From: Candidatus Micrarchaeota archaeon | GTDB lineage: Archaea > Micrarchaeota > Micrarchaeia > Micrarchaeales > Micrarchaeaceae | Direction of reading: 5' to 3' | Assembly (NCBI GenBank): GCA_027365735.1 | Contig: DAHXLY010000032.1 | Span: 1 to 55,297 of the forward strand | Length of the DNA stretch: 55,297 nt | Part shown: in pieces, positions 1 through 55,297 of the stretch | Numbering within the stretch: position 1 is the first letter of the stretch | Layout of the letters: every line of letters starts with the position of its first letter | Position numbers and translations under genes: made by a program | The notes under the pieces: model-generated | Told to the model about the DNA's origin: nothing | Seen by the model: only the letters and a program-made list of their open reading frames with translations | Databases searched by the model: none

Positions 1-201
1 GCAGGCGTCGACAAACTGCTGTTTTTGACACAAAACAGGTTATTTTGGATTCCGAAAGTTGAATCCGAAACCGAAGAAACGCTGTCCAAATTATTGAATT
101 TTGATTATTCGACGTGTAGCGGTGGGATTTTCAGCAGCCACACCAAGGTATATGCAGAAGAGAGAATAAAAAGACATTTACGAAGTGTGTATATCAGTTA
201 G
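1..201 (+). CDS. hypothetical protein, C-terminal fragment (gene begins upstream of the window)
   Basis: Frame 1 is open from base 1 to TAG at 199-201 (...FDYSTCSGGIFSSHTKVYAEERIKRHLRSVYIS*). It is absent from the ORF track because it has no start codon in the window. No family recognised. Confidence 0.3.
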   Translation, partial: AGVDKLLFLTQNRLFWIPKVESETEETLSKLLNFDYSTCSGGIFSSHTKVYAEERIKRHLRSVYIS

Positions 202-698
202 GATATCTTTATCTTATCCCCAACCGACAGCGCCTGGTTGTTGGAGGTTTCGAGCACCATAGACCCAGCAGCGCATATGGAATTTGTCGAATATGGCTGA
301 GCCTGGGCGACGTATGTTATCGTGCCGTTCTGGGCAACCCACGCCTGAGTAAGCGGCAGCTCCGTGTTCTTCATCCAGAAGCACAGGTTATAACTGTTGT
401 TGAACACGAAAAGCATGCCTATGCACGGGTTTATCCCCTTGCAGTCTCCCAGACTCGACTGGTTCATGTAACCCTGTTGCTGCTGGCTCTGGGTCAGGGC
501 CAGGTAGGCGCCGTACTTGGTGGTAGTGTTCCCGTGCGTTATAAAAATGGTCGTTGCATTGAACGTAGAGTCCAATGGCAACATGACCTTGGGTTGTTGG
601 TTTTCGTATGCGAATATCATAACCAGCGCAAAAAACAGTATAACAACCGACACCGCAATGAAGGATGCCTTGATGTCTATACTTTTCTTGCCAGCCAC
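198..698 (-). CDS. DUF192 (COG1430) family protein with N-terminal membrane anchor
   Basis: 166-aa ORF with a hydrophobic N-terminus (FIAVSVVILFFALVMIFA). The stretch CIGMLFVF...CFWMKNTELPL matches the GMLF / FWMKNT..PL signature of DUF192. Confidence 0.7.
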   Translation of the reverse strand: MAGKKSIDIKASFIAVSVVILFFALVMIFAYENQQPKVMLPLDSTFNATTIFITHGNTTTKYGAYLALTQSQQQQGYMNQSSLGDCKGINPCIGMLFVFNNSYNLCFWMKNTELPLTQAWVAQNGTITYVAQAQPYSTNSICAAGSMVLETSNNQALSVGDKIKIS

Positions 699-788
699 GG
701 AAACACCGAATCAGCGACTCTCTTATTCATCACAAATCAGAAATACCTCGTGAGTCATCACACTGATGATTTGGCGGGAAGGTTTAAA

Positions 789-1655
789 TTACGCAATGAG
801 GAAGTACGCGGCTATCAACATCACGGCGGAGAGCAGTAGCTTCCTTCTTATATGGCTCTCTCCGAAGAACACGCCTCCGGACAGGACGTTAAGCAATACT
901 GCCATTGTGCTGTTGAGCGGTATTACAAGGCTTATTGGAGCGGACGGCACCGCATTGTACAGTAGCAGCCTGTAGACGGTAACCAGGAACGCCATCGCTG
1001 CAAGCGGGGCCAGGAGTTTCTTCACCTCATTGAACTCGTTGAACTTGTTGGTTGCCCTTTCCCTGCCGACCGCCCACAGGATTATCGCCGTCATTATGCT
1101 CGTGACTGTGATGAATGCGTAGATGTTGACGTTGTCAAGCGCGTACTTGAGGATTGCGCTGTTTATCCCGACCACCAGTGCGACGAGTATCACGACCCTG
1201 TTGTAGTGCCCCACAAACTTTGTGTCCCTGTGCCTGTTGCTGAGCGTCAGGATTATGAATGCGGTCAATACGATTATTGCGATCAATCCGTATCTAGATG
1301 CGCTAAGCGTTTCCCCCAGGAATATGAAGGCGAGCACCACGGTGACAACCGTAGGAAGGATGTTGTAGAGCGGCGCTCCGGAAGAGATGCTGCCGTGCCT
1401 GAAGAGGCGCGCGGCCATCCAGTAAGCGAGCGCGAGGGTGACGCTGTAGATGAAGAGCACTCCCCACTGATAGAGCGTGAGGCTGAAGTTTGCGAAAGGG
1501 ATAAAAACCAAGGACAGGATTGCCAGCATGAGCGCATAGGACGCGCTGAAAGCGAGCGCATGTTCTGTCTTAAGCAGTAATTTCTCTATTACTAGCGCAA
1601 AGGCATTAAAAACAGCACCAATTATTACAAAATAATACCAGGTAAGCATCGTCAA
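789..1655 (-). CDS. EamA/DMT-superfamily membrane transporter
   Basis: 288 aa, about ten hydrophobic helices in two similar halves, which is typical EamA architecture. Called from pattern only. Confidence 0.6.
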   Translation of the reverse strand: MTMLTWYYFVIIGAVFNAFALVIEKLLLKTEHALAFSASYALMLAILSLVFIPFANFSLTLYQWGVLFIYSVTLALAYWMAARLFRHGSISSGAPLYNILPTVVTVVLAFIFLGETLSASRYGLIAIIVLTAFIILTLSNRHRDTKFVGHYNRVVILVALVVGINSAILKYALDNVNIYAFITVTSIMTAIILWAVGRERATNKFNEFNEVKKLLAPLAAMAFLVTVYRLLLYNAVPSAPISLVIPLNSTMAVLLNVLSGGVFFGESHIRRKLLLSAVMLIAAYFLIA

Positions 1656-1877
1656 TTACTGGTTAGAAAGGTTAATATATGATGCGACTGCCATGTGCCA
1701 AGCGATGTGTCAAATGACCTAGTGGAGCAATTCCAAACTCGGCTGCACAAAAGATTATGGTCTACCTTTAAGATAAATTGCCTGAATTTAACGAGGAGGG
1801 GGTGCTGTATGATGAAATAGGGGGCTACAACAAATCGTGCACAATGGGGAAATAGTAAAGCTTATAGAAGGGAGATA

Positions 1878-3287
1878 ATGAATAGCATATCAAAATCACT
1901 CGAAACTAGTGAGACGATGCCACGTCCGGAGGAAATTAAAAAGTTAAACGAAGAGGAACCGACGAGTGGTCTGAGAGACCTGAAGGGCACCAATGTCTAT
2001 ATGCCACAGGAGCAGCTTATCAGGGAGAGAATAACAGACACGCTTAAAAGAATCTTTAAGCTTTATGGATACAAACCAATAGAAACTCCTATCCTGGAGT
2101 TTTATGATATAGCGGCAAGCAAATATGCCGGCGGTTCTGAGATACTAAAGGAAACTTACAAGCTAAGTGATCAGGGAGCTCGTGACTTATGCCTCAGGTA
2201 TGAGCTAACATTTAAGCTAGGTAAGGTTATCGGCATGAATCCTGACATGCGGCTGCCATTCAAAAGATATGAAATAGGAAAGGTGTTTCGAGATGGCCCG
2301 GTAAAGTTAGCCAGGCTGAGGGAATTTACACAGTGTGACATCGACGTTGTTGGAATAAAGAGCATGATCGCAGATGCAGAGCTGATGGCAATAGTCTTCA
2401 ACGTATTTGCGGAATTGGGATTAGACATCTACGTTCAGGTCAATAACAGGAAGATACTTTTCGGCCTGTTTGAATTCTGTGGTGTCCCAGAGAATCTCAA
2501 GCAAGACTGTGCACTTTCCTTAGATAAGCTAGTGAAAGTTGGGGAGCAGTCGGTCAGGAGGGAACTTGGAGAAAAGGGTGTCAGCGAGGAGACCGCCAAT
2601 AAGATATTTGAAATCTTGAAAGAGGCGGAGGCAGGGAAATCAAACAGAGAGAAGCTTGCGTACCTTGAAGGAAAATTGACAAACTCGCTCAGTACTGAGG
2701 GCATAACCGAGATGAAGCAGCTCTTTTCTTATATAGAAGGCTTCAGCATAAATGGTGATGTTAGATACATACCTACCTTGGCGCGTGGACTAGGGTACTA
2801 TACTGGGTCTATGTGGGAAGGCTTTGTTAAAAACAGCGCGATAACTAGTACAATATGCGGTGGAGGCAGGTGGGATAAAATGATAGGAGAGTTTCTTGGT
2901 TCTGGAAAGGAATATCCGGCGACCGGAATAACATTCGGACTTGATGTAATATCCATCGCACTAACACTTCAGAAGGAAAAGAACACAAAGTTCATAAATA
3001 ACGTAATACCTTCAGTATTAATAATTCCGATAAATACCGTGGATCAGTGTCCGCCCATCGCAGCAAGAATGCGAAGTAGTGGCATAAGCTGTGATATCTC
3101 TATCGATCGAAAGCTTAGCAAAGCACTTGAATTTGCTGGAAAAGAGAGGATCCCATTTGTTGCGATAGTCGGGAAGGCTGAACTTGAAAATGGTAGCGTA
3201 ACCCTGCACAATATGCAAACGGGTGAAGAGAAACAGGTGAAACTTGAGGAGGCTGCCAAACACCTTTCGGAACACCTCTGTATCTAA
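1878..3287 (+). CDS. hisS: histidyl-tRNA synthetase
   Basis: Class II aaRS/HisRS blocks: LRYELTFKLGKV, PFKRYEIGKVFRDGPVKLARLREFTQCDIDVVG and ARGLGYYTG, plus a C-terminal anticodon-binding region (IPFVAIVGKAELENGSVTLHNMQTGE). Alternative start M14 at 1917. Confidence 0.92.
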   Translation: MNSISKSLETSETMPRPEEIKKLNEEEPTSGLRDLKGTNVYMPQEQLIRERITDTLKRIFKLYGYKPIETPILEFYDIAASKYAGGSEILKETYKLSDQGARDLCLRYELTFKLGKVIGMNPDMRLPFKRYEIGKVFRDGPVKLARLREFTQCDIDVVGIKSMIADAELMAIVFNVFAELGLDIYVQVNNRKILFGLFEFCGVPENLKQDCALSLDKLVKVGEQSVRRELGEKGVSEETANKIFEILKEAEAGKSNREKLAYLEGKLTNSLSTEGITEMKQLFSYIEGFSINGDVRYIPTLARGLGYYTGSMWEGFVKNSAITSTICGGGRWDKMIGEFLGSGKEYPATGITFGLDVISIALTLQKEKNTKFINNVIPSVLIIPINTVDQCPPIAARMRSSGISCDISIDRKLSKALEFAGKERIPFVAIVGKAELENGSVTLHNMQTGEEKQVKLEEAAKHLSEHLCI

Positions 3288-3819
3288 GTGGGATGTGTGA
3301 ATGTTTTCTTCCCAAAAAAGTTGAATGAGGGAAACATAATTCGGTTTATAGCTCCATCTTCGAACCTTACCGATGAATCATTCTTATGCATAAAAAACTG
3401 CTGAGAAACGGTCATCTGAAATAGGTCTTGAATTTACCTACGGCAGATATAATCACAAAAAACATTACTTTGGATATGCAACGCTGGAGCATAGGTTTTA
3501 GGATTCCCATGATGCTTTTTCTGATAAAGAGGTAGGTATGGCGTTAACGGAAATAGGTGGCTGGAACTCAAATGAGCTATTATCCGAAATGGATTTTGAA
3601 CTCGTCAAGAAGAATCCTAAGATACTTTGCGGTTATTCTGATATTACGGCCATAGAAAATGCAATATTTGCAAAAACCTGTCTTATTACATACTCAGGAC
3701 CGCACTTTTTTGACTTTGGCATGACAAGAGATTACAAATATATGAAAGAGTATTTTGTGAAATGTTTGCACAATAATAGTAGGTCCAAAGTCAGCCGTGC
3801 CGCTATTACACCACTATAG
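3288..3819 (+). pseudogene. decayed LD-carboxypeptidase (peptidase S66, MccF/LdcA-like) remnant
   Basis: Three frames together spell S66-like blocks: NIIRFIAPSS (3330s), EIGLEFTYGRY..., an in-frame TAG, then DSHDAFSDKEV...GGWNSNELL...NPKILCGYSDITAIENAI...ITYSGPHF. There is at least one frameshift near 3400 and one internal stop. The C-terminal half of the family, which carries the catalytic His/Glu region, is missing; the reading frame ends at 3819, overlapping the 3' end (3817) of tRNA-Gln. Confidence 0.6.
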
Positions 3820-3890
3820 CCCCTACCGGATTCGAACCGATGTTCGCGGGTCCAAAGCCCGCTGTCCTTGGCCAGCTAGACGAAGGGGCT
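3817..3890 (-). tRNA. tRNA-Gln: tRNA-Gln (anticodon TTG)
   Basis: The reverse complement AGCCCCTTCGTCTAGCTGGCCAAGGACAGCGGGCTTTGGACCCGCGAACATCGGTTCGAATCCGGTAGGGGCTA folds as a cloverleaf. Acceptor AGCCCCT/AGGGGCT, anticodon arm GCGGG-CTTTGGA-CCCGC, T-loop GGTTCGAATCC. Confidence 0.9.
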
Positions 3891-3965
3891 GCCAGCTTTA
3901 GTTGACTGGAAAAGCTTATTATTTGTTGCTTCTTTAGATAGATAGCTTTTGCGATTGGTAATAAC

Positions 3966-4610
3966 GTGAGGAGTGCGGATGCGATTACGCTTGTCAGAAC
4001 ACTGATGGCGGTCCCTGCTGCGTATATGGTACTCGCCAAGTTCAGCCCGGTCTGGATTACCGTCCTGATAGCGGCGATAATGGCGCTCGACATGTTCGAC
4101 GGTTACGCCGGACTTCGCGAAGCGAGCGGGGGTTCGCTCGGCTTCTTCGAATATATTTCCGCTGTTCTTGGGGACAGGAAGGCGAAGGACCACGTCTCCA
4201 AGTACAAGAAGTTCATGGTGATGTCCGCCGCATACGGCGCGAGGATCGACATAGCGGGCGATAGGGCTGTCGAGTACATATTCTGGATCGTCTACACGGT
4301 CGTCGGGCTCGTGCCGTTGTGGGTCACTTTCCTGATAGTTCTCAGGCATTCGTTCGTTGATGCGCTGATGGGGGCGAAGGGCACCTCGTCAGAGATGAAG
4401 AGCAGGTTTGCGAGGGCGGTTTATGCATCTCCCGCAGGGCGCGCGGTCACGCCGGTGCTGAAGTTCGTTACCTTCTCGTATCTCTCGTTCGTTTATGTGC
4501 TCGGGTATCCGCTCATCTACGGCCAGGCGCTGGTAGGGCTGCTCGTATTCTTCATAATGCTGAGGGGCTACGCTGAGTTCCTTGAATTCAAAGCGGGCAC
4601 GCGCGGCTGA
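3966..4610 (+). CDS. CDP-alcohol phosphatidyltransferase family membrane protein (atypical motif spacing)
   Basis: GTG start, multi-pass membrane protein. It carries LDMFDGYAG and, about 45 residues later, GARIDIAGDRAVE (G-x3-D-x3-D), i.e. the two halves of the D-G-x2-A-R...G-x3-D-x3-D signature. Substrate is not inferable. Confidence 0.55.
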   Translation: MRSADAITLVRTLMAVPAAYMVLAKFSPVWITVLIAAIMALDMFDGYAGLREASGGSLGFFEYISAVLGDRKAKDHVSKYKKFMVMSAAYGARIDIAGDRAVEYIFWIVYTVVGLVPLWVTFLIVLRHSFVDALMGAKGTSSEMKSRFARAVYASPAGRAVTPVLKFVTFSYLSFVYVLGYPLIYGQALVGLLVFFIMLRGYAEFLEFKAGTRG

Positions 4611-5351
4611 TCAGCCGTGTATCTGTGCCCCGTGTTGGGCTGACGCTTCCTCATCCTCCCTCTTTTTCTTCTCGGCGAGGAACCGGTCCTTCTCCTCTTT
4701 GGGTGCCATCTCCATTAAGAGGTCGGTGAGCGCGGTCCTGTTCTCGGGGAATCGTTCCATCAGTATGTGGACCGCCTTGTACGGCATGTCCGCCTGCAGA
4801 GCCTCGTGGAATCCCAATATCCCATACCACGTGTACTTCACATCCTCCGTAGCTGCGGGGTTCTTGCTCAGCAGGTTCTTCCTCATCGCGCCAGCCATCC
4901 AGCGGATCGCATCGTAAAGCTTCCTCTGTTCGATCGTGAGCGCCTCTTCGCCCTCCTTCTTTGAGTCCTGCCTGAGCTTCAGTAGCACCAGAGCAGTGAA
5001 CTCCACCTCCGTCATGGACTTGACATGCTTGATCCGCCTACCGCCAAGTTCTTGGTCCGCTATGTCCAGGACCTTCTTCTCAAGGACCGGATCGATGGAA
5101 AACATCTTCGATATGCTCACGGCCAATTTTGCAGGCTTGCCCCTAAGCTTGTATGTCGGCTTCTGGTCCTCGTCCCTCCTCTGCATATCCGAGAGCCTGC
5201 TCTGTTCAGCCTTGCTGTTTTCGCCCTTTTGACCGGTGGGATATCCCTCCACCATCAATGTCATGAACCCCGATTTGCCGTCGTGGGAAGCGCCCACGTT
5301 CTCATCCAGCGATTTTGATGCTGTCATTTTATGCTGCCTATTTTTACCCAT
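4611..5351 (-). CDS. hypothetical protein (charged, helical)
   Basis: 246-aa ORF with reasonable coding composition. The overlapping plus-strand ORFs are Ser/Leu/Phe-rich antisense artefacts. No recognised motif. Confidence 0.6.
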   Translation of the reverse strand: MGKNRQHKMTASKSLDENVGASHDGKSGFMTLMVEGYPTGQKGENSKAEQSRLSDMQRRDEDQKPTYKLRGKPAKLAVSISKMFSIDPVLEKKVLDIADQELGGRRIKHVKSMTEVEFTALVLLKLRQDSKKEGEEALTIEQRKLYDAIRWMAGAMRKNLLSKNPAATEDVKYTWYGILGFHEALQADMPYKAVHILMERFPENRTALTDLLMEMAPKEEKDRFLAEKKKREDEEASAQHGAQIHG

Positions 5352-5467
5352 AGATTTACCTTTTATTTAGATATATAATGCTTTTTGTGGAAGTTTGGGT
5401 AGTGAAAATGCGCATATTTATATAGCTGAAGGGCGCAATCAGGTGTGAAACAATCCAAAGTGAGCAT

Positions 5468-5884
5468 ATGATAACAGGATTTACCATAAGCACGGTAGAA
5501 GGAAAAATTGAGTCGGTGGACTCGCTGACGCAGCAGAGGTTCCCGAAGCTCAACATCAGCCTTGACAATGTCTCGGCGGAGGGCACGAAGATGAAGATCG
5601 CTTACACCTTTATAGCGGAATATATGGACGGCGATGCGAAGGACTCGAAGAAGGTCGGCAACCTGAAGCTTGGCGGAGTGGTCGAGCTGACGGAGAGCAA
5701 GGAAAACATAGCCAGCATCCAGAAGCGCTGGTCCGAGAAGAGGACGCTTCCGGTCGACGTGGCGGAGGAGATAATCAATGGCCTGAACTTCAGGTGCAGC
5801 GCGACGGGCACACTTGTGGCCTATGCGCTCGGTTTGATACCCCCGCTGGTAATCAGCACGACCAAGATAACGGAGCAGAAGTAG
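5468..5884 (+). CDS. hypothetical protein
   Basis: 138-aa ORF downstream of TATA-like CATATTTATATAG (about 5420). The C-terminal ...GTLVAYALGLIPPLVI faintly recalls SecB-like chaperones, but this is not a supported call. Confidence 0.55.
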   Translation: MITGFTISTVEGKIESVDSLTQQRFPKLNISLDNVSAEGTKMKIAYTFIAEYMDGDAKDSKKVGNLKLGGVVELTESKENIASIQKRWSEKRTLPVDVAEEIINGLNFRCSATGTLVAYALGLIPPLVISTTKITEQK

Positions 5885-5935
5885 ATTCGCTTCCTTTTAT
5901 TTTTCTTTCTCATTTCTTTTCCCGCGACAGAAGGA

Positions 5936-5943
5936 ATTTAAAC
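5936..5943 (+). promoter_or_regulatory. TATA box for polB (leaderless geometry)
   Basis: ATTTAAAC is centred about 25 nt upstream of the ATG at 5965 and is preceded by the T-rich tail of the upstream gene. It matches the TTTAAATA-type element seen upstream of many genes in this window. Confidence 0.5.
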
Positions 5944-5964
5944 GGGAAAACCAATAACCATTAG

Positions 5965-8463
5965 ATGAGGTCTACTTCTGCAAATGAGGGTCCGGCCATC
6001 ATGGAAAAGAATCACCAGCTCGAGATAATCGGTTCGATACTTGAGGTAGATTACCTTATCCTCAACGATAGAGCCACTATTAGGCTGACCATCAAGGGTT
6101 CCGACGGCAGGGCGTATGAGGTCTTCGACAGGAAGTTCGAGCCGTACTTTTACTTCGTACCCCGCAGGGAGATGAGCGAAGAGGAGATGAAAGGCGTCTC
6201 AGCCATGGACGAGCGTGGAAGGACAGTAAGGGCAGAGCGAATAGTCAAAATGACTCGCGAAATATACGGAAAACCCACCGAGCTGTACAGGATTTACACG
6301 CACAGCACGCCTGACGTTCCGAAGCTGAGTGCGGCCATGATGAGGCATGGGGCCTGTTATGAGTACGACATCCCTTTTGCGAAGAGGTACATGCTTGATA
6401 ATCCGTTCTTCCCGCTCACGCCGTACAAGATAACAATCAACATTGGAGACGGGAGCCATCCGCTCTCGCTCGATTCGGTAAAGCCGCCTGACAAGCAGAC
6501 AGAGATACAGATGAACCTCATTTGCTTCGACATAGAGGTGTATAACCCGAACACCGCTCCCCGCGCCGATAGGGATCCGGTTGTGATGATCAGCTACCTC
6601 TGCTTGGCGGACGGGAAAAGGGAAAGTGGAGTCCTGACCACCAAGCCGATAAACAGGCCGTTCGTGGAGGTGTGCAAGACGGAGAAGGACATGATAAAAC
6701 GCTTCATGAACATCGTAAGCGAGAAGAACATCGACATAGTGGCTGGGTACAACTCGGCAAACTTCGATATTAGGTATATGCTCGAACGCGCACGCGCGCT
6801 AAAGATGGACTTCAACCTCAACAGGTTTGAGGGAGACACCAAAATCGAGAGGCACGGCCTTGTTGACAAGGTTAAGATTGCTGGACGCGTGCATGTGGAT
6901 GTTTATCTTGTTACACGATTTGCTGCGCTTGTTAGTGCGGCGGAGCACATAATGAGGCTTAACAGCTATACGTTGAAGAATGTCTATGAGGCGATCAGCA
7001 AGGAGAAGAAGATCGTTGTGGAAAAAGCGGACATATGGAAGATATGGGACGGTAGCGACGCCGACAGGGAGCTTCTGGCCGAGTACAACCTCAACGACTC
7101 GGAGGCACTCTTGGCGGTCTACAACGCCTTCGTGCCGATTATGTTGGAGCTAACCAAGACGACCGGCAATCCGCTGAGCGACGTTGCCGTTTCCACGACG
7201 GGGCAGCTCGTGGAGTTCTCATTGATGAGGTACGCCTACCAATTCAATGAGATAATCCCGAACAAACCGGACGACACCGAGACGCGGAGGAGGGAATACA
7301 ACCCGATAGAGGGAGCCTACGTGAAGACCCCAGACCCCGGCATCTATGACGGGATTGTGGTGTTTGACTTCAGGGGCCTGTACCCGTCCATAATTATATC
7401 ACACAACATCGACCCGTCATCCCTATGCAAAGAGGATTGCACCGATTACTTTGAATCTCCGACAGGGGCGAAGTTCATCAAGAAACGAAAGAGCGTAATG
7501 CCCACCGTGCTGAAGATATACGGCGACGAGCGGGTCAAGGTGAAGAAACTCTACAAAGCCAATCCGACCAACGTAGAGTACGCTGCAAAGTCGCAGGCGT
7601 TGAAGATCATCGCCAACTCGCTGTACGGATATCTCGGTTATGCCAGGTCGAGGTACTATTCCAGGGAATGCGCGGAGAGCGTTACCGCTTATGGGAGACA
7701 GTATATCAAGAACCTCATGTCAGATGCAGAGTCGAGGGGACTTCGTGTTCTCTACGGGGATACCGATTCTGTGATGATCCTGATGAATGACAAGACCAAG
7801 GACTACATGAACACCTTCCTGAAGGAAATCAACAAGGCTCTCCCGGAAACGATGGAACTTGAACTGGAGGATTTCTACACCCGCGGCGTGTTCGTCGGAA
7901 AGAAAAATGCGAGCGGGGGCATATCGGGAGTGAAGAAAAAGTACGCGCTTATCGCGGAGAACGGCAGGATAAAGATAAGAGGATTCGAGCTCGTCAGGAG
8001 AGACTGGTCAAAGATTGCGCGCGACACCCAGCGCGCCGTGCTCGAGGCGATACTAAAAGAGGGGAGCAAAGAGAAGGCGGTAGAGGTTGTGAAGGGGGCC
8101 GTAATGCGGCTAAAGGAGGGCGCAATGCCGCTCAAGGAGCTGGCGATCAGCACGCAGATCAGGAAGAGCATCGATTCATACGATAACAAATCACCGGAGG
8201 TGGCGGCAGCGAAGAAGGCCGTTCAGAGGGGCCAGAAGACGAAGGACCAGGTTGAAGCGCCTGCAGTGGTAAGTTATATAATCACAAAGCACGGGAACCT
8301 AATATCAGACAAGGCCGAGCTCGAGGAGTTTGCGGTGGATTACGATCCGGACTACTACGTGAGTCATCAGGTCGTCCCGGCGGCGATGAGAATCCTGAAG
8401 GAGCTCGATGTAGATGAGGGGGAGCTCGAAGGAAAAGGGAAGCAAAGAAAACTTGGCGGTTGA
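5965..8463 (+). CDS. polB: family B DNA polymerase
   Basis: Exo I FDIEV, Exo II YNSANFDIRYM, Exo III YNLNDSEAL, motif A DFRGLYPSIIISHNI, motif B KIIANSLYGYLG, motif C YGDTDSV. Confidence 0.95.
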   Translation: MRSTSANEGPAIMEKNHQLEIIGSILEVDYLILNDRATIRLTIKGSDGRAYEVFDRKFEPYFYFVPRREMSEEEMKGVSAMDERGRTVRAERIVKMTREIYGKPTELYRIYTHSTPDVPKLSAAMMRHGACYEYDIPFAKRYMLDNPFFPLTPYKITINIGDGSHPLSLDSVKPPDKQTEIQMNLICFDIEVYNPNTAPRADRDPVVMISYLCLADGKRESGVLTTKPINRPFVEVCKTEKDMIKRFMNIVSEKNIDIVAGYNSANFDIRYMLERARALKMDFNLNRFEGDTKIERHGLVDKVKIAGRVHVDVYLVTRFAALVSAAEHIMRLNSYTLKNVYEAISKEKKIVVEKADIWKIWDGSDADRELLAEYNLNDSEALLAVYNAFVPIMLELTKTTGNPLSDVAVSTTGQLVEFSLMRYAYQFNEIIPNKPDDTETRRREYNPIEGAYVKTPDPGIYDGIVVFDFRGLYPSIIISHNIDPSSLCKEDCTDYFESPTGAKFIKKRKSVMPTVLKIYGDERVKVKKLYKANPTNVEYAAKSQALKIIANSLYGYLGYARSRYYSRECAESVTAYGRQYIKNLMSDAESRGLRVLYGDTDSVMILMNDKTKDYMNTFLKEINKALPETMELELEDFYTRGVFVGKKNASGGISGVKKKYALIAENGRIKIRGFELVRRDWSKIARDTQRAVLEAILKEGSKEKAVEVVKGAVMRLKEGAMPLKELAISTQIRKSIDSYDNKSPEVAAAKKAVQRGQKTKDQVEAPAVVSYIITKHGNLISDKAELEEFAVDYDPDYYVSHQVVPAAMRILKELDVDEGELEGKGKQRKLGG

Positions 8464-9369
8464 ATGGAGAGAGATGAAAAAGAAATGAAGCTTATAGCGG
8501 AGGTCGGAGCAGCATCGTATAAGGCGCTGATTAAGGCAAAGTCAATGGTCAAACCTGGAGCGAAGCTCCTAGACGTGGCAGAGGCGACCGAAAAATATCT
8601 GCGTGAGAGCGGATTCGGGTGCGCCTTCCCGCTTAACCTATCGGTGAACAGCGAGGCGGCGCACTATACCCCGTCCATGATGGACGATAAGGTGTTCGGC
8701 GAGAAGGACATAGTAAAGGTCGACATAGGAGCATCGAAGGACGGTATACTCGGAGACAACGCGCTCACTGTGGACCTGTCGCAGCAGAACGGCAAGCTTG
8801 TGGAGGCATCGCAGGAGTGCCTGAGAAATGCGATAAGCAGGGTTAAGGCCGGAGTAATGGTCTCTGATATAGGAAGGGAGATAGAAAACACCGCGCGCAG
8901 ACACGGATTCAAGCCGATAATGAACCTCGGCGGGCACGAAGTAAAGACCCACGAGCTCCATGCAGGAATATTCGTGCCGAACTACGACAACCATGATGAC
9001 ACGCAGCTCGAAGAAGGGATGGTTGTGGCAATCGAGCCGTTCGTCACCGATGGAAAAAGGGGAGAAGTGCTTGAGAGCGACGTGTGCGAGATATTCGGAT
9101 ATGTCGGCAGCGCGCCGATCAGGGCCCCAGAGGCCAGGAAGGTTCTTGCTGAGATAGAGAGCAACAATGAGGACGAGCCGTTCGCAGTAAGATGGTTGAC
9201 CCATACAGTTGGATCAAAGTTCGCGCTCTACAAGTCCATCAAGGAGCTCGCGATGGCAGGAATGCTTACTGCCTATCCGATGCTGGTTGAGGCGAGCAAT
9301 GGAATGGTATCACAATCGGAGGTGGAGGTGATGGTTACGAAAGATGGATGTGAGGTCTTAACAAAGTAA
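8464..9369 (+). CDS. map: methionine aminopeptidase, type 2 (archaeal)
   Basis: The start abuts the polB stop (TGAATG). MetAP blocks: EAAHYTP, DIVKVDIGASKDG, NLGGHEV, VVAIEPF, SQSEVEVMV. Confidence 0.9.
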   Translation: MERDEKEMKLIAEVGAASYKALIKAKSMVKPGAKLLDVAEATEKYLRESGFGCAFPLNLSVNSEAAHYTPSMMDDKVFGEKDIVKVDIGASKDGILGDNALTVDLSQQNGKLVEASQECLRNAISRVKAGVMVSDIGREIENTARRHGFKPIMNLGGHEVKTHELHAGIFVPNYDNHDDTQLEEGMVVAIEPFVTDGKRGEVLESDVCEIFGYVGSAPIRAPEARKVLAEIESNNEDEPFAVRWLTHTVGSKFALYKSIKELAMAGMLTAYPMLVEASNGMVSQSEVEVMVTKDGCEVLTK

Positions 9370-9409
9370 TGCATAAATATCTAAAGAAAATAAGTGGTTT
9401 TGTGAGCTT

Positions 9410-9586
9410 ATGGCTGGTACAACACTACTAAAAATTAACGGAGGAGCGTTAGCATCCGTGACAGGATATGGCTCAGCTGTGGATTTGCTTAGGGGCAGTA
9501 CTGCGGGAGCCATAGCGTTCGGAGCTATTTCTGGTGCGGCCCTCTTCTGCATGTATATGATGATAAGAGAAGAAAATGGCGCTTAG
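9410..9586 (+). CDS. small Gly/Ala-rich putative membrane protein (58 aa), not in ORF track
   Basis: ATG at 9410, TAG at 9584-9586: MAGTTLLKINGGALASVTGYGSAVDLLRGSTAGAIAFGAISGAALFCMYMMIREENGA. Preceded by ATAAATAT at 9373-9380. The listed antisense ORF 9358..9552 looks less protein-like. Confidence 0.35.
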   Translation: MAGTTLLKINGGALASVTGYGSAVDLLRGSTAGAIAFGAISGAALFCMYMMIREENGA

Positions 9587-11884
9587 CTAACCACACTTGC
9601 TGTACGAGCACTTCGGGCAGGTGAAGCACCCGCTTCCGGCAATCATCGTGTTACCGCACTCGGGGCACTTTTCCCCAACGACGTTAGCGGAGAACACATA
9701 GCTAGCAGCCGAATCCCTTACCGCAGCCATGTTGACAGCCTTCGCCCCTTCGTCGTGGCGCTTGTGCGCGTCCTTTACGCTATCGAGACCCCTTTGCGAG
9801 GATTCGCTCTTGACTGCCTGCAGTACCTGGACGGACTTCGACTGGTCCCTGTATACGGTGATGCCCTTGCAGTTCGTGTCCCACGCCAGCTGATAAGCTT
9901 GCTCTATGTCCTGCGGGGTCGCCCAGCTCGGGAAGTTGATCGTCTTCGACACGCCGTTGTCGGTGTACTTCTGGAAGACCGCCTGCATCTTGACGTGCCA
10001 TTCCGGGTTGATGTCGAAAGCAGTGACGAAAAGCTTCCTTACTTCTGCCGGCACCTCCTCGATGTCCTGGATTGAGACCCTGTTGGCGAGCTTCTGCATC
10101 AGCTCCTCGCTGTAGAATTTCTTCTCTAGGGACATTGCCTCAAACTCGTTGTTCACCTCTATCAGGTTAGAGCCGATCGTATCACGCACATTCCTGAGGT
10201 ACACCACAGAGAACATGGGCTCTATGCCTTGCGAACACCCTCCCGCAATTATGCTAATCGTTCCAGTCGGGGCAATGGTTGTGACAGTCGAGTTCCTAAG
10301 TGGCTTGTGGCCAAGCCTTGCCCAGATGCTGTTTTCGAATTCCGGGAACGCACCCCTTTCCTCCGCGAGTTCCTCGCTCATCTTCCTTCCATTGTCGGTG
10401 ACAAAGGACATGACCTTCTCGGCGAGTGAGAGCGCCTCATTGCTGTCGTACTTAATTCCGAGCTTTACAAGCATATCAGCCCAACCCATGATTCCCAGGC
10501 CAATCCTCCTGATCTTCCTGCTGACCTCGTCTATCTGAGGCAGCGGATAGTGGTTCATCTCCACCACATCATCAAGGAATCTCGCTGCAAGCCTCGTGAC
10601 CCTTCTGAGCTCGTCCCAGTCCACCTCGTAGTGGTGGTCGGTCCTCTTGACCATCTTAGCGAGATTTATCGATCCCAGATTACAAGAGTCATACGGGTAC
10701 AACGGCTGTTCACCGCAGGGATTTGTCGACTCGATCGGCCCGTACTTCGGAACAGGGTTTGCGTAGCTCGCATTTATCCTGTCCAGGAATACCAGCCCTG
10801 GATCTCCCGTCTTCCACGCCATTGTCACGATCAGGTTCCAGACTGCCTTTGCGTTCAACCTGGCAACCGGCTTGCCGTTCCTTGGATTAATTAAGTGATA
10901 CTCCTTTCCTTCCTTGACTGCCTTCATAAACACATCAGTCACTCCCACAGAGATGTTGAAGTTCCTAAGCGTACCCTCGCGCTCCTTGAGCACTATGAAG
11001 TCCAAAATGTCCGGGTGATCGATCTTAAGGATACCCATGTTGGCTCCCCTCCTCTTTCCGCCCTGCTTGATCTCCTCGGTCGAGGCGTCGAATATCTTCA
11101 TAAACGAGACCGGGCCTGATGCCACGCCGCTGGTGCTGCTCACAAAGTCATTAGATGGCCTGAGCCTCGAGAATGCGAATCCGGTACCTCCGCCGGTCTT
11201 GTGGACGAGGGCCTGGTACTTGAGGGCGTCAAATATCTCCGGGATAGAGTCTCCCACTGGAAGGACAAAACACGCACTCAGCTGTCCGTCCTTTGTCCCT
11301 GCGTTCATGAGCGTCGGGGAGTTCGGCATGAACTTGAACTTCGAAATTGCCTCGTAGAAGTCGCTTTCGATCTTCGCCACCTCTGCTTCATTCTTTCCGT
11401 ACTTCTTCTCAGCTGAGGAGATCGCCTTTGCCACCCTGGTGAACAGCTGCTTTGGTGATTCAATTATCTTTCCTGTCTCGTCCTTCAGCAAGTATCTAGC
11501 CGCCAGCACGATGAGCGAGTTGATTGGAACCTTCAGGTCGTCGGCCGGTATCCCGAGGCTCTTTCTGAACGTCCTGATCTCTGCATGTTTGTTCCTATAG
11601 AGTATGTAGGACTTAGCCACATTAGGCTCGTTCTTCATCAGGACCATTTCGACTATATCCTGGATCTGCTCCACATCAAGCTCCTCCTTGTTGAGCATCC
11701 TTATCTCATCGACCACCTGCTTCGCCACATTTCTGGCGGTTTCGGTGTTCACCTCCTTCTCCTCCTGGCGATAGACGTCGTTGTACGCGTTGTAAATTGC
11801 GTTCTCCACCTTCTCGCTATTGAAGGGCACCCTCTCCTTGTTCCTCTTAATCACAAACTTAGGATTTGCTTTCTGATCCACCAT
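9587..11884 (-). CDS. nrdJ: class II (adenosylcobalamin-dependent) ribonucleotide reductase with ATP-cone and C-terminal zinc ribbon
   Basis: ATP-cone VIKRNKERVPFNSEKVENAIYNA, active-site loop STNPCGEQPLYPYDSCNLGSINL, C-terminal CPECG...CFTCPKC. ATG at 11884 is preferred over the upstream GTG at 11908. Confidence 0.9.
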   Translation of the reverse strand: MVDQKANPKFVIKRNKERVPFNSEKVENAIYNAYNDVYRQEEKEVNTETARNVAKQVVDEIRMLNKEELDVEQIQDIVEMVLMKNEPNVAKSYILYRNKHAEIRTFRKSLGIPADDLKVPINSLIVLAARYLLKDETGKIIESPKQLFTRVAKAISSAEKKYGKNEAEVAKIESDFYEAISKFKFMPNSPTLMNAGTKDGQLSACFVLPVGDSIPEIFDALKYQALVHKTGGGTGFAFSRLRPSNDFVSSTSGVASGPVSFMKIFDASTEEIKQGGKRRGANMGILKIDHPDILDFIVLKEREGTLRNFNISVGVTDVFMKAVKEGKEYHLINPRNGKPVARLNAKAVWNLIVTMAWKTGDPGLVFLDRINASYANPVPKYGPIESTNPCGEQPLYPYDSCNLGSINLAKMVKRTDHHYEVDWDELRRVTRLAARFLDDVVEMNHYPLPQIDEVSRKIRRIGLGIMGWADMLVKLGIKYDSNEALSLAEKVMSFVTDNGRKMSEELAEERGAFPEFENSIWARLGHKPLRNSTVTTIAPTGTISIIAGGCSQGIEPMFSVVYLRNVRDTIGSNLIEVNNEFEAMSLEKKFYSEELMQKLANRVSIQDIEEVPAEVRKLFVTAFDINPEWHVKMQAVFQKYTDNGVSKTINFPSWATPQDIEQAYQLAWDTNCKGITVYRDQSKSVQVLQAVKSESSQRGLDSVKDAHKRHDEGAKAVNMAAVRDSAASYVFSANVVGEKCPECGNTMIAGSGCFTCPKCSYSKCG

Positions 11885-12071
11885 GCAAAACACCACACAA
11901 TACCACACAACTGAAAGACCGGTGAAAAAGTATCGACAAATAAGATTTAAATACCCTCACCGGATTGAAAGTGTGAAAAAGCTACTTGCTTTTACTTGTG
12001 TAAAAAATAAAGTCTGTTGCTCCATACTTTTTGAAAATTAACGACGGCAAAAACTTTAAAGAAAATAAGAA

Positions 12072-12533
12072 TTAAATGGGATTTTTTTTGTCGACGTCAT
12101 CACAGTCTTCGTTGAACTCTCCCTTCAGCTCGCTCCACGCCTTTTTGTAATCGTCGTGCTGGCTACGGTCGACGTTGAAGAAAAGCCACTGCGAGAAGGA
12201 TGCATCGTTGACGTTCTTCGAAGATACCTCTACAATGTCGAAGTTGCTAATTGACTGCCACTTCTTCTCCTTTGCCTCGAGGTATTCCTTCTTCACATCG
12301 GGGCTGTTAATCATGATTCCTGGCTCGGTCAGGGCTTTGGAGGTCTGCCAGGAGTGTCCCGAAGCAAAAGATGCGATAATTATGGCCTTTATCCGCGTGA
12401 GGTCATCCTCGGGCAGATTGGGTGCGTTCCCTCCGCCACTCCAGCCATTTCCCTTCACGGCTCCCTTCGCAGCAGTCTTCTTGATCCTGTTCGACAGCAT
12501 ATCGAACTTGGTCAAATTATATTTGATCGGCAC
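12072..12533 (-). CDS. hypothetical protein
   Basis: 153-aa ORF with an acidic C-terminus and no recognised motif. Divergent from 12680..13096 across a TATA-containing spacer (CTATATAAGC). Confidence 0.5.
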   Translation of the reverse strand: MPIKYNLTKFDMLSNRIKKTAAKGAVKGNGWSGGGNAPNLPEDDLTRIKAIIIASFASGHSWQTSKALTEPGIMINSPDVKKEYLEAKEKKWQSISNFDIVEVSSKNVNDASFSQWLFFNVDRSQHDDYKKAWSELKGEFNEDCDDVDKKNPI

Positions 12534-12679
12534 GGTCGTCCCTTCCTAACAGACTTTTATCAGACTTGGTCGCTACTGTTCTGTCTGGGGATGGTACTTC
12601 TGATGGTATGGATTGAATGGCAAACTATATAAGCGTGATTACATAGAAAATCTTATCTAAAACTGTTTTAGGCGATCGA

Positions 12680-13096
12680 ATGGGAATCCTCAGCGGCATT
12701 TTCGGCAAGAAAGATGTGGCTACAGATCTGACAAAGCAGGCTCCATACAAGCTTTCGAGCGAGTGGACGCCGTACAAACTTTATTCCGGGAGGAAGAGTT
12801 CCGCGCTGCTTAACGTAAGGGTGAGGAACATGACAAATGAGGTGCTGCTCACTTCTGTTGTGGCCGAGCTGCCAAAGCAGCTTGGATTCGAGGCGATGAA
12901 ACTTTCCAGCCAAATGGAAAAACGCGTTGGAGAGATTGCACCGCAAGAGGAGAAGGAGATAAGGTTTGAGGTCTTCAGCGGCGTCAACTCCGACAAAGGC
13001 CAGTACACGGTGAATCTAACGACCTTTGCACATTACCGCGACTACGGACATGTGCTTAACTACGTGAAGAAGAAGATAACCATCGACGTCGTATAG
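12680..13096 (+). CDS. hypothetical protein (beta-rich)
   Basis: 138-aa ORF, with an alternating pattern in LLNVRVRNMTNEVLLTSVVAEL ... YTVNLTTFAHY suggestive of a beta-sandwich. No family recognised. Confidence 0.5.
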   Translation: MGILSGIFGKKDVATDLTKQAPYKLSSEWTPYKLYSGRKSSALLNVRVRNMTNEVLLTSVVAELPKQLGFEAMKLSSQMEKRVGEIAPQEEKEIRFEVFSGVNSDKGQYTVNLTTFAHYRDYGHVLNYVKKKITIDVV

Positions 13097-13128
13097 CCAC
13101 TCCTGCACTTAGAACAAAACGTACACCA

Positions 13129-13236
13129 CTAGTGTAGCGGCAGAATCAGGCGTGGGGGCTCTTCTATCTCCTTGAGGACCCCCTTGCTGATCGTGTAGGG
13201 TTTTGGTGGTTTCAATTGGAATGTTACTGACGACAT
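13129..13236 (-). pseudogene. truncated member of the LKPPKPYTIS family (35 codons)
   Basis: Hand translation of the minus strand gives MSSVTFQLKPPKPYTISKGVLKEIEEPPRLILPLH*. It starts 5 nt after the stop of 13242..13811. Its head matches MASTTFQLKPPKPYTIS of 54590..55174. Confidence 0.6.
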
Positions 13237-13241
13237 GATTA

Positions 13242-13811
13242 TCACTGCGGTCTTTGTGCAACCGGCACCCCGACCACCACCGGAGCGGCAATCTGCGGCT
13301 CGTAGTCGGCATACAGGAAGAAACGCCAGCCAATGCCGGGAGCGACGTAGTCCGAATAGACGCCGAACGACAGCGGCCGGTTTCCCTTACAAACATTAAC
13401 CTTCCGCTCTGCCGAGAGCCTTTCCTCCCTTGCAATCTCTCTTAGCTCGCCTTTTTCGTTGATTGTGAATACTCCTTCCTTTTCTATACCCTGACCCGCG
13501 AGCCAGAAATGCTTTCCCTTCAGGGCGTTCTTGAGCTGTTCGTCCTCCATCAGGAGAAGAAGGAGTTCCTGGTATGTCATGGGCCTCAGCCCTGCCTCTG
13601 AAAGGAGTTTCATTGACTCAGGATGATTTGCCCTTTTTTCAAGGATGTGCAACGTCTTTCCGGTAGCGCCCATGACCTGCCTGAAGCCGTTTTTGTCGGC
13701 CTGCGGCGGTCTCCTCGGCTCGACTGGCAACGGTTCCGCGAGTGCCGCGTCCAAAGCCTCCTGGCTGATCGTATACGGCTTTGGTGGCTTCAGCTGCATC
13801 ATTCCCTGCAT
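13242..13811 (-). CDS. LKPPKPYTIS-family protein, copy A (189 aa), unknown function
   Basis: Colinear with 34893..35483, 43268..43858 and 54590..55174. Shared blocks are MQLKPPKPYTISQEALDA, GATGKTLHILEK, LLSEAGLRP.TYQE, LLMEDEQLKNALKGK.FW.AGQG, GVFTINEKGEL, GN.PLSF.VYSD and APVVVGVP. Differences between paralogs are in-frame, which supports coding. Confidence 0.85.
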   Translation of the reverse strand: MQGMMQLKPPKPYTISQEALDAALAEPLPVEPRRPPQADKNGFRQVMGATGKTLHILEKRANHPESMKLLSEAGLRPMTYQELLLLLMEDEQLKNALKGKHFWLAGQGIEKEGVFTINEKGELREIAREERLSAERKVNVCKGNRPLSFGVYSDYVAPGIGWRFFLYADYEPQIAAPVVVGVPVAQRPQ

Positions 13812-13892
13812 ATCTATCGCTAGGGCGTCGTTTTTTCTGATATTTAATGGCTACTATTTTGAACAAAAACAGCATAAGGTGTCGTTATTTTG
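13812..13892 (-). promoter_or_regulatory. conserved 5' module of the family (TATA box plus upstream block), copy A
   Basis: Minus-strand read: CAAAATAACG...GCTGTTTTTGTTC...AGCCATTAAATATCAGAAAAAACGACGCCCTAGCGATAGAT-ATG. TATA TTAAATAT is at 13840-13847. The module begins 5 nt after the stop of the upstream wHTH gene. Confidence 0.6.
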
Positions 13893-13896
13893 ACAT

Positions 13897-14241
13897 CTAC
13901 TTCTTCTCCTGCTTTTCTGGCTGTGGTGGCTGCGGCTTTGGCTCTTCCGACTGTTTTGGTTGCGGTGCGGACTGCTGCGGCAGCTGGCTGATTATCGTGT
14001 AAACTGTGCCGAGCGCATCAGCGAGCCTCATTCCCTTCTCGGTGAGCTTGATCTCCTTTATCTTTCCGTGCTTCTCGTTCGCGGTCAGGCCCATCTGCTC
14101 GCACTTCTTTATGAAGTTGCTCGTATGCACGTAGGTCGAGTCGCTCGCCTTGGCCAGGGTCGCAAGGTACCACGGCTGCTGGACGTTCTTCAACAGCAGG
14201 AATATACGAGCCTGCTTGTCCTTGAGAAGTATCACTCCCAT
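13897..14241 (-). CDS. winged-helix DNA-binding protein with Gln/Pro-rich tail
   Basis: 114 aa. ARIFLLLKNVQQPWYLATLAKASDSTYVHTSNFIKKCEQMGL...KEIKLTEKG reads as HTH plus wing, followed by the tail QQSAPQPKQSEEPKPQPPQPEKQEKK. Confidence 0.6.
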   Translation of the reverse strand: MGVILLKDKQARIFLLLKNVQQPWYLATLAKASDSTYVHTSNFIKKCEQMGLTANEKHGKIKEIKLTEKGMRLADALGTVYTIISQLPQQSAPQPKQSEEPKPQPPQPEKQEKK

Positions 14242-14270
14242 CGAATCAGGATATGTTCTTTCTGAAGATA

Positions 14271-15077
14271 TTAAGTTGTTTGTTCGCCGGCCCCCAGCTT
14301 GAGATGCCCCTCGAGGTCCATTTCGAAAAGCCTGTCATCCTTAGCCTGCTGTCTCTCGTACTTCGACTTGTCAACGTAGTCCTTCCTGAACAGCAACAGG
14401 CCTAGGAGAGTACCGACCACGAAACCGGGGTAAGATACAATTCCAAGGTCGTTCACCGCGGTTTGGGACATTATGCCGGCGAGTTGCACGCCAAACGAGG
14501 CGCCATGCTGGTTGATGAAATCTATAGCTCCAGAAACCAACCCGTAAATGAAGCTCACAGTTCCAAGGAATGCATACCTGGTGTTCTTTTCCATCAGCCC
14601 GCGCGGATCGAACATGTCCTTCAATGCGCTCTTTGGCGCATCCTGCCTGATCAACTCCTCCGCGTTCTTGTAGTAGGTGAACCTTATCTCGTTTAGCATC
14701 CTCTTGGTGAGCCTTCCGACCTGCGCATCAAATGCGTTTATCTCCCTCTTCAGCTTCCTGTTCTTCTTTGTCGGGGAGGCGTCGCACAGCTGCTCCGCAT
14801 ACTTCTTGACCAGCTCCACAGCGGTATCGAACGCCTGCTGCGGCCTGAAATAATCCTCCCAAAGCGACCTCTTGAGCTCCTCTGTGACTTGGAGGTTGCC
14901 GCTCCTCGCCTGTTCCCTGATTCCCCTTAGTTTTAGGTACTGCTCCATCTGCAGGTGGTACACGGGCTGAAGCTTCCTCAGGGATTCATGCGTCTTTTCA
15001 TAGCTCGGGCTCGTGATTGAGAGGATGCTCTCAACTACGCGGTTTTGGTTCCCGTTCATCTTCGTTGCTGTTGCCAT
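14271..15077 (-). CDS. hypothetical membrane protein (long helical N-domain plus two C-terminal TM segments)
   Basis: 268 aa, with hydrophobic segments FLGTVSFIYGLVSGAIDFI and YPGFVVGTLLGLLLF followed by a charged tail. The upstream sequence CAGCTACCATTAAGTATCAGAAAA (15107-15130, minus) resembles the family promoter core. Confidence 0.6.
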   Translation of the reverse strand: MATATKMNGNQNRVVESILSITSPSYEKTHESLRKLQPVYHLQMEQYLKLRGIREQARSGNLQVTEELKRSLWEDYFRPQQAFDTAVELVKKYAEQLCDASPTKKNRKLKREINAFDAQVGRLTKRMLNEIRFTYYKNAEELIRQDAPKSALKDMFDPRGLMEKNTRYAFLGTVSFIYGLVSGAIDFINQHGASFGVQLAGIMSQTAVNDLGIVSYPGFVVGTLLGLLLFRKDYVDKSKYERQQAKDDRLFEMDLEGHLKLGAGEQTT

Positions 15078-15202
15078 TCCCTCACTTTCGCATCATAAAT
15101 AGCGCATTTTCTGATACTTAATGGTAGCTGAAATGTGAAATGTTTGTGAAAAATATTGCTATTTTGATACCGGCAAGTGGCGGTTATCGAGGAAAAACAT
15201 AA

Positions 15203-15277
15203 CGGGTCTGGCGGGATTTGAACCCGCAACCTTCTGGTCCGAAGCCAGACGCGCTATCCAAGTTACGCCACAGACCC
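15203..15277 (-). tRNA. tRNA-Arg: tRNA-Arg (anticodon TCG)
   Basis: Reverse complement GGGTCTGTGGCGTAACTTGGATAGCGCGTCTGGCTTCGGACCAGAAGGTTGCGGGTTCAAATCCCGCCAGACCCG. Acceptor GGGTCTG/CAGACCC, anticodon arm TCTGG-CTTCGGA-CCAGA. Confidence 0.9.
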
Positions 15278-15328
15278 ATTGAATAAAATAAGCATCAGCA
15301 AAGATTTATATTAGAAAGAGTGAGAGGC

Positions 15329-16042
15329 CTATTCCACAGGCCGGTTGGCCATGAAGGTGTTCATCTTCGACTGTTTAATGCCCTCGATCGTCTCCCAGTA
15401 CTGGCGGATGTGCTTCTGGAACTCCTCATTCTTCATGTTCGCCTTCACCGCGTCGACGGTCTTCTGGTCGGACGGGTATCCAGAGCCTATTTCAACGCCG
15501 AGGTCGTCCTCGATCTTCCTGACTGCATCGTCTCTCGTCACTTTTGCTATGATGCTAGCTGCCGAAACGACCGGATATCTTGCATCCGCCTTGTGCTCGG
15601 CGACTATCTTAGTGTATTGCCCCTTGACGCGCTCCATCTTCACCCCGTCCACCCTTGTCGCTTTGGTGCTGTAGATATTCACGCGCATCCCGAATTTGCT
15701 CGCAATCACGTCCGGCGAGTCGAGATATAGAGTGGAAACGTGGTTCTCGAGCTTCTCGAACAGCCTTGCGAACCTGACCGCCTCGAGCTCGTTGAGGGAG
15801 ATGTTGCTCGCCATTGCGTTGTTTATCTCCTCCGGGTAGATGCAGTCCACCAACACTTCCGTGGCGGCCTTCTTGATTTTGCTGAACAGCTCCGATCTCC
15901 TTTCAGCAGACAGAAGTTTGGAGTCCCTCACCCCGATGTCGGCGAGCCTCTTCTCACTCGTCTTGTTGATCGCCACTATCGAGATCACCAGCGGGCCGAG
16001 CACCGCCCCTCTGCCTGCCTCATCTCCTCCTGAAATTATCAT
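15329..16042 (-). CDS. rnhB: ribonuclease HII
   Basis: MIISGGDEAGRGAVLGPLVISIV (DEAGRG), DSKLLSAERR, YLDSPD, SAASIIAKVTRD. Confidence 0.9.
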   Translation of the reverse strand: MIISGGDEAGRGAVLGPLVISIVAINKTSEKRLADIGVRDSKLLSAERRSELFSKIKKAATEVLVDCIYPEEINNAMASNISLNELEAVRFARLFEKLENHVSTLYLDSPDVIASKFGMRVNIYSTKATRVDGVKMERVKGQYTKIVAEHKADARYPVVSAASIIAKVTRDDAVRKIEDDLGVEIGSGYPSDQKTVDAVKANMKNEEFQKHIRQYWETIEGIKQSKMNTFMANRPVE

Positions 16043-16097
16043 AAAGCACCTGCCAAGCTGTGCTAATATATTGCCAGATTAAATATAAAAAGCGGTG

Positions 16098-16583
16098 CTA
16101 ATCCCTCCTCAATACCCTGGCTGGTCGGGTTACAGTCTCGGTCACTATCCTCATGGCCGTACCGTTTAGCGCCTTTTCCACCAGCTCCCCGGCCCTGCGG
16201 GCGGCGAGTTCGCCCATTGTAACGCCCCCATCAACCTCTTCCGTCCAGTCACGGAGGTTGGCGTATATGTTTGACCCGCAGATGTACAAACCAACCATCA
16301 ACCTGCCGAGCAAAACCTCCCTCTCAGAGTGACCATCTTTGCCATCAGACCGATGTAGCGATGCTTTGTTGACCCAGTATATGGAGTTGACCAGATCCAG
16401 ATAATCGTTTAGGTAGGCTTGGAGTTCCGATGAAAAAGCATCGCTTGCGCCCTTTACGCGTATCGACTTGATGTTGTCCCGCGGCCAGTTGTCAATGCCC
16501 TGGAGCTCAGAGGCAAGTTGCATGAACCCCTCCCTGAGCTTCGCTTCCGGGGAAGCTTCCTGTAGTTTTGCTGTAATTGCCAT
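16098..16583 (-). CDS. hypothetical protein
   Basis: 161-aa ORF with plausible composition and no recognised motif. Confidence 0.5.
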   Translation of the reverse strand: MAITAKLQEASPEAKLREGFMQLASELQGIDNWPRDNIKSIRVKGASDAFSSELQAYLNDYLDLVNSIYWVNKASLHRSDGKDGHSEREVLLGRLMVGLYICGSNIYANLRDWTEEVDGGVTMGELAARRAGELVEKALNGTAMRIVTETVTRPARVLRRD

Positions 16584-16670
16584 GCTTTGGCTCAGTTCGA
16601 ATTGTTATTTATACCTTCGGCTCTGCCGTAAAACCAAAAGAATTAGAGAAAATAAAAGAAAAGAAGAACT

Positions 16671-16922
16671 TTACCAGTTCTTCCTGTCCACGACCGCGTA
16701 GTCGTTCACTGCCAAAACGGAATTGTACGGGATCTTGATCTGCCCGCCCTCGACCTTCATCTTGTTCGCAAGGCCCGAGTCCAGGTTCGGCTCGACCACC
16801 AAGTTGGTTATCTTGCCCGTTACCTCGCTTATCTCTATGTCGAACAGCCTGCCGACATCGAATCCGTCGCTCGTTATTACTTTCTTGCCTACAAGTTGCC
16901 TCGCTATGATGAATTTTACCAT
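16671..16922 (-). CDS. PRC-barrel domain protein
   Basis: 83 aa. LVGKKVITSDGFDVGRLFDIEISEVTGKITNLVVEP...IPYNSVLAVNDYAVV is a typical small archaeal PRC barrel. Confidence 0.7.
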   Translation of the reverse strand: MVKFIIARQLVGKKVITSDGFDVGRLFDIEISEVTGKITNLVVEPNLDSGLANKMKVEGGQIKIPYNSVLAVNDYAVVDRKNW

Positions 16923-17047
16923 TCAAACACCTGTTTTCTTGACGAAAAGTCAATATGTTATTAGCTATTTGATTTATAAACGTTTACCTTTTTTCTCGAT
17001 AGTAACCTATAGTGGAATTTTGATATTTTGGGGTGTTTTGGCGCTTT

Positions 17048-17605
17048 TTACTCCGCAGTCAGCGCGTATCTCACCGCAATCAGCATCAGCCAGGTGATGA
17101 AGTACGAGATGAACGCAAACAGGCTGTTCCACGCCGGGGCGTAGACGAAGAGCCCCTGCCTTATCAGTAACCACTCTCCAAGTGACCCAAAGAGCGCGAA
17201 GACGAAGCAACTGGCTAGCGAATGCATGGCGTTGAATTTCCTTGGCATGCGCATCGCCCATGCCGTCCCTCCGAAGAAGGCAATCCCCATTACCTGGAGC
17301 GGGACCACGCCGACCGCAAATTGGCTTATGGTGTGCCATAGGCCAAACACCCAGCCGGTGTTCTCGAATATGAAATCGAACACCAAGAGGAAGAGTCCGA
17401 CCGCCATCGCCTTCGGCAAACTTCTGCTCTTGTTGAGATACACTTCCAAAGCGAACCACACGATAGCGCTCGCAAGGAGGATCCACCATGCAAGCTGACC
17501 GACGTGCACAAAGTAGAACAGCAGCCCCAATAGTATGAAATATCCGACCAGAACACTGAGTTCTGTCGATTCTTTGCTGCCAACGTAACTTTTCATTAAG
17601 AGCAC
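17048..17605 (-). CDS. hypothetical integral membrane protein
   Basis: 185 aa with about 5-6 hydrophobic helices. No family recognised. Confidence 0.6.
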   Translation of the reverse strand: MLLMKSYVGSKESTELSVLVGYFILLGLLFYFVHVGQLAWWILLASAIVWFALEVYLNKSRSLPKAMAVGLFLLVFDFIFENTGWVFGLWHTISQFAVGVVPLQVMGIAFFGGTAWAMRMPRKFNAMHSLASCFVFALFGSLGEWLLIRQGLFVYAPAWNSLFAFISYFITWLMLIAVRYALTAE

Positions 17606-17693
17606 CGTACCCTAAGTCTAGAGTACATCTTGATTGTAAGCAAAAATTCTTATACTGCAGGCTTTCGTTCTGCGGGCCGATGAAGCTTTAATG

Positions 17694-18008
17694 CTATGGC
17701 CTTAGCAGCTGCATCGCTAGAACGCCTGCCTTTGTAGCGGCAAAAACCGTCTCGGCTAGTCCGGATTCCTCCGGTGTTGGCTGTTTTTTAATTGACAGGC
17801 CTTCGTTCTTAACGAACCCACCATCGACAAGCGGTGCTAGGTAGTAGCATACCGTGTCCTCGCCCATATGTGAACCGCGCAATTTCAATAGCCTCTCTGA
17901 TATTCCCTTTGATGAAAGTGCCTTTTCGGATGTACTCAATTCACGTAGAATTATAACGCTGTTTAGCGGCATCCTCTCAATCTCGCTAATCCTGTATCCC
18001 AATGCCAT
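17694..18008 (-). CDS. putative winged-helix (ArsR/MarR-like) DNA-binding protein
   Basis: 104 aa. SVIILRELSTSEKALSSKGISERLLKLRG...DTVCYYLAPLVDGGFVKNEG looks like HTH plus wing. Weak call. Confidence 0.4.
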   Translation of the reverse strand: MALGYRISEIERMPLNSVIILRELSTSEKALSSKGISERLLKLRGSHMGEDTVCYYLAPLVDGGFVKNEGLSIKKQPTPEESGLAETVFAATKAGVLAMQLLRP

Positions 18009-18064
18009 AATACCACAGAAAGCTTTCCAGTGGTCAGCTATTTAAGGAATTCGTGCAAACAAAA

Positions 18065-18137
18065 GTGCGTCAGCCGGGATTTGAACCCGGGTTGTCGCCT
18101 TGGGAAGGCGAAGTTCTACCAGGCTATACTACTGACG
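18065..18137 (-). tRNA. tRNA-Gly: tRNA-Gly (anticodon CCC)
   Basis: Reverse complement GCGTCAGTAGTATAGCCTGGTAGAACTTCGCCTTCCCAAGGCGACAACCCGGGTTCAAATCCCGGCTGACGCA. Anticodon arm TCGCC-TTCCCAA-GGCGA. Confidence 0.88.
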
Positions 18138-18154
18138 CGCAGAAAAATATTAGA

Positions 18155-18931
18155 CTACCTGATATATGAAGGCTTCCTGGGCTCCTCGATTCCCGGTGGC
18201 ATCGCAATCCCTCCACCCTGCTGGCGTTCCAATTCCTTCAGCGCCGCGGCGGTTTTTTCGATTATCTTGTCGAGGTTCTTGGTGTTCACGTCAAGCCCTA
18301 TACACTTCGCCAACACCTTAAGTACTGCCTTAGCCGCCGATGCATCAATGTCCAGCACAGTCGTCTCTCCCATTATGCATATGCCGTCCAGCTTCGCCAT
18401 CTTCGCGAATGCGATTATCATTCCTGCCGATCCGAGGATCGCGCCTCTCGTCTTTCCGAAGACAATTCCGCTCTCCTTGAATTGGTCCTTCACCTCCTTC
18501 CTGGTGACATTCCCGTAAACCGCAGGCTCCTTTGCCATCTCTCTTGCCGCATTGTACCCGCCAAGCGTGTAGATGAAACTTCCTCCGAGCTTGTCCTTGA
18601 AAAACCTGACGATCTCGTGGTTTACCTCGTACTGGCCCTCGCTGGTTATCGCCTGCGTCTCGCCGGTCAGGAGCACGATGTCGTTCTTCAGCTTCTTGTC
18701 CTTTAGGACATAGAACCTGTTGCCAACCAGCCTTATCCCGCCGTTCTTCAGCATAACAACCTGGTGTGGGAAGTGAGCCGAGTACATCGTTGCAAACTTT
18801 TCAAATTTAAACTGGTGCCTCAGGTGTTCGGCGATGAGCTTACCGACGCTCCCGATGCCTGGTAGCCCGACTATCATTATCGGTTTGTTGAGCTTGACAG
18901 GCCTCTTCATCACTATTCGCGTTCCTTGCAT
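18155..18931 (-). CDS. PAC2-family (proteasome assembly chaperone-like, COG1938) protein
   Basis: The N-terminal KPIMIVGLPGIGSVGKLIAEHL is typical of the archaeal PAC2 family. It lies downstream of aIF2-alpha, as in the conserved archaeal cluster. Confidence 0.7.
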   Translation of the reverse strand: MQGTRIVMKRPVKLNKPIMIVGLPGIGSVGKLIAEHLRHQFKFEKFATMYSAHFPHQVVMLKNGGIRLVGNRFYVLKDKKLKNDIVLLTGETQAITSEGQYEVNHEIVRFFKDKLGGSFIYTLGGYNAAREMAKEPAVYGNVTRKEVKDQFKESGIVFGKTRGAILGSAGMIIAFAKMAKLDGICIMGETTVLDIDASAAKAVLKVLAKCIGLDVNTKNLDKIIEKTAAALKELERQQGGGIAMPPGIEEPRKPSYIR

Positions 18932-18985
18932 CTTCTCATCTATGTAGGATTTGCCAGTTGGTCGATTAATACCTATCGGTGCTGA

Positions 18986-19789
18986 TCAGAGGGTCGCCAT
19001 TATGTCCTCTTTGTCCTTCTTGAGCTTTTCCTTCTCTATCTCGAAAACTCCCTTCTTCAGCTTTGCTGTGACCACTTCCTGCGCGGCCTTTATCTTGCCT
19101 TCTGCATCGTTGTAATCCTTCCCTTCGGCGCTGAGGCGGTATCTCGGGGCTCCGATGTACAGCACCTCGACTCCCTTTCCCTTTATGGTAGTGAGTATTT
19201 CACGAAGTTCTGTGGCGCCGCTCTTTGTGTTAAATGTCGAGAGCTTCATAATGTACGAGACTATGTACCTTTTCTTCTTCTTGCTGGTCTCGAGCAGCTT
19301 CATCAGCGTGTCCTTGAGCTTCTTTGGGAGCTTCGATGAAACAAAAGCGGGCGTGTCGTCGGTGGCGTTCCTCATCAACTCCGTATAAGTTCTGAACTCG
19401 GCAATGACGGCTAATGAGAGATCGTCCTTTTGCGCGTCGAGCCCCGCCTGCTTGACGCCCTGCATGAACATTCCGCTCAGCCTCTTCTCGAGGTTGTAGA
19501 TGTTTATCTTGTTCTTCGAGTCCTGAGGTGTGACCTTCTTTATAGACACGTCCAGCGTCTGTCTCTCCTTGTCGAAATAGACAACCTTACACACAACCTT
19601 CTGCCCCTCGTGGATGTATTCGTGGATGTTCTTAATCCACCCTGACGAGACCTCCTTTATCGGAAGGAACACCTCGAGGTTGTTGTACTCGGGAAGCTTG
19701 CAATACGCTCCGAACGGCATTATCTTGCTTATATTAGCTATGACCAGCTCGCCAACCAGCGGCGTCGTTTGTTTTGGTGCGCCAGTCAT
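18986..19789 (-). CDS. eif2a: translation initiation factor aIF2 alpha subunit
   Basis: N-terminal S1 domain GELVIANISKIMPFGAYCKLPEYNNLEVFLPIKEVSSGWIKNIHEYIHEGQKVVCKVV, about 267 aa, adjacent to L44e. Confidence 0.9.
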   Translation of the reverse strand: MTGAPKQTTPLVGELVIANISKIMPFGAYCKLPEYNNLEVFLPIKEVSSGWIKNIHEYIHEGQKVVCKVVYFDKERQTLDVSIKKVTPQDSKNKINIYNLEKRLSGMFMQGVKQAGLDAQKDDLSLAVIAEFRTYTELMRNATDDTPAFVSSKLPKKLKDTLMKLLETSKKKKRYIVSYIMKLSTFNTKSGATELREILTTIKGKGVEVLYIGAPRYRLSAEGKDYNDAEGKIKAAQEVVTAKLKKGVFEIEKEKLKKDKEDIMATL

Positions 19790-19796
19790 CTTTGAA

Positions 19797-20081
19797 TCAC
19801 GCTATGTTGAACTCAAGCTTCTTCTTCGTCCTGCTGCCCACCACGCGCTCAACAGTATACTTGCACACCTTGCACGTGAGCATAATCTTCTGCCTCTTCG
19901 CCAGCTTTTTCACCGAAGCCTGACCCTTGACCTTTCCGATGTAACCGGTTCTCTTCCTCACCGCACGCCTGTTCCCGATCTTGAGCCCGCTAGTTGGACC
20001 TTTGGAGTAAAGCTTGACCGAATGGTCGGTGTGCTTGTTGCACTTCGGGCAGTATGCGCTCATCTCTCGTACCATCTTCAT
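19797..20081 (-). CDS. rpl44e: ribosomal protein L44e (eL42)
   Basis: MKMVREMSAYCPKCNKHTDHSVKLYSKG...GNRRAVRKRTGYIGKVKG...CKVCKYT (C4 zinc ribbon). Confidence 0.9.
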   Translation of the reverse strand: MKMVREMSAYCPKCNKHTDHSVKLYSKGPTSGLKIGNRRAVRKRTGYIGKVKGQASVKKLAKRQKIMLTCKVCKYTVERVVGSRTKKKLEFNIA

Positions 20082-20110
20082 AAAATCAACTTCCTTGTTT
20101 AATGTTAATG

Positions 20111-20629
20111 TCAGACCTTCTTGCAGATTGTGTTTGTGATGAGGAACTTTATATCCTCTTCATTGTTCGCCATCTCGACAACCTGGCCCTTCTCAAACGG
20201 GCCCGCCTTCTTCCCGCTCGGGAGCAGGATCTCCGGAATCGTCTGCAATGACATGAGGAGCTGGATGTCGGACCTTTGCTCTGGTTGCGCTGTACCAACC
20301 TCAAACTTGTTGCGATTGGCCAGCTCCAAAGCCTTGTTGTAGAAATCAACCTCCCTCTGTATCGCCGGTTGCGGCAGTTGTTTCTTGTACGCTACATATA
20401 TAAGTATCTTTTGCTTCCGCCTCTCATAAAGCTCGCCGATTAGCTTCATGACATTCTTCCTGATGCTGACCTCTTCTTCGGTGGGCTCTTTTGTGTTTAG
20501 TGATGTGAGAAGGCTTTGGATGTCTCCATATACTGTTTTAGGAAGAAGCTGCAGCTCGTTCGTCTGCTTCTCTCTCTGGGTTATCTGCCAGATTGTTTCA
20601 TAAGTTATATCACTTCCCAAATTAAACAC
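20111..20629 (-). CDS. GINS subunit-like protein (Gins51-type)
   Basis: 172 aa. ...QREKQTNELQLLPKTVYGDIQSLL...IRKNVMKLIGELYERRKQKILIYVAY follows the archaeal Gins51 N-domain pattern (L..LP.DFY ... R..KIL..A). Pattern-level call only. Confidence 0.5.
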   Translation of the reverse strand: MFNLGSDITYETIWQITQREKQTNELQLLPKTVYGDIQSLLTSLNTKEPTEEEVSIRKNVMKLIGELYERRKQKILIYVAYKKQLPQPAIQREVDFYNKALELANRNKFEVGTAQPEQRSDIQLLMSLQTIPEILLPSGKKAGPFEKGQVVEMANNEEDIKFLITNTICKKV

Positions 20630-20853
20630 CGATAAAAAACATAGAGCTGAACTAATCTTACACGTTAAGAAATTTAAAGACGATGATAATTTCAGTTACA
20701 GATGGGACCCCATTATTCCGCTATTCGTGTTTGTTTTTATATATAGCAACTAATCAAATAGACATTTCATGAAATAAATAAGGAATCGGTCTCCCTCGGT
20801 AAAAATAAAAGTCGGAATACTGGAAGTGTGGAGGGATACTACCAATATGGAAA

Positions 20854-20928
20854 TAGCGAGGGGAGGATTTGAACCTCCGATCTTCGGGTTATGAGCCCGA
20901 CGGGCACTCCAGACTACCCCACCTCGCT
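20854..20928 (-). tRNA. tRNA-iMet: tRNA-Met (anticodon CAT), probably the initiator
   Basis: Reverse complement AGCGAGGTGGGGTAGTCTGGAGTGCCCGTCGGGCTCATAACCCGAAGATCGGAGGTTCAAATCCTCCCCTCGCTA. The A1:U72 pair and the GGG/CCC pairs closing the anticodon stem are archaeal initiator hallmarks. Confidence 0.85.
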
Positions 20929-20986
20929 ATACACAAAGAAAAGAGCTAACACTACTTTACATCGAAAGGATATAAAAAGATGCTTC

Positions 20987-21772
20987 TTATGTTTCTGCTT
21001 CTGTAACTTCTGTTCCTGCTGAGAGTTGGTTGTTGGTATTCTGGAGCAGCTGCGAAGCCTGAAGCTTGTTCATCATGATCAGGTTCTTGTTGCACGAGCC
21101 GCACTTGAAGCCTTGCTCGTAAGCTGCGTCGAACGTGAAGACAAGCTTAGTTTGATCATAGCAGCTGTTGCACCTGAAGTAGTCGTTGCAATCATCATTT
21201 ATCGCAGGCATCTTGTTCTCTATCTTGTTTATGTGTTCAAGGAAAGGTGGCAGCTTGCTTACGTTGATATACCATGCGAACGAAAGCCATCCGTTCACGT
21301 TCTTCGCGATGTAGTAATTAGTAACGCCGTAGCCCTGCAGAATGTTAAGGATCCTCCTAACTGCATTGATCTTCATTTCGAGCTGCTCTGCGAGCGCCTC
21401 GTCCGTCTTCGGGGAATCGAGGCTGTTCACGACATCAAGCGCCCTCTTGCTGACGTTCTTCTTCAGATAGCCCACGACCGCCTCATTCCTGGAAAGTTCA
21501 CCGACTGCAGCTCTCACTTCCTCCGGAGTGAAAAGGTTCGCCACTATCTCCCTCCTTCCGACCTTCGTAGGTTCGGGCTTCTTCTCCGATCCTTTCTGGG
21601 CGGTTTTCTTAATTTTAATATCCGGCTTCTTCACAACCAACCTCTTGGCAACCTTCCTTACGGTCGCCCGCACCGGCTTTGCATGCCTTGCAGCAGCCTT
21701 GCCCTTGCGGCCCTTGGAAACATGCTCCTTGAACGCTTTTTTGTTAACTTTCGCCATAAAATTGACCTTCAT
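20987..21772 (-). CDS. tfe: transcription factor E (TFE-alpha) with Lys-rich N-terminal extension
   Basis: Winged helix (ALDVVNSLDSPKTDEALAEQLEMKINAVRRILNILQGYGV) plus zinc ribbon (CNSC...CGSC). The first ~80 residues are a basic KKAxK-type tail. Alternative start at 21757. Confidence 0.8.
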   Translation of the reverse strand: MKVNFMAKVNKKAFKEHVSKGRKGKAAARHAKPVRATVRKVAKRLVVKKPDIKIKKTAQKGSEKKPEPTKVGRREIVANLFTPEEVRAAVGELSRNEAVVGYLKKNVSKRALDVVNSLDSPKTDEALAEQLEMKINAVRRILNILQGYGVTNYYIAKNVNGWLSFAWYINVSKLPPFLEHINKIENKMPAINDDCNDYFRCNSCYDQTKLVFTFDAAYEQGFKCGSCNKNLIMMNKLQASQLLQNTNNQLSAGTEVTEAET

Positions 21773-21886
21773 CAGCCTTCCGCCTGATGTAATATAGCCC
21801 TTTTTACTATTTAAAGGTTGCTTTTAAACAACGTTTTGTTAAAGAATATTGTGAATTTGAGACCATCCAAATTTGCAAAATAAACC

Positions 21887-22513
21887 TTACTTTTCTGATC
21901 TTTTTTGTGCACCCTGCGTAGGGGGCGCGGTCATCATGCTTCTCTGCAGCTGTTCCGGTGCGGCCTGCCACAACAGCTCCCCAGGTTTGTAGGGCTTGTT
22001 GTTGACCAGCACGTCGAAGCTGATTCCTGTCTTTGCGTCGAACGCGACATGCCTCCTCTCGTTGCCGAAGAGATCTATTTCCACGAGGGGTATTCTACTC
22101 CTCTTAATGAATCCAAATGCGGCTATGAGGGAGTTGTAGAACTCGTTGTGCTGCATCCCAATAATCCTCGCTTCGAGGTTTGCTCCCTTGATTGACCCCA
22201 ACTGTTTCGCAAGCTGGTCATCTCTCTCCTTCTTCCATTCACCGAACCTGTGGACGATCAAAGTAGAGGAATTAACGTCATAAACGCTCAGCACAAGGTC
22301 GTGTATCACATCTATACAGGCAATGTACCGTTTCCCCTCCTTCTCCGAGAACTTTATGGTCCACGTCTCCCCCAGGGTTGAGTAGACGCATCCGGAGTCC
22401 GAATCGAGCCTCGATGCCGATATGTTCTGGCGCTCCTTGAAGTTGTACACAAACCTTCCCCTATTGAAGTTGGGCGAAGCAAGGTTCTCCTCAAGGAACT
22501 TCTCGAAGCTCAA
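21887..22513 (-). CDS. hypothetical protein (possible remote CheD-like fold)
   Basis: 208 aa. LEARIIGMQHNEFYNSLIAAFGFIKRSRIPLVEIDLFGNERRHVAFDAKTGISFDV parallels the CheD block LEAKI.GGA..(IG.RN).....L....I.LV.ED.GGN..R.V.....TG. This is an eyeball similarity only. Confidence 0.55.
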   Translation of the reverse strand: MSFEKFLEENLASPNFNRGRFVYNFKERQNISASRLDSDSGCVYSTLGETWTIKFSEKEGKRYIACIDVIHDLVLSVYDVNSSTLIVHRFGEWKKERDDQLAKQLGSIKGANLEARIIGMQHNEFYNSLIAAFGFIKRSRIPLVEIDLFGNERRHVAFDAKTGISFDVLVNNKPYKPGELLWQAAPEQLQRSMMTAPPTQGAQKRSEK

Positions 22514-22702
22514 ATCATCACACAGAGTATTCGAAATAGGGTTTAATTAGCGTTCTGTTGGGGTGCTTCTCGGTGCACCCAATCATTCCGCAAATCACCA
22601 CAATATATAAATATTACGATATAAAATACAAACTGCACATATCGACGTGTCAGCTTGGCTTATCGTGATTGTCGATGTGTAAATCCGTTCCTAAGTGAAT
22701 GC

Positions 22703-23278
22703 ATGAAGATAGAAGTACAGGAGAGCAACGATGAGGTATACAAGTTCACCCTCAAAGATGCACAACTCGGCTATGCCAATGCGGTGCGAAGAGCTGCCAT
22801 CAACTCCGTTAAGTCTTTTGCCATCGACAAGGTCACGGTTTACGAAAACACCACCGCTATGTTCGACGAGTTCATCGCTCACAGGATTGGGCTGATTCCG
22901 CTCAAGACCCCCGCCAAGGGAACGAGTGACACTGACGAAATCCTGTTCACGCTCGATGTGACTGGCCCAAAGACGGTCCTGTCCGAGGAGCTTGAGACCA
23001 AAGACAAGGATGTCAAGGTTGCAAACGAAAAGATTCCAATCATCAAGCTCGGTGATGGCCAGAGGCTCAGGCTCGACGGCAAGGCAATCCTCGCCAGCTC
23101 CACGAAGCACTCGAAGTTCCAGCCGGGCCTCATTACCTACGACCAGCAGGGTGAGAAGAACTATGAGTTTTATGTTGAATCATTTGGCCAGATGCCACCG
23201 AAAGAAATCATTAATAAGGCATTCGAAGCAATAAAAGAAGAGATCAAGGAGCTCCAGAAGGAGTCCAAAAAACTCTGA
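22703..23278 (+). CDS. rpoD: DNA-directed RNA polymerase subunit D (Rpo3), short Cys-free form
   Basis: MKIEVQESNDEVYKFTLKDAQLGYANAVRRAAINSVKSFAIDKVTVYENTTAMFDEFIAHRIGLIPLKT. 191 aa with no cysteine. ATG at 22703 is preferred over the listed TTG at 22655. A/T-rich TATA region at about 22600-22630. Confidence 0.88.
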   Translation: MKIEVQESNDEVYKFTLKDAQLGYANAVRRAAINSVKSFAIDKVTVYENTTAMFDEFIAHRIGLIPLKTPAKGTSDTDEILFTLDVTGPKTVLSEELETKDKDVKVANEKIPIIKLGDGQRLRLDGKAILASSTKHSKFQPGLITYDQQGEKNYEFYVESFGQMPPKEIINKAFEAIKEEIKELQKESKKL

Positions 23279-23295
23279 TTTTGCTGACGTTAAAT

Positions 23296-23380
23296 GCGGA
23301 GGTGGCAGAGCTTGGTCAAATGCGCTGGGTTGAGGGCTCAGTGTCGTAGGACTGCCAGGGTTCAAATCCCTGCCTCCGCA
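23296..23380 (+). tRNA. tRNA-Leu: tRNA-Leu (anticodon GAG)
   Basis: GCGGAGGTGGCAGAGCTTGGTCAAATGCGCTGGGTTGAGGGCTCAGTGTCGTAGGACTGCCAGGGTTCAAATCCCTGCCTCCGCA. It has a long variable arm and anticodon arm CTGGG-TTGAGGG-CTCAG. Confidence 0.9.
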
Positions 23381-23405
23381 TAAAGTTCAAGAAGGAAGTG
23401 AAGAG

Positions 23406-23759
23406 ATGACGAAGATATCGCCCGAAAAGGCAAACGTGCGCGAATGGCTCGCGGTCCTAGACGAGGCAAGCCGCGGCAAGAACTACCCCGCGCTGTTCAA
23501 GAGGGTGCACGACCTTGTCGCAGTTCCATCCAGATCCAGAAAGGCGGTTTCGCTTCATAAGATTAACAAATACACAGAGGACGGCGCAGTTGTCGTCGTT
23601 CCGGCCAAGATCCTGTCGACGGGAAAGCTCGAGCACAAGGTCACGATCGCTGCGCTTGAGTATTCATCCGGCGCGCTGTCGGCAATCAAGAGCTCTGGTA
23701 GCAGGGCGATCGGGATAAAGGACCTTGTGGGCCAGAAGAAGATCAGCCTGTTAGTGTGA
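23406..23759 (+). CDS. rpl18e: ribosomal protein L18e (eL18)
   Basis: 117 aa, ...VVVVPAKILSTGKLEHKVTIAALEYSSGALSAIKSSG. Its position in the rpoD-L18e-L13-S9-rpoN cluster is the canonical one. Confidence 0.88.
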   Translation: MTKISPEKANVREWLAVLDEASRGKNYPALFKRVHDLVAVPSRSRKAVSLHKINKYTEDGAVVVVPAKILSTGKLEHKVTIAALEYSSGALSAIKSSGSRAIGIKDLVGQKKISLLV

Positions 23760-23764
23760 TATTC

Positions 23765-24220
23765 ATGAAGATGCCAAACCCAAAGGAAACCGAGGTGTTC
23801 GACGCGAACGACAAGGTGCTCGGCAGGCTCGCCAGTACCGTCGCGAAGAGGTTGATGCTCGGCAAGTCGGTGGTCGTGGTCAACGCCGAGAAGAGCGTTA
23901 TCACCGGCGACAAGAGGGGAATCATACTCAAGTACAAGACGCGCCTCAACCTTCAGGAGAAGGAGAACCCTGAGCACTCGCCGTATTGGCCGAGGAGGTC
24001 GGACATGTTGGTGAGGAGGATCGTCAGGGGAATGCTTCCGTACCACAAGAAGCCGAGCGGAAAGGCGGCGTACAAAAGGCTGATGGTGTTCAACGGCGTC
24101 CCCGACGCGTTCAAGGACGTCAAGCCTATAGAGATAAAGACGAAGAACCCAAAGGAGTTGTACACCGACTACATGAGGGTTTCGGAACTGTCCAAGTTGC
24201 TTGGATACACACGTGAATGA
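23765..24220 (+). CDS. rpl13: ribosomal protein L13 (uL13)
   Basis: VFDANDKVLGRLASTVAKRLMLGKSVVVVNAEKSVITG. ATG at 23765 (the listed GTG at 23756 overlaps the L18e stop). Confidence 0.9.
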   Translation: MKMPNPKETEVFDANDKVLGRLASTVAKRLMLGKSVVVVNAEKSVITGDKRGIILKYKTRLNLQEKENPEHSPYWPRRSDMLVRRIVRGMLPYHKKPSGKAAYKRLMVFNGVPDAFKDVKPIEIKTKNPKELYTDYMRVSELSKLLGYTRE

Positions 24221-24750
24221 TCATGGCAGAGCCACAACCAATGAAGGCCGAAGAGAAGAAAGAGGCAACCCCGACCCAAGCGGCCGTCGCCGCTCCTGGC
24301 GAGGTGAAGAAGGTCGTCAAGAGAAAGGCCGCTCCGAAGAAGGACAAGACGATCCGCGTAAGGGCGAAGAGGAAGACCTCTGTAGCCCGAGCATCAGTCA
24401 GACCGGGCAATGGCGACATCAGGATAAACGGCAAGGACATAAACGCGCTTGAGTTCGATATCGTGCGCGATATGATCATGGAGCCGCTTACGATTTCAGA
24501 CGCGGCAAAGGACGTCGCAAAGAAGGTCAGCATAAAGGTCAACGTTTACGGGGGTGGGACGAGCTCGCAGATGCAGTCGATCCGTGGTGCAATCGCGAAG
24601 GGACTGGTTACATTCTCAGGCAGCGAGATACTGAAGAAGGAGTACCTCGCATACGACAGGGCGCTGTTGATAGACGACCCGCGAAGAGTCGAGCCTAAGA
24701 AGTTCATGGGTCCAAAGGCTCGTGCGAGATTCCAGACTTCGTATAGATAA
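24217..24750 (+). CDS. rps9: ribosomal protein S9 (uS9) with ~45-aa Lys/Ala-rich N-terminal extension
   Basis: Core RKTSVARASVRPGNGDIRING...GGGTSSQMQSIRGAIAKGL...PKARARFQTSYR. The start overlaps the L13 stop (ATGA). Confidence 0.9.
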   Translation: MIMAEPQPMKAEEKKEATPTQAAVAAPGEVKKVVKRKAAPKKDKTIRVRAKRKTSVARASVRPGNGDIRINGKDINALEFDIVRDMIMEPLTISDAAKDVAKKVSIKVNVYGGGTSSQMQSIRGAIAKGLVTFSGSEILKKEYLAYDRALLIDDPRRVEPKKFMGPKARARFQTSYR

Positions 24751-24766
24751 TATTTGGTGAATTACT

Positions 24767-24967
24767 ATGATGATGCCAGTGCGTTGCTTCACATGCGGCA
24801 AGGTTGTCGCGGACAAGTGGGAGGACTACGACAAGCATGTCAACCACGATAAGGAGGACGCAGGGAAGGTACTGGATGACCTCGGAGTGAAGAGGTACTG
24901 CTGCAGGAGGATGTTCATAAGCAACACCGAGCTCATCGACGAATTCATCACGCTGAACAAGAAGTGA
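24767..24967 (+). CDS. rpoN: DNA-directed RNA polymerase subunit N (Rpo10)
   Basis: [21 protein letters not shown]...RYCCRRMF. Confidence 0.9.
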
Positions 24968-24975
24968 TTACAAAC

Positions 24976-24985
24976 ATTTAATATA
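24976..24985 (+). promoter_or_regulatory. TATA box upstream of tRNA-Pro(GGG)/rps2
   Basis: ATTTAATATA is centred about 30 nt upstream of tRNA position 1 (25010). Confidence 0.45.
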
Positions 24986-25009
24986 TGAAAAAGCCAAAGG
25001 ATTGAACGC

Positions 25010-25082
25010 GGGGTCGTCTGCTAGCTTGGTAGGCTACCACCTTGGGGTGGTGGTGACCCGAGTTCAAATCTCGGCGACCCCA
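25010..25082 (+). tRNA. tRNA-Pro: tRNA-Pro (anticodon GGG)
   Basis: GGGGTCGTCTGCTAGCTTGGTAGGCTACCACCTTGGGGTGGTGGTGACCCGAGTTCAAATCTCGGCGACCCCA. Anticodon arm CCACC-TTGGGGT-GGTGG. The D-stem has only three pairs by my folding. Confidence 0.85.
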
Positions 25083-25094
25083 TTTGATGGTGCA

Positions 25095-25823
25095 ATGATG
25101 TCTGAAGAAACGATGCAAGAAACGCGCGACATGCCCGAGCCTACGCAGGAGTCGGGAGAGATATCGCAGTTCCTCGCCAACCAGAATGATTACTTAGAGG
25201 TGGGAATACATATCGCAACGAAGGTCAAGTCCGCGGGCATGAAGAGATTCATCTACAAAGTCAGGGAGGACGGTCTTTACCTTTTGGACCTTAAGACAAT
25301 TGACGCCAAGATCGCGGTAGCGGCAAAGATGCTCGCGATGTACGACCCCAAGGAGGTGGTCGTGACCGCTTCGAGGATTTACGCGATTGTCGCAGCGGAG
25401 AAGTTCGCGAGCATCATCGGAGCGAAGTTCATCAAGGGCAGGGTCACTCCGGGAATATTCACCAACCCGCACCGCGACGACTACATGGAGGCCAAGCTAA
25501 TACTCATCAGCGACTCCCGAAACGAGAAACAGGCAATAAAGGAGGCGAGCATGAAGAACATCCCGATAATCGCGCTCAGCGACACTGACAACTCCACGAA
25601 GTTCGTCGACCTGATAATCCCGGCTAACAACAGAGGCAGGAGGTCGCTTGCGTTCGTCTACTACTTATTGGCCAGGGAGGTCCTGAAGTCCAGAGGGGAG
25701 ATAAAGGAGAACTCCGAGTTCAAGCACAGGCTCGAGGACTTCGAGGCGAAGAGCGAGGGCGGAATGGGCGCCCCAAGGCACAACCAGCACAACAGCAAGG
25801 CACCGCAGGAGGCGCCTGCCTGA
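25095..25823 (+). CDS. rps2: ribosomal protein S2 (uS2)
   Basis: ...YLEVGIHIATKVKSAGMKRFIYKVREDGLYLLDLKTIDAKI...IPIIALSDTDN. ATG at 25095; the listed start at 25002 would read through the tRNA. Confidence 0.9.
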   Translation: MMSEETMQETRDMPEPTQESGEISQFLANQNDYLEVGIHIATKVKSAGMKRFIYKVREDGLYLLDLKTIDAKIAVAAKMLAMYDPKEVVVTASRIYAIVAAEKFASIIGAKFIKGRVTPGIFTNPHRDDYMEAKLILISDSRNEKQAIKEASMKNIPIIALSDTDNSTKFVDLIIPANNRGRRSLAFVYYLLAREVLKSRGEIKENSEFKHRLEDFEAKSEGGMGAPRHNQHNSKAPQEAPA

Positions 25824-25829
25824 TTGAAT

Positions 25830-26714
25830 TTAGATAATCAGGTATAGTCCAAGCCCCGTGAGCAGATATGCAAGCAGCGCTATTCCCATTCCTACGAAGC
25901 TCAGATTCCTCGCCCTGTCGAACCACTTCCTGCTGCCACTGTTGGCATGGGATATGTGTCCAACACCGATGTAAAATATCAACAGGTTAGCCAGTGTTAT
26001 CGGCAGCATGAAGGCGAGGTTGAACTTGAAAGGGGTCTGGTAGATAAACAAATACATACTGATGATTATCCCCTCGACTGTGAGGATTAACCCGAATTCT
26101 GCGGACCTCCTCTCTCCGATACAGGATATCAGATTCTTTGTCTTTCTTGCCGCTATATCACCCTCCTTGTCGCGTATCATCCCGTATATCTCACGCGCCA
26201 GTCCGATTAGGAAAATGGAAAGGGATATGAGGAGGATGTTGACGCTCAATGCCGCGGCGACAACGAAGTTTCCATAAATGAATGGTATCGCATATGTGAA
26301 CGCCACATAAATGTTGCCAACTAAGAGCATGTCCTTCAGCCGCTCGCTGTACAGATATGCAAGCACTGAGAACAGGACCGCGATTATGAACACGGTCATG
26401 TTTATGTAAAGGCTGATGAGCGGCCCGACCGCCAAGCAGAAAGCCGCGATCCAGAGCGCGCTCTTCCGTTTGAGCGCGCCCGAGACCAGCGGTCTGTCAG
26501 TCCTTTTGTTTGACCTGTCTGCCTCTACGTCAAAATAATCATTTATCGCGAACGACCCCGCGCTGATCAGCGCCGGGCTCAGCAGGCTGGCTATCATCAC
26601 GCCAGTCCGGGGTATCCCACCACTTATCAGCTCCGCGGCTATCACCGCCACCATCAACAGGAGCGAGTGCTCTATCCTTGTCAGCTTCAGAACCGCCGTC
26701 AGCTTGTTTGCCAT
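25830..26714 (-). CDS. UbiA-family prenyltransferase (DGGGP synthase-like)
   Basis: LKLTRIEHSLL start region, Asp-rich motif FAINDYFDVEADRSNKRTDRPL, second motif REIYGMIRDKEGD, about 8-9 TM helices. The archaeal lipid-synthesis role is inferred from the family only. Confidence 0.8.
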   Translation of the reverse strand: MANKLTAVLKLTRIEHSLLLMVAVIAAELISGGIPRTGVMIASLLSPALISAGSFAINDYFDVEADRSNKRTDRPLVSGALKRKSALWIAAFCLAVGPLISLYINMTVFIIAVLFSVLAYLYSERLKDMLLVGNIYVAFTYAIPFIYGNFVVAAALSVNILLISLSIFLIGLAREIYGMIRDKEGDIAARKTKNLISCIGERRSAEFGLILTVEGIIISMYLFIYQTPFKFNLAFMLPITLANLLIFYIGVGHISHANSGSRKWFDRARNLSFVGMGIALLAYLLTGLGLYLII

Positions 26715-28551
26715 TTGAATCAGCTTCCTGATTACTTGGGTTTGGCGGGTTATAAATATTTATCTCGCCCGTCTTTGCCAGAGTGGCGGCAAAGTTTTCT
26801 AAATCTGCCATTTGCAAAACTACGACCTTGTTGCTGCTGAAGTTGGTCTTGTACCACTCGAACCGCTCGTTCACAAACATCACCACCGCAAAATAATCTG
26901 TCCTTTTACTGAGCATTTCCTTTATTTCTCTTATTCCATCTGGGCCCTGCTTTTTTCTTCCTGTTTCATACTCTATCGCGAGCTTACTTCCATTTACGAA
27001 TGCCTTTATGTCGGGCTTTGGGGTTCCACCAGCGGTCAGCGTTTCACACTCTATTCCTTTTTCCCTGAGGACGTCAGCTATTTTCCTCACGCAGATTTCG
27101 TGTTCGGGTGTCACGCTACCGAAACGTGCAGCGTACCAAACTTCATCTCCATCCTTCTTATGGAATATAACTTTGCCCATTTTGCCGTCAGCTATCAACC
27201 TGTCTGTCATTCTCTGCCATTTACTTCCAAATTTCTCATCTAAAGTTTCTTTTTTAACTGGCCCTCGTGTAAACTCTAACATATAATCCTCACGCGCCTT
27301 CTCCTGACCTAACTCTGTTTCTGGAAATCTTATCTCCCTATGGATTTCCATAGCCGTTCTTGTTGCAATCATTGCCGGCGCGCCCATCCCAGCCTTAATT
27401 ACTAGAGCTTCGTGCTGTCCCAAATTTGCCATCGCATTCTTTATCTCTTCAGCGGCGTCCCTCCTCCCGAAGCTTAAAAGATCGGACACATATTCTATTT
27501 CCTCAGGTTCAGTTGAGTGGAAGGTTATGAATGTCGAGGCGTTTGCCACTATCTGTTTGTGGAGGTTACTTGCGGAGTGCGTGGCGATTATCAATCCAAC
27601 TCCATACTTTCTACCTTCTTCTATCGTTTTTCTTATCAGTTCCCCAGCGAGATTTCCGGTTCCTATTAGGAACTGGGTTTCGTCGAGCAGTATGTAGTAT
27701 TTTACTCCTTCCTCCCTGGCATTCTCCTTCATGGAAAGGTAAAGTCTTTTCAGGAGCTCGTTTATGTATATAGTCCTCGCCTCCCTATTCCTTAATCCTG
27801 CAAGCGAGAACGATGATATGGAACCTTTTAGCTGTTCCAGCGTCACGAAATTGCCGTTGAATGCATTTGTGTTGAGCGTCGATAACTTGCTGCGCAGGCT
27901 CAGCAGGGACTTCCGTTCTGTCGGCAACTTTGTGTGCCTGATAAAGATCGCCAACTCATCCATCAGGTCAGCTATCATCGGGGTCTTATCAAGCCTTACT
28001 GACTTGTGGCTGTACGCACCCAACCGTTTGTAGGTGTACCACATGCACTCCTTTAGAAGGTGTTCCTGTATATTGCCAAGATGGTATGCTTCGCTTAAGA
28101 GCCCAACAAGCTCGCCTATCCGTTCCTCCACGCTTACCCCGTCGAGCGCCATTATGTTTATGCCGACTCTTGCGACATCATAGTCCTTACCACCAAGAGT
28201 TCTTACTACGTCCGAATGTTCATTGTGGACGTCAAACACCATAATCTTCTTTCCCGCGTGCGCCACTTCCATTATGAGCTGCTTGCACAGCGTACTTTTG
28301 CCATATCCGCTCATTCCAACTATGAGGATGTGCGGGTTTGGTTCGCTGTCCGGCAGCAATTCGAACGTGCCGTATTTCCTCGGCCATTGCCAATTGCTGA
28401 TCGCCCGCGTGTATCTATGGTCCAACATCACCTTATTGCCCATTTTCAAAAAGCTTATGTATCTACCAAGTTTGATCCTGAATGTGCCGTCGTTTAGGAG
28501 CACCCCTCCTATTTTCACTAATAGTCCAAAGTTTTTGTTTAGGTATTGCAA
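26539..28551 (-). CDS. HerA/FtsK-type (DUF87-like) P-loop ATPase fused to a C-terminal Hjc-like PD-(D/E)xK nuclease module
   Basis: Walker A ILIVGMSGYGKSTL, Walker B KYYILLDETQFL, sensor region GVGLIIATHS. The C-terminal EHEICVRKIADVLREKGIECETL..GTPKPDIKAFVNGSKLAIEYETGRKK parallels the Hjc pattern E...L...G...PD(I/L)..(x)n..IE.K. The last ~58 codons are low-complexity and overlap the ubiA-family start. Confidence 0.75.
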   Translation of the reverse strand: MQYLNKNFGLLVKIGGVLLNDGTFRIKLGRYISFLKMGNKVMLDHRYTRAISNWQWPRKYGTFELLPDSEPNPHILIVGMSGYGKSTLCKQLIMEVAHAGKKIMVFDVHNEHSDVVRTLGGKDYDVARVGINIMALDGVSVEERIGELVGLLSEAYHLGNIQEHLLKECMWYTYKRLGAYSHKSVRLDKTPMIADLMDELAIFIRHTKLPTERKSLLSLRSKLSTLNTNAFNGNFVTLEQLKGSISSFSLAGLRNREARTIYINELLKRLYLSMKENAREEGVKYYILLDETQFLIGTGNLAGELIRKTIEEGRKYGVGLIIATHSASNLHKQIVANASTFITFHSTEPEEIEYVSDLLSFGRRDAAEEIKNAMANLGQHEALVIKAGMGAPAMIATRTAMEIHREIRFPETELGQEKAREDYMLEFTRGPVKKETLDEKFGSKWQRMTDRLIADGKMGKVIFHKKDGDEVWYAARFGSVTPEHEICVRKIADVLREKGIECETLTAGGTPKPDIKAFVNGSKLAIEYETGRKKQGPDGIREIKEMLSKRTDYFAVVMFVNERFEWYKTNFSSNKVVVLQMADLENFAATLAKTGEINIYNPPNPSNQEADSNGKQADGGSEADKDRALAPVDGGGDSRGADKWWDTPDWRDDSQPAEPGADQRGVVRDK

Positions 28552-28597
28552 ATTATCACCAATCTGAAAGTCAAGAAAAAGCCCGCTCAGGGGTTGT

Positions 28598-28607
28598 TAT
28601 AAATATT
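28598..28607 (+). promoter_or_regulatory. TATA box upstream of tRNA-Ser
   Basis: TTATAAATAT is centred about 28 nt upstream of tRNA position 1 (28630). Confidence 0.45.
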
Positions 28608-28629
28608 TAGCCCCCCATCATACTCGCAT

Positions 28630-28754
28630 GCCAGGGTGGCAGAATCCGGTAATGCGCCGGTCTTGAATTTTCAAAATCTCAAGAGCTGATTTGTGATGCG
28701 AACAGGCCAACCGGTGCCCTTACGGGCTTTAGGGTTCAAATCCCTACCCTGGCG
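28630..28754 (+). tRNA. tRNA-Ser: tRNA-Ser (anticodon TGA) with a ~41-nt intron after position 37
   Basis: Acceptor GCCAGGG/CCCTGGC plus G73. The 5' half of the anticodon stem is CCGGT (28657-61), with loop CTTGAA and anticodon TGA at 28664-66. The 3' half ACCGG lies only at 28710-14, so 28668-28708 must be spliced out (junction +/- 1-2 nt). Long variable arm TGCCCTTACGGGCTT, T-arm TAGGG-TTCAAAT-CCCTA. Confidence 0.85.
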
Positions 28755-28930
28755 TATTTTAGACACGCGTCATACTGTACAGTAATCCGTTTTGCCAAGG
28801 CGTAAATATCTGGAGCCGCGTTATACTACTGTGGCGGAGGCGTGGACTGTCCCAGCGCCGGTAAGTGCCTTCAACATGATGTTTTCTCGGACATGGGACG
28901 TGCCCCCACCACCTTTATTTTGCCACGCGC

Positions 28931-29071
28931 CTACGCTGCTTGCTTTCTTTTGCGCGCCTTTATGCTCTGGAGCTCCATGAGCTGCCGTATGTACTCTCCG
29001 CTTGTTGCTGGACCGCGTCGCGATCTGTATCTAACCCTAATCCTGCGTCTAACTTTTGTTCTCGTATCCAT
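28931..29071 (-). CDS. possible small highly basic protein (46 aa)
   Basis: MDTRTKVRRRIRVRYRSRRGPATSGEYIRQLMELQSIKARKRKQAA, the internal-Met version of listed ORF 28931..29197. It is the only protein-like reading in the 28755-29163 gap. No family recognised. Confidence 0.25.
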   Translation of the reverse strand: MDTRTKVRRRIRVRYRSRRGPATSGEYIRQLMELQSIKARKRKQAA

Positions 29072-29163
29072 GCTCTCACCGTCAGGAATAGTACCGATTT
29101 GTATAGCGCGGGCTTGCGCATTGCTTAGTGTGTTTCTGAAGAATAAGGTATTTAGCCCTGATG

Positions 29164-29913
29164 TTAGAGCAGCACAAATGCGACAATCCCGGCACACCCG
29201 CCTATGATGCTGCAGAGGAAGTTGGAGGTGTACTTATTGCCGATCCCGCGTTCCTCGAAGACCCCGAAGTACGAATCGGCCACCGTGCCCGCGAATCCCC
29301 CAATCGCCATCGCGATTATCGCTACCAGGGTTTTCAGCGAGAGAGCGCAGCCCTTGGCTAGCGAGCAGGCCAGGTTGGGGAATAGGTAAATGTAAGTGAA
29401 GAGGGCGATGATTACGATCAACAACGCTCCAATTGTGCCCGCGAAAAGGCCGAGCAGCGTTATCCCGCCCGACGTGCCCTTCTTGATCTTCCCGAGGGTG
29501 ATTATCGAGGTCGGGGTGCCGTTCAACACACCTATTTCACTGCTGAACTTGTCCGCCGTGACGGCTGCGACGCTTGCAATGAACCCGTAAATCAGCATCG
29601 TGGTGACGCTGTTTGTCAGGTAGCGGGCCGCGTACCAGACCGCGATCGTGAAAAGGAGCGGCCCCATGCCGTTGGCGAGGACGTTCTTCACCCCGCGGGT
29701 GACCTGGTAGAGCTTGGCTTTCCTCTTGTACTCCTCCCCGCTGCGGGTGGCAACCGCGCTGAGGGCCAGAAAATAGAGCATAACGAACACGTAGTAAAGC
29801 CCTAACCTCGGACCAAGGTAAGTAGCCGAGCCGAAATAGAGCATCACCAGCGCGATTACGAACGCAAGGGCGACCCCCTGTATGTCGAGTGTGAGTATGT
29901 CCATTTTATCCAT
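29164..29913 (-). CDS. DUF92/TMEM19-family integral membrane protein
   Basis: RGVKNVLANG, AAVTADKFSSEIGVL, KKGTSGGITLLGLFAG and GTVADSYFGV match the conserved DUF92 blocks (R..QV.ANG, ADT.ASE.G, G..GG.S..G, DS.LGA). Confidence 0.7.
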   Translation of the reverse strand: MDKMDILTLDIQGVALAFVIALVMLYFGSATYLGPRLGLYYVFVMLYFLALSAVATRSGEEYKRKAKLYQVTRGVKNVLANGMGPLLFTIAVWYAARYLTNSVTTMLIYGFIASVAAVTADKFSSEIGVLNGTPTSIITLGKIKKGTSGGITLLGLFAGTIGALLIVIIALFTYIYLFPNLACSLAKGCALSLKTLVAIIAMAIGGFAGTVADSYFGVFEERGIGNKYTSNFLCSIIGGCAGIVAFVLL

Positions 29914-30097
29914 TTTTTGTATGTTTTTCTGTTTTTATTTTACCTTCCAAATTATTCGAATTGACGTCAGAAACTTCCACAAATCGATCATTTTTCCGGT
30001 CTTCCCTAAACGTCACAAAATGTATTTAATAACTACCTTCCCTTTATTATCACGGATTTTCTGTAAAAGGAAGGTCGTGAAAGAAACTGGTCGCCTT

Positions 30098-30131
30098 GCC
30101 CCGGTGTAAAACCCGGGGCCTATTTCTTTTT
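30098..30131 (+). terminator. GC hairpin plus T-tract in the DUF92/radA divergent spacer
   Basis: GCCCCGG-(TGTAAAAC)-CCGGGGC at 30098-30119 is followed by TATTTCTTTTT. A second hairpin AAAGCCA-GCAT-TGGCTTT lies at 30144-30161. Which transcript it terminates is unknown. Confidence 0.3.
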
Positions 30132-30221
30132 AGTATAAAGCATAAAGCCAGCATTGGCTTTCCAGTTTGTACGACCGACGCTTAGACAGCGTTTTCCGTC
30201 GCAGTGCTATGTTTTCAAACA

Positions 30222-30229
30222 TTTAAATA
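30222..30229 (+). promoter_or_regulatory. TATA box for radA
   Basis: TTTAAATA lies about 45 nt upstream of the ATG at 30274. Confidence 0.5.
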
Positions 30230-30273
30230 CTTATTCGTTCATAAAAGACTGCAGCTTATTATCGAGTGCTTTC

Positions 30274-31224
30274 ATGGCAAAGGACAAAGCGATTAGGGAG
30301 CTAGAGGATTTGCCCGGCATCGGGGAGACGTCGGCAGAGAAGCTCAGGAGCTTCGGCATCGACACCCTTGACAAGGTCGCGGTAAAGTCGCCCCACGAGC
30401 TCTCGGAGCTTTCAGGGATCAGCGTCGAGGCGGCGAAGAAGGCCATCCAAGCCGCCCAAGAGTCGACGACAATCAACTTCGAGACCGGAGATACGATACT
30501 CGAAAGGAGAAAGGAGATAGGCAGGATCACGACCGGCTCAAAGGACCTCGACGAGATGATAGGTGGGGGGGTTGAGACAAACGCAATCACAGAGGCATAC
30601 GGAAAGTTCTCGAGCGGAAAGTCGCAGATCGCATTCCAGCTGTCGGTAAATGCGCAGCTCCCGAAGAAGGACGGCGGCCTTGAGGGCGCGGTGCTTTTCA
30701 TCGACACGGAAGGGACCTTCAGGCCGGAGCGAATTGCAGGCATGGCCAAAGCCGCAGGGCAGGACCCGAAGAAGATACTTGAGAACATAATCGTCGTCAG
30801 GGCGATCACCACGGAGCAGCAGATGCTCACGATCGAAAGGGCGGAGAAACTCATACAGGAAAAGAACATCAAGCTCATAATTGTCGACTCACTTACATCG
30901 TTGTTCAGGGCGGAGTTCCTCGGAAGGGGCGCGCTTGGAGAAAGGCAGCAAAAACTCAACTCGCACGTCCACAGGCTCCAGGCGCTCGCCGACAAGTTCA
31001 ACATCGCTATCTACGTGACCAACCAGGTCATGGACAATCCGGGAATACTCTTCGGTGACCCAACAACGCCAATCGGAGGAAACGTCCTCGCCCACGCGGC
31101 CACGACGAGGATGTACATGCGAAAGAGCAAGGAGGAGAAGCGAATAGTGAGGTTGGTCGACTCGCCGAGCCAGCCCGAGGGTGAGTGTGTCATAAAGGTG
31201 ACGCCCGACGGCATAAAGGACTAG
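30274..31224 (+). CDS. radA: DNA repair and recombination protein RadA
   Basis: HhH IRELEDLPGIGETSAEKLRSFGI, Walker A EAYGKFSSGKSQ, Walker B KLIIVDSLTS, ...NQVMDNP...GGNVLAHAATTR. ATG at 30274 (the listed start at 30154 adds 40 non-conserved residues). Confidence 0.93.
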   Translation: MAKDKAIRELEDLPGIGETSAEKLRSFGIDTLDKVAVKSPHELSELSGISVEAAKKAIQAAQESTTINFETGDTILERRKEIGRITTGSKDLDEMIGGGVETNAITEAYGKFSSGKSQIAFQLSVNAQLPKKDGGLEGAVLFIDTEGTFRPERIAGMAKAAGQDPKKILENIIVVRAITTEQQMLTIERAEKLIQEKNIKLIIVDSLTSLFRAEFLGRGALGERQQKLNSHVHRLQALADKFNIAIYVTNQVMDNPGILFGDPTTPIGGNVLAHAATTRMYMRKSKEEKRIVRLVDSPSQPEGECVIKVTPDGIKD

Positions 31225-31236
31225 TTTTGTGAGAGA

Positions 31237-32007
31237 ATGCTTTATCTCATAGGCATCGGCCTAAAGAAGGAGGATATCACGCTGCACGGGATCGAAGCGT
31301 GCAAGAAGTGCGACCAGATATTTTTCGAGAGGTACACGAGCTACATCAGCGATGAGCGCGCCGCGTACATATCAAAGCTCGTCGGCAGGGAGGTCCATGA
31401 ACTCAGCAGGTCCGAACTAGAGGGCAAGGCGTCCAAGCTAATGGAGCGGGCGAAGAGCGGCAATGTAGCCGTCCTTACGGGAGGGGACCCGCTGATGGCT
31501 ACTACGCACAAGATACTGTTCATCGAGGCGAAGAGCCAGTCCATAAAGACGGAGGTGGTGCACTCGCCGTCGATAGTCACGGCCGCAATCGGAGCAAGCG
31601 GCCTCGACTTCTACCGGTTCGGCGCCCCATGCACGATCCCGACGTGGCACGAGCACTACTCGCCGGTGTCGTTTTACGAGACGATAAACAAGAACCAGAT
31701 GAACAACTACCACACCTTCCTGCTGTTCGATTACAACCCCACGACCCAGAGCTCGATGAGCGTCGAGGACGCGATCCGCGTGCTGGAGGAGGGGGAGAAG
31801 TCGTACAAGAAGGGAATAATCAACGACAGGGCGAAGGTGTTTGTGATGCACAGGGTCGGATGGCCCGATCAGAAGATTGCTTTCACCACAATTGAGGAGG
31901 CAAAGAAATTAAAGCTGTCGTCGGGGCCGACGATGATGATACTCCCGGCAAATCTGTCGGACATTGAGAAGGACATGATTGCCAGCATGCACGGCGCGAA
32001 CGTCTGA
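31237..32007 (+). CDS. dphB: diphthine synthase
   Basis: MLYLIGIGLKKEDITLHGIEACKKCDQIFFERYTS...VAVLTGGDPLMATTH, about 256 aa, tetrapyrrole-methylase fold family. Confidence 0.88.
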   Translation: MLYLIGIGLKKEDITLHGIEACKKCDQIFFERYTSYISDERAAYISKLVGREVHELSRSELEGKASKLMERAKSGNVAVLTGGDPLMATTHKILFIEAKSQSIKTEVVHSPSIVTAAIGASGLDFYRFGAPCTIPTWHEHYSPVSFYETINKNQMNNYHTFLLFDYNPTTQSSMSVEDAIRVLEEGEKSYKKGIINDRAKVFVMHRVGWPDQKIAFTTIEEAKKLKLSSGPTMMILPANLSDIEKDMIASMHGANV

Positions 32008-32054
32008 TTCAAACACCATATTAAATATCTTGTTCGTCAAATTACTTCAGGGGT

Positions 32055-32618
32055 ATGATGCAAGCTTTAGGTGGTAGAGCATTAGGTGCGCCGGGAACAG
32101 CACAACGGGGCGATCTGCAGTACCGCGATGGTGCCTTGGAGTCACCAGGACATGCGGCAACAAGCATAGCCGACTGGATTTCAAAAGCCGAATGTTCAAT
32201 CTCGATAAGCACAGGTTTGACATCTGGGCTGATTAGCCAACCACCAATCCGCAAGGCGTTGACGGATGCTGACGGGCGTGGCGTTAAAATTAAGATACTT
32301 TTGGATTATCCATCAGAGCTCTCCGAATACCACGGATGGCTTCTGGGGTTAAAGAATGGCGAAGTTAGAAGAGCGCCAATGCGTGTGGATCATTGGATTA
32401 TAATAGATAATAATAAGATGCGAATGGAAAGGTCTCATGCTTTACGAAGCGAAGGCGGCAGCCATGCCATACGAAGCTGTTTCTGGATTATAGGTGGCGA
32501 TGAAAGGGTTTTCATCAGACAACAAAGGTCCTACGATGGCGTGTGGGAAATCGCAGAGGTAATGACCAACACTATCAAACCGTCAACGTCGACAGAACCA
32601 TCTAACCACACAGCTTAA
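32055..32618 (+). CDS. phospholipase D/nuclease-like domain protein with degenerate HKD motif
   Basis: IADWISKAECSISISTG...IRKALTDADGRGVKIKILLD...GEVRRAPMRVDHWIIIDNNKM follows the PLD-like pattern (I..A...I.I.....AL..A..RGV.V.ILLD....HHK..IID), but it has H-W-I where H-x-K is expected. Confidence 0.5.
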   Translation: MMQALGGRALGAPGTAQRGDLQYRDGALESPGHAATSIADWISKAECSISISTGLTSGLISQPPIRKALTDADGRGVKIKILLDYPSELSEYHGWLLGLKNGEVRRAPMRVDHWIIIDNNKMRMERSHALRSEGGSHAIRSCFWIIGGDERVFIRQQRSYDGVWEIAEVMTNTIKPSTSTEPSNHTA

Positions 32619-32669
32619 ATATCGCGATTTCTCATACCTATAAAAGCCAACATACACTAACGTGGTTGA

Positions 32670-33815
32670 ATGCTTTTGCTTGAACTAACCGAAGGTAAGC
32701 GCGTCGCAGCCAGCGACCAGTCCACTAAGGACCTCCTCAAGAAAGGGCACTTTGGTGCAGTCGAGGGCGGGACTCTTTATCTTGAGCCTGAGGAGGCGCT
32801 GTATCTCGTCGACGTAAGGAACGCAAGGTGCACACAAAACAGAAGAGCCATAGGGTTCAACGAGCTCGCCGAGCGGGTCGGGGCAAGCATGGCGAAGTAC
32901 TTTACCTACAAGGACTGGAGGGAGAGAGGGCTGATAATAAAGAAAAGCACCAGTGTGAGGCCGTGGCAGGGAGGTAGGATTTCGACGGTGAAATACCCCG
33001 CATCGGAGCAAAAACTGAAGACCCGCAGCATCAGTGGGATGTTCTTTCCACGCGATCTTACGACGATAATCGATGACCAGAAGGTCGGGAAGGAAATCTA
33101 TGAGCAGAACTGGTTCGGGCAGTACGGCACATACAAGCTCGGTGACAGGGGTGCGCTAAACAAGCTCGATATATTCGAGACCGTGTTCCTGATCGACGCG
33201 GGAGTGTTAAAGACGAATCTCTCCAGGTCTGAAATCGTCGGTATCGCTGAAAAGAGGAGGGGTGACTTCCAGAAGCTCTACGACGTTTATGCTGATTGGA
33301 GGGGAAAAGGGTACGTGGTCAAGACCGGATTCAAGTTCGGTACCCACTTCAGGCTTTACTTCCCCGGCGCAAAGCCGAACAGCGCTGACGACAACTGGGT
33401 GCACTCTAAGCACGTGATACAGGTATTCCCGCGCGACGTCAAGCTGCTCACCTCCGAGTGGGCAAGGGCAATCCGCGTGGCGCACTCCGTAAGGAAGACG
33501 TTCATACTCGCCATACCGGGAAAGAGCAGGTCGAAGAGGATGGAGATCGACTTCCTGCTCTACCACAGAAAGCCGGGAGACATCGAGACCCCCGAAAAGG
33601 ATTCGCCAAAGTACGCTATGCTCTCCCTTGGCGAGGACGAGTACATTGGCGGCGCAGAGCTGTCGGCGGTGATAGCCGAGGCGAAATCCAAGAGGCTCGA
33701 GCTGGTCGTGGCGATAGCCGACCGCGAGACAGCCGTAACATTCTACAAGGTTAAAAAGGTCGAGCTTCCCAAGAGTGATTACGAGTATTACGAGATTGAC
33801 TGGATGCAGCCGTGA
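32670..33815 (+). CDS. endA: tRNA-splicing endonuclease, long multi-unit form
   Basis: A catalytic unit sits in the centre (WRGKGYVVKTGFKFGTHFRLYFPG...HSKHVIQV). It is flanked by an N-terminal unit of roughly 190-200 aa (LYLEPEEALYLVD) and a C-terminal unit of about 120 aa (...LELVVAIADRETAVTFYKV). 381 aa in total. Confidence 0.85.
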   Translation: MLLLELTEGKRVAASDQSTKDLLKKGHFGAVEGGTLYLEPEEALYLVDVRNARCTQNRRAIGFNELAERVGASMAKYFTYKDWRERGLIIKKSTSVRPWQGGRISTVKYPASEQKLKTRSISGMFFPRDLTTIIDDQKVGKEIYEQNWFGQYGTYKLGDRGALNKLDIFETVFLIDAGVLKTNLSRSEIVGIAEKRRGDFQKLYDVYADWRGKGYVVKTGFKFGTHFRLYFPGAKPNSADDNWVHSKHVIQVFPRDVKLLTSEWARAIRVAHSVRKTFILAIPGKSRSKRMEIDFLLYHRKPGDIETPEKDSPKYAMLSLGEDEYIGGAELSAVIAEAKSKRLELVVAIADRETAVTFYKVKKVELPKSDYEYYEIDWMQP

Positions 33816-33819
33816 TGCA

Positions 33820-33990
33820 ATGGAAATCAATGAGTTGATAAGCAGGGAGGAGCACCTCATAATTGACAAGAGGAACTACATCTACCTCGTTGCGGTAACA
33901 GTAATCGGGGTACTGGTCATGCTCTACTTCTCCTACGCTCTCCTGGCAATTCTGATCTACTACGCCTCGCACGGCCATATCTTTTATTAA
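33820..33990 (+). CDS. small membrane protein (56 aa)
   Basis: MEINELISREEHLIIDKRNYIYLVAVTVIGVLVMLYFSYALLAILIYYASHGHIFY. Starts 5 nt after the endA stop and has two hydrophobic helices. Confidence 0.35.
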   Translation: MEINELISREEHLIIDKRNYIYLVAVTVIGVLVMLYFSYALLAILIYYASHGHIFY

Positions 33991-34111
33991 GCCATTATTT
34001 TGTTCCACTATTCCTCCGAGTTTCCGACGACAAAAAGTTCGTTTTTTGGCTATTTGCACAGGTCGTTTAAATATGGATTTAAGCTGATGGTTATCGGAGA
34101 GAAAATGGGGG

Positions 34112-34795
34112 ATGAAAATGCAGCAGAGGACGGCCCAAAGAGAGGGCAGACATAGAGCAGCGGAAATCGCAGCAGGGCTTATTCAGCAGATGGAATCCTA
34201 CAGCAGGGACAGGCAGAATATCGTATTCAGAAAGGAGAGGGCGGATCTCGACAGGAGAGCGCAGACCTTCCTGCAAAGGACACTTACCAGAGAAGAGCTG
34301 CAGGGGCTGGAGATCTTTCTCAGAAAGAACACCCCGCTTGTGCAGTTGGAGGAGAGGAAGGAGCACAAGAAGCACACCCAGAAGGCGATGTACCCGACGC
34401 TATTCACGATAAAGAAGAGGTTCGTGAAATGGGGCCATTCGTTATTCGCTACGACCGCAATAGCAGGGTTCATGGACATGGGCAACTTCCCTATACGGTC
34501 GTTCTCCCGCCTCGCGGACCATGTTGGCTACGACGTAGTCTACATAGCGGGGTTCTTTGCAGCGGCTTTCTATACGATAGGCGGGCTTGCTGCCACTGCG
34601 ATGTGGATGAAGGACAGGAAGCACGATATGGAGTTATACATGAAGAAGAGGCGGAATCGCGAAACATCGGAAATCTACCAGTTCCTGGTGGACAAGGCAC
34701 ACGAAGCGAGGGACCACCTGCTCTTCTGGGTCGCAACCAGGCGAGAGGAGGAGTTCGCCCCCGAGACCGTAGAGGCGCTCAACAGCCTCTGGTAG
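34112..34795 (+). CDS. hypothetical membrane protein (helical N-domain plus two TM segments)
   Basis: 227 aa. TM-like SLFATTAIAGFMDMG and VVYIAGFFAAAFYTIGGLAATAMW, followed by a charged tail. TATA TTTAAATA at 34066-34073. Lies directly upstream of family copy B. Confidence 0.6.
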   Translation: MKMQQRTAQREGRHRAAEIAAGLIQQMESYSRDRQNIVFRKERADLDRRAQTFLQRTLTREELQGLEIFLRKNTPLVQLEERKEHKKHTQKAMYPTLFTIKKRFVKWGHSLFATTAIAGFMDMGNFPIRSFSRLADHVGYDVVYIAGFFAAAFYTIGGLAATAMWMKDRKHDMELYMKKRRNRETSEIYQFLVDKAHEARDHLLFWVATRREEEFAPETVEALNSLW

Positions 34796-34811
34796 CTGTA
34801 GGTATAATGCG

Positions 34812-34892
34812 CAAAATAACAATCTTCAGCACCGCTTTTGTTCTTTTCCACAGCCATTAAATATCAGAAAAAACGACCCCATAGCGATAGAC
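34812..34892 (+). promoter_or_regulatory. conserved 5' module of the family, copy B
   Basis: CAAAATAACAATCTTCAGCACCGCTTTTGTTCTTTTCCACAGCCATTAAATATCAGAAAAAACGACCCCATAGCGATAGAC-ATG, with TATA at 34857-34864. Confidence 0.6.
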
Positions 34893-35483
34893 ATGCAGGG
34901 AATGATGCAGCTGAAGCCCCCAAAACCCTACACGATCAGCCAGGCGGCTTTGGACGCGATACTCGCAGAACCATCGCCAATCGAGCCGAGGAGACCGCCG
35001 CAGCCGGAGCCGCAGGCGGTGCAGCAGGCTGACAAAAACGATTTCAGGCAGGTCAGGGGCGCTACTGGAAAGACGTTGCACATACTTGAAAAAAGGGCAA
35101 ATCATCCTGAGTCATTGAAACTCCTTTCAGAGGCAGGGCTGAGGCCTATGACGTACCAGGAAATCCTTCCTCTCCTGATGGAGGACGAACAGCTCAAGAA
35201 CGCCCTGAAGGAAAGGTGGTTCTGGATCGCGGGCCAGGGTATGAAAAAGGAAGGAGTGTTCACAATCAACGAAAAAGGCGAGCTAAGGGATATTACAAAG
35301 GAGGAAAACCCATCAGCAGAGCAGAATGTTCGTGTATGGTCCGGAAACCAGCCGCTGTCGTTCTTCGTCTATTCGGACTACTACGCCGCCTACGTTGGCA
35401 AGTGTTTCGACCTGGATGCCTCCCTCCGGCCGCAGTATGTTGCTCCAGTGGTTGTCGGGGTGCCTTCACTAGCGCGCGGTTAA
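34893..35483 (+). CDS. LKPPKPYTIS-family protein, copy B (196 aa), unknown function
   Basis: MQGMMQLKPPKPYTISQAALDAILAEPSPIEPRRPPQPEPQAVQQADKNDFRQVRGATGKTLHILEK..., colinear with copies A, C and E. Confidence 0.85.
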   Translation: MQGMMQLKPPKPYTISQAALDAILAEPSPIEPRRPPQPEPQAVQQADKNDFRQVRGATGKTLHILEKRANHPESLKLLSEAGLRPMTYQEILPLLMEDEQLKNALKERWFWIAGQGMKKEGVFTINEKGELRDITKEENPSAEQNVRVWSGNQPLSFFVYSDYYAAYVGKCFDLDASLRPQYVAPVVVGVPSLARG

Positions 35484-35520
35484 CGTTTAAAACCAGACTG
35501 AATAGAACAGGACTGATACA

Positions 35521-35775
35521 ATGGCTCCGTTCCTAAGGAAATTAATGAAGCGTGAGGTGCCGGTCGTGTTCCTCGACTGCCAATTCTTGGAAGTCAAGGG
35601 CAAGTTGCTCTTCGTGAACGGCTTGCCGAAGGGTAGGATTGTCGACGCTGAGATATTCGCCGGATCTGGCGACATGACAGAGATGGTCACCGATACGGGT
35701 TTCAGGATCCGGGCACACGAAAGCATCAAATTCTGCGTGAACCCTAACAGCGTGACGATGGGCGTCCCGGCGTAA
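35521..35775 (+). CDS. hypothetical small protein
   Basis: 84-aa ORF with globular-looking composition. It competes with antisense ORF 35487..35864. No motif recognised. Confidence 0.4.
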   Translation: MAPFLRKLMKREVPVVFLDCQFLEVKGKLLFVNGLPKGRIVDAEIFAGSGDMTEMVTDTGFRIRAHESIKFCVNPNSVTMGVPA

Positions 35776-35862
35776 TGCCGCTTTTGCATCGGTTTTTTAT
35801 ACCTTCTGCAACAAATAGAAATCGCTAATTCTCTGTTCCACAGAGCAAGCCAAGCTGATAGC

Positions 35863-36429
35863 ATGACGTTCTACCGCGAGATGAAGAGCACCTTCATCCA
35901 GCAGTACAAGCAGAGGTCGCCGGAATACAAGGCGAGGATCACGAAGTGGAGCGCCGAGCCCCCGATAGTAAGGATAGAAGGCCCGACAAACATTGCGAGG
36001 GCGAGAGAGTTGGGCTACAAGGCGAAGCAGGGCGTCGTCGTGGCGCGCGTAAGCGTTCGCGGAGGAAAGAAGAAGAGGCCGGCCAACAGCGGCGGAAGGA
36101 AGCCTTCCAAGGCGGGAAGGTTCTTCTCGAGGCAGAAGTCGGCGCAGGCAATCGCCGAAGAGCGCGCGGGAAGGAAGTTCACGAACTGCGAGGTGCTGAA
36201 TTCATATTTTGTCGGCGAGGCCGGCGTGCTTAAGTTTTTCGAGGTAATCCTGCTCGAAAGGGCAAACTCGGTAATTCTTTCAGATCCGCAGTACGCCCAA
36301 GTGGTTGCGCAGCGCAACCGCGCGACGAGGGGTCTTACGAGCATCGGCAAGAAGCACCGCGGAATCGGCCAGCGCGGATACGGAACAACGAAGCTGAGGC
36401 CATCAGTAAGGTCCAACATACGCGGCTAA
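35863..36429 (+). CDS. rpl15e: ribosomal protein L15e (eL15)
   Basis: YKQRSPEYKARITKWSAEPPIVRIEGPTNIARARELGYKAKQGVVVARVSVRGGKKKRP. Confidence 0.9.
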   Translation: MTFYREMKSTFIQQYKQRSPEYKARITKWSAEPPIVRIEGPTNIARARELGYKAKQGVVVARVSVRGGKKKRPANSGGRKPSKAGRFFSRQKSAQAIAEERAGRKFTNCEVLNSYFVGEAGVLKFFEVILLERANSVILSDPQYAQVVAQRNRATRGLTSIGKKHRGIGQRGYGTTKLRPSVRSNIRG

Positions 36430-36433
36430 AGTA

Positions 36434-36715
36434 ATGCTCATGCCTTACATAACTTTTTCAAGGAACTTCATAAACCAGAGGGCAGCGAAACGCTCGCTCG
36501 AAAAGAAGCCGATGAAGGATTCTATCGTAGAACTCCGCGGGGAGAAGAACATTGAAGATCTCGTGAGGATGGCGGTCAAAAACGGGTTTAAGAAGATTCT
36601 CGTCCTGACAAATATGAACGGAGGAACCGCAGCGGCGCAAGAAATAAACATTTCGCGCAACAGCCCGTTCCCGAAGTGGAAGTTCGGTAAGGAGAAGAAG
36701 ATAAAGGTGGCATGA
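36434..36715 (+). CDS. minimal Brix-domain-like protein
   Basis: 93 aa. PYITFSRNFINQRAAKRS...VELRGEKNIEDLVRMAVKNGFKKILVL follows the archaeal Brix pattern (ITTSR.PS.R.R.F...RGK...L...A...G). Its position after L15e fits. Pattern-level call only. Confidence 0.4.
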   Translation: MLMPYITFSRNFINQRAAKRSLEKKPMKDSIVELRGEKNIEDLVRMAVKNGFKKILVLTNMNGGTAAAQEINISRNSPFPKWKFGKEKKIKVA

Positions 36716-36948
36716 TGGTTGCTAAGATATTCTCAACCACGATAAAGATCCCTAAGAAGGTCAAGATCAGCTACATCGACGCTATGGGCGACAGGAAGGA
36801 GCACAAGCGCAGCGGCGTGAAGATGAGCGAGACGAAGAACGAGCTCACGGTTGTGATAGAGACAAAAGACGTCACCGCACTCCGGGCATCGATGAACGCG
36901 GTCTTCAGGGACGTGCAAGTGGTAGAGAACGCCGGCGCAGGTACTTAG
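36712..36948 (+). CDS. KEOPS subunit Pcc1-like protein
   Basis: 78 aa. ...ELTVVIETKDVTALRASMNAVFRDVQVV matches the Pcc1/CTAG signature (A.D..ALRAS.NS.LR). Confidence 0.55.
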   Translation: MMVAKIFSTTIKIPKKVKISYIDAMGDRKEHKRSGVKMSETKNELTVVIETKDVTALRASMNAVFRDVQVVENAGAGT

Positions 36949-37838
36949 GCCCTGTAGCAGTAGAGGTTGATTAGCATCCTGCTCAGGTCCTTGTGCGACC
37001 TTATCGGTTTGGTTCCTATCCTGTCCACACCGAGTATTTCACGTATGGTGAACCCCTTTCCTAATAAGATGTTTATCGCACCGTCGTAATCCTTATCCTT
37101 CGCATAGATTTCGTCGTGGTTGTACTCCATCACTATCTTCACGTCCTTGTTCCTGTCCAGCACCCCCATGGCACCGATCAGCACCTCCTTTTCATATCCC
37201 TCCGTGTCGATCTTAATGAGGTCAACCTTCCCTGTTACCGCATTGTCAAGCCGCTGTATTTCGACCTGTTCGTATTTTTCAGGCGCGCTGGCGGATGTCA
37301 CCATGCTGTTCAACCCATCCTCAACATTGCTCAAACCAAGAACACCAGATCCGTTGGTTGCCCCGAGGGCGCATTTGTGCGCCTTGATGTTCTTTGCTTT
37401 GTTCAATTTTATGTTCTGCTCCAGCCTCGTAAATCCATTGGTCGACGGCTCGAACGCATAGACTTTTCCACTGCCTATGAGTTTCGAGGCAAGCAGAGAA
37501 TAATATCCGTTGTTCGCGCCAATATCTACGAACGTCATCCCTTTCTTGAGGGTATTGGATATGAGATGCGTTACGTCAGGCTCGTAAAGTTCTCCCTGCT
37601 TTGAGAGTTCGAAGAATTTCACATCGTGCGTCTCGTGCATGTCGAGCGACATCTTGAAATTCAGGAAACAAACCTCAACGCTCTGCGGGTTTGAGCTGCG
37701 GATCTGGTCGTACCTAACTTTCTTTTGATTGTTGATTTTCGAAAGCACGAACGGCTCCCTGAAGTACCTGTCGTAGGTCACTTTCTTCGCTGAAAAGAGC
37801 GCATCGTGCCTCAGCAGAAACCCGTTTAGGTCCATCAA
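36945..37838 (-). CDS. FkbM-family SAM-dependent methyltransferase
   Basis: MTFVDIGANNGYYSLLASKLIGSGKVYAFEPS...LIKIDTEGYE. TATA (TTTAAATA on the minus strand) at 37864-37871, leaderless geometry. Confidence 0.8.
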   Translation of the reverse strand: MMDLNGFLLRHDALFSAKKVTYDRYFREPFVLSKINNQKKVRYDQIRSSNPQSVEVCFLNFKMSLDMHETHDVKFFELSKQGELYEPDVTHLISNTLKKGMTFVDIGANNGYYSLLASKLIGSGKVYAFEPSTNGFTRLEQNIKLNKAKNIKAHKCALGATNGSGVLGLSNVEDGLNSMVTSASAPEKYEQVEIQRLDNAVTGKVDLIKIDTEGYEKEVLIGAMGVLDRNKDVKIVMEYNHDEIYAKDKDYDGAINILLGKGFTIREILGVDRIGTKPIRSHKDLSRMLINLYCYRA

Positions 37839-37882
37839 ATCAGCAACAACTCTGGCTTTCAGATATTTAAACCAATCCCAGC

Positions 37883-38425
37883 TTACGTTTCTTCGTCAGC
37901 CTGCGCCCTCAACAATTCAGCGACAACCGAGTTCAGGGCCGTCTTCTTCAGTTTTAGCGAGGTTCTAAAGTATTTTACCCTCTCCGCATCAAGCTGCCCA
38001 TAAAGAAGCTTTTTCACCCTCTCATCCAGCACGCTCTCCTCGTAGCTGTCAAGATCAAAATCCCTTTTGACCAGCTGTGCAAACGCCGCGTCTCTTATCT
38101 CCTGCGTGACAAATGCTGGCGGTTGACGCGGTCCGGGGATTCTGCCCAAGGGGTCTGTGACGTGCTGGTTGACATATCTGTAAAGATAAAGCAGGTAGGC
38201 TGTGGGGGTGTTTTTATTCTTCGCAACCTCCAGCCTCGGACGGTATTCCATCTCGTCGGAAAGTGGTTTGCCCCATAACTTCTGGCCTTCGCGCACGAGC
38301 CTCAGCGGATTCTTGAGCTGTTTTATCATTTTAAGTGTACTCATAATCTTTTCTTCTTCCCCCTGCCTTGAGTCCTGCACCACCGCCTCAGCTGAAAAGC
38401 TACCTAACTTTCTCGTAACTGCCAT
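37883..38425 (-). CDS. hypothetical protein
   Basis: 180-aa ORF with no recognised motif. Preceded by a GGGGTGG Shine-Dalgarno-like element inside a 13-nt tandem repeat. Confidence 0.5.
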   Translation of the reverse strand: MAVTRKLGSFSAEAVVQDSRQGEEEKIMSTLKMIKQLKNPLRLVREGQKLWGKPLSDEMEYRPRLEVAKNKNTPTAYLLYLYRYVNQHVTDPLGRIPGPRQPPAFVTQEIRDAAFAQLVKRDFDLDSYEESVLDERVKKLLYGQLDAERVKYFRTSLKLKKTALNSVVAELLRAQADEET

Positions 38426-38430
38426 ACGAC

Positions 38431-38456
38431 CACCCCAATCTCACACCCCAATCTCA
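38431..38456. repeat. perfect 13-nt tandem direct repeat (CACCCCAATCTCA x2)
   Basis: Read directly: 38431-38443 equals 38444-38456. It lies in the divergent spacer 5 nt upstream of the minus-strand start at 38425. Confidence 0.9.
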
Positions 38457-38646
38457 CTCCAACTTCCTATTTATAGTTATTGTATGTGCATGCCTCAAAT
38501 CCGCAAAATGGCAAACTTTATAAACCCCCCTCCACTAATAGTATCTTAACTGTCGACGTTGGCACGGCGCAGAAAAATCCCGACTTTTCTTCATTGCCGT
38601 GCGCGAATCGATGGAAAATAGCAACATAGCTTTGCTTGTGTTAACT

Positions 38647-39612
38647 ATGGCACACGGTTCACTCCAATATTGGCCGCACAGACGCGCGCAACGCAGACTT
38701 CCAAGAGCGCGAGCGAACCCGAAGATAAAGGAGCAGACGATGGCGAGCCTCGTCGCATTCAAGGTGGGCATGACCCACCTGATGATGGTCGACGACTCAG
38801 ACAGCCCGTCGAAGAACCAGGAAATCTCGAGGGCGTGCACGCTTCTCGAGGTTCCGAGAATGGAAGTCTACGGAATCAGGCTGTACGGAAAGGACCCGCT
38901 TACACATTACAAAACCACCAAGACCGAGGTGCTTAACAAGTCCGTAGCACAGAAGCTCAACATCAAGAAGATCCAGCATGACGAAAGCAAGCTCGATTCA
39001 TTCAAGCAGAGGATCGGCGATTACACCGACGCTGCTGCTTTGGTGGTCGCATATCCAAAGGACCTGAAGGGCGCCGAACAGAACCATCCAGTCAAGTTCG
39101 AATCCGCCGTCGGTGGGAATACGGTCCAGGAAAAGTTCGATTTCGTCACGAAGTTCCTCGGCAAGGAGATAAAGGCCACGGACGTCTTCAAGCCGGGCGA
39201 ATATGTCGACGTCATGGCGATAACAAAGGGAAAGGGATGGGCTGGCCCGATAAAGAGGTTCGGAGTCAAGAGGAACTTCCACAAAGCCACAAATAAGATC
39301 CGCCACGGAGGTCCGCTCGGGGCGTTCGGATCAGGAAAGGTTTTCTACTCAATCCCGAGGGCGGGACAGATGGGATTCAACTACAGGACAGAGCACAACA
39401 AGCGCCTGCTAAAGCTGGGTGCGAAGGCCGACGCTGACAAGGTTAACGTTTCAGGAGGTTATCTGAACTACGGACTCATTTCAAACGACTACATCGTCGT
39501 CGACGGATCTGTCGGCGGGCCGGCGAAGAGAATGGTGCGACTCAGGAAGTCGATCAGGAACCGCAACCTCAAGGGCGTGAAGGAGCCGAAGATTCAGTAC
39601 ATAAGCAAGTAA
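38647..39612 (+). CDS. rpl3: ribosomal protein L3 (uL3)
   Basis: MAHGSLQYWPHRRAQRRLPR...LVAFKVGMTHL...KGKGWAGPIKRFGV. ATG at 38647. Confidence 0.92.
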   Translation: MAHGSLQYWPHRRAQRRLPRARANPKIKEQTMASLVAFKVGMTHLMMVDDSDSPSKNQEISRACTLLEVPRMEVYGIRLYGKDPLTHYKTTKTEVLNKSVAQKLNIKKIQHDESKLDSFKQRIGDYTDAAALVVAYPKDLKGAEQNHPVKFESAVGGNTVQEKFDFVTKFLGKEIKATDVFKPGEYVDVMAITKGKGWAGPIKRFGVKRNFHKATNKIRHGGPLGAFGSGKVFYSIPRAGQMGFNYRTEHNKRLLKLGAKADADKVNVSGGYLNYGLISNDYIVVDGSVGGPAKRMVRLRKSIRNRNLKGVKEPKIQYISK

Positions 39613-39627
39613 GTGATCGTGATATTC

Positions 39628-40428
39628 ATGGACGCAAAAGTTTTGACCCTGCAAGGTTCCCAAAAGGAAACCATCCCGCTGCCAGAGGCATTCGGAGAGC
39701 AGGTCCGCGAAGACCTCATCAGGAGGGCCGTGCTCGCGGAGAACACGCTCAAGCTCCAGCCGAAGGGTCACTATCCTCTCGCGGGAATGCAGACAACGGC
39801 GAGGTACTACGGAGCGATGTCCTCATACCGATCCGGAAGGCACATGGGAATTGCAATCAGGCCGAGGCAGAAACTCGGAGGCGGAATCCAGGGTGCAGTT
39901 AGGAGGATCCCATCCTCAGTGAAGGGAAAAAGGGCTCACCCGCACGTGATAGAGAAGACGCTTATAGAAAGGATCAACCAGAAGGAGTACCAAAAAGCGA
40001 TCAGATGCGCGATATCCGCCACTGTCAGGCCGGAAATGGTCAAGATGAAGCACATCTTCGAGAATCCACTTCCGTTGGTTCTATCGAACGATCTCGAGTC
40101 GGTCAAGAAGACAAAGGACCTCACAAAAATCATCTCAGCACTCAAGCTCAATGCGGATCTCGAAAAGAGCAAGGACCCGCAGAGAAGGAAGGGTCTCAGG
40201 AGACTCACAAAGAGACGACACTTCAGGAAGTCGCTTCTGTTCGTGGTCCACGATGACAAAGGCCTTGTCAAGGCAGCCCGAAACATTCCGGGAGTGGACG
40301 CATGCACGCTCACCGACCTAACAGCGGGGCTGTTGGCCCCTGGCGGAAACCCGGGCCGAATCACTGTCTGGAGCGAGGCTGCAGTCAAGAACCTAAATGA
40401 GGCGCTACAGAAATATGCATTGATGTGA
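39628..40428 (+). CDS. rpl4: ribosomal protein L4 (uL4)
   Basis: ...GRHMGIAIRPRQKLGGGIQGAVRRIPSSVKGKRAHP. Operon position L3-L4-L23. Confidence 0.9.
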   Translation: MDAKVLTLQGSQKETIPLPEAFGEQVREDLIRRAVLAENTLKLQPKGHYPLAGMQTTARYYGAMSSYRSGRHMGIAIRPRQKLGGGIQGAVRRIPSSVKGKRAHPHVIEKTLIERINQKEYQKAIRCAISATVRPEMVKMKHIFENPLPLVLSNDLESVKKTKDLTKIISALKLNADLEKSKDPQRRKGLRRLTKRRHFRKSLLFVVHDDKGLVKAARNIPGVDACTLTDLTAGLLAPGGNPGRITVWSEAAVKNLNEALQKYALM

Positions 40429-40432
40429 TATT

Positions 40433-40684
40433 ATGGCAGTATTGATCCACCCGTTGTCGACAGAAAAGGCTATCTCTATGATAGACAGGCACAACGTGAT
40501 TACTTACATCGCCGATTTCAGGGCGACGAAGACGGAAATCAAGAAGGAGTTCCAGACGATGTTCGGCGTGAAGGTCTCCAATGTCAGGGCGGTCAACATG
40601 CCAGACAACAGGAAGAAAGTTTACATAAAGCTCGCGAAGGGTTTCAAAGCGACCGACATAGCGGCGAAGATCAAGTTGGTGTAA
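40433..40684 (+). CDS. rpl23: ribosomal protein L23 (uL23)
   Basis: 83 aa, ...HPLSTEKAISMIDRHNVITYIADFRATKTEIKKEFQTMFGVKV. Confidence 0.9.
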   Translation: MAVLIHPLSTEKAISMIDRHNVITYIADFRATKTEIKKEFQTMFGVKVSNVRAVNMPDNRKKVYIKLAKGFKATDIAAKIKLV

Positions 40685-40687
40685 TAA

Positions 40688-41404
40688 ATGGGAAAAAGAT
40701 TGAGGCAGCAGCGAAGGGGAAAGGGAACCGTGGCCTACACAAAGGCGCCGTTCACCTTCGATCTCAGCGTTAGTTACACCAAGGACCAGAACAAGGAGAT
40801 GACCGGAGAGGTAACGGAGTTGATAAACCACACCGGCCACACAGCCCCGCTCGCAAAGCTCGTCTTCGAGGACTTCACATTCAGCTACATCATTGCCCCA
40901 GAAGGAATAAGGATCGGCGACAAGGTTCACGTCGGACCGCAGCCATACTTCAGCCTCGGAAGCGTCATGAGGATCGGCGACATCCCCGAGGGAATTCCGG
41001 TGTACAACATCGAATCGCACCCAGGAGACGGAGGCAAATATGTCAGGTCGGCAGGAGGTGCTGCATATATTTCAGCTCACACTTACGATGGCACGACCGT
41101 TGCGATGCCTTCAAAGCATTCGGTCGTCATCAATAACGACTGCAGGGCTCAGTTGGGTGTCGTGGCGGGAGGCGGGATGAATGAGCAGCCGATCGTCAAG
41201 GCGGGAAAGAACCATTATATTATGCATGCTATCAATAAGCTCTGGCCGACATACAGGGGCGTAAAGTTGAACCCTGTCGACCACCCATTCGGTGGAAAGC
41301 AGCACCACAAGGGTAAGAGCAGCATGACGAGCCGCAACGCTCCACCTGGAAGGAAGGTCGGGCACATCGCGGCGTCGAGAGTCGGAAGGAAGAAGAAGGG
41401 TTAG
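40688..41404 (+). CDS. rpl2: ribosomal protein L2 (uL2)
   Basis: MGKRLRQQRRGKGT...GGKYVRSAG...NPVDHPFGGKQHHKGKS. Confidence 0.93.
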   Translation: MGKRLRQQRRGKGTVAYTKAPFTFDLSVSYTKDQNKEMTGEVTELINHTGHTAPLAKLVFEDFTFSYIIAPEGIRIGDKVHVGPQPYFSLGSVMRIGDIPEGIPVYNIESHPGDGGKYVRSAGGAAYISAHTYDGTTVAMPSKHSVVINNDCRAQLGVVAGGGMNEQPIVKAGKNHYIMHAINKLWPTYRGVKLNPVDHPFGGKQHHKGKSSMTSRNAPPGRKVGHIAASRVGRKKKG

Positions 41405-41411
41405 TGATTGA

Positions 41412-41804
41412 ATGGCAGAACGAGTAGCGTTTAGGGGTTTGATGCCGGCGCAGGCAGCCGCGATCAAGCCGGAGGATTACGTCAAGATGGTCAAGTCCCG
41501 CCAGAGGAGGGCGATGAAGAGGAACGCCCTCTCCTACAGGGAGCTGATAGCGAAAGTCGAGGCGATAAAGAAGAAGGACCCGAAGAAGCAGATCAAGACC
41601 CACATAAGGGAGGCGGTCATCCTGCCGTCTTGGGTCGGCCTCATATTCCTGGTCCACAACGGGAAGGAATTCTCGAGAGTGGACATAACCGCGGGCATGC
41701 TCGGCCATAGGCTGGGAGAGTTCGCATTCACAACGAAGAGGGTCCAGCACAGCGCCCCTGGAATAAGGGCGACGAAGGGAAGCAAGTTCCTGGCAGTGAA
41801 GTGA
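41412..41804 (+). CDS. rps19: ribosomal protein S19 (uS19)
   Basis: ...VILPSWVGLIFLVHNGKEFSRVDITAGMLGHRLGEFAFTTKRVQHSAPG. Confidence 0.92.
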   Translation: MAERVAFRGLMPAQAAAIKPEDYVKMVKSRQRRAMKRNALSYRELIAKVEAIKKKDPKKQIKTHIREAVILPSWVGLIFLVHNGKEFSRVDITAGMLGHRLGEFAFTTKRVQHSAPGIRATKGSKFLAVK

Positions 41805-41808
41805 TACC

Positions 41809-42546
41809 ATGAATTATTCATACGATCAAGACCGTGAAGGTGTGGTGTTCGCCAACATAAAGGACGTCAACGCCAGCTTCAAGGATCTCGGGGCGGTCTG
41901 CACCGCGATAAGGTACAAGACCGTGCCGGTGGCAGTTGCAACCCTGGAAGCGACGATAAACGAGGGCATGCCAATCCCGTACGTAAGGCACAACATAAAC
42001 ATGGGCGCGCGCCACGAGCTGGGAGGGAAGAAGGGAAGATATCCGATAAGGTGTGCGAAGATAGTCCAGAAGGTCCTGATCAACGCGATGGCGAATGCCA
42101 AGAACAAGGGGATGAACCCGGAGCACATGTATGTGATTCACGCTTCAGCAAACAAGACAATCATCGCAAGGAGGGGCCCGTCGGTTGGGCCGTCCTCGAT
42201 CACCGGAGGGCCGTCAGGTTACTCCGGAGGAAGGGCGATGGACCTCGAGTTCGCAAGGGTGGAACTGGGCCTTTCAGAAATGAACGAGAAGAAAATGAAG
42301 CACTCAATGGTGACCCACATCAAGTACACGATGTCAAAGGTCCCGAAGGTAATGGTTAGGAAGGCTCAGGCCGCATATGCACTCCCTAAGAAGGTCGAAA
42401 AGAAAAAGGAAAAGGGCAAGGACCATGACCACGACCACAAGGGAGAGAAGAAGCCGCTGATCGCGCTCGAAAAGAAGGAATCGCCGAAGGAGAAGTACGA
42501 AGATAAGAAAGGCGAACTGAAGACGGAGCAGAAGGTGCCGCAATGA
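41809..42546 (+). CDS. rpl22: ribosomal protein L22 (uL22) with ~88-aa C-terminal Lys/Glu/His-rich extension
   Basis: Core ...NASFKDLGAVCTAIRYKTV..A...L........PY.RHN...GRYP.RCAKIVQKVL.NA..NA. After about residue 157 comes the non-canonical tail ...KKVEKKKEKGKDHDHDHKGEKKP... Confidence 0.9.
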   Translation: MNYSYDQDREGVVFANIKDVNASFKDLGAVCTAIRYKTVPVAVATLEATINEGMPIPYVRHNINMGARHELGGKKGRYPIRCAKIVQKVLINAMANAKNKGMNPEHMYVIHASANKTIIARRGPSVGPSSITGGPSGYSGGRAMDLEFARVELGLSEMNEKKMKHSMVTHIKYTMSKVPKVMVRKAQAAYALPKKVEKKKEKGKDHDHDHKGEKKPLIALEKKESPKEKYEDKKGELKTEQKVPQ

Positions 42547-43166
42547 CGATAGAGAGAAAATTCATAGATAACGCTGTAATCAAGCTGAAGATATCGAGGT
42601 ATCTCGAGAAGGAACTCCAGAGAGCCGGATTCTCGAGGGTCGATATCCAGAAGACCCCCGTGCTCACAAGAATTGCGGTTCACGTCCTGAACCCGGGAAA
42701 GGTGATCGGCAGGGGCGGGTCGACGATCGACCGACTCACGGAAACGATCAGAACCAAGTTCAAGGTCGATAACCCGCAGATAAACGTCACGGAGGTCGAG
42801 AACAAGATGCTCGAGCCGATGCTGGTCGCGAGGGACCTTGCGGAAAGGCTGGAGCGAGGGTTGAACGCAAGGAAGATAATCCAGGGAGCCCTCAGGATCA
42901 TAATCGAAAACGGCGCGCTCGGCGCGGAGATAATAATTTCGGGCAAGCTCGCGGCGAAGGGCGCGAGGGCCAAGATGATCAAGAAGTCGGTCGGTTACAT
43001 CCCGAAGGCCGGAAACGTCATGGAGCTGGTGAGGGAGGCCGAGGCTGTAGCATACCCGAAGTACGGCGCAATCGGGGTGAAGGTCAGGATTGTGCCGCCA
43101 GGGACGGTCTTCCCGGACAGGGAGATAAGGAAGATCGAGGTTCCGAAGGCGATCCTGAACGCCTAA
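42543..43166 (+). CDS. rps3: ribosomal protein S3 (uS3)
   Basis: KH domain: KFIDNAVIKLKISRYLEKELQRAGFSRVDIQKTPVLTRIAVHVLNPGKVIGRGGSTI. ATGA overlap with the L22 stop. Confidence 0.92.
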   Translation: MTIERKFIDNAVIKLKISRYLEKELQRAGFSRVDIQKTPVLTRIAVHVLNPGKVIGRGGSTIDRLTETIRTKFKVDNPQINVTEVENKMLEPMLVARDLAERLERGLNARKIIQGALRIIIENGALGAEIIISGKLAAKGARAKMIKKSVGYIPKAGNVMELVREAEAVAYPKYGAIGVKVRIVPPGTVFPDREIRKIEVPKAILNA

Positions 43167-43186
43167 TCGCCGTCGGCAACCGGTAT

Positions 43187-43267
43187 CAAAATAACAACCC
43201 CCAGCCCTGCTTTTGTTCTTTTCCACAGCCATTAAATATCAGGAAAAACTACCCCCTACCGATAGAC
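43187..43267 (+). promoter_or_regulatory. conserved 5' module of the family, copy C
   Basis: CAAAATAACAACCCCCAGCCCTGCTTTTGTTCTTTTCCACAGCCATTAAATATCAGGAAAAACTACCCCCTACCGATAGAC-ATG, with TATA at 43232-43239. It begins 20 nt after the rps3 stop. Confidence 0.6.
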
Positions 43268-43858
43268 ATGCAGAGAAGTATGCAGCTGAAGCCACCAAAA
43301 CCATACACGATCAGCCAGGAGGCCCTGGACGCGATACTCGCAGAACCATCGCCAATCGAGCCGAGGAGACCGGAGCCGCAGGCGGCACAGCAGGCTGACA
43401 AAAACGATTTCAGGCAGGTCAGGGGCGCTACCGGGAAGATGTTGTACATCCTTGAAAAAGAGGCAAATCATCCAGATTCGATGAAACTCCTTTCAGAGGC
43501 CGGGCTGAGGCTGCTGTCATACCAGGAAATCTTTTCTCTCCTGATGGAGGACGAGCAGCTCAAGAACGCCCTGAAGGGAAAGTGGTTCTGGATTGCGGGA
43601 CAGGGCATGAACAAATATGGTATTTTTACAATTGATGAAAAGGGAGGGCTTGTTCCACTTCCACAAGGATTCTTCAAGAAGAAAACCTCAGTAGAACAGA
43701 AGGTTGGTGTTTCGCATGGAAACCAGCCGCTGTCGTTCTACGTCTATTCGGACTCCGGCGCCGCCCTCAATGGCAGGCGTTTCTACCTGTTTGCCGACGG
43801 CAAGCCGCGGGCTGTCGCTCCGGCGGTGGTCGGAGTGCCGGTCGCAAATAAAGTATAG
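43268..43858 (+). CDS. LKPPKPYTIS-family protein, copy C (196 aa), unknown function
   Basis: MQRSMQLKPPKPYTISQEALDAILAEPSPIEPRRPEPQAAQQADKNDFRQVRGATGKMLYILEK..., colinear with copies A, B and E. Confidence 0.85.
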   Translation: MQRSMQLKPPKPYTISQEALDAILAEPSPIEPRRPEPQAAQQADKNDFRQVRGATGKMLYILEKEANHPDSMKLLSEAGLRLLSYQEIFSLLMEDEQLKNALKGKWFWIAGQGMNKYGIFTIDEKGGLVPLPQGFFKKKTSVEQKVGVSHGNQPLSFYVYSDSGAALNGRRFYLFADGKPRAVAPAVVGVPVANKV

Positions 43859-43955
43859 CGTTCAGGCCAGGATTTACCTGTTTTTTCGGTCGACACCAAA
43901 CTTAATAAGGCTTGTCGTGCAATACAATACCTGGGGCGGCTTCTTTTGAAGTCAC

Positions 43956-46900
43956 ATGCGTGAGTTGATGCTTGCAGCTACCATTCTAGTCGCGATTATC
44001 GCATTTCTGACAATATTCGTTCCGGGAATGCTTCTAGCCCTCGCGCTATTGAGGAAGACGGAGCTGAACCTGTTCGAGATATCCGTAATAGGGTTCATAC
44101 TCGGGTTCATGGAGACCCCTACGGTCGTATGGTTGGAATCATACCTCATGAATACGTTGCATTTCTTCTCGTTTTCACTCGGGCTCTACCTGCTAAATGC
44201 CATAGCGCTTTCCATAATAGGATTTGCCCTCTGCGTATGGCAGGGGGTTTTCAAGGACTTCAAAAAACAGTATATAGCTGGGCATGACGGCAGCACCATA
44301 AGGAAGATGCCGCAGTGGGTCCTGGCTGTGCTGCTGTTCATCATGCTTCTCACGTTCATAACCAGGATACAGGGCATCGCGACCGCCCCTACATTCTTCG
44401 AATTTGACCCGTACTTCGACATGATCGATACGAACTACATCCTTACCTACGGCCAGCAGCTCCTGCTCGATCCGTCCGCCTGGCCTTCGGTGCCCGGCGG
44501 GACCAACCACAGGATAGAACCGCTTATACCATACACCGAGGCGTTTTGGTATTCGCTATCAAATTCACTCGGGTCAAACTACCAGCAGCTTAACACCACC
44601 CTCATGAGCCTAGTCGGGAGCGTTTATCCGCCGATCGTGGCTGTGCTGTTGGTGTTCGCGATATTCGTGCTGGTCTATCACGAGTACAACGAGCACATCG
44701 CTCTCATAGCCGCGGCTCTCACCGCAACCATGCCGGTCCTGCTCACTACATTCATAGCCGGAGAGCAGCTCGTCGAGCCGTGGGGCATATTCGCGATGTT
44801 CTTCTTCATAATGGCGTACATGCTTTGCGTCAGGAACCCGAAGAACACAAGGCTTGCGATACTCGCCGGGATTGCATACATAGCCAACTTCGTCGGGGCT
44901 CACTATTACACCGTTACTATGGGCGTTTTCGTCGCTTACATGCTCCTCCAGGGAACGGTGGACATCCTCCGCGGCACCACATCCAAGGACTTCTACAGGT
45001 CCAACGCGATAATAATACTGATGACAATCGTATTCCTCGCGGTCTACCTTCCGTACAGCTCAACCCTTCAGAATAGAATCCCGTCAGTGGGCGGGATTCC
45101 GCTGACGCTTGCGGGTCCGGTGCTTGCCCTTCTGGCGATTGCGGTGATAGACTACCTGCCAAGGGAGATGGTGAAGAGGAAGATACTCATCAGCCAGCTC
45201 GACTTCAATACAAGGCTTGCTTCATTCGTCGTCCTCGGCCTGCTCAGCCTCATACTGATCGCAGTAACCCCGCTCGGCAAGGCGGCATTAGGTTACATCA
45301 ACCTCAGCAGCAAGTTCACCACCCCCTCCAGCCCGCTCTTCATGACCGTTGAGGAGTACATCCCGACCGGCCTGACCTACAACTTCGGGGCGCAGGGGTT
45401 CGGGGTAATCGGCGCCAGCACATTTGGGTTGCCGCTAATAATATGGATTGTCTGCCTGCTCGCCCTCGCGCTCATCGCGATAAGCGTCTACTACAGGAAG
45501 AGCAGGACCGGCATACTCTACATGGCGATCGCCTTGCCGCTGATGTTCGCCGGGTTCTCAGAGGTGAAGTACCTCCCGCACTTCGGCGTGGCCTATATAA
45601 TCTTCATCGCGATAATCCTCGGAGAGCTCATCTACATGTCGGAACGAAAGTTCGCATTCAGGGAGTTCGCGAACAAGGAGGTTACCGACGAACAGTCGCA
45701 CGGCATCCTTTCACACACCAAATACACAACGTCCGCCACCTACGCGGTGCTCTTGGTAGGGTTGTTCTTTGTTTCATCCCTCGCTGCGTTGCTCTACGCC
45801 GCCTATCTTGCGCTCACCGCAAAGAAGGCGGGCGACGGGTCAACAACTTCAACAACTCCCGTGTTCAACTCCACGGCCGCCTGGCTGATGTTCGGCATAT
45901 TTGCGGTCATAATGCTGATAGGGTACCTCTCAAACCACACCATCATAGCCGGGGAGTCGGGAACTTTCTACGATGCGATAAACTCGGCTGTGGTCGTCTC
46001 CACGACCCCTCCGTCGCAGGTTTGCACGGCAATATCCAACAGGGGCCTCAGCATGGGGTATGCGATCTATTGCAACAGCATCCCGCAGTACTGGCTGAAC
46101 TCCATGGCGTGGATAAAACAAAACGTAGGTCCGAACGCCCCGCGTGTGCTGGCGTGGTGGGACTACGGCGACTGGATCAACTGGTTCGGAAACAGCAACG
46201 CCTTCCTTAGGGGCGATAACGCCAATGCGATTGAGGACTACGCCACCGCCGCCCACTATGTCCTGGGCGACAAGTACAACCCGCAAAGCCTCGCCAACTT
46301 CATGAACACCAACCAGTCAAAGTACGTTCTGTTCGACCAGGACCTGATATCCAAGTGGGGAGCGCTTGATTTCTTAGGATGCGTTTATGCGAACGAAACA
46401 TCCCAGGCATTCGCCGTAGCACAGGGCCAGGCGTCGTCAAACCCGCAGCCCTACCTCCTCGGAACATCCTCATGCGAACAGGCCCACGACCCGCAGTTCG
46501 CCCTCATACCGCTTGCTGCGTTGGTCCCGTCAAACCAGTCGCAGAGCATAAACTTCTACTGCTCGATATCGACCAATTCCACTCCATACGTCCAGGCCCC
46601 GCTCATAATCGGGCAGAACTACTCCAACCAGTCGGTGTGCGTCGACATCAACCCGAACAAGAATGGGGTGCTTAGCCTCTACAATTCGACCGGGAAGAAG
46701 CTCAATGCGGTGATACAGTCCAGCTTCTACCTGGGTGTGGTGAACGTCGGCGGGACTCCATACGTGGAGTACATGATGATATACCTGCCCGGCGCCAACG
46801 GCACCGTGGTCAATCCGCCGTCGCAGTTCTACACCTCGAACTACTACAGGGGCTTCATACTAGGCAAGCTGCCCGGATTCACGCAGGTCTACCCGCAGAA

Positions 46901-47030
46901 CGCGACCGGCATAAACTTCGTGAACGGCACCTATGCGGTAAGGATATACGCGCTCAACAACTTCACCGGCCAATTGCCGCCGGTACCGGTGAAGCCGTCG
47001 TGGATACACAACAACTACTCGATGCCATAA
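43956..47030 (+). CDS. aglB: oligosaccharyltransferase AglB (STT3 family)
   Basis: 1024 aa with a multi-TM N-terminal half, then the WWDYG motif (PRVLAWWDYGDWINWFG) and a large soluble C-terminal domain rich in N-x-S/T sequons. Confidence 0.9.
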   Translation: MRELMLAATILVAIIAFLTIFVPGMLLALALLRKTELNLFEISVIGFILGFMETPTVVWLESYLMNTLHFFSFSLGLYLLNAIALSIIGFALCVWQGVFKDFKKQYIAGHDGSTIRKMPQWVLAVLLFIMLLTFITRIQGIATAPTFFEFDPYFDMIDTNYILTYGQQLLLDPSAWPSVPGGTNHRIEPLIPYTEAFWYSLSNSLGSNYQQLNTTLMSLVGSVYPPIVAVLLVFAIFVLVYHEYNEHIALIAAALTATMPVLLTTFIAGEQLVEPWGIFAMFFFIMAYMLCVRNPKNTRLAILAGIAYIANFVGAHYYTVTMGVFVAYMLLQGTVDILRGTTSKDFYRSNAIIILMTIVFLAVYLPYSSTLQNRIPSVGGIPLTLAGPVLALLAIAVIDYLPREMVKRKILISQLDFNTRLASFVVLGLLSLILIAVTPLGKAALGYINLSSKFTTPSSPLFMTVEEYIPTGLTYNFGAQGFGVIGASTFGLPLIIWIVCLLALALIAISVYYRKSRTGILYMAIALPLMFAGFSEVKYLPHFGVAYIIFIAIILGELIYMSERKFAFREFANKEVTDEQSHGILSHTKYTTSATYAVLLVGLFFVSSLAALLYAAYLALTAKKAGDGSTTSTTPVFNSTAAWLMFGIFAVIMLIGYLSNHTIIAGESGTFYDAINSAVVVSTTPPSQVCTAISNRGLSMGYAIYCNSIPQYWLNSMAWIKQNVGPNAPRVLAWWDYGDWINWFGNSNAFLRGDNANAIEDYATAAHYVLGDKYNPQSLANFMNTNQSKYVLFDQDLISKWGALDFLGCVYANETSQAFAVAQGQASSNPQPYLLGTSSCEQAHDPQFALIPLAALVPSNQSQSINFYCSISTNSTPYVQAPLIIGQNYSNQSVCVDINPNKNGVLSLYNSTGKKLNAVIQSSFYLGVVNVGGTPYVEYMMIYLPGANGTVVNPPSQFYTSNYYRGFILGKLPGFTQVYPQNATGINFVNGTYAVRIYALNNFTGQLPPVPVKPSWIHNNYSMP

Positions 47031-47083
47031 CTCGGTCGCAGAGCGCCCTTTTATAAGAACCGATCCAAGGTATTCGTGATTCC

Positions 47084-47674
47084 ATGGTGATAAAGCTGAT
47101 ACTTTTCGACATAGACAAGACGCTGCAGCATCATGACGCAGCGAGCTACTACGCCTACCTTTCGGGGCTCACGGGCAGGAGCGAGAAGGCAATCAGAAGG
47201 TTCTGTCTTCCCATGGACCATGCAATAGACGCCGGGAAGCTGAGGCAAACGACCTTCAACAGGAAGGTCGCAAGGTTCCTTAGGCTTCCGGTGGAAAAGA
47301 CCGACTACATAAGATTTTGCAGGGGTGAAATATACCAATACAAGGAGATGCACCGGCTCGCTAACCAGCTGCACAGTCGCTATGAAATTGGCTGCCTGAG
47401 CAACATGGCCAGGGAACGGTGGAATCTCCTTACTAAGAAGGCAATGGGGGATATCGATTTTGATTATTATTTTATCTCCTATGCGTTCGGGGTAATAAAG
47501 CCGAATCCTGGGATATTCAAGGCTGTGCTGGAAAGATTAGGCATGCCTCCCGGCGAGGTGCTATTCATCGACGACAAGGCGGAGAACATCGCCGCCGCAA
47601 GGAAGATTGGGATGAAGGGCATCCGTTTCACCGGCGTAGCAAAACTCAGAAAGGACCTCCGACGAACCCTATAA
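47084..47674 (+). CDS. HAD-superfamily hydrolase
   Basis: Motif I LILFDIDKTL and motif IV VLFIDDKAENIAAARKIGMKGIRF. Substrate unknown. Confidence 0.75.
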   Translation: MVIKLILFDIDKTLQHHDAASYYAYLSGLTGRSEKAIRRFCLPMDHAIDAGKLRQTTFNRKVARFLRLPVEKTDYIRFCRGEIYQYKEMHRLANQLHSRYEIGCLSNMARERWNLLTKKAMGDIDFDYYFISYAFGVIKPNPGIFKAVLERLGMPPGEVLFIDDKAENIAAARKIGMKGIRFTGVAKLRKDLRRTL

Positions 47675-47677
47675 ATA
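47670..47677 (+). promoter_or_regulatory. TATA box upstream of tRNA-Ile
   Basis: TATAAATA overlaps the HAD stop codon and is centred about 30 nt upstream of tRNA position 1 (47704). Confidence 0.45.
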
Positions 47678-47703
47678 TCTTGTTTTAAAAGAGAATCTGC
47701 GAT

Positions 47704-47778
47704 GGGCTCGTAGCTCAGCCTGGTTAGAGCGCTGGTCTTATAAGCCAGATGTCCGGAGTTCAAATCTCCGCGGGCCCA
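47704..47778 (+). tRNA. tRNA-Ile: tRNA-Ile (anticodon TAT)
   Basis: GGGCTCGTAGCTCAGCCTGGTTAGAGCGCTGGTCTTATAAGCCAGATGTCCGGAGTTCAAATCTCCGCGGGCCCA. D-arm GCTC/GAGC, anticodon arm CTGGT-CTTATAA-GCCAG, so positions 34-36 are TAT. Confidence 0.88.
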
Positions 47779-47790
47779 TTTAGTGATACT

Positions 47791-48558
47791 GTGATTACAA
47801 CAAAGGTCATTCCAAAGGTGCAGTTCCGTGTAGCCGGGCTTGACGAGTTCTTTCCATACATCCATCAGATAGTTACCAACACGACGCCGTATGGGTTCGG
47901 TAGAAATCTTTACAGGGAGTATCCCGATCTCAAGGGGCGATTGGATGCCCACGAATCTATCGATGACAAGGTCGGCGCAGCACACGATTTCTTCTACCGG
48001 AAGTTTGTTGAGGAGAAACCAAGGATGGATCTGGCGGTGGGTCGTTTCCAGGTGATATGGGACGCAATCAACGATTCAATCATGCGAGCGCTGGCTGATG
48101 TATTGCAGATTGACTGGGCAGACAAGGACAGGCTTATCACGGCATCCCTGACTTTGAACGTCATGTGCCCACGGTTCCTTGATAGAAGGGAATTTCACGT
48201 CTTTTACAGGGGCACTGCTGAACGGACTATAGATACATGCGTTCACGAGCTACTCCACTTTATATATTTTGAGAAATGGAAAGAGGTATTCCCATCATGG
48301 AACGAAAGCGAGTTCCAATCCCCACATCTGATATGGAAACTGAGCGAGATGATGCCCGGAATCGTCCTAAATGATCCACGGATACAGTCCATCCTGCACC
48401 AGAAATTCACTATGTACAAAATATTTGAGGACACCCTAATTGAGGGCCATCCATTACGCGCCCATCTGCAGAGCCTTTATGATAACAGGACAGATTTTAC
48501 CGATTTCCTGAGGAGGGCGTTCGAGTTCGTAAAGGCACACGAAAATGAAATCCCATGA
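47791..48558 (+). CDS. hypothetical protein with HExxH motif (putative zinc metallopeptidase-like)
   Basis: The ORF is open from inside the tRNA. The first plausible start after the tRNA is GTG at 47791. Contains TCVHELLHFIYFEKW (HELLH). No family recognised. Confidence 0.5.
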   Translation: MITTKVIPKVQFRVAGLDEFFPYIHQIVTNTTPYGFGRNLYREYPDLKGRLDAHESIDDKVGAAHDFFYRKFVEEKPRMDLAVGRFQVIWDAINDSIMRALADVLQIDWADKDRLITASLTLNVMCPRFLDRREFHVFYRGTAERTIDTCVHELLHFIYFEKWKEVFPSWNESEFQSPHLIWKLSEMMPGIVLNDPRIQSILHQKFTMYKIFEDTLIEGHPLRAHLQSLYDNRTDFTDFLRRAFEFVKAHENEIP

Positions 48559-48776
48559 CCGAGGGATTAGGATTAGACTCCGTTCGTATGCTTTGCATGA
48601 CCAATTTCTACCTACGTATGCGACAAAACACGCATTGGTGCGCAAGGGGGGATAAGCCCATGTGTGGTGCAAATTGTGAGGGGGGAGTCAAGGCATTTAA
48701 GGAATACCGATATGATCCTGGCAGGTATAAGTAGTGGGCTCTTTTTATACTTTTTCTCTTATTTATAGCCGATAGG

Positions 48777-49187
48777 ATGGTCGACAATTCATGCTGCCGG
48801 TTCTGCAGCGACGATATCCGAAAGCAGGGCATAATCTACGAGGACAGGCGGTGCTATGTGGTGCTGAACGAGTTCCCTGTCAACAGGGGCCATCTGCTAG
48901 TCATCTCAAAGGGGCATTTCGTCGACCTGATAGAGACGGATGACAACTTCATCTGCGACATGTTCGTGGTCGCAAAGAGGATGGCGATGCGTATCGAGGA
49001 CAGACTCAAGCCGATGGGTGGAATACAGGTTGTCGCCAACATGTGCGGGGCGGAGGAGCTGTTCCACACCCACATCCACGTGATCCCTTTCTACAAGGCG
49101 GTGCACAGGAAGCGGCCCGTTTTCTCCAAGAACCCGGAGCTGACGCAGAAAGACAGGAAAAAGCTAATTTCAATCCTGTCGAAGTAA
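48777..49187 (+). CDS. HIT-family (histidine triad) protein
   Basis: CRFC...VVLNEFPVNRGHLLVISKGHF...HTHIHVIP (H-x-H-x-H-x-x). Confidence 0.85.
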   Translation: MVDNSCCRFCSDDIRKQGIIYEDRRCYVVLNEFPVNRGHLLVISKGHFVDLIETDDNFICDMFVVAKRMAMRIEDRLKPMGGIQVVANMCGAEELFHTHIHVIPFYKAVHRKRPVFSKNPELTQKDRKKLISILSK

Positions 49188-49490
49188 TTAGTAATGAAGG
49201 TGCTTCTCCTTCCCGCATCTGTTGCATACGTAAGCGACATACTTGTGCGAACTTACGACATTTACCCTGCAGTTCAACCCCGGCACGAGGAGGGTCCTGC
49301 AGGCGGCGCATATCCTGTCCTTCATCTTCTTTGGAATCGGGACCTTGTAGTGCGTGCTTATGCGCTTGAGGGTCTCGACGTACCTGTGTGCGAGGCCTTG
49401 GTTTTCGTTTATCATGCTTTCCGAGAGCCCGAAAAGCAGCTCTATCCTCTCGGCAGCTATCTTCTTCACCAGGTCCTTCCTCTCCTTCAT
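49188..49490 (-). CDS. rnp4: RNase P protein component 4 (Rpp21/Rpr2)
   Basis: AAERIELLFGLSE...LAHRYVETLKRISTHYKVPIPKKMKDRICAACRTLLVPGLNCRVNV...YVCNRCG (zinc ribbon). Confidence 0.8.
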   Translation of the reverse strand: MKERKDLVKKIAAERIELLFGLSESMINENQGLAHRYVETLKRISTHYKVPIPKKMKDRICAACRTLLVPGLNCRVNVVSSHKYVAYVCNRCGKEKHLHY

Positions 49491-49514
49491 ATGCTCAGCG
49501 ATAAATAGGATAGC

Positions 49515-50048
49515 TCAGATCGCTCCAAGCTGCTGGAGCAGCTCCTGCATCGGCTGCTCGAGGTTGTCGCTCGATATGGTGATCAGGTTGTTGGCAATCT
49601 CAATGTCCTTGTCGGTCGGCACACCGTGGAAGAGCTGCACCTGCCTCAGCGACTCGGGGTCCTTGGGCGTCGCGACCTTCTTATTGGTAATTATGTTGGC
49701 CCGCGCCGCGATGCGGATCGCATTGTTTATCGCGCCGACTATCTTGCCGCTCTGGTTAAATTGGAGAAGCATGTCGAGGAACGGCCTGTATTCGTAGATC
49801 TTGTACTCATCCAAACCCGGACCGTCTGCAATAACTATGCCGTCGTAATCCGACACCCTCGCCTTGTTGGTGTTGATGTCGGGCTTGTAGACCGCGCCGT
49901 GGTTCCCTATGCAGTCCTTGGTCGAATAGCTGGTCAGCTGGTACCGTATCCCCCACTTGTCGAAGAACATCTTGAGCATCGAGACCGTCTCGTCCCGGAA
50001 GTTGTTCGGGGCAATGAAAACCAGGAACCTCATCGTCTCATCTTCCAA
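49515..50048 (-). CDS. DJ-1/PfpI-like domain protein lacking the nucleophile Cys
   Basis: MRFLVFIAPNNFRDE...YDGIVIADGPG...GKIVGAINNAIRIAA follows the DJ-1/PfpI layout, but has AINNA where AICHG/P is expected. The start abuts the PCNA stop. Confidence 0.5.
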   Translation of the reverse strand: MEDETMRFLVFIAPNNFRDETVSMLKMFFDKWGIRYQLTSYSTKDCIGNHGAVYKPDINTNKARVSDYDGIVIADGPGLDEYKIYEYRPFLDMLLQFNQSGKIVGAINNAIRIAARANIITNKKVATPKDPESLRQVQLFHGVPTDKDIEIANNLITISSDNLEQPMQELLQQLGAI

Positions 50049-50792
50049 TCAAGACTCCATGTACGGAGCCAGGAAATAAGCGAGAGTTGCGTCGCCGATC
50101 TTGTAATCGATCTTTATCGGCTCCTCCGTCTTGAGTGACAGCGACACCGCCGATTCGGCTGGGCATGCGCTGATTATCCGCTCGAGGTACTCGAGGTTGA
50201 ATGTCGCTGATGAGGCCTTGCTCACGTCGAGCTTCTTTATCGCATCGGTATTGTTGAGGTGCTCCTCCTCCAGCTCTCCGGCGTCGCCCTTGGCTAGCAC
50301 CATAAAGGAGTTCTTGTCGGTCTTGAATCCCACATAAGTTGATAGGAGGTTCGCGTCCTTCAGTATTTCCTTGAGCGAATCGCTCTTCACCTCGATCATA
50401 GACTCGAAGGCGATCTTCGGCTCCTTGTCGGCGTCCTTCTTGACGTCTATCATCGGCAGTTTATACCTCCTGCGGCTGTTCGGGCCAATAAATTCTATTG
50501 CCAGCTTGTTGCCGCTGTCCTTCATGCTCAGCTGTTCGTCCGGCCTCGCGCTGGAGAGTATCTTGCTGAAGTTGTCCAGATTAAGCCCAACTCCGGTCTG
50601 CTTCTCGACTTCATACTTCGAGAACGCCTTGCTCGGGATGAAGAATGCGACCATGCTTATGCCCGAAGGGTCCATCGCGCGGAGGGTTATCCCCTCCTTT
50701 GATATGTTGAAGGTCCCCTCGTCCACTAAGCTCACTATAGAGTCCACGCAGTTTTTCCAATATTTCGCATTGTCTATCTTTATCTCGAACAT
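50049..50792 (-). CDS. pcn: DNA polymerase sliding clamp (PCNA)
   Basis: MFEIKIDNAKYWKNCVDSIVSLVDEGTFNISKEGITLRAMDPSGISMVAFFIP...YKIGDATLAYFLAPYMES, 247 aa. ATG at 50792. Confidence 0.9.
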   Translation of the reverse strand: MFEIKIDNAKYWKNCVDSIVSLVDEGTFNISKEGITLRAMDPSGISMVAFFIPSKAFSKYEVEKQTGVGLNLDNFSKILSSARPDEQLSMKDSGNKLAIEFIGPNSRRRYKLPMIDVKKDADKEPKIAFESMIEVKSDSLKEILKDANLLSTYVGFKTDKNSFMVLAKGDAGELEEEHLNNTDAIKKLDVSKASSATFNLEYLERIISACPAESAVSLSLKTEEPIKIDYKIGDATLAYFLAPYMES

Positions 50793-50923
50793 TTTATCAC
50801 TTCCTCTCTCCCAAGAACAGACGAAAAAGTACAAAACTATTCTATTCTAAAGGAATATAAACGTATTTGAACGGGGGAGGGATGCCACTACTCCGAGAGA
50901 AAAATACATCTCCTCGGCGAAAG

Positions 50924-51202
50924 TCAATTCTTTCCGCCCAGCACACAACTGCAGCTGTTGCAGCAGAAGCACCTCATGCGCCTCTTGCCGGAGAATATCA
51001 GTATTACCAACAACGCGGCAAGCCATGTATGGGCCGTGTACATTATGCCCATGGAGAATAGGGTGTTCAGCGCCCATATTAGTACCAGAGGAAGGGCTAT
51101 CAGGCCAAGAATTACCACCAAAATGCACCACCGTCCTCCGCAGCAGTTGCATCTGCCATTCGTTTTTCCCGTCTTCGCACCGGTCTTGGGCATGAATACC
51201 AC
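50924..51202 (-). CDS. small Cys-rich membrane protein
   Basis: 92 aa. CNCCGGRWC, then two hydrophobic helices, then CFCCNSCSC. It competes with ORFs 50847..51239 and 50958..51230, and this frame is the most protein-like. Confidence 0.4.
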   Translation of the reverse strand: MVFMPKTGAKTGKTNGRCNCCGGRWCILVVILGLIALPLVLIWALNTLFSMGIMYTAHTWLAALLVILIFSGKRRMRCFCCNSCSCVLGGKN

Positions 51203-51264
51203 AGGATGGCTCGGATGGAAGGGTTATTAAACGGTTCACCGTTGCCGGAAATAAAAAGGGAAAG

Positions 51265-51337
51265 TGGGGCTGTCGAGATTTGAACTCGAATCGCCAACTC
51301 CCGAAGCTGGCAGTATACCAGGTTAGCCCACAGCCCC
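51265..51337 (-). tRNA. tRNA-Pro: tRNA-Pro (anticodon CGG)
   Basis: Reverse complement GGGGCTGTGGGCTAACCTGGTATACTGCCAGCTTCGGGAGTTGGCGATTCGAGTTCAAATCTCGACAGCCCCA. Acceptor, anticodon (CCAGC-TTCGGGA-GTTGG) and T arms are clean. The D-stem pairs poorly in my hand fold. Confidence 0.8.
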
Positions 51338-51396
51338 GCTGTGGTTTCAGTGGTAAGTATTTGACGGAACAGCATTTAAGCCTTGGGATTAGCAGC

Positions 51397-52422
51397 TCAT
51401 TTCGGGAGCAACTCCACGAGCCTCTGCATCGCAGACTGCGCCGCCTCCCTGAGATGCTTGGTGTCGATCTGCTGCAGCGATGTCGGCAGCTCCACGCCCG
51501 CGGCCGCCGGCTGCTTGGACCTCTGCTTCATGTTCTTGAAGACTGCATATCTGCTCTCATCAAGCTTGCTGATCTTCGGCTCGCTCGGGGCGGTCAGGAG
51601 CGTTGGTTCCGCGACCTGCATGAGCTCGGTTCCAAGCAGTATTGCGGTTACCACCGCCGGTACGTGGCGCCCCTCTCCCTCATCTTTCATGTGGGTGACC
51701 GCTGGCTTCTGAACAGCCAGGCTCAGCGCCCTCTTTGAAACTCCCCAATGTTTGAAAATATTGACATGTATCCTCTGCTGCCTCGGGTCCCATGTGTTGA
51801 GCCTTGGTATCAGTTCGCGCATGTGCACCCCGATGTTTATGTTCCTAACCTGTTCGCTCGTCATGGTGACCTTTGGCTTGTCGTCCGCCTTTGGCACGCC
51901 AACTTCCTTCTGCACCCCTGCATTCTGGACATCCGCCATCTTCGGGGGCACAAGACTCTTCGGCGCCTCCACCGGCTTCAGGAACGGCTGTGCTATGATG
52001 TGTGGCTTCGGCCTCCTCTTCTCGGTCAGGTCCTCCGGCTGGCCGGTCTCTGGAGATATTGGTTCCTCAGCCTTCTTTATCTCTGCAATCTTCTTCTCAA
52101 TTGCAACCGCCACCTTCTTCGCTCTGACTCTCTCTGGTGCCTTAGGCCTGCTCGCCTTGGCATTTGCCATCATGTCCTCCACTTGGATCGCCGGCTCATC
52201 ATCCGTGTTTTGGGATGGCCTGTTCTTTTGGAGCTCGCTGAAATGCAACATCGTCACCGGTGGCCTTATCTCCTCTTCCACATTCGGCTGCTCCCGTTCA
52301 GAAGGGTCCTCCCTCCTCCACCTCAGGGAGTTCTCCGGCTCATGCAGGCCCCTGAAGTTGAGCCTGTCAGTAGCCGGTTTCTTTATCCTTGATGTGGTTT
52401 CTGATTCGTCCATCTTTCCCAC
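51397..52422 (-). CDS. hypothetical protein (disordered Lys/Glu/Pro-rich N-half, ordered C-half)
   Basis: 341 aa. Two long plus-strand ORFs (51748..52392, 51752..52462) are Ser/Phe/Leu/Cys-rich mirror artefacts. No recognised motif. Confidence 0.6.
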   Translation of the reverse strand: MGKMDESETTSRIKKPATDRLNFRGLHEPENSLRWRREDPSEREQPNVEEEIRPPVTMLHFSELQKNRPSQNTDDEPAIQVEDMMANAKASRPKAPERVRAKKVAVAIEKKIAEIKKAEEPISPETGQPEDLTEKRRPKPHIIAQPFLKPVEAPKSLVPPKMADVQNAGVQKEVGVPKADDKPKVTMTSEQVRNINIGVHMRELIPRLNTWDPRQQRIHVNIFKHWGVSKRALSLAVQKPAVTHMKDEGEGRHVPAVVTAILLGTELMQVAEPTLLTAPSEPKISKLDESRYAVFKNMKQRSKQPAAAGVELPTSLQQIDTKHLREAAQSAMQRLVELLPK

Positions 52423-52626
52423 TTCATTACTCTGGTATGCTATTGAATTTTGTGATATTTAAGTAGCTCGAAAATGAGCTAAAATACGAAGAAATTTCGC
52501 TTTTTTGAGACCTCCTGAATTATGCCATTTTTTCTGTTTCCCTCTGTGATTCAATCACTCCCACCTAATATTTAAGCCTTTTGTGAAGTTTCGGTCGGTT
52601 TGACGTCGTACTTCCGCTATTCGGCC

Positions 52627-52689
52627 AGGGAAAAAGAAGGAGAAAAGAGGAAAAAAGAAAAGAGGAAAAAGGAAAGGGAAAAAGGAAAA
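52627..52689. repeat. 63-nt uninterrupted polypurine (A/G) tract
   Basis: The 63-nt stretch 52627-52689 (AGGGAAAAAG...AAAGGAAAA) contains no pyrimidine on the plus strand. It is built of loose GGAAAA/GAGGAAAA units. Confidence 0.9.
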
Positions 52690-52706
52690 TGCGGGCCCCA
52701 GCCCGC
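52627..52706 (-). terminator. hairpin plus long pyrimidine/T-rich run downstream of 52715..53326
   Basis: On the minus strand the stop (52715) is followed by the hairpin GCGGGC-TGGG-GCCCGC (52691-52706) and then TTTTCCTTTTTCCCTTTCCTTTTTCC... Oligo-T runs are archaeal termination signals. Confidence 0.45.
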
Positions 52707-52714
52707 TTGCAGAA

Positions 52715-53326
52715 TTACGGGTGCGGAAGCCACAATGACGGGAATGCGATGCCCGCGATGAGCAGGATCACACCATATATTATGACCAGCACAGCCGAGC
52801 CGACAGCCCACGTCATGAACGTGGCGAAGTAGCTGCTCGTCTTCTGCAGGTTCGTCAGCGCGATGATTGTGACCAGCACGCTCCATAGCCCTGTGAACCA
52901 TGAGACGAACGGTATCCATGAGAATGCGACCCACGCACATGCGCCGTAGACCAACGCAGAAAGCGTTGTCTTGAAGTCGTTCTTCTTGAATGTCTTCAGC
53001 TGGTGGCCCGTCCAGTTGATGAACCATGCGCTGATCAACAGCCCGATCGGCACCAACAGCAGGTAGCCCAACAGCGTCACGAGTATGATGCTTCCTGTCA
53101 ATCCTAGCGCGCCGAGCGTCCCTCCAAACCTTCCGAGGATGGACGAGTAATACACCGCGAATCCACCGCCTACGAAGAGTTCGCCTAGTATGAGGATAAC
53201 CAAAGGTATTATCGCTACCCTGTAGTACATCTTCATGGCCTCTTCGACCTTCCATACCTTGACCGTCCTCTTCTCGGGGTTGAGGAACACGTCTATCGCC
53301 CATTTGAACTGGTCCCAGACCATCAT
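52715..53326 (-). CDS. integral membrane protein (Yip1-like topology)
   Basis: 203 aa with five hydrophobic helices after a short soluble N-terminus. The family call is weak. Confidence 0.6.
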   Translation of the reverse strand: MMVWDQFKWAIDVFLNPEKRTVKVWKVEEAMKMYYRVAIIPLVILILGELFVGGGFAVYYSSILGRFGGTLGALGLTGSIILVTLLGYLLLVPIGLLISAWFINWTGHQLKTFKKNDFKTTLSALVYGACAWVAFSWIPFVSWFTGLWSVLVTIIALTNLQKTSSYFATFMTWAVGSAVLVIIYGVILLIAGIAFPSLWLPHP

Positions 53327-53387
53327 TGAATCACAAAAGTGATTGTGAGGAAAGGTTTAAAAACCAACCACCACATTTATCTGTCGG

Positions 53388-53687
53388 GTGGTCGTCGTGG
53401 AATCGCTCTCATACGAGGTGAAAAACGAGGCGAAGGTGCGCCAGGCGCTCGAGTCGCTCGTCGAGGACAAGGAGCGGAGGCTTTTCGGCGGAAGGGGGAT
53501 AGTCAACCTACTCCCCACCAGCAACGGCGTCTCGATCGAGCTGGAGGACGGCTCGTCGGTGAGCGTAGAGATTACGAGCGACAAGAAGGTAGAGGTATTT
53601 CTCGGTGCGCAGACCCAGAGGGAGTTGGACGAGCTGAAGGGCGCGGTCGACAGGTTCCTCGGGCAGAAGTTGGGTTACAAACCCTAA
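53388..53687 (+). CDS. hypothetical small protein
   Basis: 99 codons from GTG, acidic/helical-beta composition, no motif recognised. Lies immediately upstream of the family module at 53724. Confidence 0.45.
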   Translation: MVVVESLSYEVKNEAKVRQALESLVEDKERRLFGGRGIVNLLPTSNGVSIELEDGSSVSVEITSDKKVEVFLGAQTQRELDELKGAVDRFLGQKLGYKP

Positions 53688-53723
53688 TGCAATCAACGGC
53701 CCCAGCAGTGCAGAACTAAGGTG

Positions 53724-53804
53724 CAAAATAACAACCTCCAGCACCGCTTTTGCTCTTTTCCACAGCCATTAAATATCAGAAAAAACCACACCCTGGCGAT
53801 AGAT
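53724..53804 (+). promoter_or_regulatory. conserved 5' module of the family, copy D
   Basis: CAAAATAACAACCTCCAGCACCGCTTTTGCTCTTTTCCACAGCCATTAAATATCAGAAAAAACCACACCCTGGCGATAGAT-ATG, with TATA at 53769-53776. Confidence 0.6.
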
Positions 53805-54587
53805 ATGCAGGGAATGATGCAGCTGAAGCCACCAAAGCCGTATACGGTCAGCCCGGAGGCCCTCAAGGCGATAGAGGATCTTCCTCCCTTAAGGACAACT
53901 TCCACAGATGGAATGCGCGCCAAACCGCAAAATATGCAATCGGCGATAGTCCCGACTGGAAGGAACCAGTCATGGCTGGATGCAAGATTGGCATTGGACA
54001 GGGAGGGAAAGAGGATGCCTACGAATGTGGATTACGATAAAGTATTAGTCGGGTCGGAAAAGTGGAGGGAAATAAGGAATGTTTTCCCCGCATGGACCGA
54101 CAGCGTATTGGTCTATCCTGCAAAGAACGGAGAGTTCAATGCGGGAAGGGATGTTGTAGACGCTTTTAAGGACGGTGCGGGAAACGAATGGGTATTCTCC
54201 GCCGCTTCAATTCCAAAAGAGGCGATAGGGAGGAAGGGAGTGGGGATACACATAGACCATCCAGCAATAGAGGTGCGCGGAAAGACCGTAATACTGTCCG
54301 CAGGACCGGAAAGCACAGTAACAGTACTTGAAAATTTCATTCAGGAAAGCGGAAAGACGGGAAAGGTCGACGAAAAGACAAGAGTGCCTCTGGCGGTTTC
54401 GAATGTCAATAATCTTCCTGCAGAACAGATGAGACGGCTCTGGAGAATTGATGGAGCAGGAGTAAGGCCTCTGGTCCGCGACCTCTACGGCTACGGCAAC
54501 AGGGACAGGCGGCTCGTCGGCGCGAACGGCAGGCAGGACATCCGTTTCGGGGTGGCGCTGGTCGAAACAGAAAATCCAAAGGTGTAA
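53805..54587 (+). CDS. LKPPKPYT(V)S-headed protein with a divergent 240-aa body (copy D)
   Basis: MQGMMQLKPPKPYTVSPEALKAIEDLPP..., after which it cannot be aligned by eye with the 190-aa type. The start at 53805 was chosen by homology of head and promoter; the listed 53721 start reads through the TATA box. Confidence 0.8.
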   Translation: MQGMMQLKPPKPYTVSPEALKAIEDLPPLRTTSTDGMRAKPQNMQSAIVPTGRNQSWLDARLALDREGKRMPTNVDYDKVLVGSEKWREIRNVFPAWTDSVLVYPAKNGEFNAGRDVVDAFKDGAGNEWVFSAASIPKEAIGRKGVGIHIDHPAIEVRGKTVILSAGPESTVTVLENFIQESGKTGKVDEKTRVPLAVSNVNNLPAEQMRRLWRIDGAGVRPLVRDLYGYGNRDRRLVGANGRQDIRFGVALVETENPKV

Positions 54588-54589
54588 TC

Positions 54590-55174
54590 ATGGCATCAAC
54601 AACATTCCAATTGAAACCACCAAAGCCATACACGATCAGCCAGGAGGCCCTGGACGCGATACTCGCGGAACCATCGCCAATCGAGCCGAGGAGACCGCCG
54701 CAGCCGGAGCCGCAGGCGGCGCAGCAGGCTGACAAAAACGGCTTCAAGCAGGTAAAGGGCGCTACCGGAAAGACGTTGCACATCCTTGAAAAATGGGCAG
54801 ATTATTCGGATTCGATGGAACTTCTCTCGGAGGCGGGACTGAAGCCGCCGTCATACCAGGAAATCCTTTCTCTTCTAATGGAGGACGAACAGCTCAGGAA
54901 CGCCCTGCAAGAAAAGTGGTTCTGGCTTGCAGGAGAGGGTATGAAAAAGAACGGAATATTCACAATCAGTGAGAAGGGGGAAATCAGGAAAATTAGGTGG
55001 AGAGAAAAACTCTCGTTAGAGCGGAAGGTTCATGTTTATAAGGGAAATCAGCCGCTGTCGTTCCGTGTCTATTCAGACGCCCCTGCCGCCGACCATGGCT
55101 GGCGTTTCGCCCTGGATGCCTACGCCGTGCCTCATAATGTCGCTCCGGTGGTGGTCGGGGTGCCAAAAACTTAG
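54590..55174 (+). CDS. LKPPKPYTIS-family protein, copy E (194 aa), unknown function
   Basis: MASTTFQLKPPKPYTISQEALDAILAEPSPIEPRRPPQPEPQAAQQADKNGFKQVKGATGKTLHILEK... The start is 2 nt after the copy D stop, and it has no promoter module of its own. Confidence 0.85.
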   Translation: MASTTFQLKPPKPYTISQEALDAILAEPSPIEPRRPPQPEPQAAQQADKNGFKQVKGATGKTLHILEKWADYSDSMELLSEAGLKPPSYQEILSLLMEDEQLRNALQEKWFWLAGEGMKKNGIFTISEKGEIRKIRWREKLSLERKVHVYKGNQPLSFRVYSDAPAADHGWRFALDAYAVPHNVAPVVVGVPKT

Positions 55175-55186
55175 ATGCTCTCAGCG

Positions 55187-55297
55187 CCTGCCCCTGCAGT
55201 CCGCCGGCACTATGCTCGGCCTCCCGGTCTGGGACTGGAGGAATCCGGATAACTGCTCTCGCGGCGAGGTGTATCCCTGCCTGAGAAGATGTTCGGG
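55187..55297 (-). CDS. possible C-terminal fragment of a gene extending beyond the window
   Basis: The minus strand is open from the window edge to TGA at 55187-55189 (...LRQGYTSPREQLSGFLQSQTGRPSIVPADCRGRR*). Too short to classify. Confidence 0.2.

Follow-up and report, generated by a model that had tools for sequence, protein, structure and literature searches.

Head-bearing genes dispersed in a Micrarchaeota genome are very probably target genes of DGRs

Six open reading frames in a contig of 55,297 nucleotides from a Candidatus Micrarchaeota archaeon (GCA_027365735.1, DAHXLY010000032.1; the whole stretch is called the window here) begin with the same peptide, (M/F)QLKPPKPYT(I/V)S, which raises the question of what these genes encode. 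The original prediction, made from the DNA sequence alone, treated them as a single paralog family that could not be placed in any known family. Our analysis indicates that the head-bearing genes are very likely variable-protein (target) genes of diversity-generating retroelements (DGRs) in this DPANN genome. DGRs are known systems in which a reverse transcriptase (RT) serves to hypermutate receptors, and no other prokaryotic system is known that hypervaries proteins in a targeted way. They are over-represented in DPANN and CPR organisms, in which they presumably adjust the attachment to host cells.

All six reading frames were found at the predicted positions and on the predicted strands, except that the remnant spans 13129-13245 and not 13129-13236 (Table 1). 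Four of them (A, B, C and E; Fam1) are colinear, as had been noted, with 189-196 aa and 70-77% identity to B. Copy D (Fam2) shares only its first ~25 residues with the other copies and continues into an unrelated body, so that the idea of a single paralog family had to be abandoned. The head of the remnant (KEIEEPPRL) is similar to the KAIEDLPPLR of Fam2. We considered the Fam1 and Fam2 bodies as remote homologues, but hhalign aligned the tail region only, with 21% probability, and this was rejected. No additional copies or fragments were revealed by a tblastn sweep of the window, and an all-against-all BLASTP of 25 neighbours from the window and related loci gave no conserved partner gene nearby. 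Since the copies differ by 23-30% at the protein level and have unrelated flanks, an assembly duplication of one locus is excluded. Signal peptides and membrane segments were found in none of the window proteins, in agreement with the earlier description.

Table 1. Coordinates of the head-bearing genes, their variable regions (VR) and upstream blocks in the window; the adenine test of the VRs uses the template repeats (TRs) of relatives, not the genome's own
Feature	Position	Strand	Description or evidence
Copy A	13242..13811	-	Fam1 target gene, 189 aa: head, Pro/Gln linker, C-type-lectin-like body (predicted); 75% identity to B
Copy B	34893..35483	+	Fam1 target gene, 196 aa; AlphaFold2 and Foldseek
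Copy C	43268..43858	+	Fam1 target gene, 196 aa; flanked by a ribosomal protein S3 gene and an AglB-like gene
Copy D	53805..54587	+	Fam2 target gene, 260 aa; common head, unrelated body
Copy E	54590..55174	+	Fam1 target gene, 194 aa; second in the D-E pair, without own promoter block
Remnant	13129..13245	-	Head only, Fam2-type, body deleted; second gene after A across the TGATAATCATG junction
VR of A	13276..13376	-	Against L004 TR: 18/22 mismatches at TR adenines, p=1.6e-9
VR of B	35352..35452	+	17/22 mismatches at TR adenines, p=3.6e-8
VR of C	43727..43827	+	19/22 mismatches at TR adenines, p=4.7e-11
VR of D	54466..54556	+	Against L006 Fam2 TR: 13/15 mismatches at TR adenines, p=7.6e-7
VR of E	55052..55152	+	19/25 mismatches at TR adenines, p=3.8e-9
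Promoter/leader block of A	13812..13892	-	CAAAATAAC ... GCCATTAAATATCAG ... ATG; sequence conservation
Promoter/leader block of B	34812..34892	+	Sequence conservation
Promoter/leader block of C	43187..43267	+	Sequence conservation
Promoter/leader block of D	53724..53804	+	Sequence conservation

The way in which the copies differ from each other is informative. When five Fam1 genes are compared over codons ~158-196, the invariant codons agree even at their silent sites, bar a few silent changes, and they interleave with codons that vary at positions 1 and 2 while position 3 is fixed. Within block 171-180, codon positions 1, 2 and 3 show on average 2.0, 1.8 and 1.0 distinct bases; outside the variable stretch, position 3 varies most. 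This VR occupies the final ~100 nt of each gene, and what had been described as a beta-like block (GNQPLSF.VYSD...APVVVGVP) is the VR. Compared with the TRs of relatives, the VRs of all five intact copies show mismatches mostly at TR adenines (Table 1), and divergence between copies reaches 54-71% at adenine sites against 7-12% elsewhere. Under the DGR reading, each protein would be a small ligand-binding domain with the VR in the last part of its gene. The RT would copy the TR RNA and misincorporate opposite template adenines, and the cDNA would replace the VR. The two families would each require a TR of their own. In the TR of the closest relative 16 codons are variable, most of them AAC/AAT, which could give ~5e15 Fam1 binding-site variants.

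Both families occur in related Micrarchaeota in the canonical order of target gene, RT-16 RNA, TR and DGR-type RT. In the Fam1 locus L003 (Ca. Micrarchaeota MAG FK5.bin94) the VR (3483-3585) is followed by the TR (3989-4089) and directly by the RT, and 17/17 mismatches between TR and VR lie at TR adenines. The corresponding counts are 21/21 for the Fam1 cassette L004, where the RT is partial (N-terminal, at the contig end), 16/19 and 17/17 for Fam1 in L012 and L013, and 18/19 for the Fam2 cassette L006/L007, which has a 350-aa RVT_1 RT. The RT-16 RNA (Rfam RF03019) was located between target gene and TR in L003, L004 and L006. DGR-type RTs are characterised by the motifs IGxxxSQ and YxDD; those of L003, L006, L012 and L013 carry (I/L)GNLTSQ and YVDD. 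Over the relatives' RTs in general the first motif reads (I/L)GN(L/M)TSQ, and these RTs match phrog_1423 (E=2e-126). A third target family was found on the contig of another RT (P0095/L010). Moreover, alleles could be compared for tail-bearing members of both families. Six Fam2 alleles (cluster P0087) are scrambled in the VR and elsewhere identical bar two residues, and of the 10 positions that differ between the Fam1 alleles P0024 and P0229, nine lie in the VR. Judging from these alleles, the tail-bearing relatives appear to diversify live.

A conventional explanation would be that these are ordinary lineage-specific paralogs, for example effectors or a selfish cassette, whose C-terminal loop is under conventional diversifying selection, with no retroelement involved. 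It would agree with the window, in which no TR was found by sliding the last 200 nt of each gene along both strands, no RT by a YxDD scan and tblastn with a relative's RT, and no RT-16 RNA with Rfam, and also with the fact that neither family is annotated in databases. However, the variation is limited to codon positions 1-2 and interleaved with codons that are nearly fully identical at silent sites, it concentrates on sites with an adenine in the TRs of cassettes from five independent relatives, and both families adjoin DGR RTs in relatives. The codon pattern and the mismatches at TR adenines effectively refute such a family, which we consider highly improbable. Of the roles originally suggested, surface interaction is still plausible for these proteins, as is the binding of ligands.

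Assignment of the window genes to DGRs also agrees with the predicted fold of Fam1. In the AlphaFold2 model of copy B the body has a pLDDT above 95, and each of the top 50 Foldseek hits in the PDB is a C-type lectin-like domain (probability up to 0.99), although the scores are modest (E ~4e-3, TM 0.45-0.54 normalised on the target). The model thus predicts a C-type-lectin-like fold with the VR at its C-terminal end. The Fam2 model gave scattered weak lectin and OB-fold matches, and its body may be a lectin-like fold into which a beta-domain is inserted. Profile searches against NCBIfam, PHROG and PDB sequences gave no match for either family. In Pfam there was no match below E=0.07, including Lectin_C and FGE-sulfatase, the usual DGR lectin-fold families there. 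An assignment to a housekeeping family was not found in profile or structure searches, and the view of the genes as lineage-restricted and expanded was borne out. With the predicted fold of Fam1 and the adenine-mutagenised C-terminal VR of both families, Fam1 and Fam2 are no longer unplaceable; by these features they would be members of the well-characterised DGR variable proteins.

If this is correct, the five intact targets would be distant from their TR/RT core, and the core would lie off the 55-kb contig. A cognate TR was not found in pattern scans of GTDB genomes, where one related MAG matched, nor in JGI metagenomes and IMG/VR, where none did. On the contigs examined around the nearest RTs (L010, L012 and L013) there was no cognate TR either; L012 and L013 contain more distant Fam1-type TRs.

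The window copies differ from the RT-linked relatives at their 3' ends. In the relatives the protein continues past the VR with ~45-60 aa of helical extension (a two-helix tail), and the DNA of this tail contains, in L003, L004 and L006, a GC stem of 6-7 bp with a GAA loop 14-17 nt past the VR (CGACCGC-GAA-GCGGTCG or GGCAGC-GAA-GCTGCC, encoding DREAVAPK or GSEAAAPK). The window proteins stop 2-8 residues past the VR without a C-terminal tail, and no hairpin stem of at least 5 bp was detected within 90 nt 3' of the VR in any of the five copies. The window copies have lost the hairpin. In the Bordetella phage DGR the 3' hairpin is required for efficient homing, which it raises; it is not strictly definitional for DGR targets (PMC3240598).

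There is, in our estimate, an even chance that the DGR core was lost or is unable to act and that the paralogs are now a fixed, germline-encoded panel of once-diversified receptors, evolving by ordinary mutation, duplication and recombination only. This is suggested by a contig without RT, TR and RT-16 RNA and by a hairpin, with the role described above, that is gone in 5/5 copies and present in 3/3 RT-linked relatives examined. Each window VR carries 2-5 private non-adenine substitutions, compared with 0-1 in the RT-adjacent VRs of L003, L004, L006 and L013 and three in L012. For each of D and E, the VR is 100% identical between the assemblies of two samples, which probably come from one study and are a weak test of stasis. 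The window proteins are all singleton clusters, as opposed to the VR-only alleles of the RT-linked relatives, and in a sister genome the copies occur in tandem arrays and at non-syntenic sites. On the other side, these observations cover 55 kb of the genome, and remote targets are documented in other DGRs (PMC5758913). Furthermore, tandem neighbours share the hairpin-less junction, yet their VRs differ and are near-saturated, which implies that mutagenesis acted on the copies in their present form.

Alternatively, the ~1-Mb genome may contain, outside the window, one or two cores that still act in trans and rewrite all the remote targets from two TRs without a hairpin, although we rate the chance of this at somewhat below even. 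The divergence at adenine sites is near saturation and fits one shared TR; against the L004 TR, all four Fam1 copies share just one non-adenine difference, at position 69. Sister-population contigs break at the head-bearing genes, and hypervariable repeats tend to break contigs. Action in trans and remote targets are established, including plasmid-borne cores (PMC5758913). The absence of the hairpin, the private non-adenine changes and the VRs shared by the two samples speak against ongoing rewriting, as does the lack of variant alleles of the window copies in a collection of 15 billion proteins. It appears that the VRs of these DGR targets were written in trans after the copies had separated, and that rewriting is now rare or has stopped.

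In place of the tail and the GC hairpin that they have lost, the window genes have a standard promoter block and the conserved head. The 81-nt block that precedes A, B, C and D, and the junctions of the tandem pairs, had been missed previously. The block is conserved from CAAAATAAC through to the ATG with GCCATTAAATATCAG inside, and its four exact copies compare with 0.14 expected by chance. Copy E and the remnant are second genes of tandem pairs and are joined to the upstream gene by the conserved TGATAATCATG junction. Among 11 heads, pairwise comparison gave 228 synonymous and 39 nonsynonymous codon differences; the head peptide is under purifying selection. A profile of the six heads retrieved only Fam1 and Fam2 representatives from 1.84 billion (1.84e9) representative proteins. 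The head as a module of other protein families was dismissed, as just two spurious repeat proteins matched, and its derivation from the tail of the upstream tandem gene was not supported by a local-alignment shuffle test (z <=2.9). Promoter block and head are lineage-specific, and the head may serve as a docking or sorting peptide, replacing the protein-level role of the tail.

We tentatively propose that DGR targets of two unrelated families became detached from their RT cassettes, that tail and hairpin disappeared, that a common promoter and a docking peptide at the N-terminus were acquired, and that copies accumulated both dispersed and in tandem arrays. They would either be served by one trans-acting core with two TRs or have outlived a lost DGR. 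The head, like the tails common to both families elsewhere, would plug interchangeable binding domains into one cellular partner. As a complete scenario we consider this rather doubtful. One trans core with two TRs and many hairpin-less targets would represent a new mode of target recognition. If the DGR was lost and its output kept, a somatic-style diversification would have become a germline-encoded multigene receptor family.

Overall, two unannotated Micrarchaeota families without Pfam or PDB match are assigned to DGRs. They represent a known kind of system with some unusual architecture; no new kind is revealed, and the novelty originally claimed is much reduced. It has been stated explicitly that RT-anchored DGR surveys miss remote targets (PMC8144416). 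Remote targets can be recognised from paralog comparison alone. The sister lineages offer a natural experiment, RT-linked targets with hairpin and tail versus dispersed, hairpin-less targets with a head, in which the need for the 3' hairpin in archaeal homing and the role of the terminal modules can be addressed.

Among known systems, AvpA, the DGR variable protein of Nanoarchaeota (Handa et al. 2016, PMC5006420), is likewise a small archaeal protein of C-type-lectin-type fold with the VR at the C-terminal end of the fold, and its helical extension of ~46 aa after the VR, whose coding DNA holds the hairpin, is paralleled in the Micrarchaeota relatives. The window copies, in contrast, lack extension and hairpin and have an N-terminal head instead, no PDB chain is detectably similar in sequence to Fam1 or Fam2, and the best structural matches of Fam1 are animal C-type lectin domains, not DGR proteins. 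With the Bordetella phage BPP-1 DGR (Mtd; Guo et al. 2011, PMC3240598) the system shares the adenine-specific transfer from TR to VR and the VR at the C-terminus of a lectin-type fold. The GC-rich hairpin 3' of the BPP-1 VR is also present in the RT-linked relatives and not in the window targets. Unlike in BPP-1, no Avd gene was identified, and a conserved non-coding RNA (Rfam RT-16) precedes the TR, which in turn adjoins the RT gene. Treponema denticola TvpA and its seven remote targets (Wu et al. 2018, PMC5758913) resemble the window in having scattered paralogous targets away from the RT, with distinct VRs and a common TR, while a survey found mostly a single adjacent target in CPR/DPANN DGRs (PMC5758913). 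Compared with Treponema, the window comes from a DPANN archaeon whose genome is tiny, the targets are without lipoprotein or signal sequences and belong to two unrelated families that would need two TRs, and at least five of them lie inside 42 kb, some in tandem arrays.

All six head-bearing open reading frames of the original prediction were found in the window (genes A-E and a remnant), and A, B, C and E are indeed colinear, encoding proteins of 189-196 aa with 70-77% identity to B. The proposed single family has to be divided: the head, a common N-terminal peptide (QLKPPKPYTISQEALDAILAEP), is present in every member, but D (260 aa) matches the other four, here termed Fam1, over its first ~25 residues only and represents a second family, Fam2. 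The Fam1 and Fam2 bodies are unrelated, hhalign aligning only the tail region with 21% probability. The remnant comprises 38 codons with a head of the Fam2 type; it and E are the second genes of tandem pairs, joined to the first gene by TGATAATCATG. A tblastn search revealed no further copies in the window, and assembly duplication was ruled out, as the flanks of the copies are unrelated. The window proteins lack a signal peptide or membrane segment, as had been noted. Homologues of both families are restricted to Candidatus Micrarchaeota metagenome-assembled genomes (MAGs), where every one is annotated as hypothetical.

Features of the window and of related Micrarchaeota loci
Feature	Contig, locus or proteins	Position (strand)
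A (Fam1)	window	13242-13811(-)
B (Fam1)	window	34893-35483(+)
C (Fam1)	window	43268-43858(+)
D (Fam2)	window	53805-54587(+)
E (Fam1)	window	54590-55174(+)
Remnant, second gene after A	window	13129-13245(-)
Fifth promoter-motif copy	window	15111-15125(-)
Membrane-protein gene	window	14271-15077(-)
tRNA match	window	28630-28754(+)
Surroundings of copy C	window	42543-43858
987-aa protein	L001	145-3108
RT-16 RNA (RF03019)	L003	3777-3986
RT-16 RNA (RF03019)	L004	10691-10873
RT-16 RNA (RF03019)	L006	10878-11078
Template repeat (Fam2)	L006	11079-11169
Split reverse transcriptase	L003	4096-5230
IS110-family transposase	L003	1844-2830
Neighbour of a Fam1 cassette	L013	1592-2191
Neighbour of a Fam1 cassette	L002	5659-6659
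Neighbours of a Fam1 cassette	L004	2239-8128
Third paralog pair	L010	4352-5625
Reverse transcriptase 3' of that pair	L010	6001-7092
Tail pairs compared	P0019/P0020 vs P0045, P0026 vs P0054, P0040 vs P0061	after variable region

In the AlphaFold2 model the Fam1 body reached a pLDDT >95, with low values for head and linker. The top 50 matches of a Foldseek search against the PDB were all C-type lectin-like domains, and because of this we tested Fam1 as a target of a diversity-generating retroelement (DGR). Across codons ~158-196 of five Fam1 genes, codons that are identical even at silent sites, bar a few silent changes, interleave with codons that vary at positions 1 and 2 and are fixed at position 3. 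In the rest of the gene, codon position 3 is the most variable.

A degenerate pattern of variable region (VR) and template repeat (TR), scanned over one genome per GTDB species, matched one Micrarchaeota MAG (FK5.bin94, L003) at two sites 506 nt apart. Here, a Fam1 gene is followed by a TR, which is intergenic and reads AAC/AAT where the variable codons lie, and immediately afterwards by an RVT_1 reverse transcriptase (RT). TR adenines account for 17/17 TR/VR differences in this cassette, for 21/21, 16/19 and 17/17 in three further Fam1 loci (L004, L012 and L013) and for 18/19 in the Fam2 cassette (L006/L007), which continues with a 350-aa RT. The RTs of the relatives bear the DGR hallmark motifs (I/L)GN(L/M)TSQ and YVDD, and the L004 TR, with 16 variable codons, can encode ~5e15 variants. 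In L003, L004 and L006 the Rfam RT-16 RNA occupies the spacer from target stop to TR, and the TR abuts the RT start codon; this arrangement suggests that RT-16 forms the 5' portion of the template RNA of these archaeal DGRs. Alleles within sets of tail-bearing relatives differ almost solely in the VR, which indicates that both families are live DGR targets in nature. Thus, proteins that had seemed unplaceable in any family can be assigned to DGRs by their codon pattern, the relatives' cassettes and the mismatches at TR adenines.

In FK5.bin94 the RT coding sequence is broken into two ORFs that overlap, suggesting a frameshift or an error in sequencing, and a transposase lies just 5' of the target gene. 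Since a phage-type integrase, a ParE toxin gene or DUF87/TraG-like ATPases adjoin some Fam1 cassettes (L013, L002 and L004), cassettes may in some cases be carried on integrated mobile elements. A third, unrelated tandem pair of paralogs (222 and 202 aa, 58% identical) lies 5' of a DGR RT in L010 and is probably another DGR target family. Protein P0018 (277 aa, from a 1369-nt contig) fuses an MCM N-terminal domain to a Fam1 body and VR; as an MCM gene is convergent to a Fam1 gene in L001, this chimera is probably a misassembly or rearrangement at a locus of this kind.

In RT-linked relatives, the VR is followed by a tail of ~45-60 aa, which starts with DREAVAPK or GSEAAAPK. These residues are encoded by a GC hairpin with a 6-7 bp stem and a GAA loop, located 14-17 nt past the VR. 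The window proteins stop 2-8 residues past the VR, and the hairpin is absent from all five copies, which have the head where the relatives have the tail. Among 1.84e9 representative proteins, the head was restricted to Fam1 and Fam2 of the window's lineage, and its codon differences (228 synonymous vs 39 nonsynonymous) show purifying selection. A derivation of head from tail was rejected by an alignment shuffle test. Within several other Micrarchaeota lineages the Fam1 and Fam2 tails are near-identical on unrelated bodies (shuffle z = 20-28). Together with the common head in the window's lineage, this means that a terminal module on two unrelated targets recurs, which may reflect either a partner or a cassette history that the two have in common.

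Threaded on the relatives' TRs, the window Fam1 VRs show 17-19 of 22-25 mismatches at TR adenines and the Fam2 VR 13/15 (p from 8e-7 to 5e-11 for enrichment at adenine sites). We found no TR, RT or RT-16 RNA in the window, so all five targets are remote, and the two families would need two TRs. Window copies diverge by 54-71% at adenine sites, which is near saturation, and by 7-12% at others. Diversification in trans, at least in the past, is indicated by tandem neighbours that have the current, hairpin-less form and whose VRs are different and saturated, and by the fit of four Fam1 VRs to one TR; the sole non-adenine difference from the L004 TR common to all four is at position 69. That such activity continues is a possibility to which we give somewhat less than an even chance. 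A slow or frozen repertoire, for which we consider the chances even, is slightly favoured: all window copies are without the hairpin, private non-adenine substitutions number 2-5 per window VR, whereas four of the RT-adjacent VRs have 0-1 and that of L012 has 3, a second-sample contig matches with 100% identity a 951-nt stretch that includes the VRs of both D and E, and the window proteins form singleton clusters.

A conserved 81-nt block precedes A, B, C and D, running from CAAAATAAC through a TATA-like GCCATTAAATATCAG to the ATG. A slightly diverged fifth copy (ACCATTAAGTATCAG, with TCAAAATAGCAA before it) fronts the gene of a 268-aa membrane protein. This raises the possibility that the block acts as a strong promoter in the organism generally and is not family-specific. 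The gene content of the window is archaeal and includes a ribosomal-protein operon, an AglB-like gene and a probable intron-containing tRNA of archaeal type, a 125-nt Rfam tRNA match that was not called by ARAGORN. Copy C lies directly 3' of the ribosomal protein S3 gene and 5' of the AglB-like gene, a site where the archaeal ribosomal-protein operon usually runs on. Wu et al. listed an 'unusual' DGR target with an archaeal-type S3 domain annotation (PMC5758913), which might reflect a neighbourhood like that of copy C. Copies with the head in a sister population (sample ERZ27237454) are organised in tandem as Fam1-Fam1 and Fam2-Fam1 arrays; these are non-syntenic with the window and coincide with breaks in the contigs. 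Directly 5' of one Fam2-Fam1 pair is a mostly helical protein with no Pfam match and no homologue in the window.

Earlier work has established DGRs, including lectin-fold variable proteins and remote targets, and their abundance in DPANN archaea (PMC5758913, PMC8144416, PMC6349945, PMC5006420). New is the assignment of two unannotated Micrarchaeota families, Fam1 and Fam2, to DGRs, as well as the detached architecture in the window, in which the copies are numerous, bear a head and lack the hairpin. The tail of the RT-linked relatives has the layout of AvpA (PMC5006420), and in phage BPP-1 homing has been shown to be efficient only with an equivalent hairpin (PMC3240598).

Follow-up and report, generated by a model that had tools for sequence, protein, structure and literature searches.

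Within a 55,297-nt stretch of the chromosome of a Candidatus Micrarchaeota (DPANN) archaeon, referred to here as the window, several small genes carry nearly the same nucleotides at their 5' ends, diverge further downstream and resemble each other again in a second short island near the 3' end. The question raised by this gene family is which process keeps the two ends alike. A preliminary description of the locus had proposed recurrent gene conversion seeded at the shared 5' module, or selection acting on the nucleic acid itself. The reading preferred here, to which a probability of roughly 80 % is assigned, is that the genes are targets of a diversity-generating retroelement (DGR), by which their 3' ends are overwritten, and that the 5' module is shuffled by ordinary recombination.

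The gene content of the window is archaeal and includes the genes for ribosomal proteins L3, L4, L2, L22, S3, L15e, S9, L13, and S2, for RadA, PolB, RNR, PCNA, and a tRNA splicing endonuclease, and tRNA genes. Scattered among these are five intact putative DGR targets, namely four paralogues of about 190 amino acids (copies A, B, C, and E, of the A-type) and gene D. The features, with their variable regions (VRs), are as follows:

13129..13236, minus strand: A2, the 35 codons left of a truncated D-type gene, 5 nt downstream of copy A, with a start of the "internal" type (MSSVTFQLKPPKPYTISKG...)
13242..13811, minus strand: copy A, predicted A-type target with a middle cassette of class 1 and a short linker; VR 13287-13376, IMH-like element 13264-13286, both on the minus strand
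13812-13899, minus strand: block upstream of copy A, counterpart of the block upstream of copy C
34805-34892: block upstream of copy B, counterpart of the same block
34893..35483, plus strand: copy B, predicted A-type target with a middle cassette of class 1; VR 35352-35441, IMH-like element 35442-35464, both on the plus strand
43180..43267, plus strand: promoter-like block upstream of copy C (repeat family D2, 85-86 % identity), with the TATA-like CCATTAAATATC at 43229-43240
43268..43858, plus strand: copy C (from ORF and paralogy), predicted A-type target of 196 aa, directly after the gene for ribosomal protein S3; it encloses the stretch 43301-43372 singled out in the preliminary description
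43571..43714, plus strand: middle cassette of copy C, class 2 (alignment codons ~106-153), deeply divergent
43727..43816, plus strand: VR of copy C
43817..43839, plus strand: IMH-like GC-rich element closing the VR of copy C (GCTCCGGCGGTGGTCGGAGTGCC)
53717-53804: block upstream of gene D, counterpart of the block upstream of copy C
53805..54587, plus strand: gene D, predicted target of 260 aa from a different family; VR ~54466-54549, followed by the IMH-like GGGGTGGCG
54590..55174, plus strand: copy E, predicted A-type target with a middle cassette of class 3 and an "internal" start, 2 nt after gene D; it encloses 54626-54697, with its VR at 55052-55141 and an IMH-like element at 55142-55164

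Copies A, B, and C and gene D all begin with the promoter-like block and MQGMMQLKPPKPYT; judged from its sequence, the block probably acts as a promoter. Copy E and A2 are the second genes of pairs and start with M(A/S)S(T/V)TFQLKPPKPYT. The common ground of gene D with A, B, and C is limited to the upstream block of about 90 nt and about 20 N-terminal codons. None of the target families matched an entry of Pfam or NCBIfam, and only 20 members of the A-type family were found among 5.8 billion proteins searched. A pattern scan of reference genomes located the family in MAGs of Candidatus Micrarchaeota and Micrarchaeaceae.

Copy C breaks a ribosomal operon straight after the gene for S3 (window positions 42543-47030) and is followed by the gene for a 1024-aa protein with weak similarity to the STT3/AglB oligosaccharyltransferase (TIGR04154, 61 bits, below the cut-off). 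A 125-nt Rfam tRNA match at 28630-28754 (plus strand), absent from the ARAGORN list, is probably an intron-containing tRNA; the tRNA splicing endonuclease gene lies at 32670-33815. The idea that the copies are parts of integrated elements at tRNA genes, suggested by repeat D5, was rejected: D5 consists of similarity between tRNA 3' ends only, and the ORFs after the tRNAs encode ribosomal protein S2 and other housekeeping functions. Inspection of the unit flanks by eye revealed neither target-site duplications nor terminal inverted repeats.

The mismatch counts that had drawn attention to the 5' module were reproduced. Between positions 43301-43372 of copy C and 54626-54697 of copy E there is a single difference in 72 nt; relative to C, 34926-34997 of copy B has 4 differences and the corresponding segment of copy A (13707-13778, minus strand) has 10, again over 72 nt. 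Along their full length, copies C and E have 77.4 % identity; in 5000 codon shuffles, a 24-codon window with at most one mismatch never arose, so that the clustering of their mismatches goes beyond chance. The 5' island would be a module specific to the lineage, made up of a promoter, a leader, and about 45 N-terminal codons; it is common to both target families, and its protein part is predicted to be disordered. In an AF2 model of copy C, residues 1-45 are of low confidence, which is consistent with disorder. The module (QLKPPKPYTISQEAL...) is confined to this lineage. Remoter A-type and D-type relatives have other N-termini and share instead a C-terminal tail located after the VR (E = 2e-14 for P0018 versus P0025), which is absent from the window copies. 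The N-terminal module may serve as a functional handle. Used alone as a protein query, the 49-aa module returned one fragment, and a scan of JGI metagenomes with it gave 0 matches.

Synonymous divergence (pS, Nei-Gojobori), computed in windows and segments, is indeed nonuniform along the genes, although its profile is piecewise instead of the steady fall in identity toward the 3' end that had been described. Nucleotide identity is high over codons 1-105, drops to 61-71 % between classes over codons ~106-153, and recovers in the last 45 codons. The pS values amount to 0.15-0.30 in codons 9-45, 0.13-0.38 in codons 46-105, and, in codons ~106-153, 0.55-0.76 between the three cassette classes and 0.05-0.22 within a class. 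In the last 45 codons pS is 0.08-0.29 and pN 0.21-0.28, nonsynonymous change being equal to or above synonymous change. For the pair C-E, pS is 0.16, 0.31, and 0.76 over the three segments that precede the VR. The value for codons 9-45, taken over the tabulated pairs, is like the same-class values in other segments (0.05-0.25), and the synonymous sites of the module can therefore not be called frozen. Against a background pS of about 0.2, it is the middle cassette that stands out by its deep divergence. The cassette of copy C has 63-69 % nucleotide identity to those of A, B, and E and 94-95 % to those of L002b and L017f, with a pS of 0.63-0.76 between classes versus 0.05-0.15 inside the class. 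The comparison contigs used here and below (L001, L002, L017, and L026-L028) are metagenome assemblies that are not assignable to single genomes.

Recombination explains this mosaic. A PHI test of 11 genes over codons 1-153 gave P < 0.0005, and a Sawyer-type test detected three tracts, with global P values of 0.002 (C-L017f), 0.006, and 0.014 (B-C, codons 22-58); the tract shared by C and E was significant pairwise only (P 0.001-0.03), not globally. L017f combines a strongly diverged 5' half (64-72 % identity to C; pS 0.65-0.69) with a class-2 cassette sharing 95 % identity with that of C (pS 0.06). The length of the linker assorts freely with the class of the middle cassette. Both start types are found on both gene families, which places the module at exchange junctions, and tandem arrays with a conserved stop-start junction occur in L001, L002, and L026-L028. 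Of the gene conversion seeded at the 5' module that had been proposed, recombination between the copies and the position of the module at the junctions are thus borne out, while a specific seeding at the 5' end is not, the outlier being the middle cassette. The latter would consist of three old classes between two conserved flanks, reassorted by recombination, with the flanks probably serving as homology arms for cassette exchange. The similarity at the 5' end would stem from recent shared ancestry and homologous exchange (unequal crossing-over, gene conversion) within a family that forms tandem arrays as well as dispersed copies.

Not all of the 5' data call for exchange. The copies might simply be recent duplicates (pS about 0.2), in which only the middle cassette is odd because it evolved very fast or was imported. 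This would agree with a 5' pS that is not below the background, with the uniform divergence between A and B, a pair without any 5' bias, and with a PHI test that is not significant for the four window genes alone. It is nevertheless considered improbable: in codons 9-105, 66 % of the informative site pairs are incompatible, PHI on the 5' half alone gave P = 0.045 and 0.025, and the combination of start types with both gene families, the free assortment of the linker, and the composite structure of L017f would all have to be explained without exchange. Even less probability is given to conservation of the module as a functional nucleic acid (mRNA structure, antisense target, regulatory or recombination site), in spite of the single C-E mismatch, the common upstream block, and the place of the module at exchange junctions. 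RNA folding of the 5' segment was no better than that of shuffled sequences (z of +0.19 for 156 nt and +0.44 for 91 nt), none of 16 predicted pairs showed compensatory change, there is no conserved antisense ORF, the Rfam scan returned tRNAs only and no family over the module, and the pS of the module equals same-class values elsewhere. Constraint on the RNA or DNA itself, one of the two causes put forward in the preliminary description, hence finds no support at the 5' end. Assembly collapse, also mentioned there, or chimeric contigs can practically be dismissed as the origin of the near-identical stretches. Many related contigs are short (1-1.4 kb), and repeats fragment such assemblies, but the copies differ at many positions and sit in distinct housekeeping contexts, and the D-E junction and copy E are reproduced exactly in L018, an independent assembly from another sample that is 100 % identical to window positions 54347-55297.

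The second short island (CCGCTGTCGTTC..GTCTATTCGGAC) is present in all four copies, and for this island a cause at the level of the nucleic acid is favored, albeit one that the preliminary description had not considered: templated replacement by a DGR. In four loci from Micrarchaeota MAGs (L004, L005, L008, and L009), a gene of the family is followed by a template repeat (TR) and then by a reverse transcriptase (RT). The noncoding repeat after the family gene in L009 opens with CCGCTGTCGTTC AAC GTC AAT TCG GAC AAC AAC GCC GCC, goes on with AAC TAT GGC AGG CGT TTC AAC CTG AAT GCC AAC AAC, and closes with GAG CCT CAT AAT GTC GCT CC, after which an RT with YVDD follows. Comparison of the TRs with their cognate VRs gave the following mismatches:

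L009: 15 of 25 adenines, 0 of 71 other sites
L008: 13 of 25 adenines, 1 of 71 other sites
L004, two VRs: 40 of 52 adenines, 2 of 140 other sites
L005, VRs on another contig of the same MAG: 28 of 52 adenines, 2 of 140 other sites

Overall, the mismatches in cognate pairs affect 52-77 % of the TR adenines and 0-2 of 71-140 sites with another base. As noncognate TRs have 8-20 non-A mismatches, the VRs of each genome track their own TR. IGxxxSQ is a motif of DGR RTs; the RT in these loci matches RVT_1, contains IGNLTSQ, and lies next to the TR in L004, L005, L008, L009, L022, and L023. An Avd-like gene was sought among the RT neighbors in L022 and L023, which gave no Pfam match, although small helical proteins may escape such detection. 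The RT positions are as follows:

L009: 4096-5230
L008: 5148-4041, minus strand
L004: 5931-4833, minus strand
L022: 7069-8177
L023: 9202-10311

The same kind of site pattern is seen in the window. Against the TR of L009, which is the nearest TR and heterologous to the window VRs, with 4-7 non-A mismatches each, the VR of copy C is mismatched at 17 of 25 adenines and 4 of 71 other bases; the corresponding figures are 15 of 25 and 7 of 71 for B, 16 of 25 and 6 of 71 for A, and 16 of 25 and 4 of 71 for E. Among the four window VRs, 22 of the 25 columns that hold a TR adenine are variable, versus 13 of the 71 others (P = 7e-10), and the variable codons read NNC, NNT, or NNG, the third base being fixed and the first two free. 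Between copy C and the near-identical allele L026b there are 3 differences in the 156 positions just upstream of the VR and 19 in the 90 positions inside it, all 19 at the first two bases of variable codons. This concentration of differences in the VR indicates that diversification is recent. Bacterial matches to the VR-skeleton pattern (L006, L010-L012, and L014-L016) proved to be chance matches in unrelated genes.

A Pfam search of about 60 ORFs and searches for a TR revealed neither an RT nor a TR in the window, which would therefore contain remote targets and not a DGR cassette; we infer that A, B, C, and E are acted upon in trans. An RT encoded elsewhere would copy the TR RNA into cDNA and misread adenines only, so that the TR codons AAC, AAT, and AAG would become NNC, NNT, and NNG. 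The mutated cDNA would then replace the VR, and at every nonadenine position, synonymous sites included, all copies would revert to the TR sequence. Such resetting combined with adenine misreading would yield a low dS with dN equal to or above dS. TR-templated, adenine-specific rewriting, evident in the cognate pairs of the relatives, would in this way also account for the 3' island of the window copies, to which it is extended on the basis of the site pattern and of a matching (D-type) TR in the same sample as L018. A 3' island formed without a retroelement, by purifying selection on a structural scaffold interleaved with diversifying contact residues, is very improbable. Conserved amino acids do alternate with hypervariable ones in the 20 homologues, yet selection on the protein cannot fix third codon positions or the synonymous sites of the scaffold. 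Moreover, the variable bases match the adenines of a noncoding TR that adjoins an RT in the relatives, and the VRs of each genome carry silent variants specific to their own TR.

About three non-A mismatches per copy in A, B, and E are left unaccounted for by the inferred TR variant; they reflect either infrequent re-templating or the use of more than one TR. The VR of copy E reads CCT CAT, as do the L009 TR and L017f, the VRs of A and B read CCG CAG, and that of C reads CCG CGG. In the tandem pairs of L001 and L002, the first gene is of the CCT type and the second of the CCG type. The split suggests two TR versions serving different copies, or infrequent homing. No A-type TR was recovered for this genome: L022 and L023 carry a D-type TR only, the contig of P0015 stops right after the gene, and a scan of JGI metagenomes with the predicted TR core gave 0 matches.

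Gene D and its counterpart in L017 are about 90 % identical save for a C-terminal stretch of codons of the NNC type. A close relative of gene D, P0025, adjoins a TR and an RT on both L022 and L023. With the TR of L022 and L023, the VR of gene D agrees in all but 1 of the 56 nonadenine sites; its mismatches with the L023 TR affect 13 of the 27 adenines. L022 comes from ERZ27237460, the sample that also yielded L018, which is identical to the end of the window. On these sequence comparisons, gene D is most probably a second DGR target, with its TR and RT on a contig from that sample.

All VRs end in a conserved GC-rich GCTCCGGTGGTGGTCGGGGTGCC-like element, 10-35 nt before the stop codon, where the TRs carry GCTCCAATGGTTCTC... 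instead; the former is regarded as IMH-like and the latter as IMH*-like. In L003, L009, and L019-L023, a hairpin with a GC stem of 6-7 bp and a GAA loop is located 26-27 nt after the IMH start, in both target families, and its stems covary (GGCCGC/GCGGCC, CGACCGC/GCGGTCG, and GGCAGC/GCTGCC). A GC hairpin with a GAA loop was found after the VR neither in the window copies nor in L001, L002, and L017. The hairpin is encoded inside the C-terminal tail, which has been lost from the window copies.

At one conserved position, the RT contains a homopolymeric tract of G residues, a feature of which a literature search gave no report. L022 and L023 are 99.96 % identical over 8.2 kb apart from this tract, which is G13 with an intact RT in L023 and G12 with a frameshifted RT in L022. 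The RT is also frameshifted in L009 and L004 (G11) and in L008 (G9); L005 has an interrupted tract and an in-frame RT. Either slipped-strand switching of the DGR between on and off or an assembly error in the homopolymer could account for these differences.

The AF2 model of copy C has a pLDDT of 79, and its six best fold matches in the PDB are all C-type lectin-like domains, albeit weak ones (E 0.03-1, TM 0.35-0.48); a PDB sequence search with the family profile returned noise only. The DGRs that target Mtd of Bordetella phage BPP-1 and TvpA of Treponema share with the present system a TR/VR pair with adenine-specific mismatches, a VR that occupies the 3' end of its target ORF and closes with a GC-rich IMH-like element for which the TR has a diverged equivalent, variable codons derived from AAC and AAT, and IGxxxSQ in the RT (here that of the relatives). 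The targets described here differ from them in being very small (189-260 aa), in the absence of a recognized Avd-like gene, in the occurrence of five targets in the window with no nearby RT or TR and no post-VR hairpin, and in the weakness of the match to the C-type lectin fold, which the Mtd and TvpA targets have. Borrelia vls and Neisseria pilS are mosaic multigene families in which variable cassettes between conserved flanks undergo homologous exchange. The genes in the window resemble these in their flanked, divergent, and reassorted cassettes and in the nonuniform divergence along the gene. In contrast to vls and pilS, all copies are full-length genes that, from their sequence, appear to be expressed, the arrangement of one expression site and silent donors is absent, and one of the flanks would be kept uniform by retro-homing and not by conversion alone.

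DGRs have been described in DPANN archaea, namely in Nanoarchaeota, Pacearchaeota, and Woesearchaeota, with AvpA among their targets, and remote and modular targets are known as well, according to the passages on DGRs in these papers (PMC6349945, PMC5006420, PMC8144416). Remote targets are noted there to be missed by cassette-based DGR surveys, and intragenic recombination is considered as a means of building chimeric targets (PMC8144416). The hosts in those passages are likewise DPANN archaea with small genomes, and the targets are presumed to act in attachment; the passages do not mention Micrarchaeota. What is unusual in the present family is the very small size, the multiple copies, and the dispersal of the targets, which occur in tandem arrays and scattered among housekeeping genes, together with a common terminal module that is swapped between two target families (N-terminal in this lineage, C-terminal in the relatives).

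A wider reading, offered tentatively and considered rather doubtful as a whole, is that diversification in these Micrarchaeota proceeds at two levels, with DGR mutagenesis complemented by flank-driven shuffling of cassettes and promoters, by the handle, and by the poly-G switch of the RT. Adenine mutagenesis would randomize the ligand-binding tip of many small lectin-like proteins. The VR scaffold and the portable terminal handle would form near-identical homology arms, by which old middle cassettes are shuffled and promoters swapped between copies and target families. The handle, being common to both families, would tag DGR-diversified proteins for one partner or location, and the poly-G tract of the RT may turn the whole system on or off. 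In the preferred reading of DGR targeting and ordinary recombination, the seemingly frozen nucleotide pattern is translated into a concrete mechanism, a trans-acting DGR by which, in 55 kb of chromosome that otherwise carries housekeeping genes, at least five genes would have their 3' ends reset. The family would then be a compact case in which retro-homing and ordinary recombination together shape the surface or binding proteins of a host-dependent archaeon. Testable predictions that follow concern the sequence of the missing TR, read polymorphism limited to adenine sites, and the partner of the terminal module.

The D-type cassettes (L022 126-8177 and L023 178-10311) lie amid genes for an integrase, AbiEii, and a ParE-like toxin, with an N6/N4 methyltransferase gene and MJECL32/33-like genes as further neighbors. 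In view of this setting, the D-type RT and TR may ride on an integrated mobile element.
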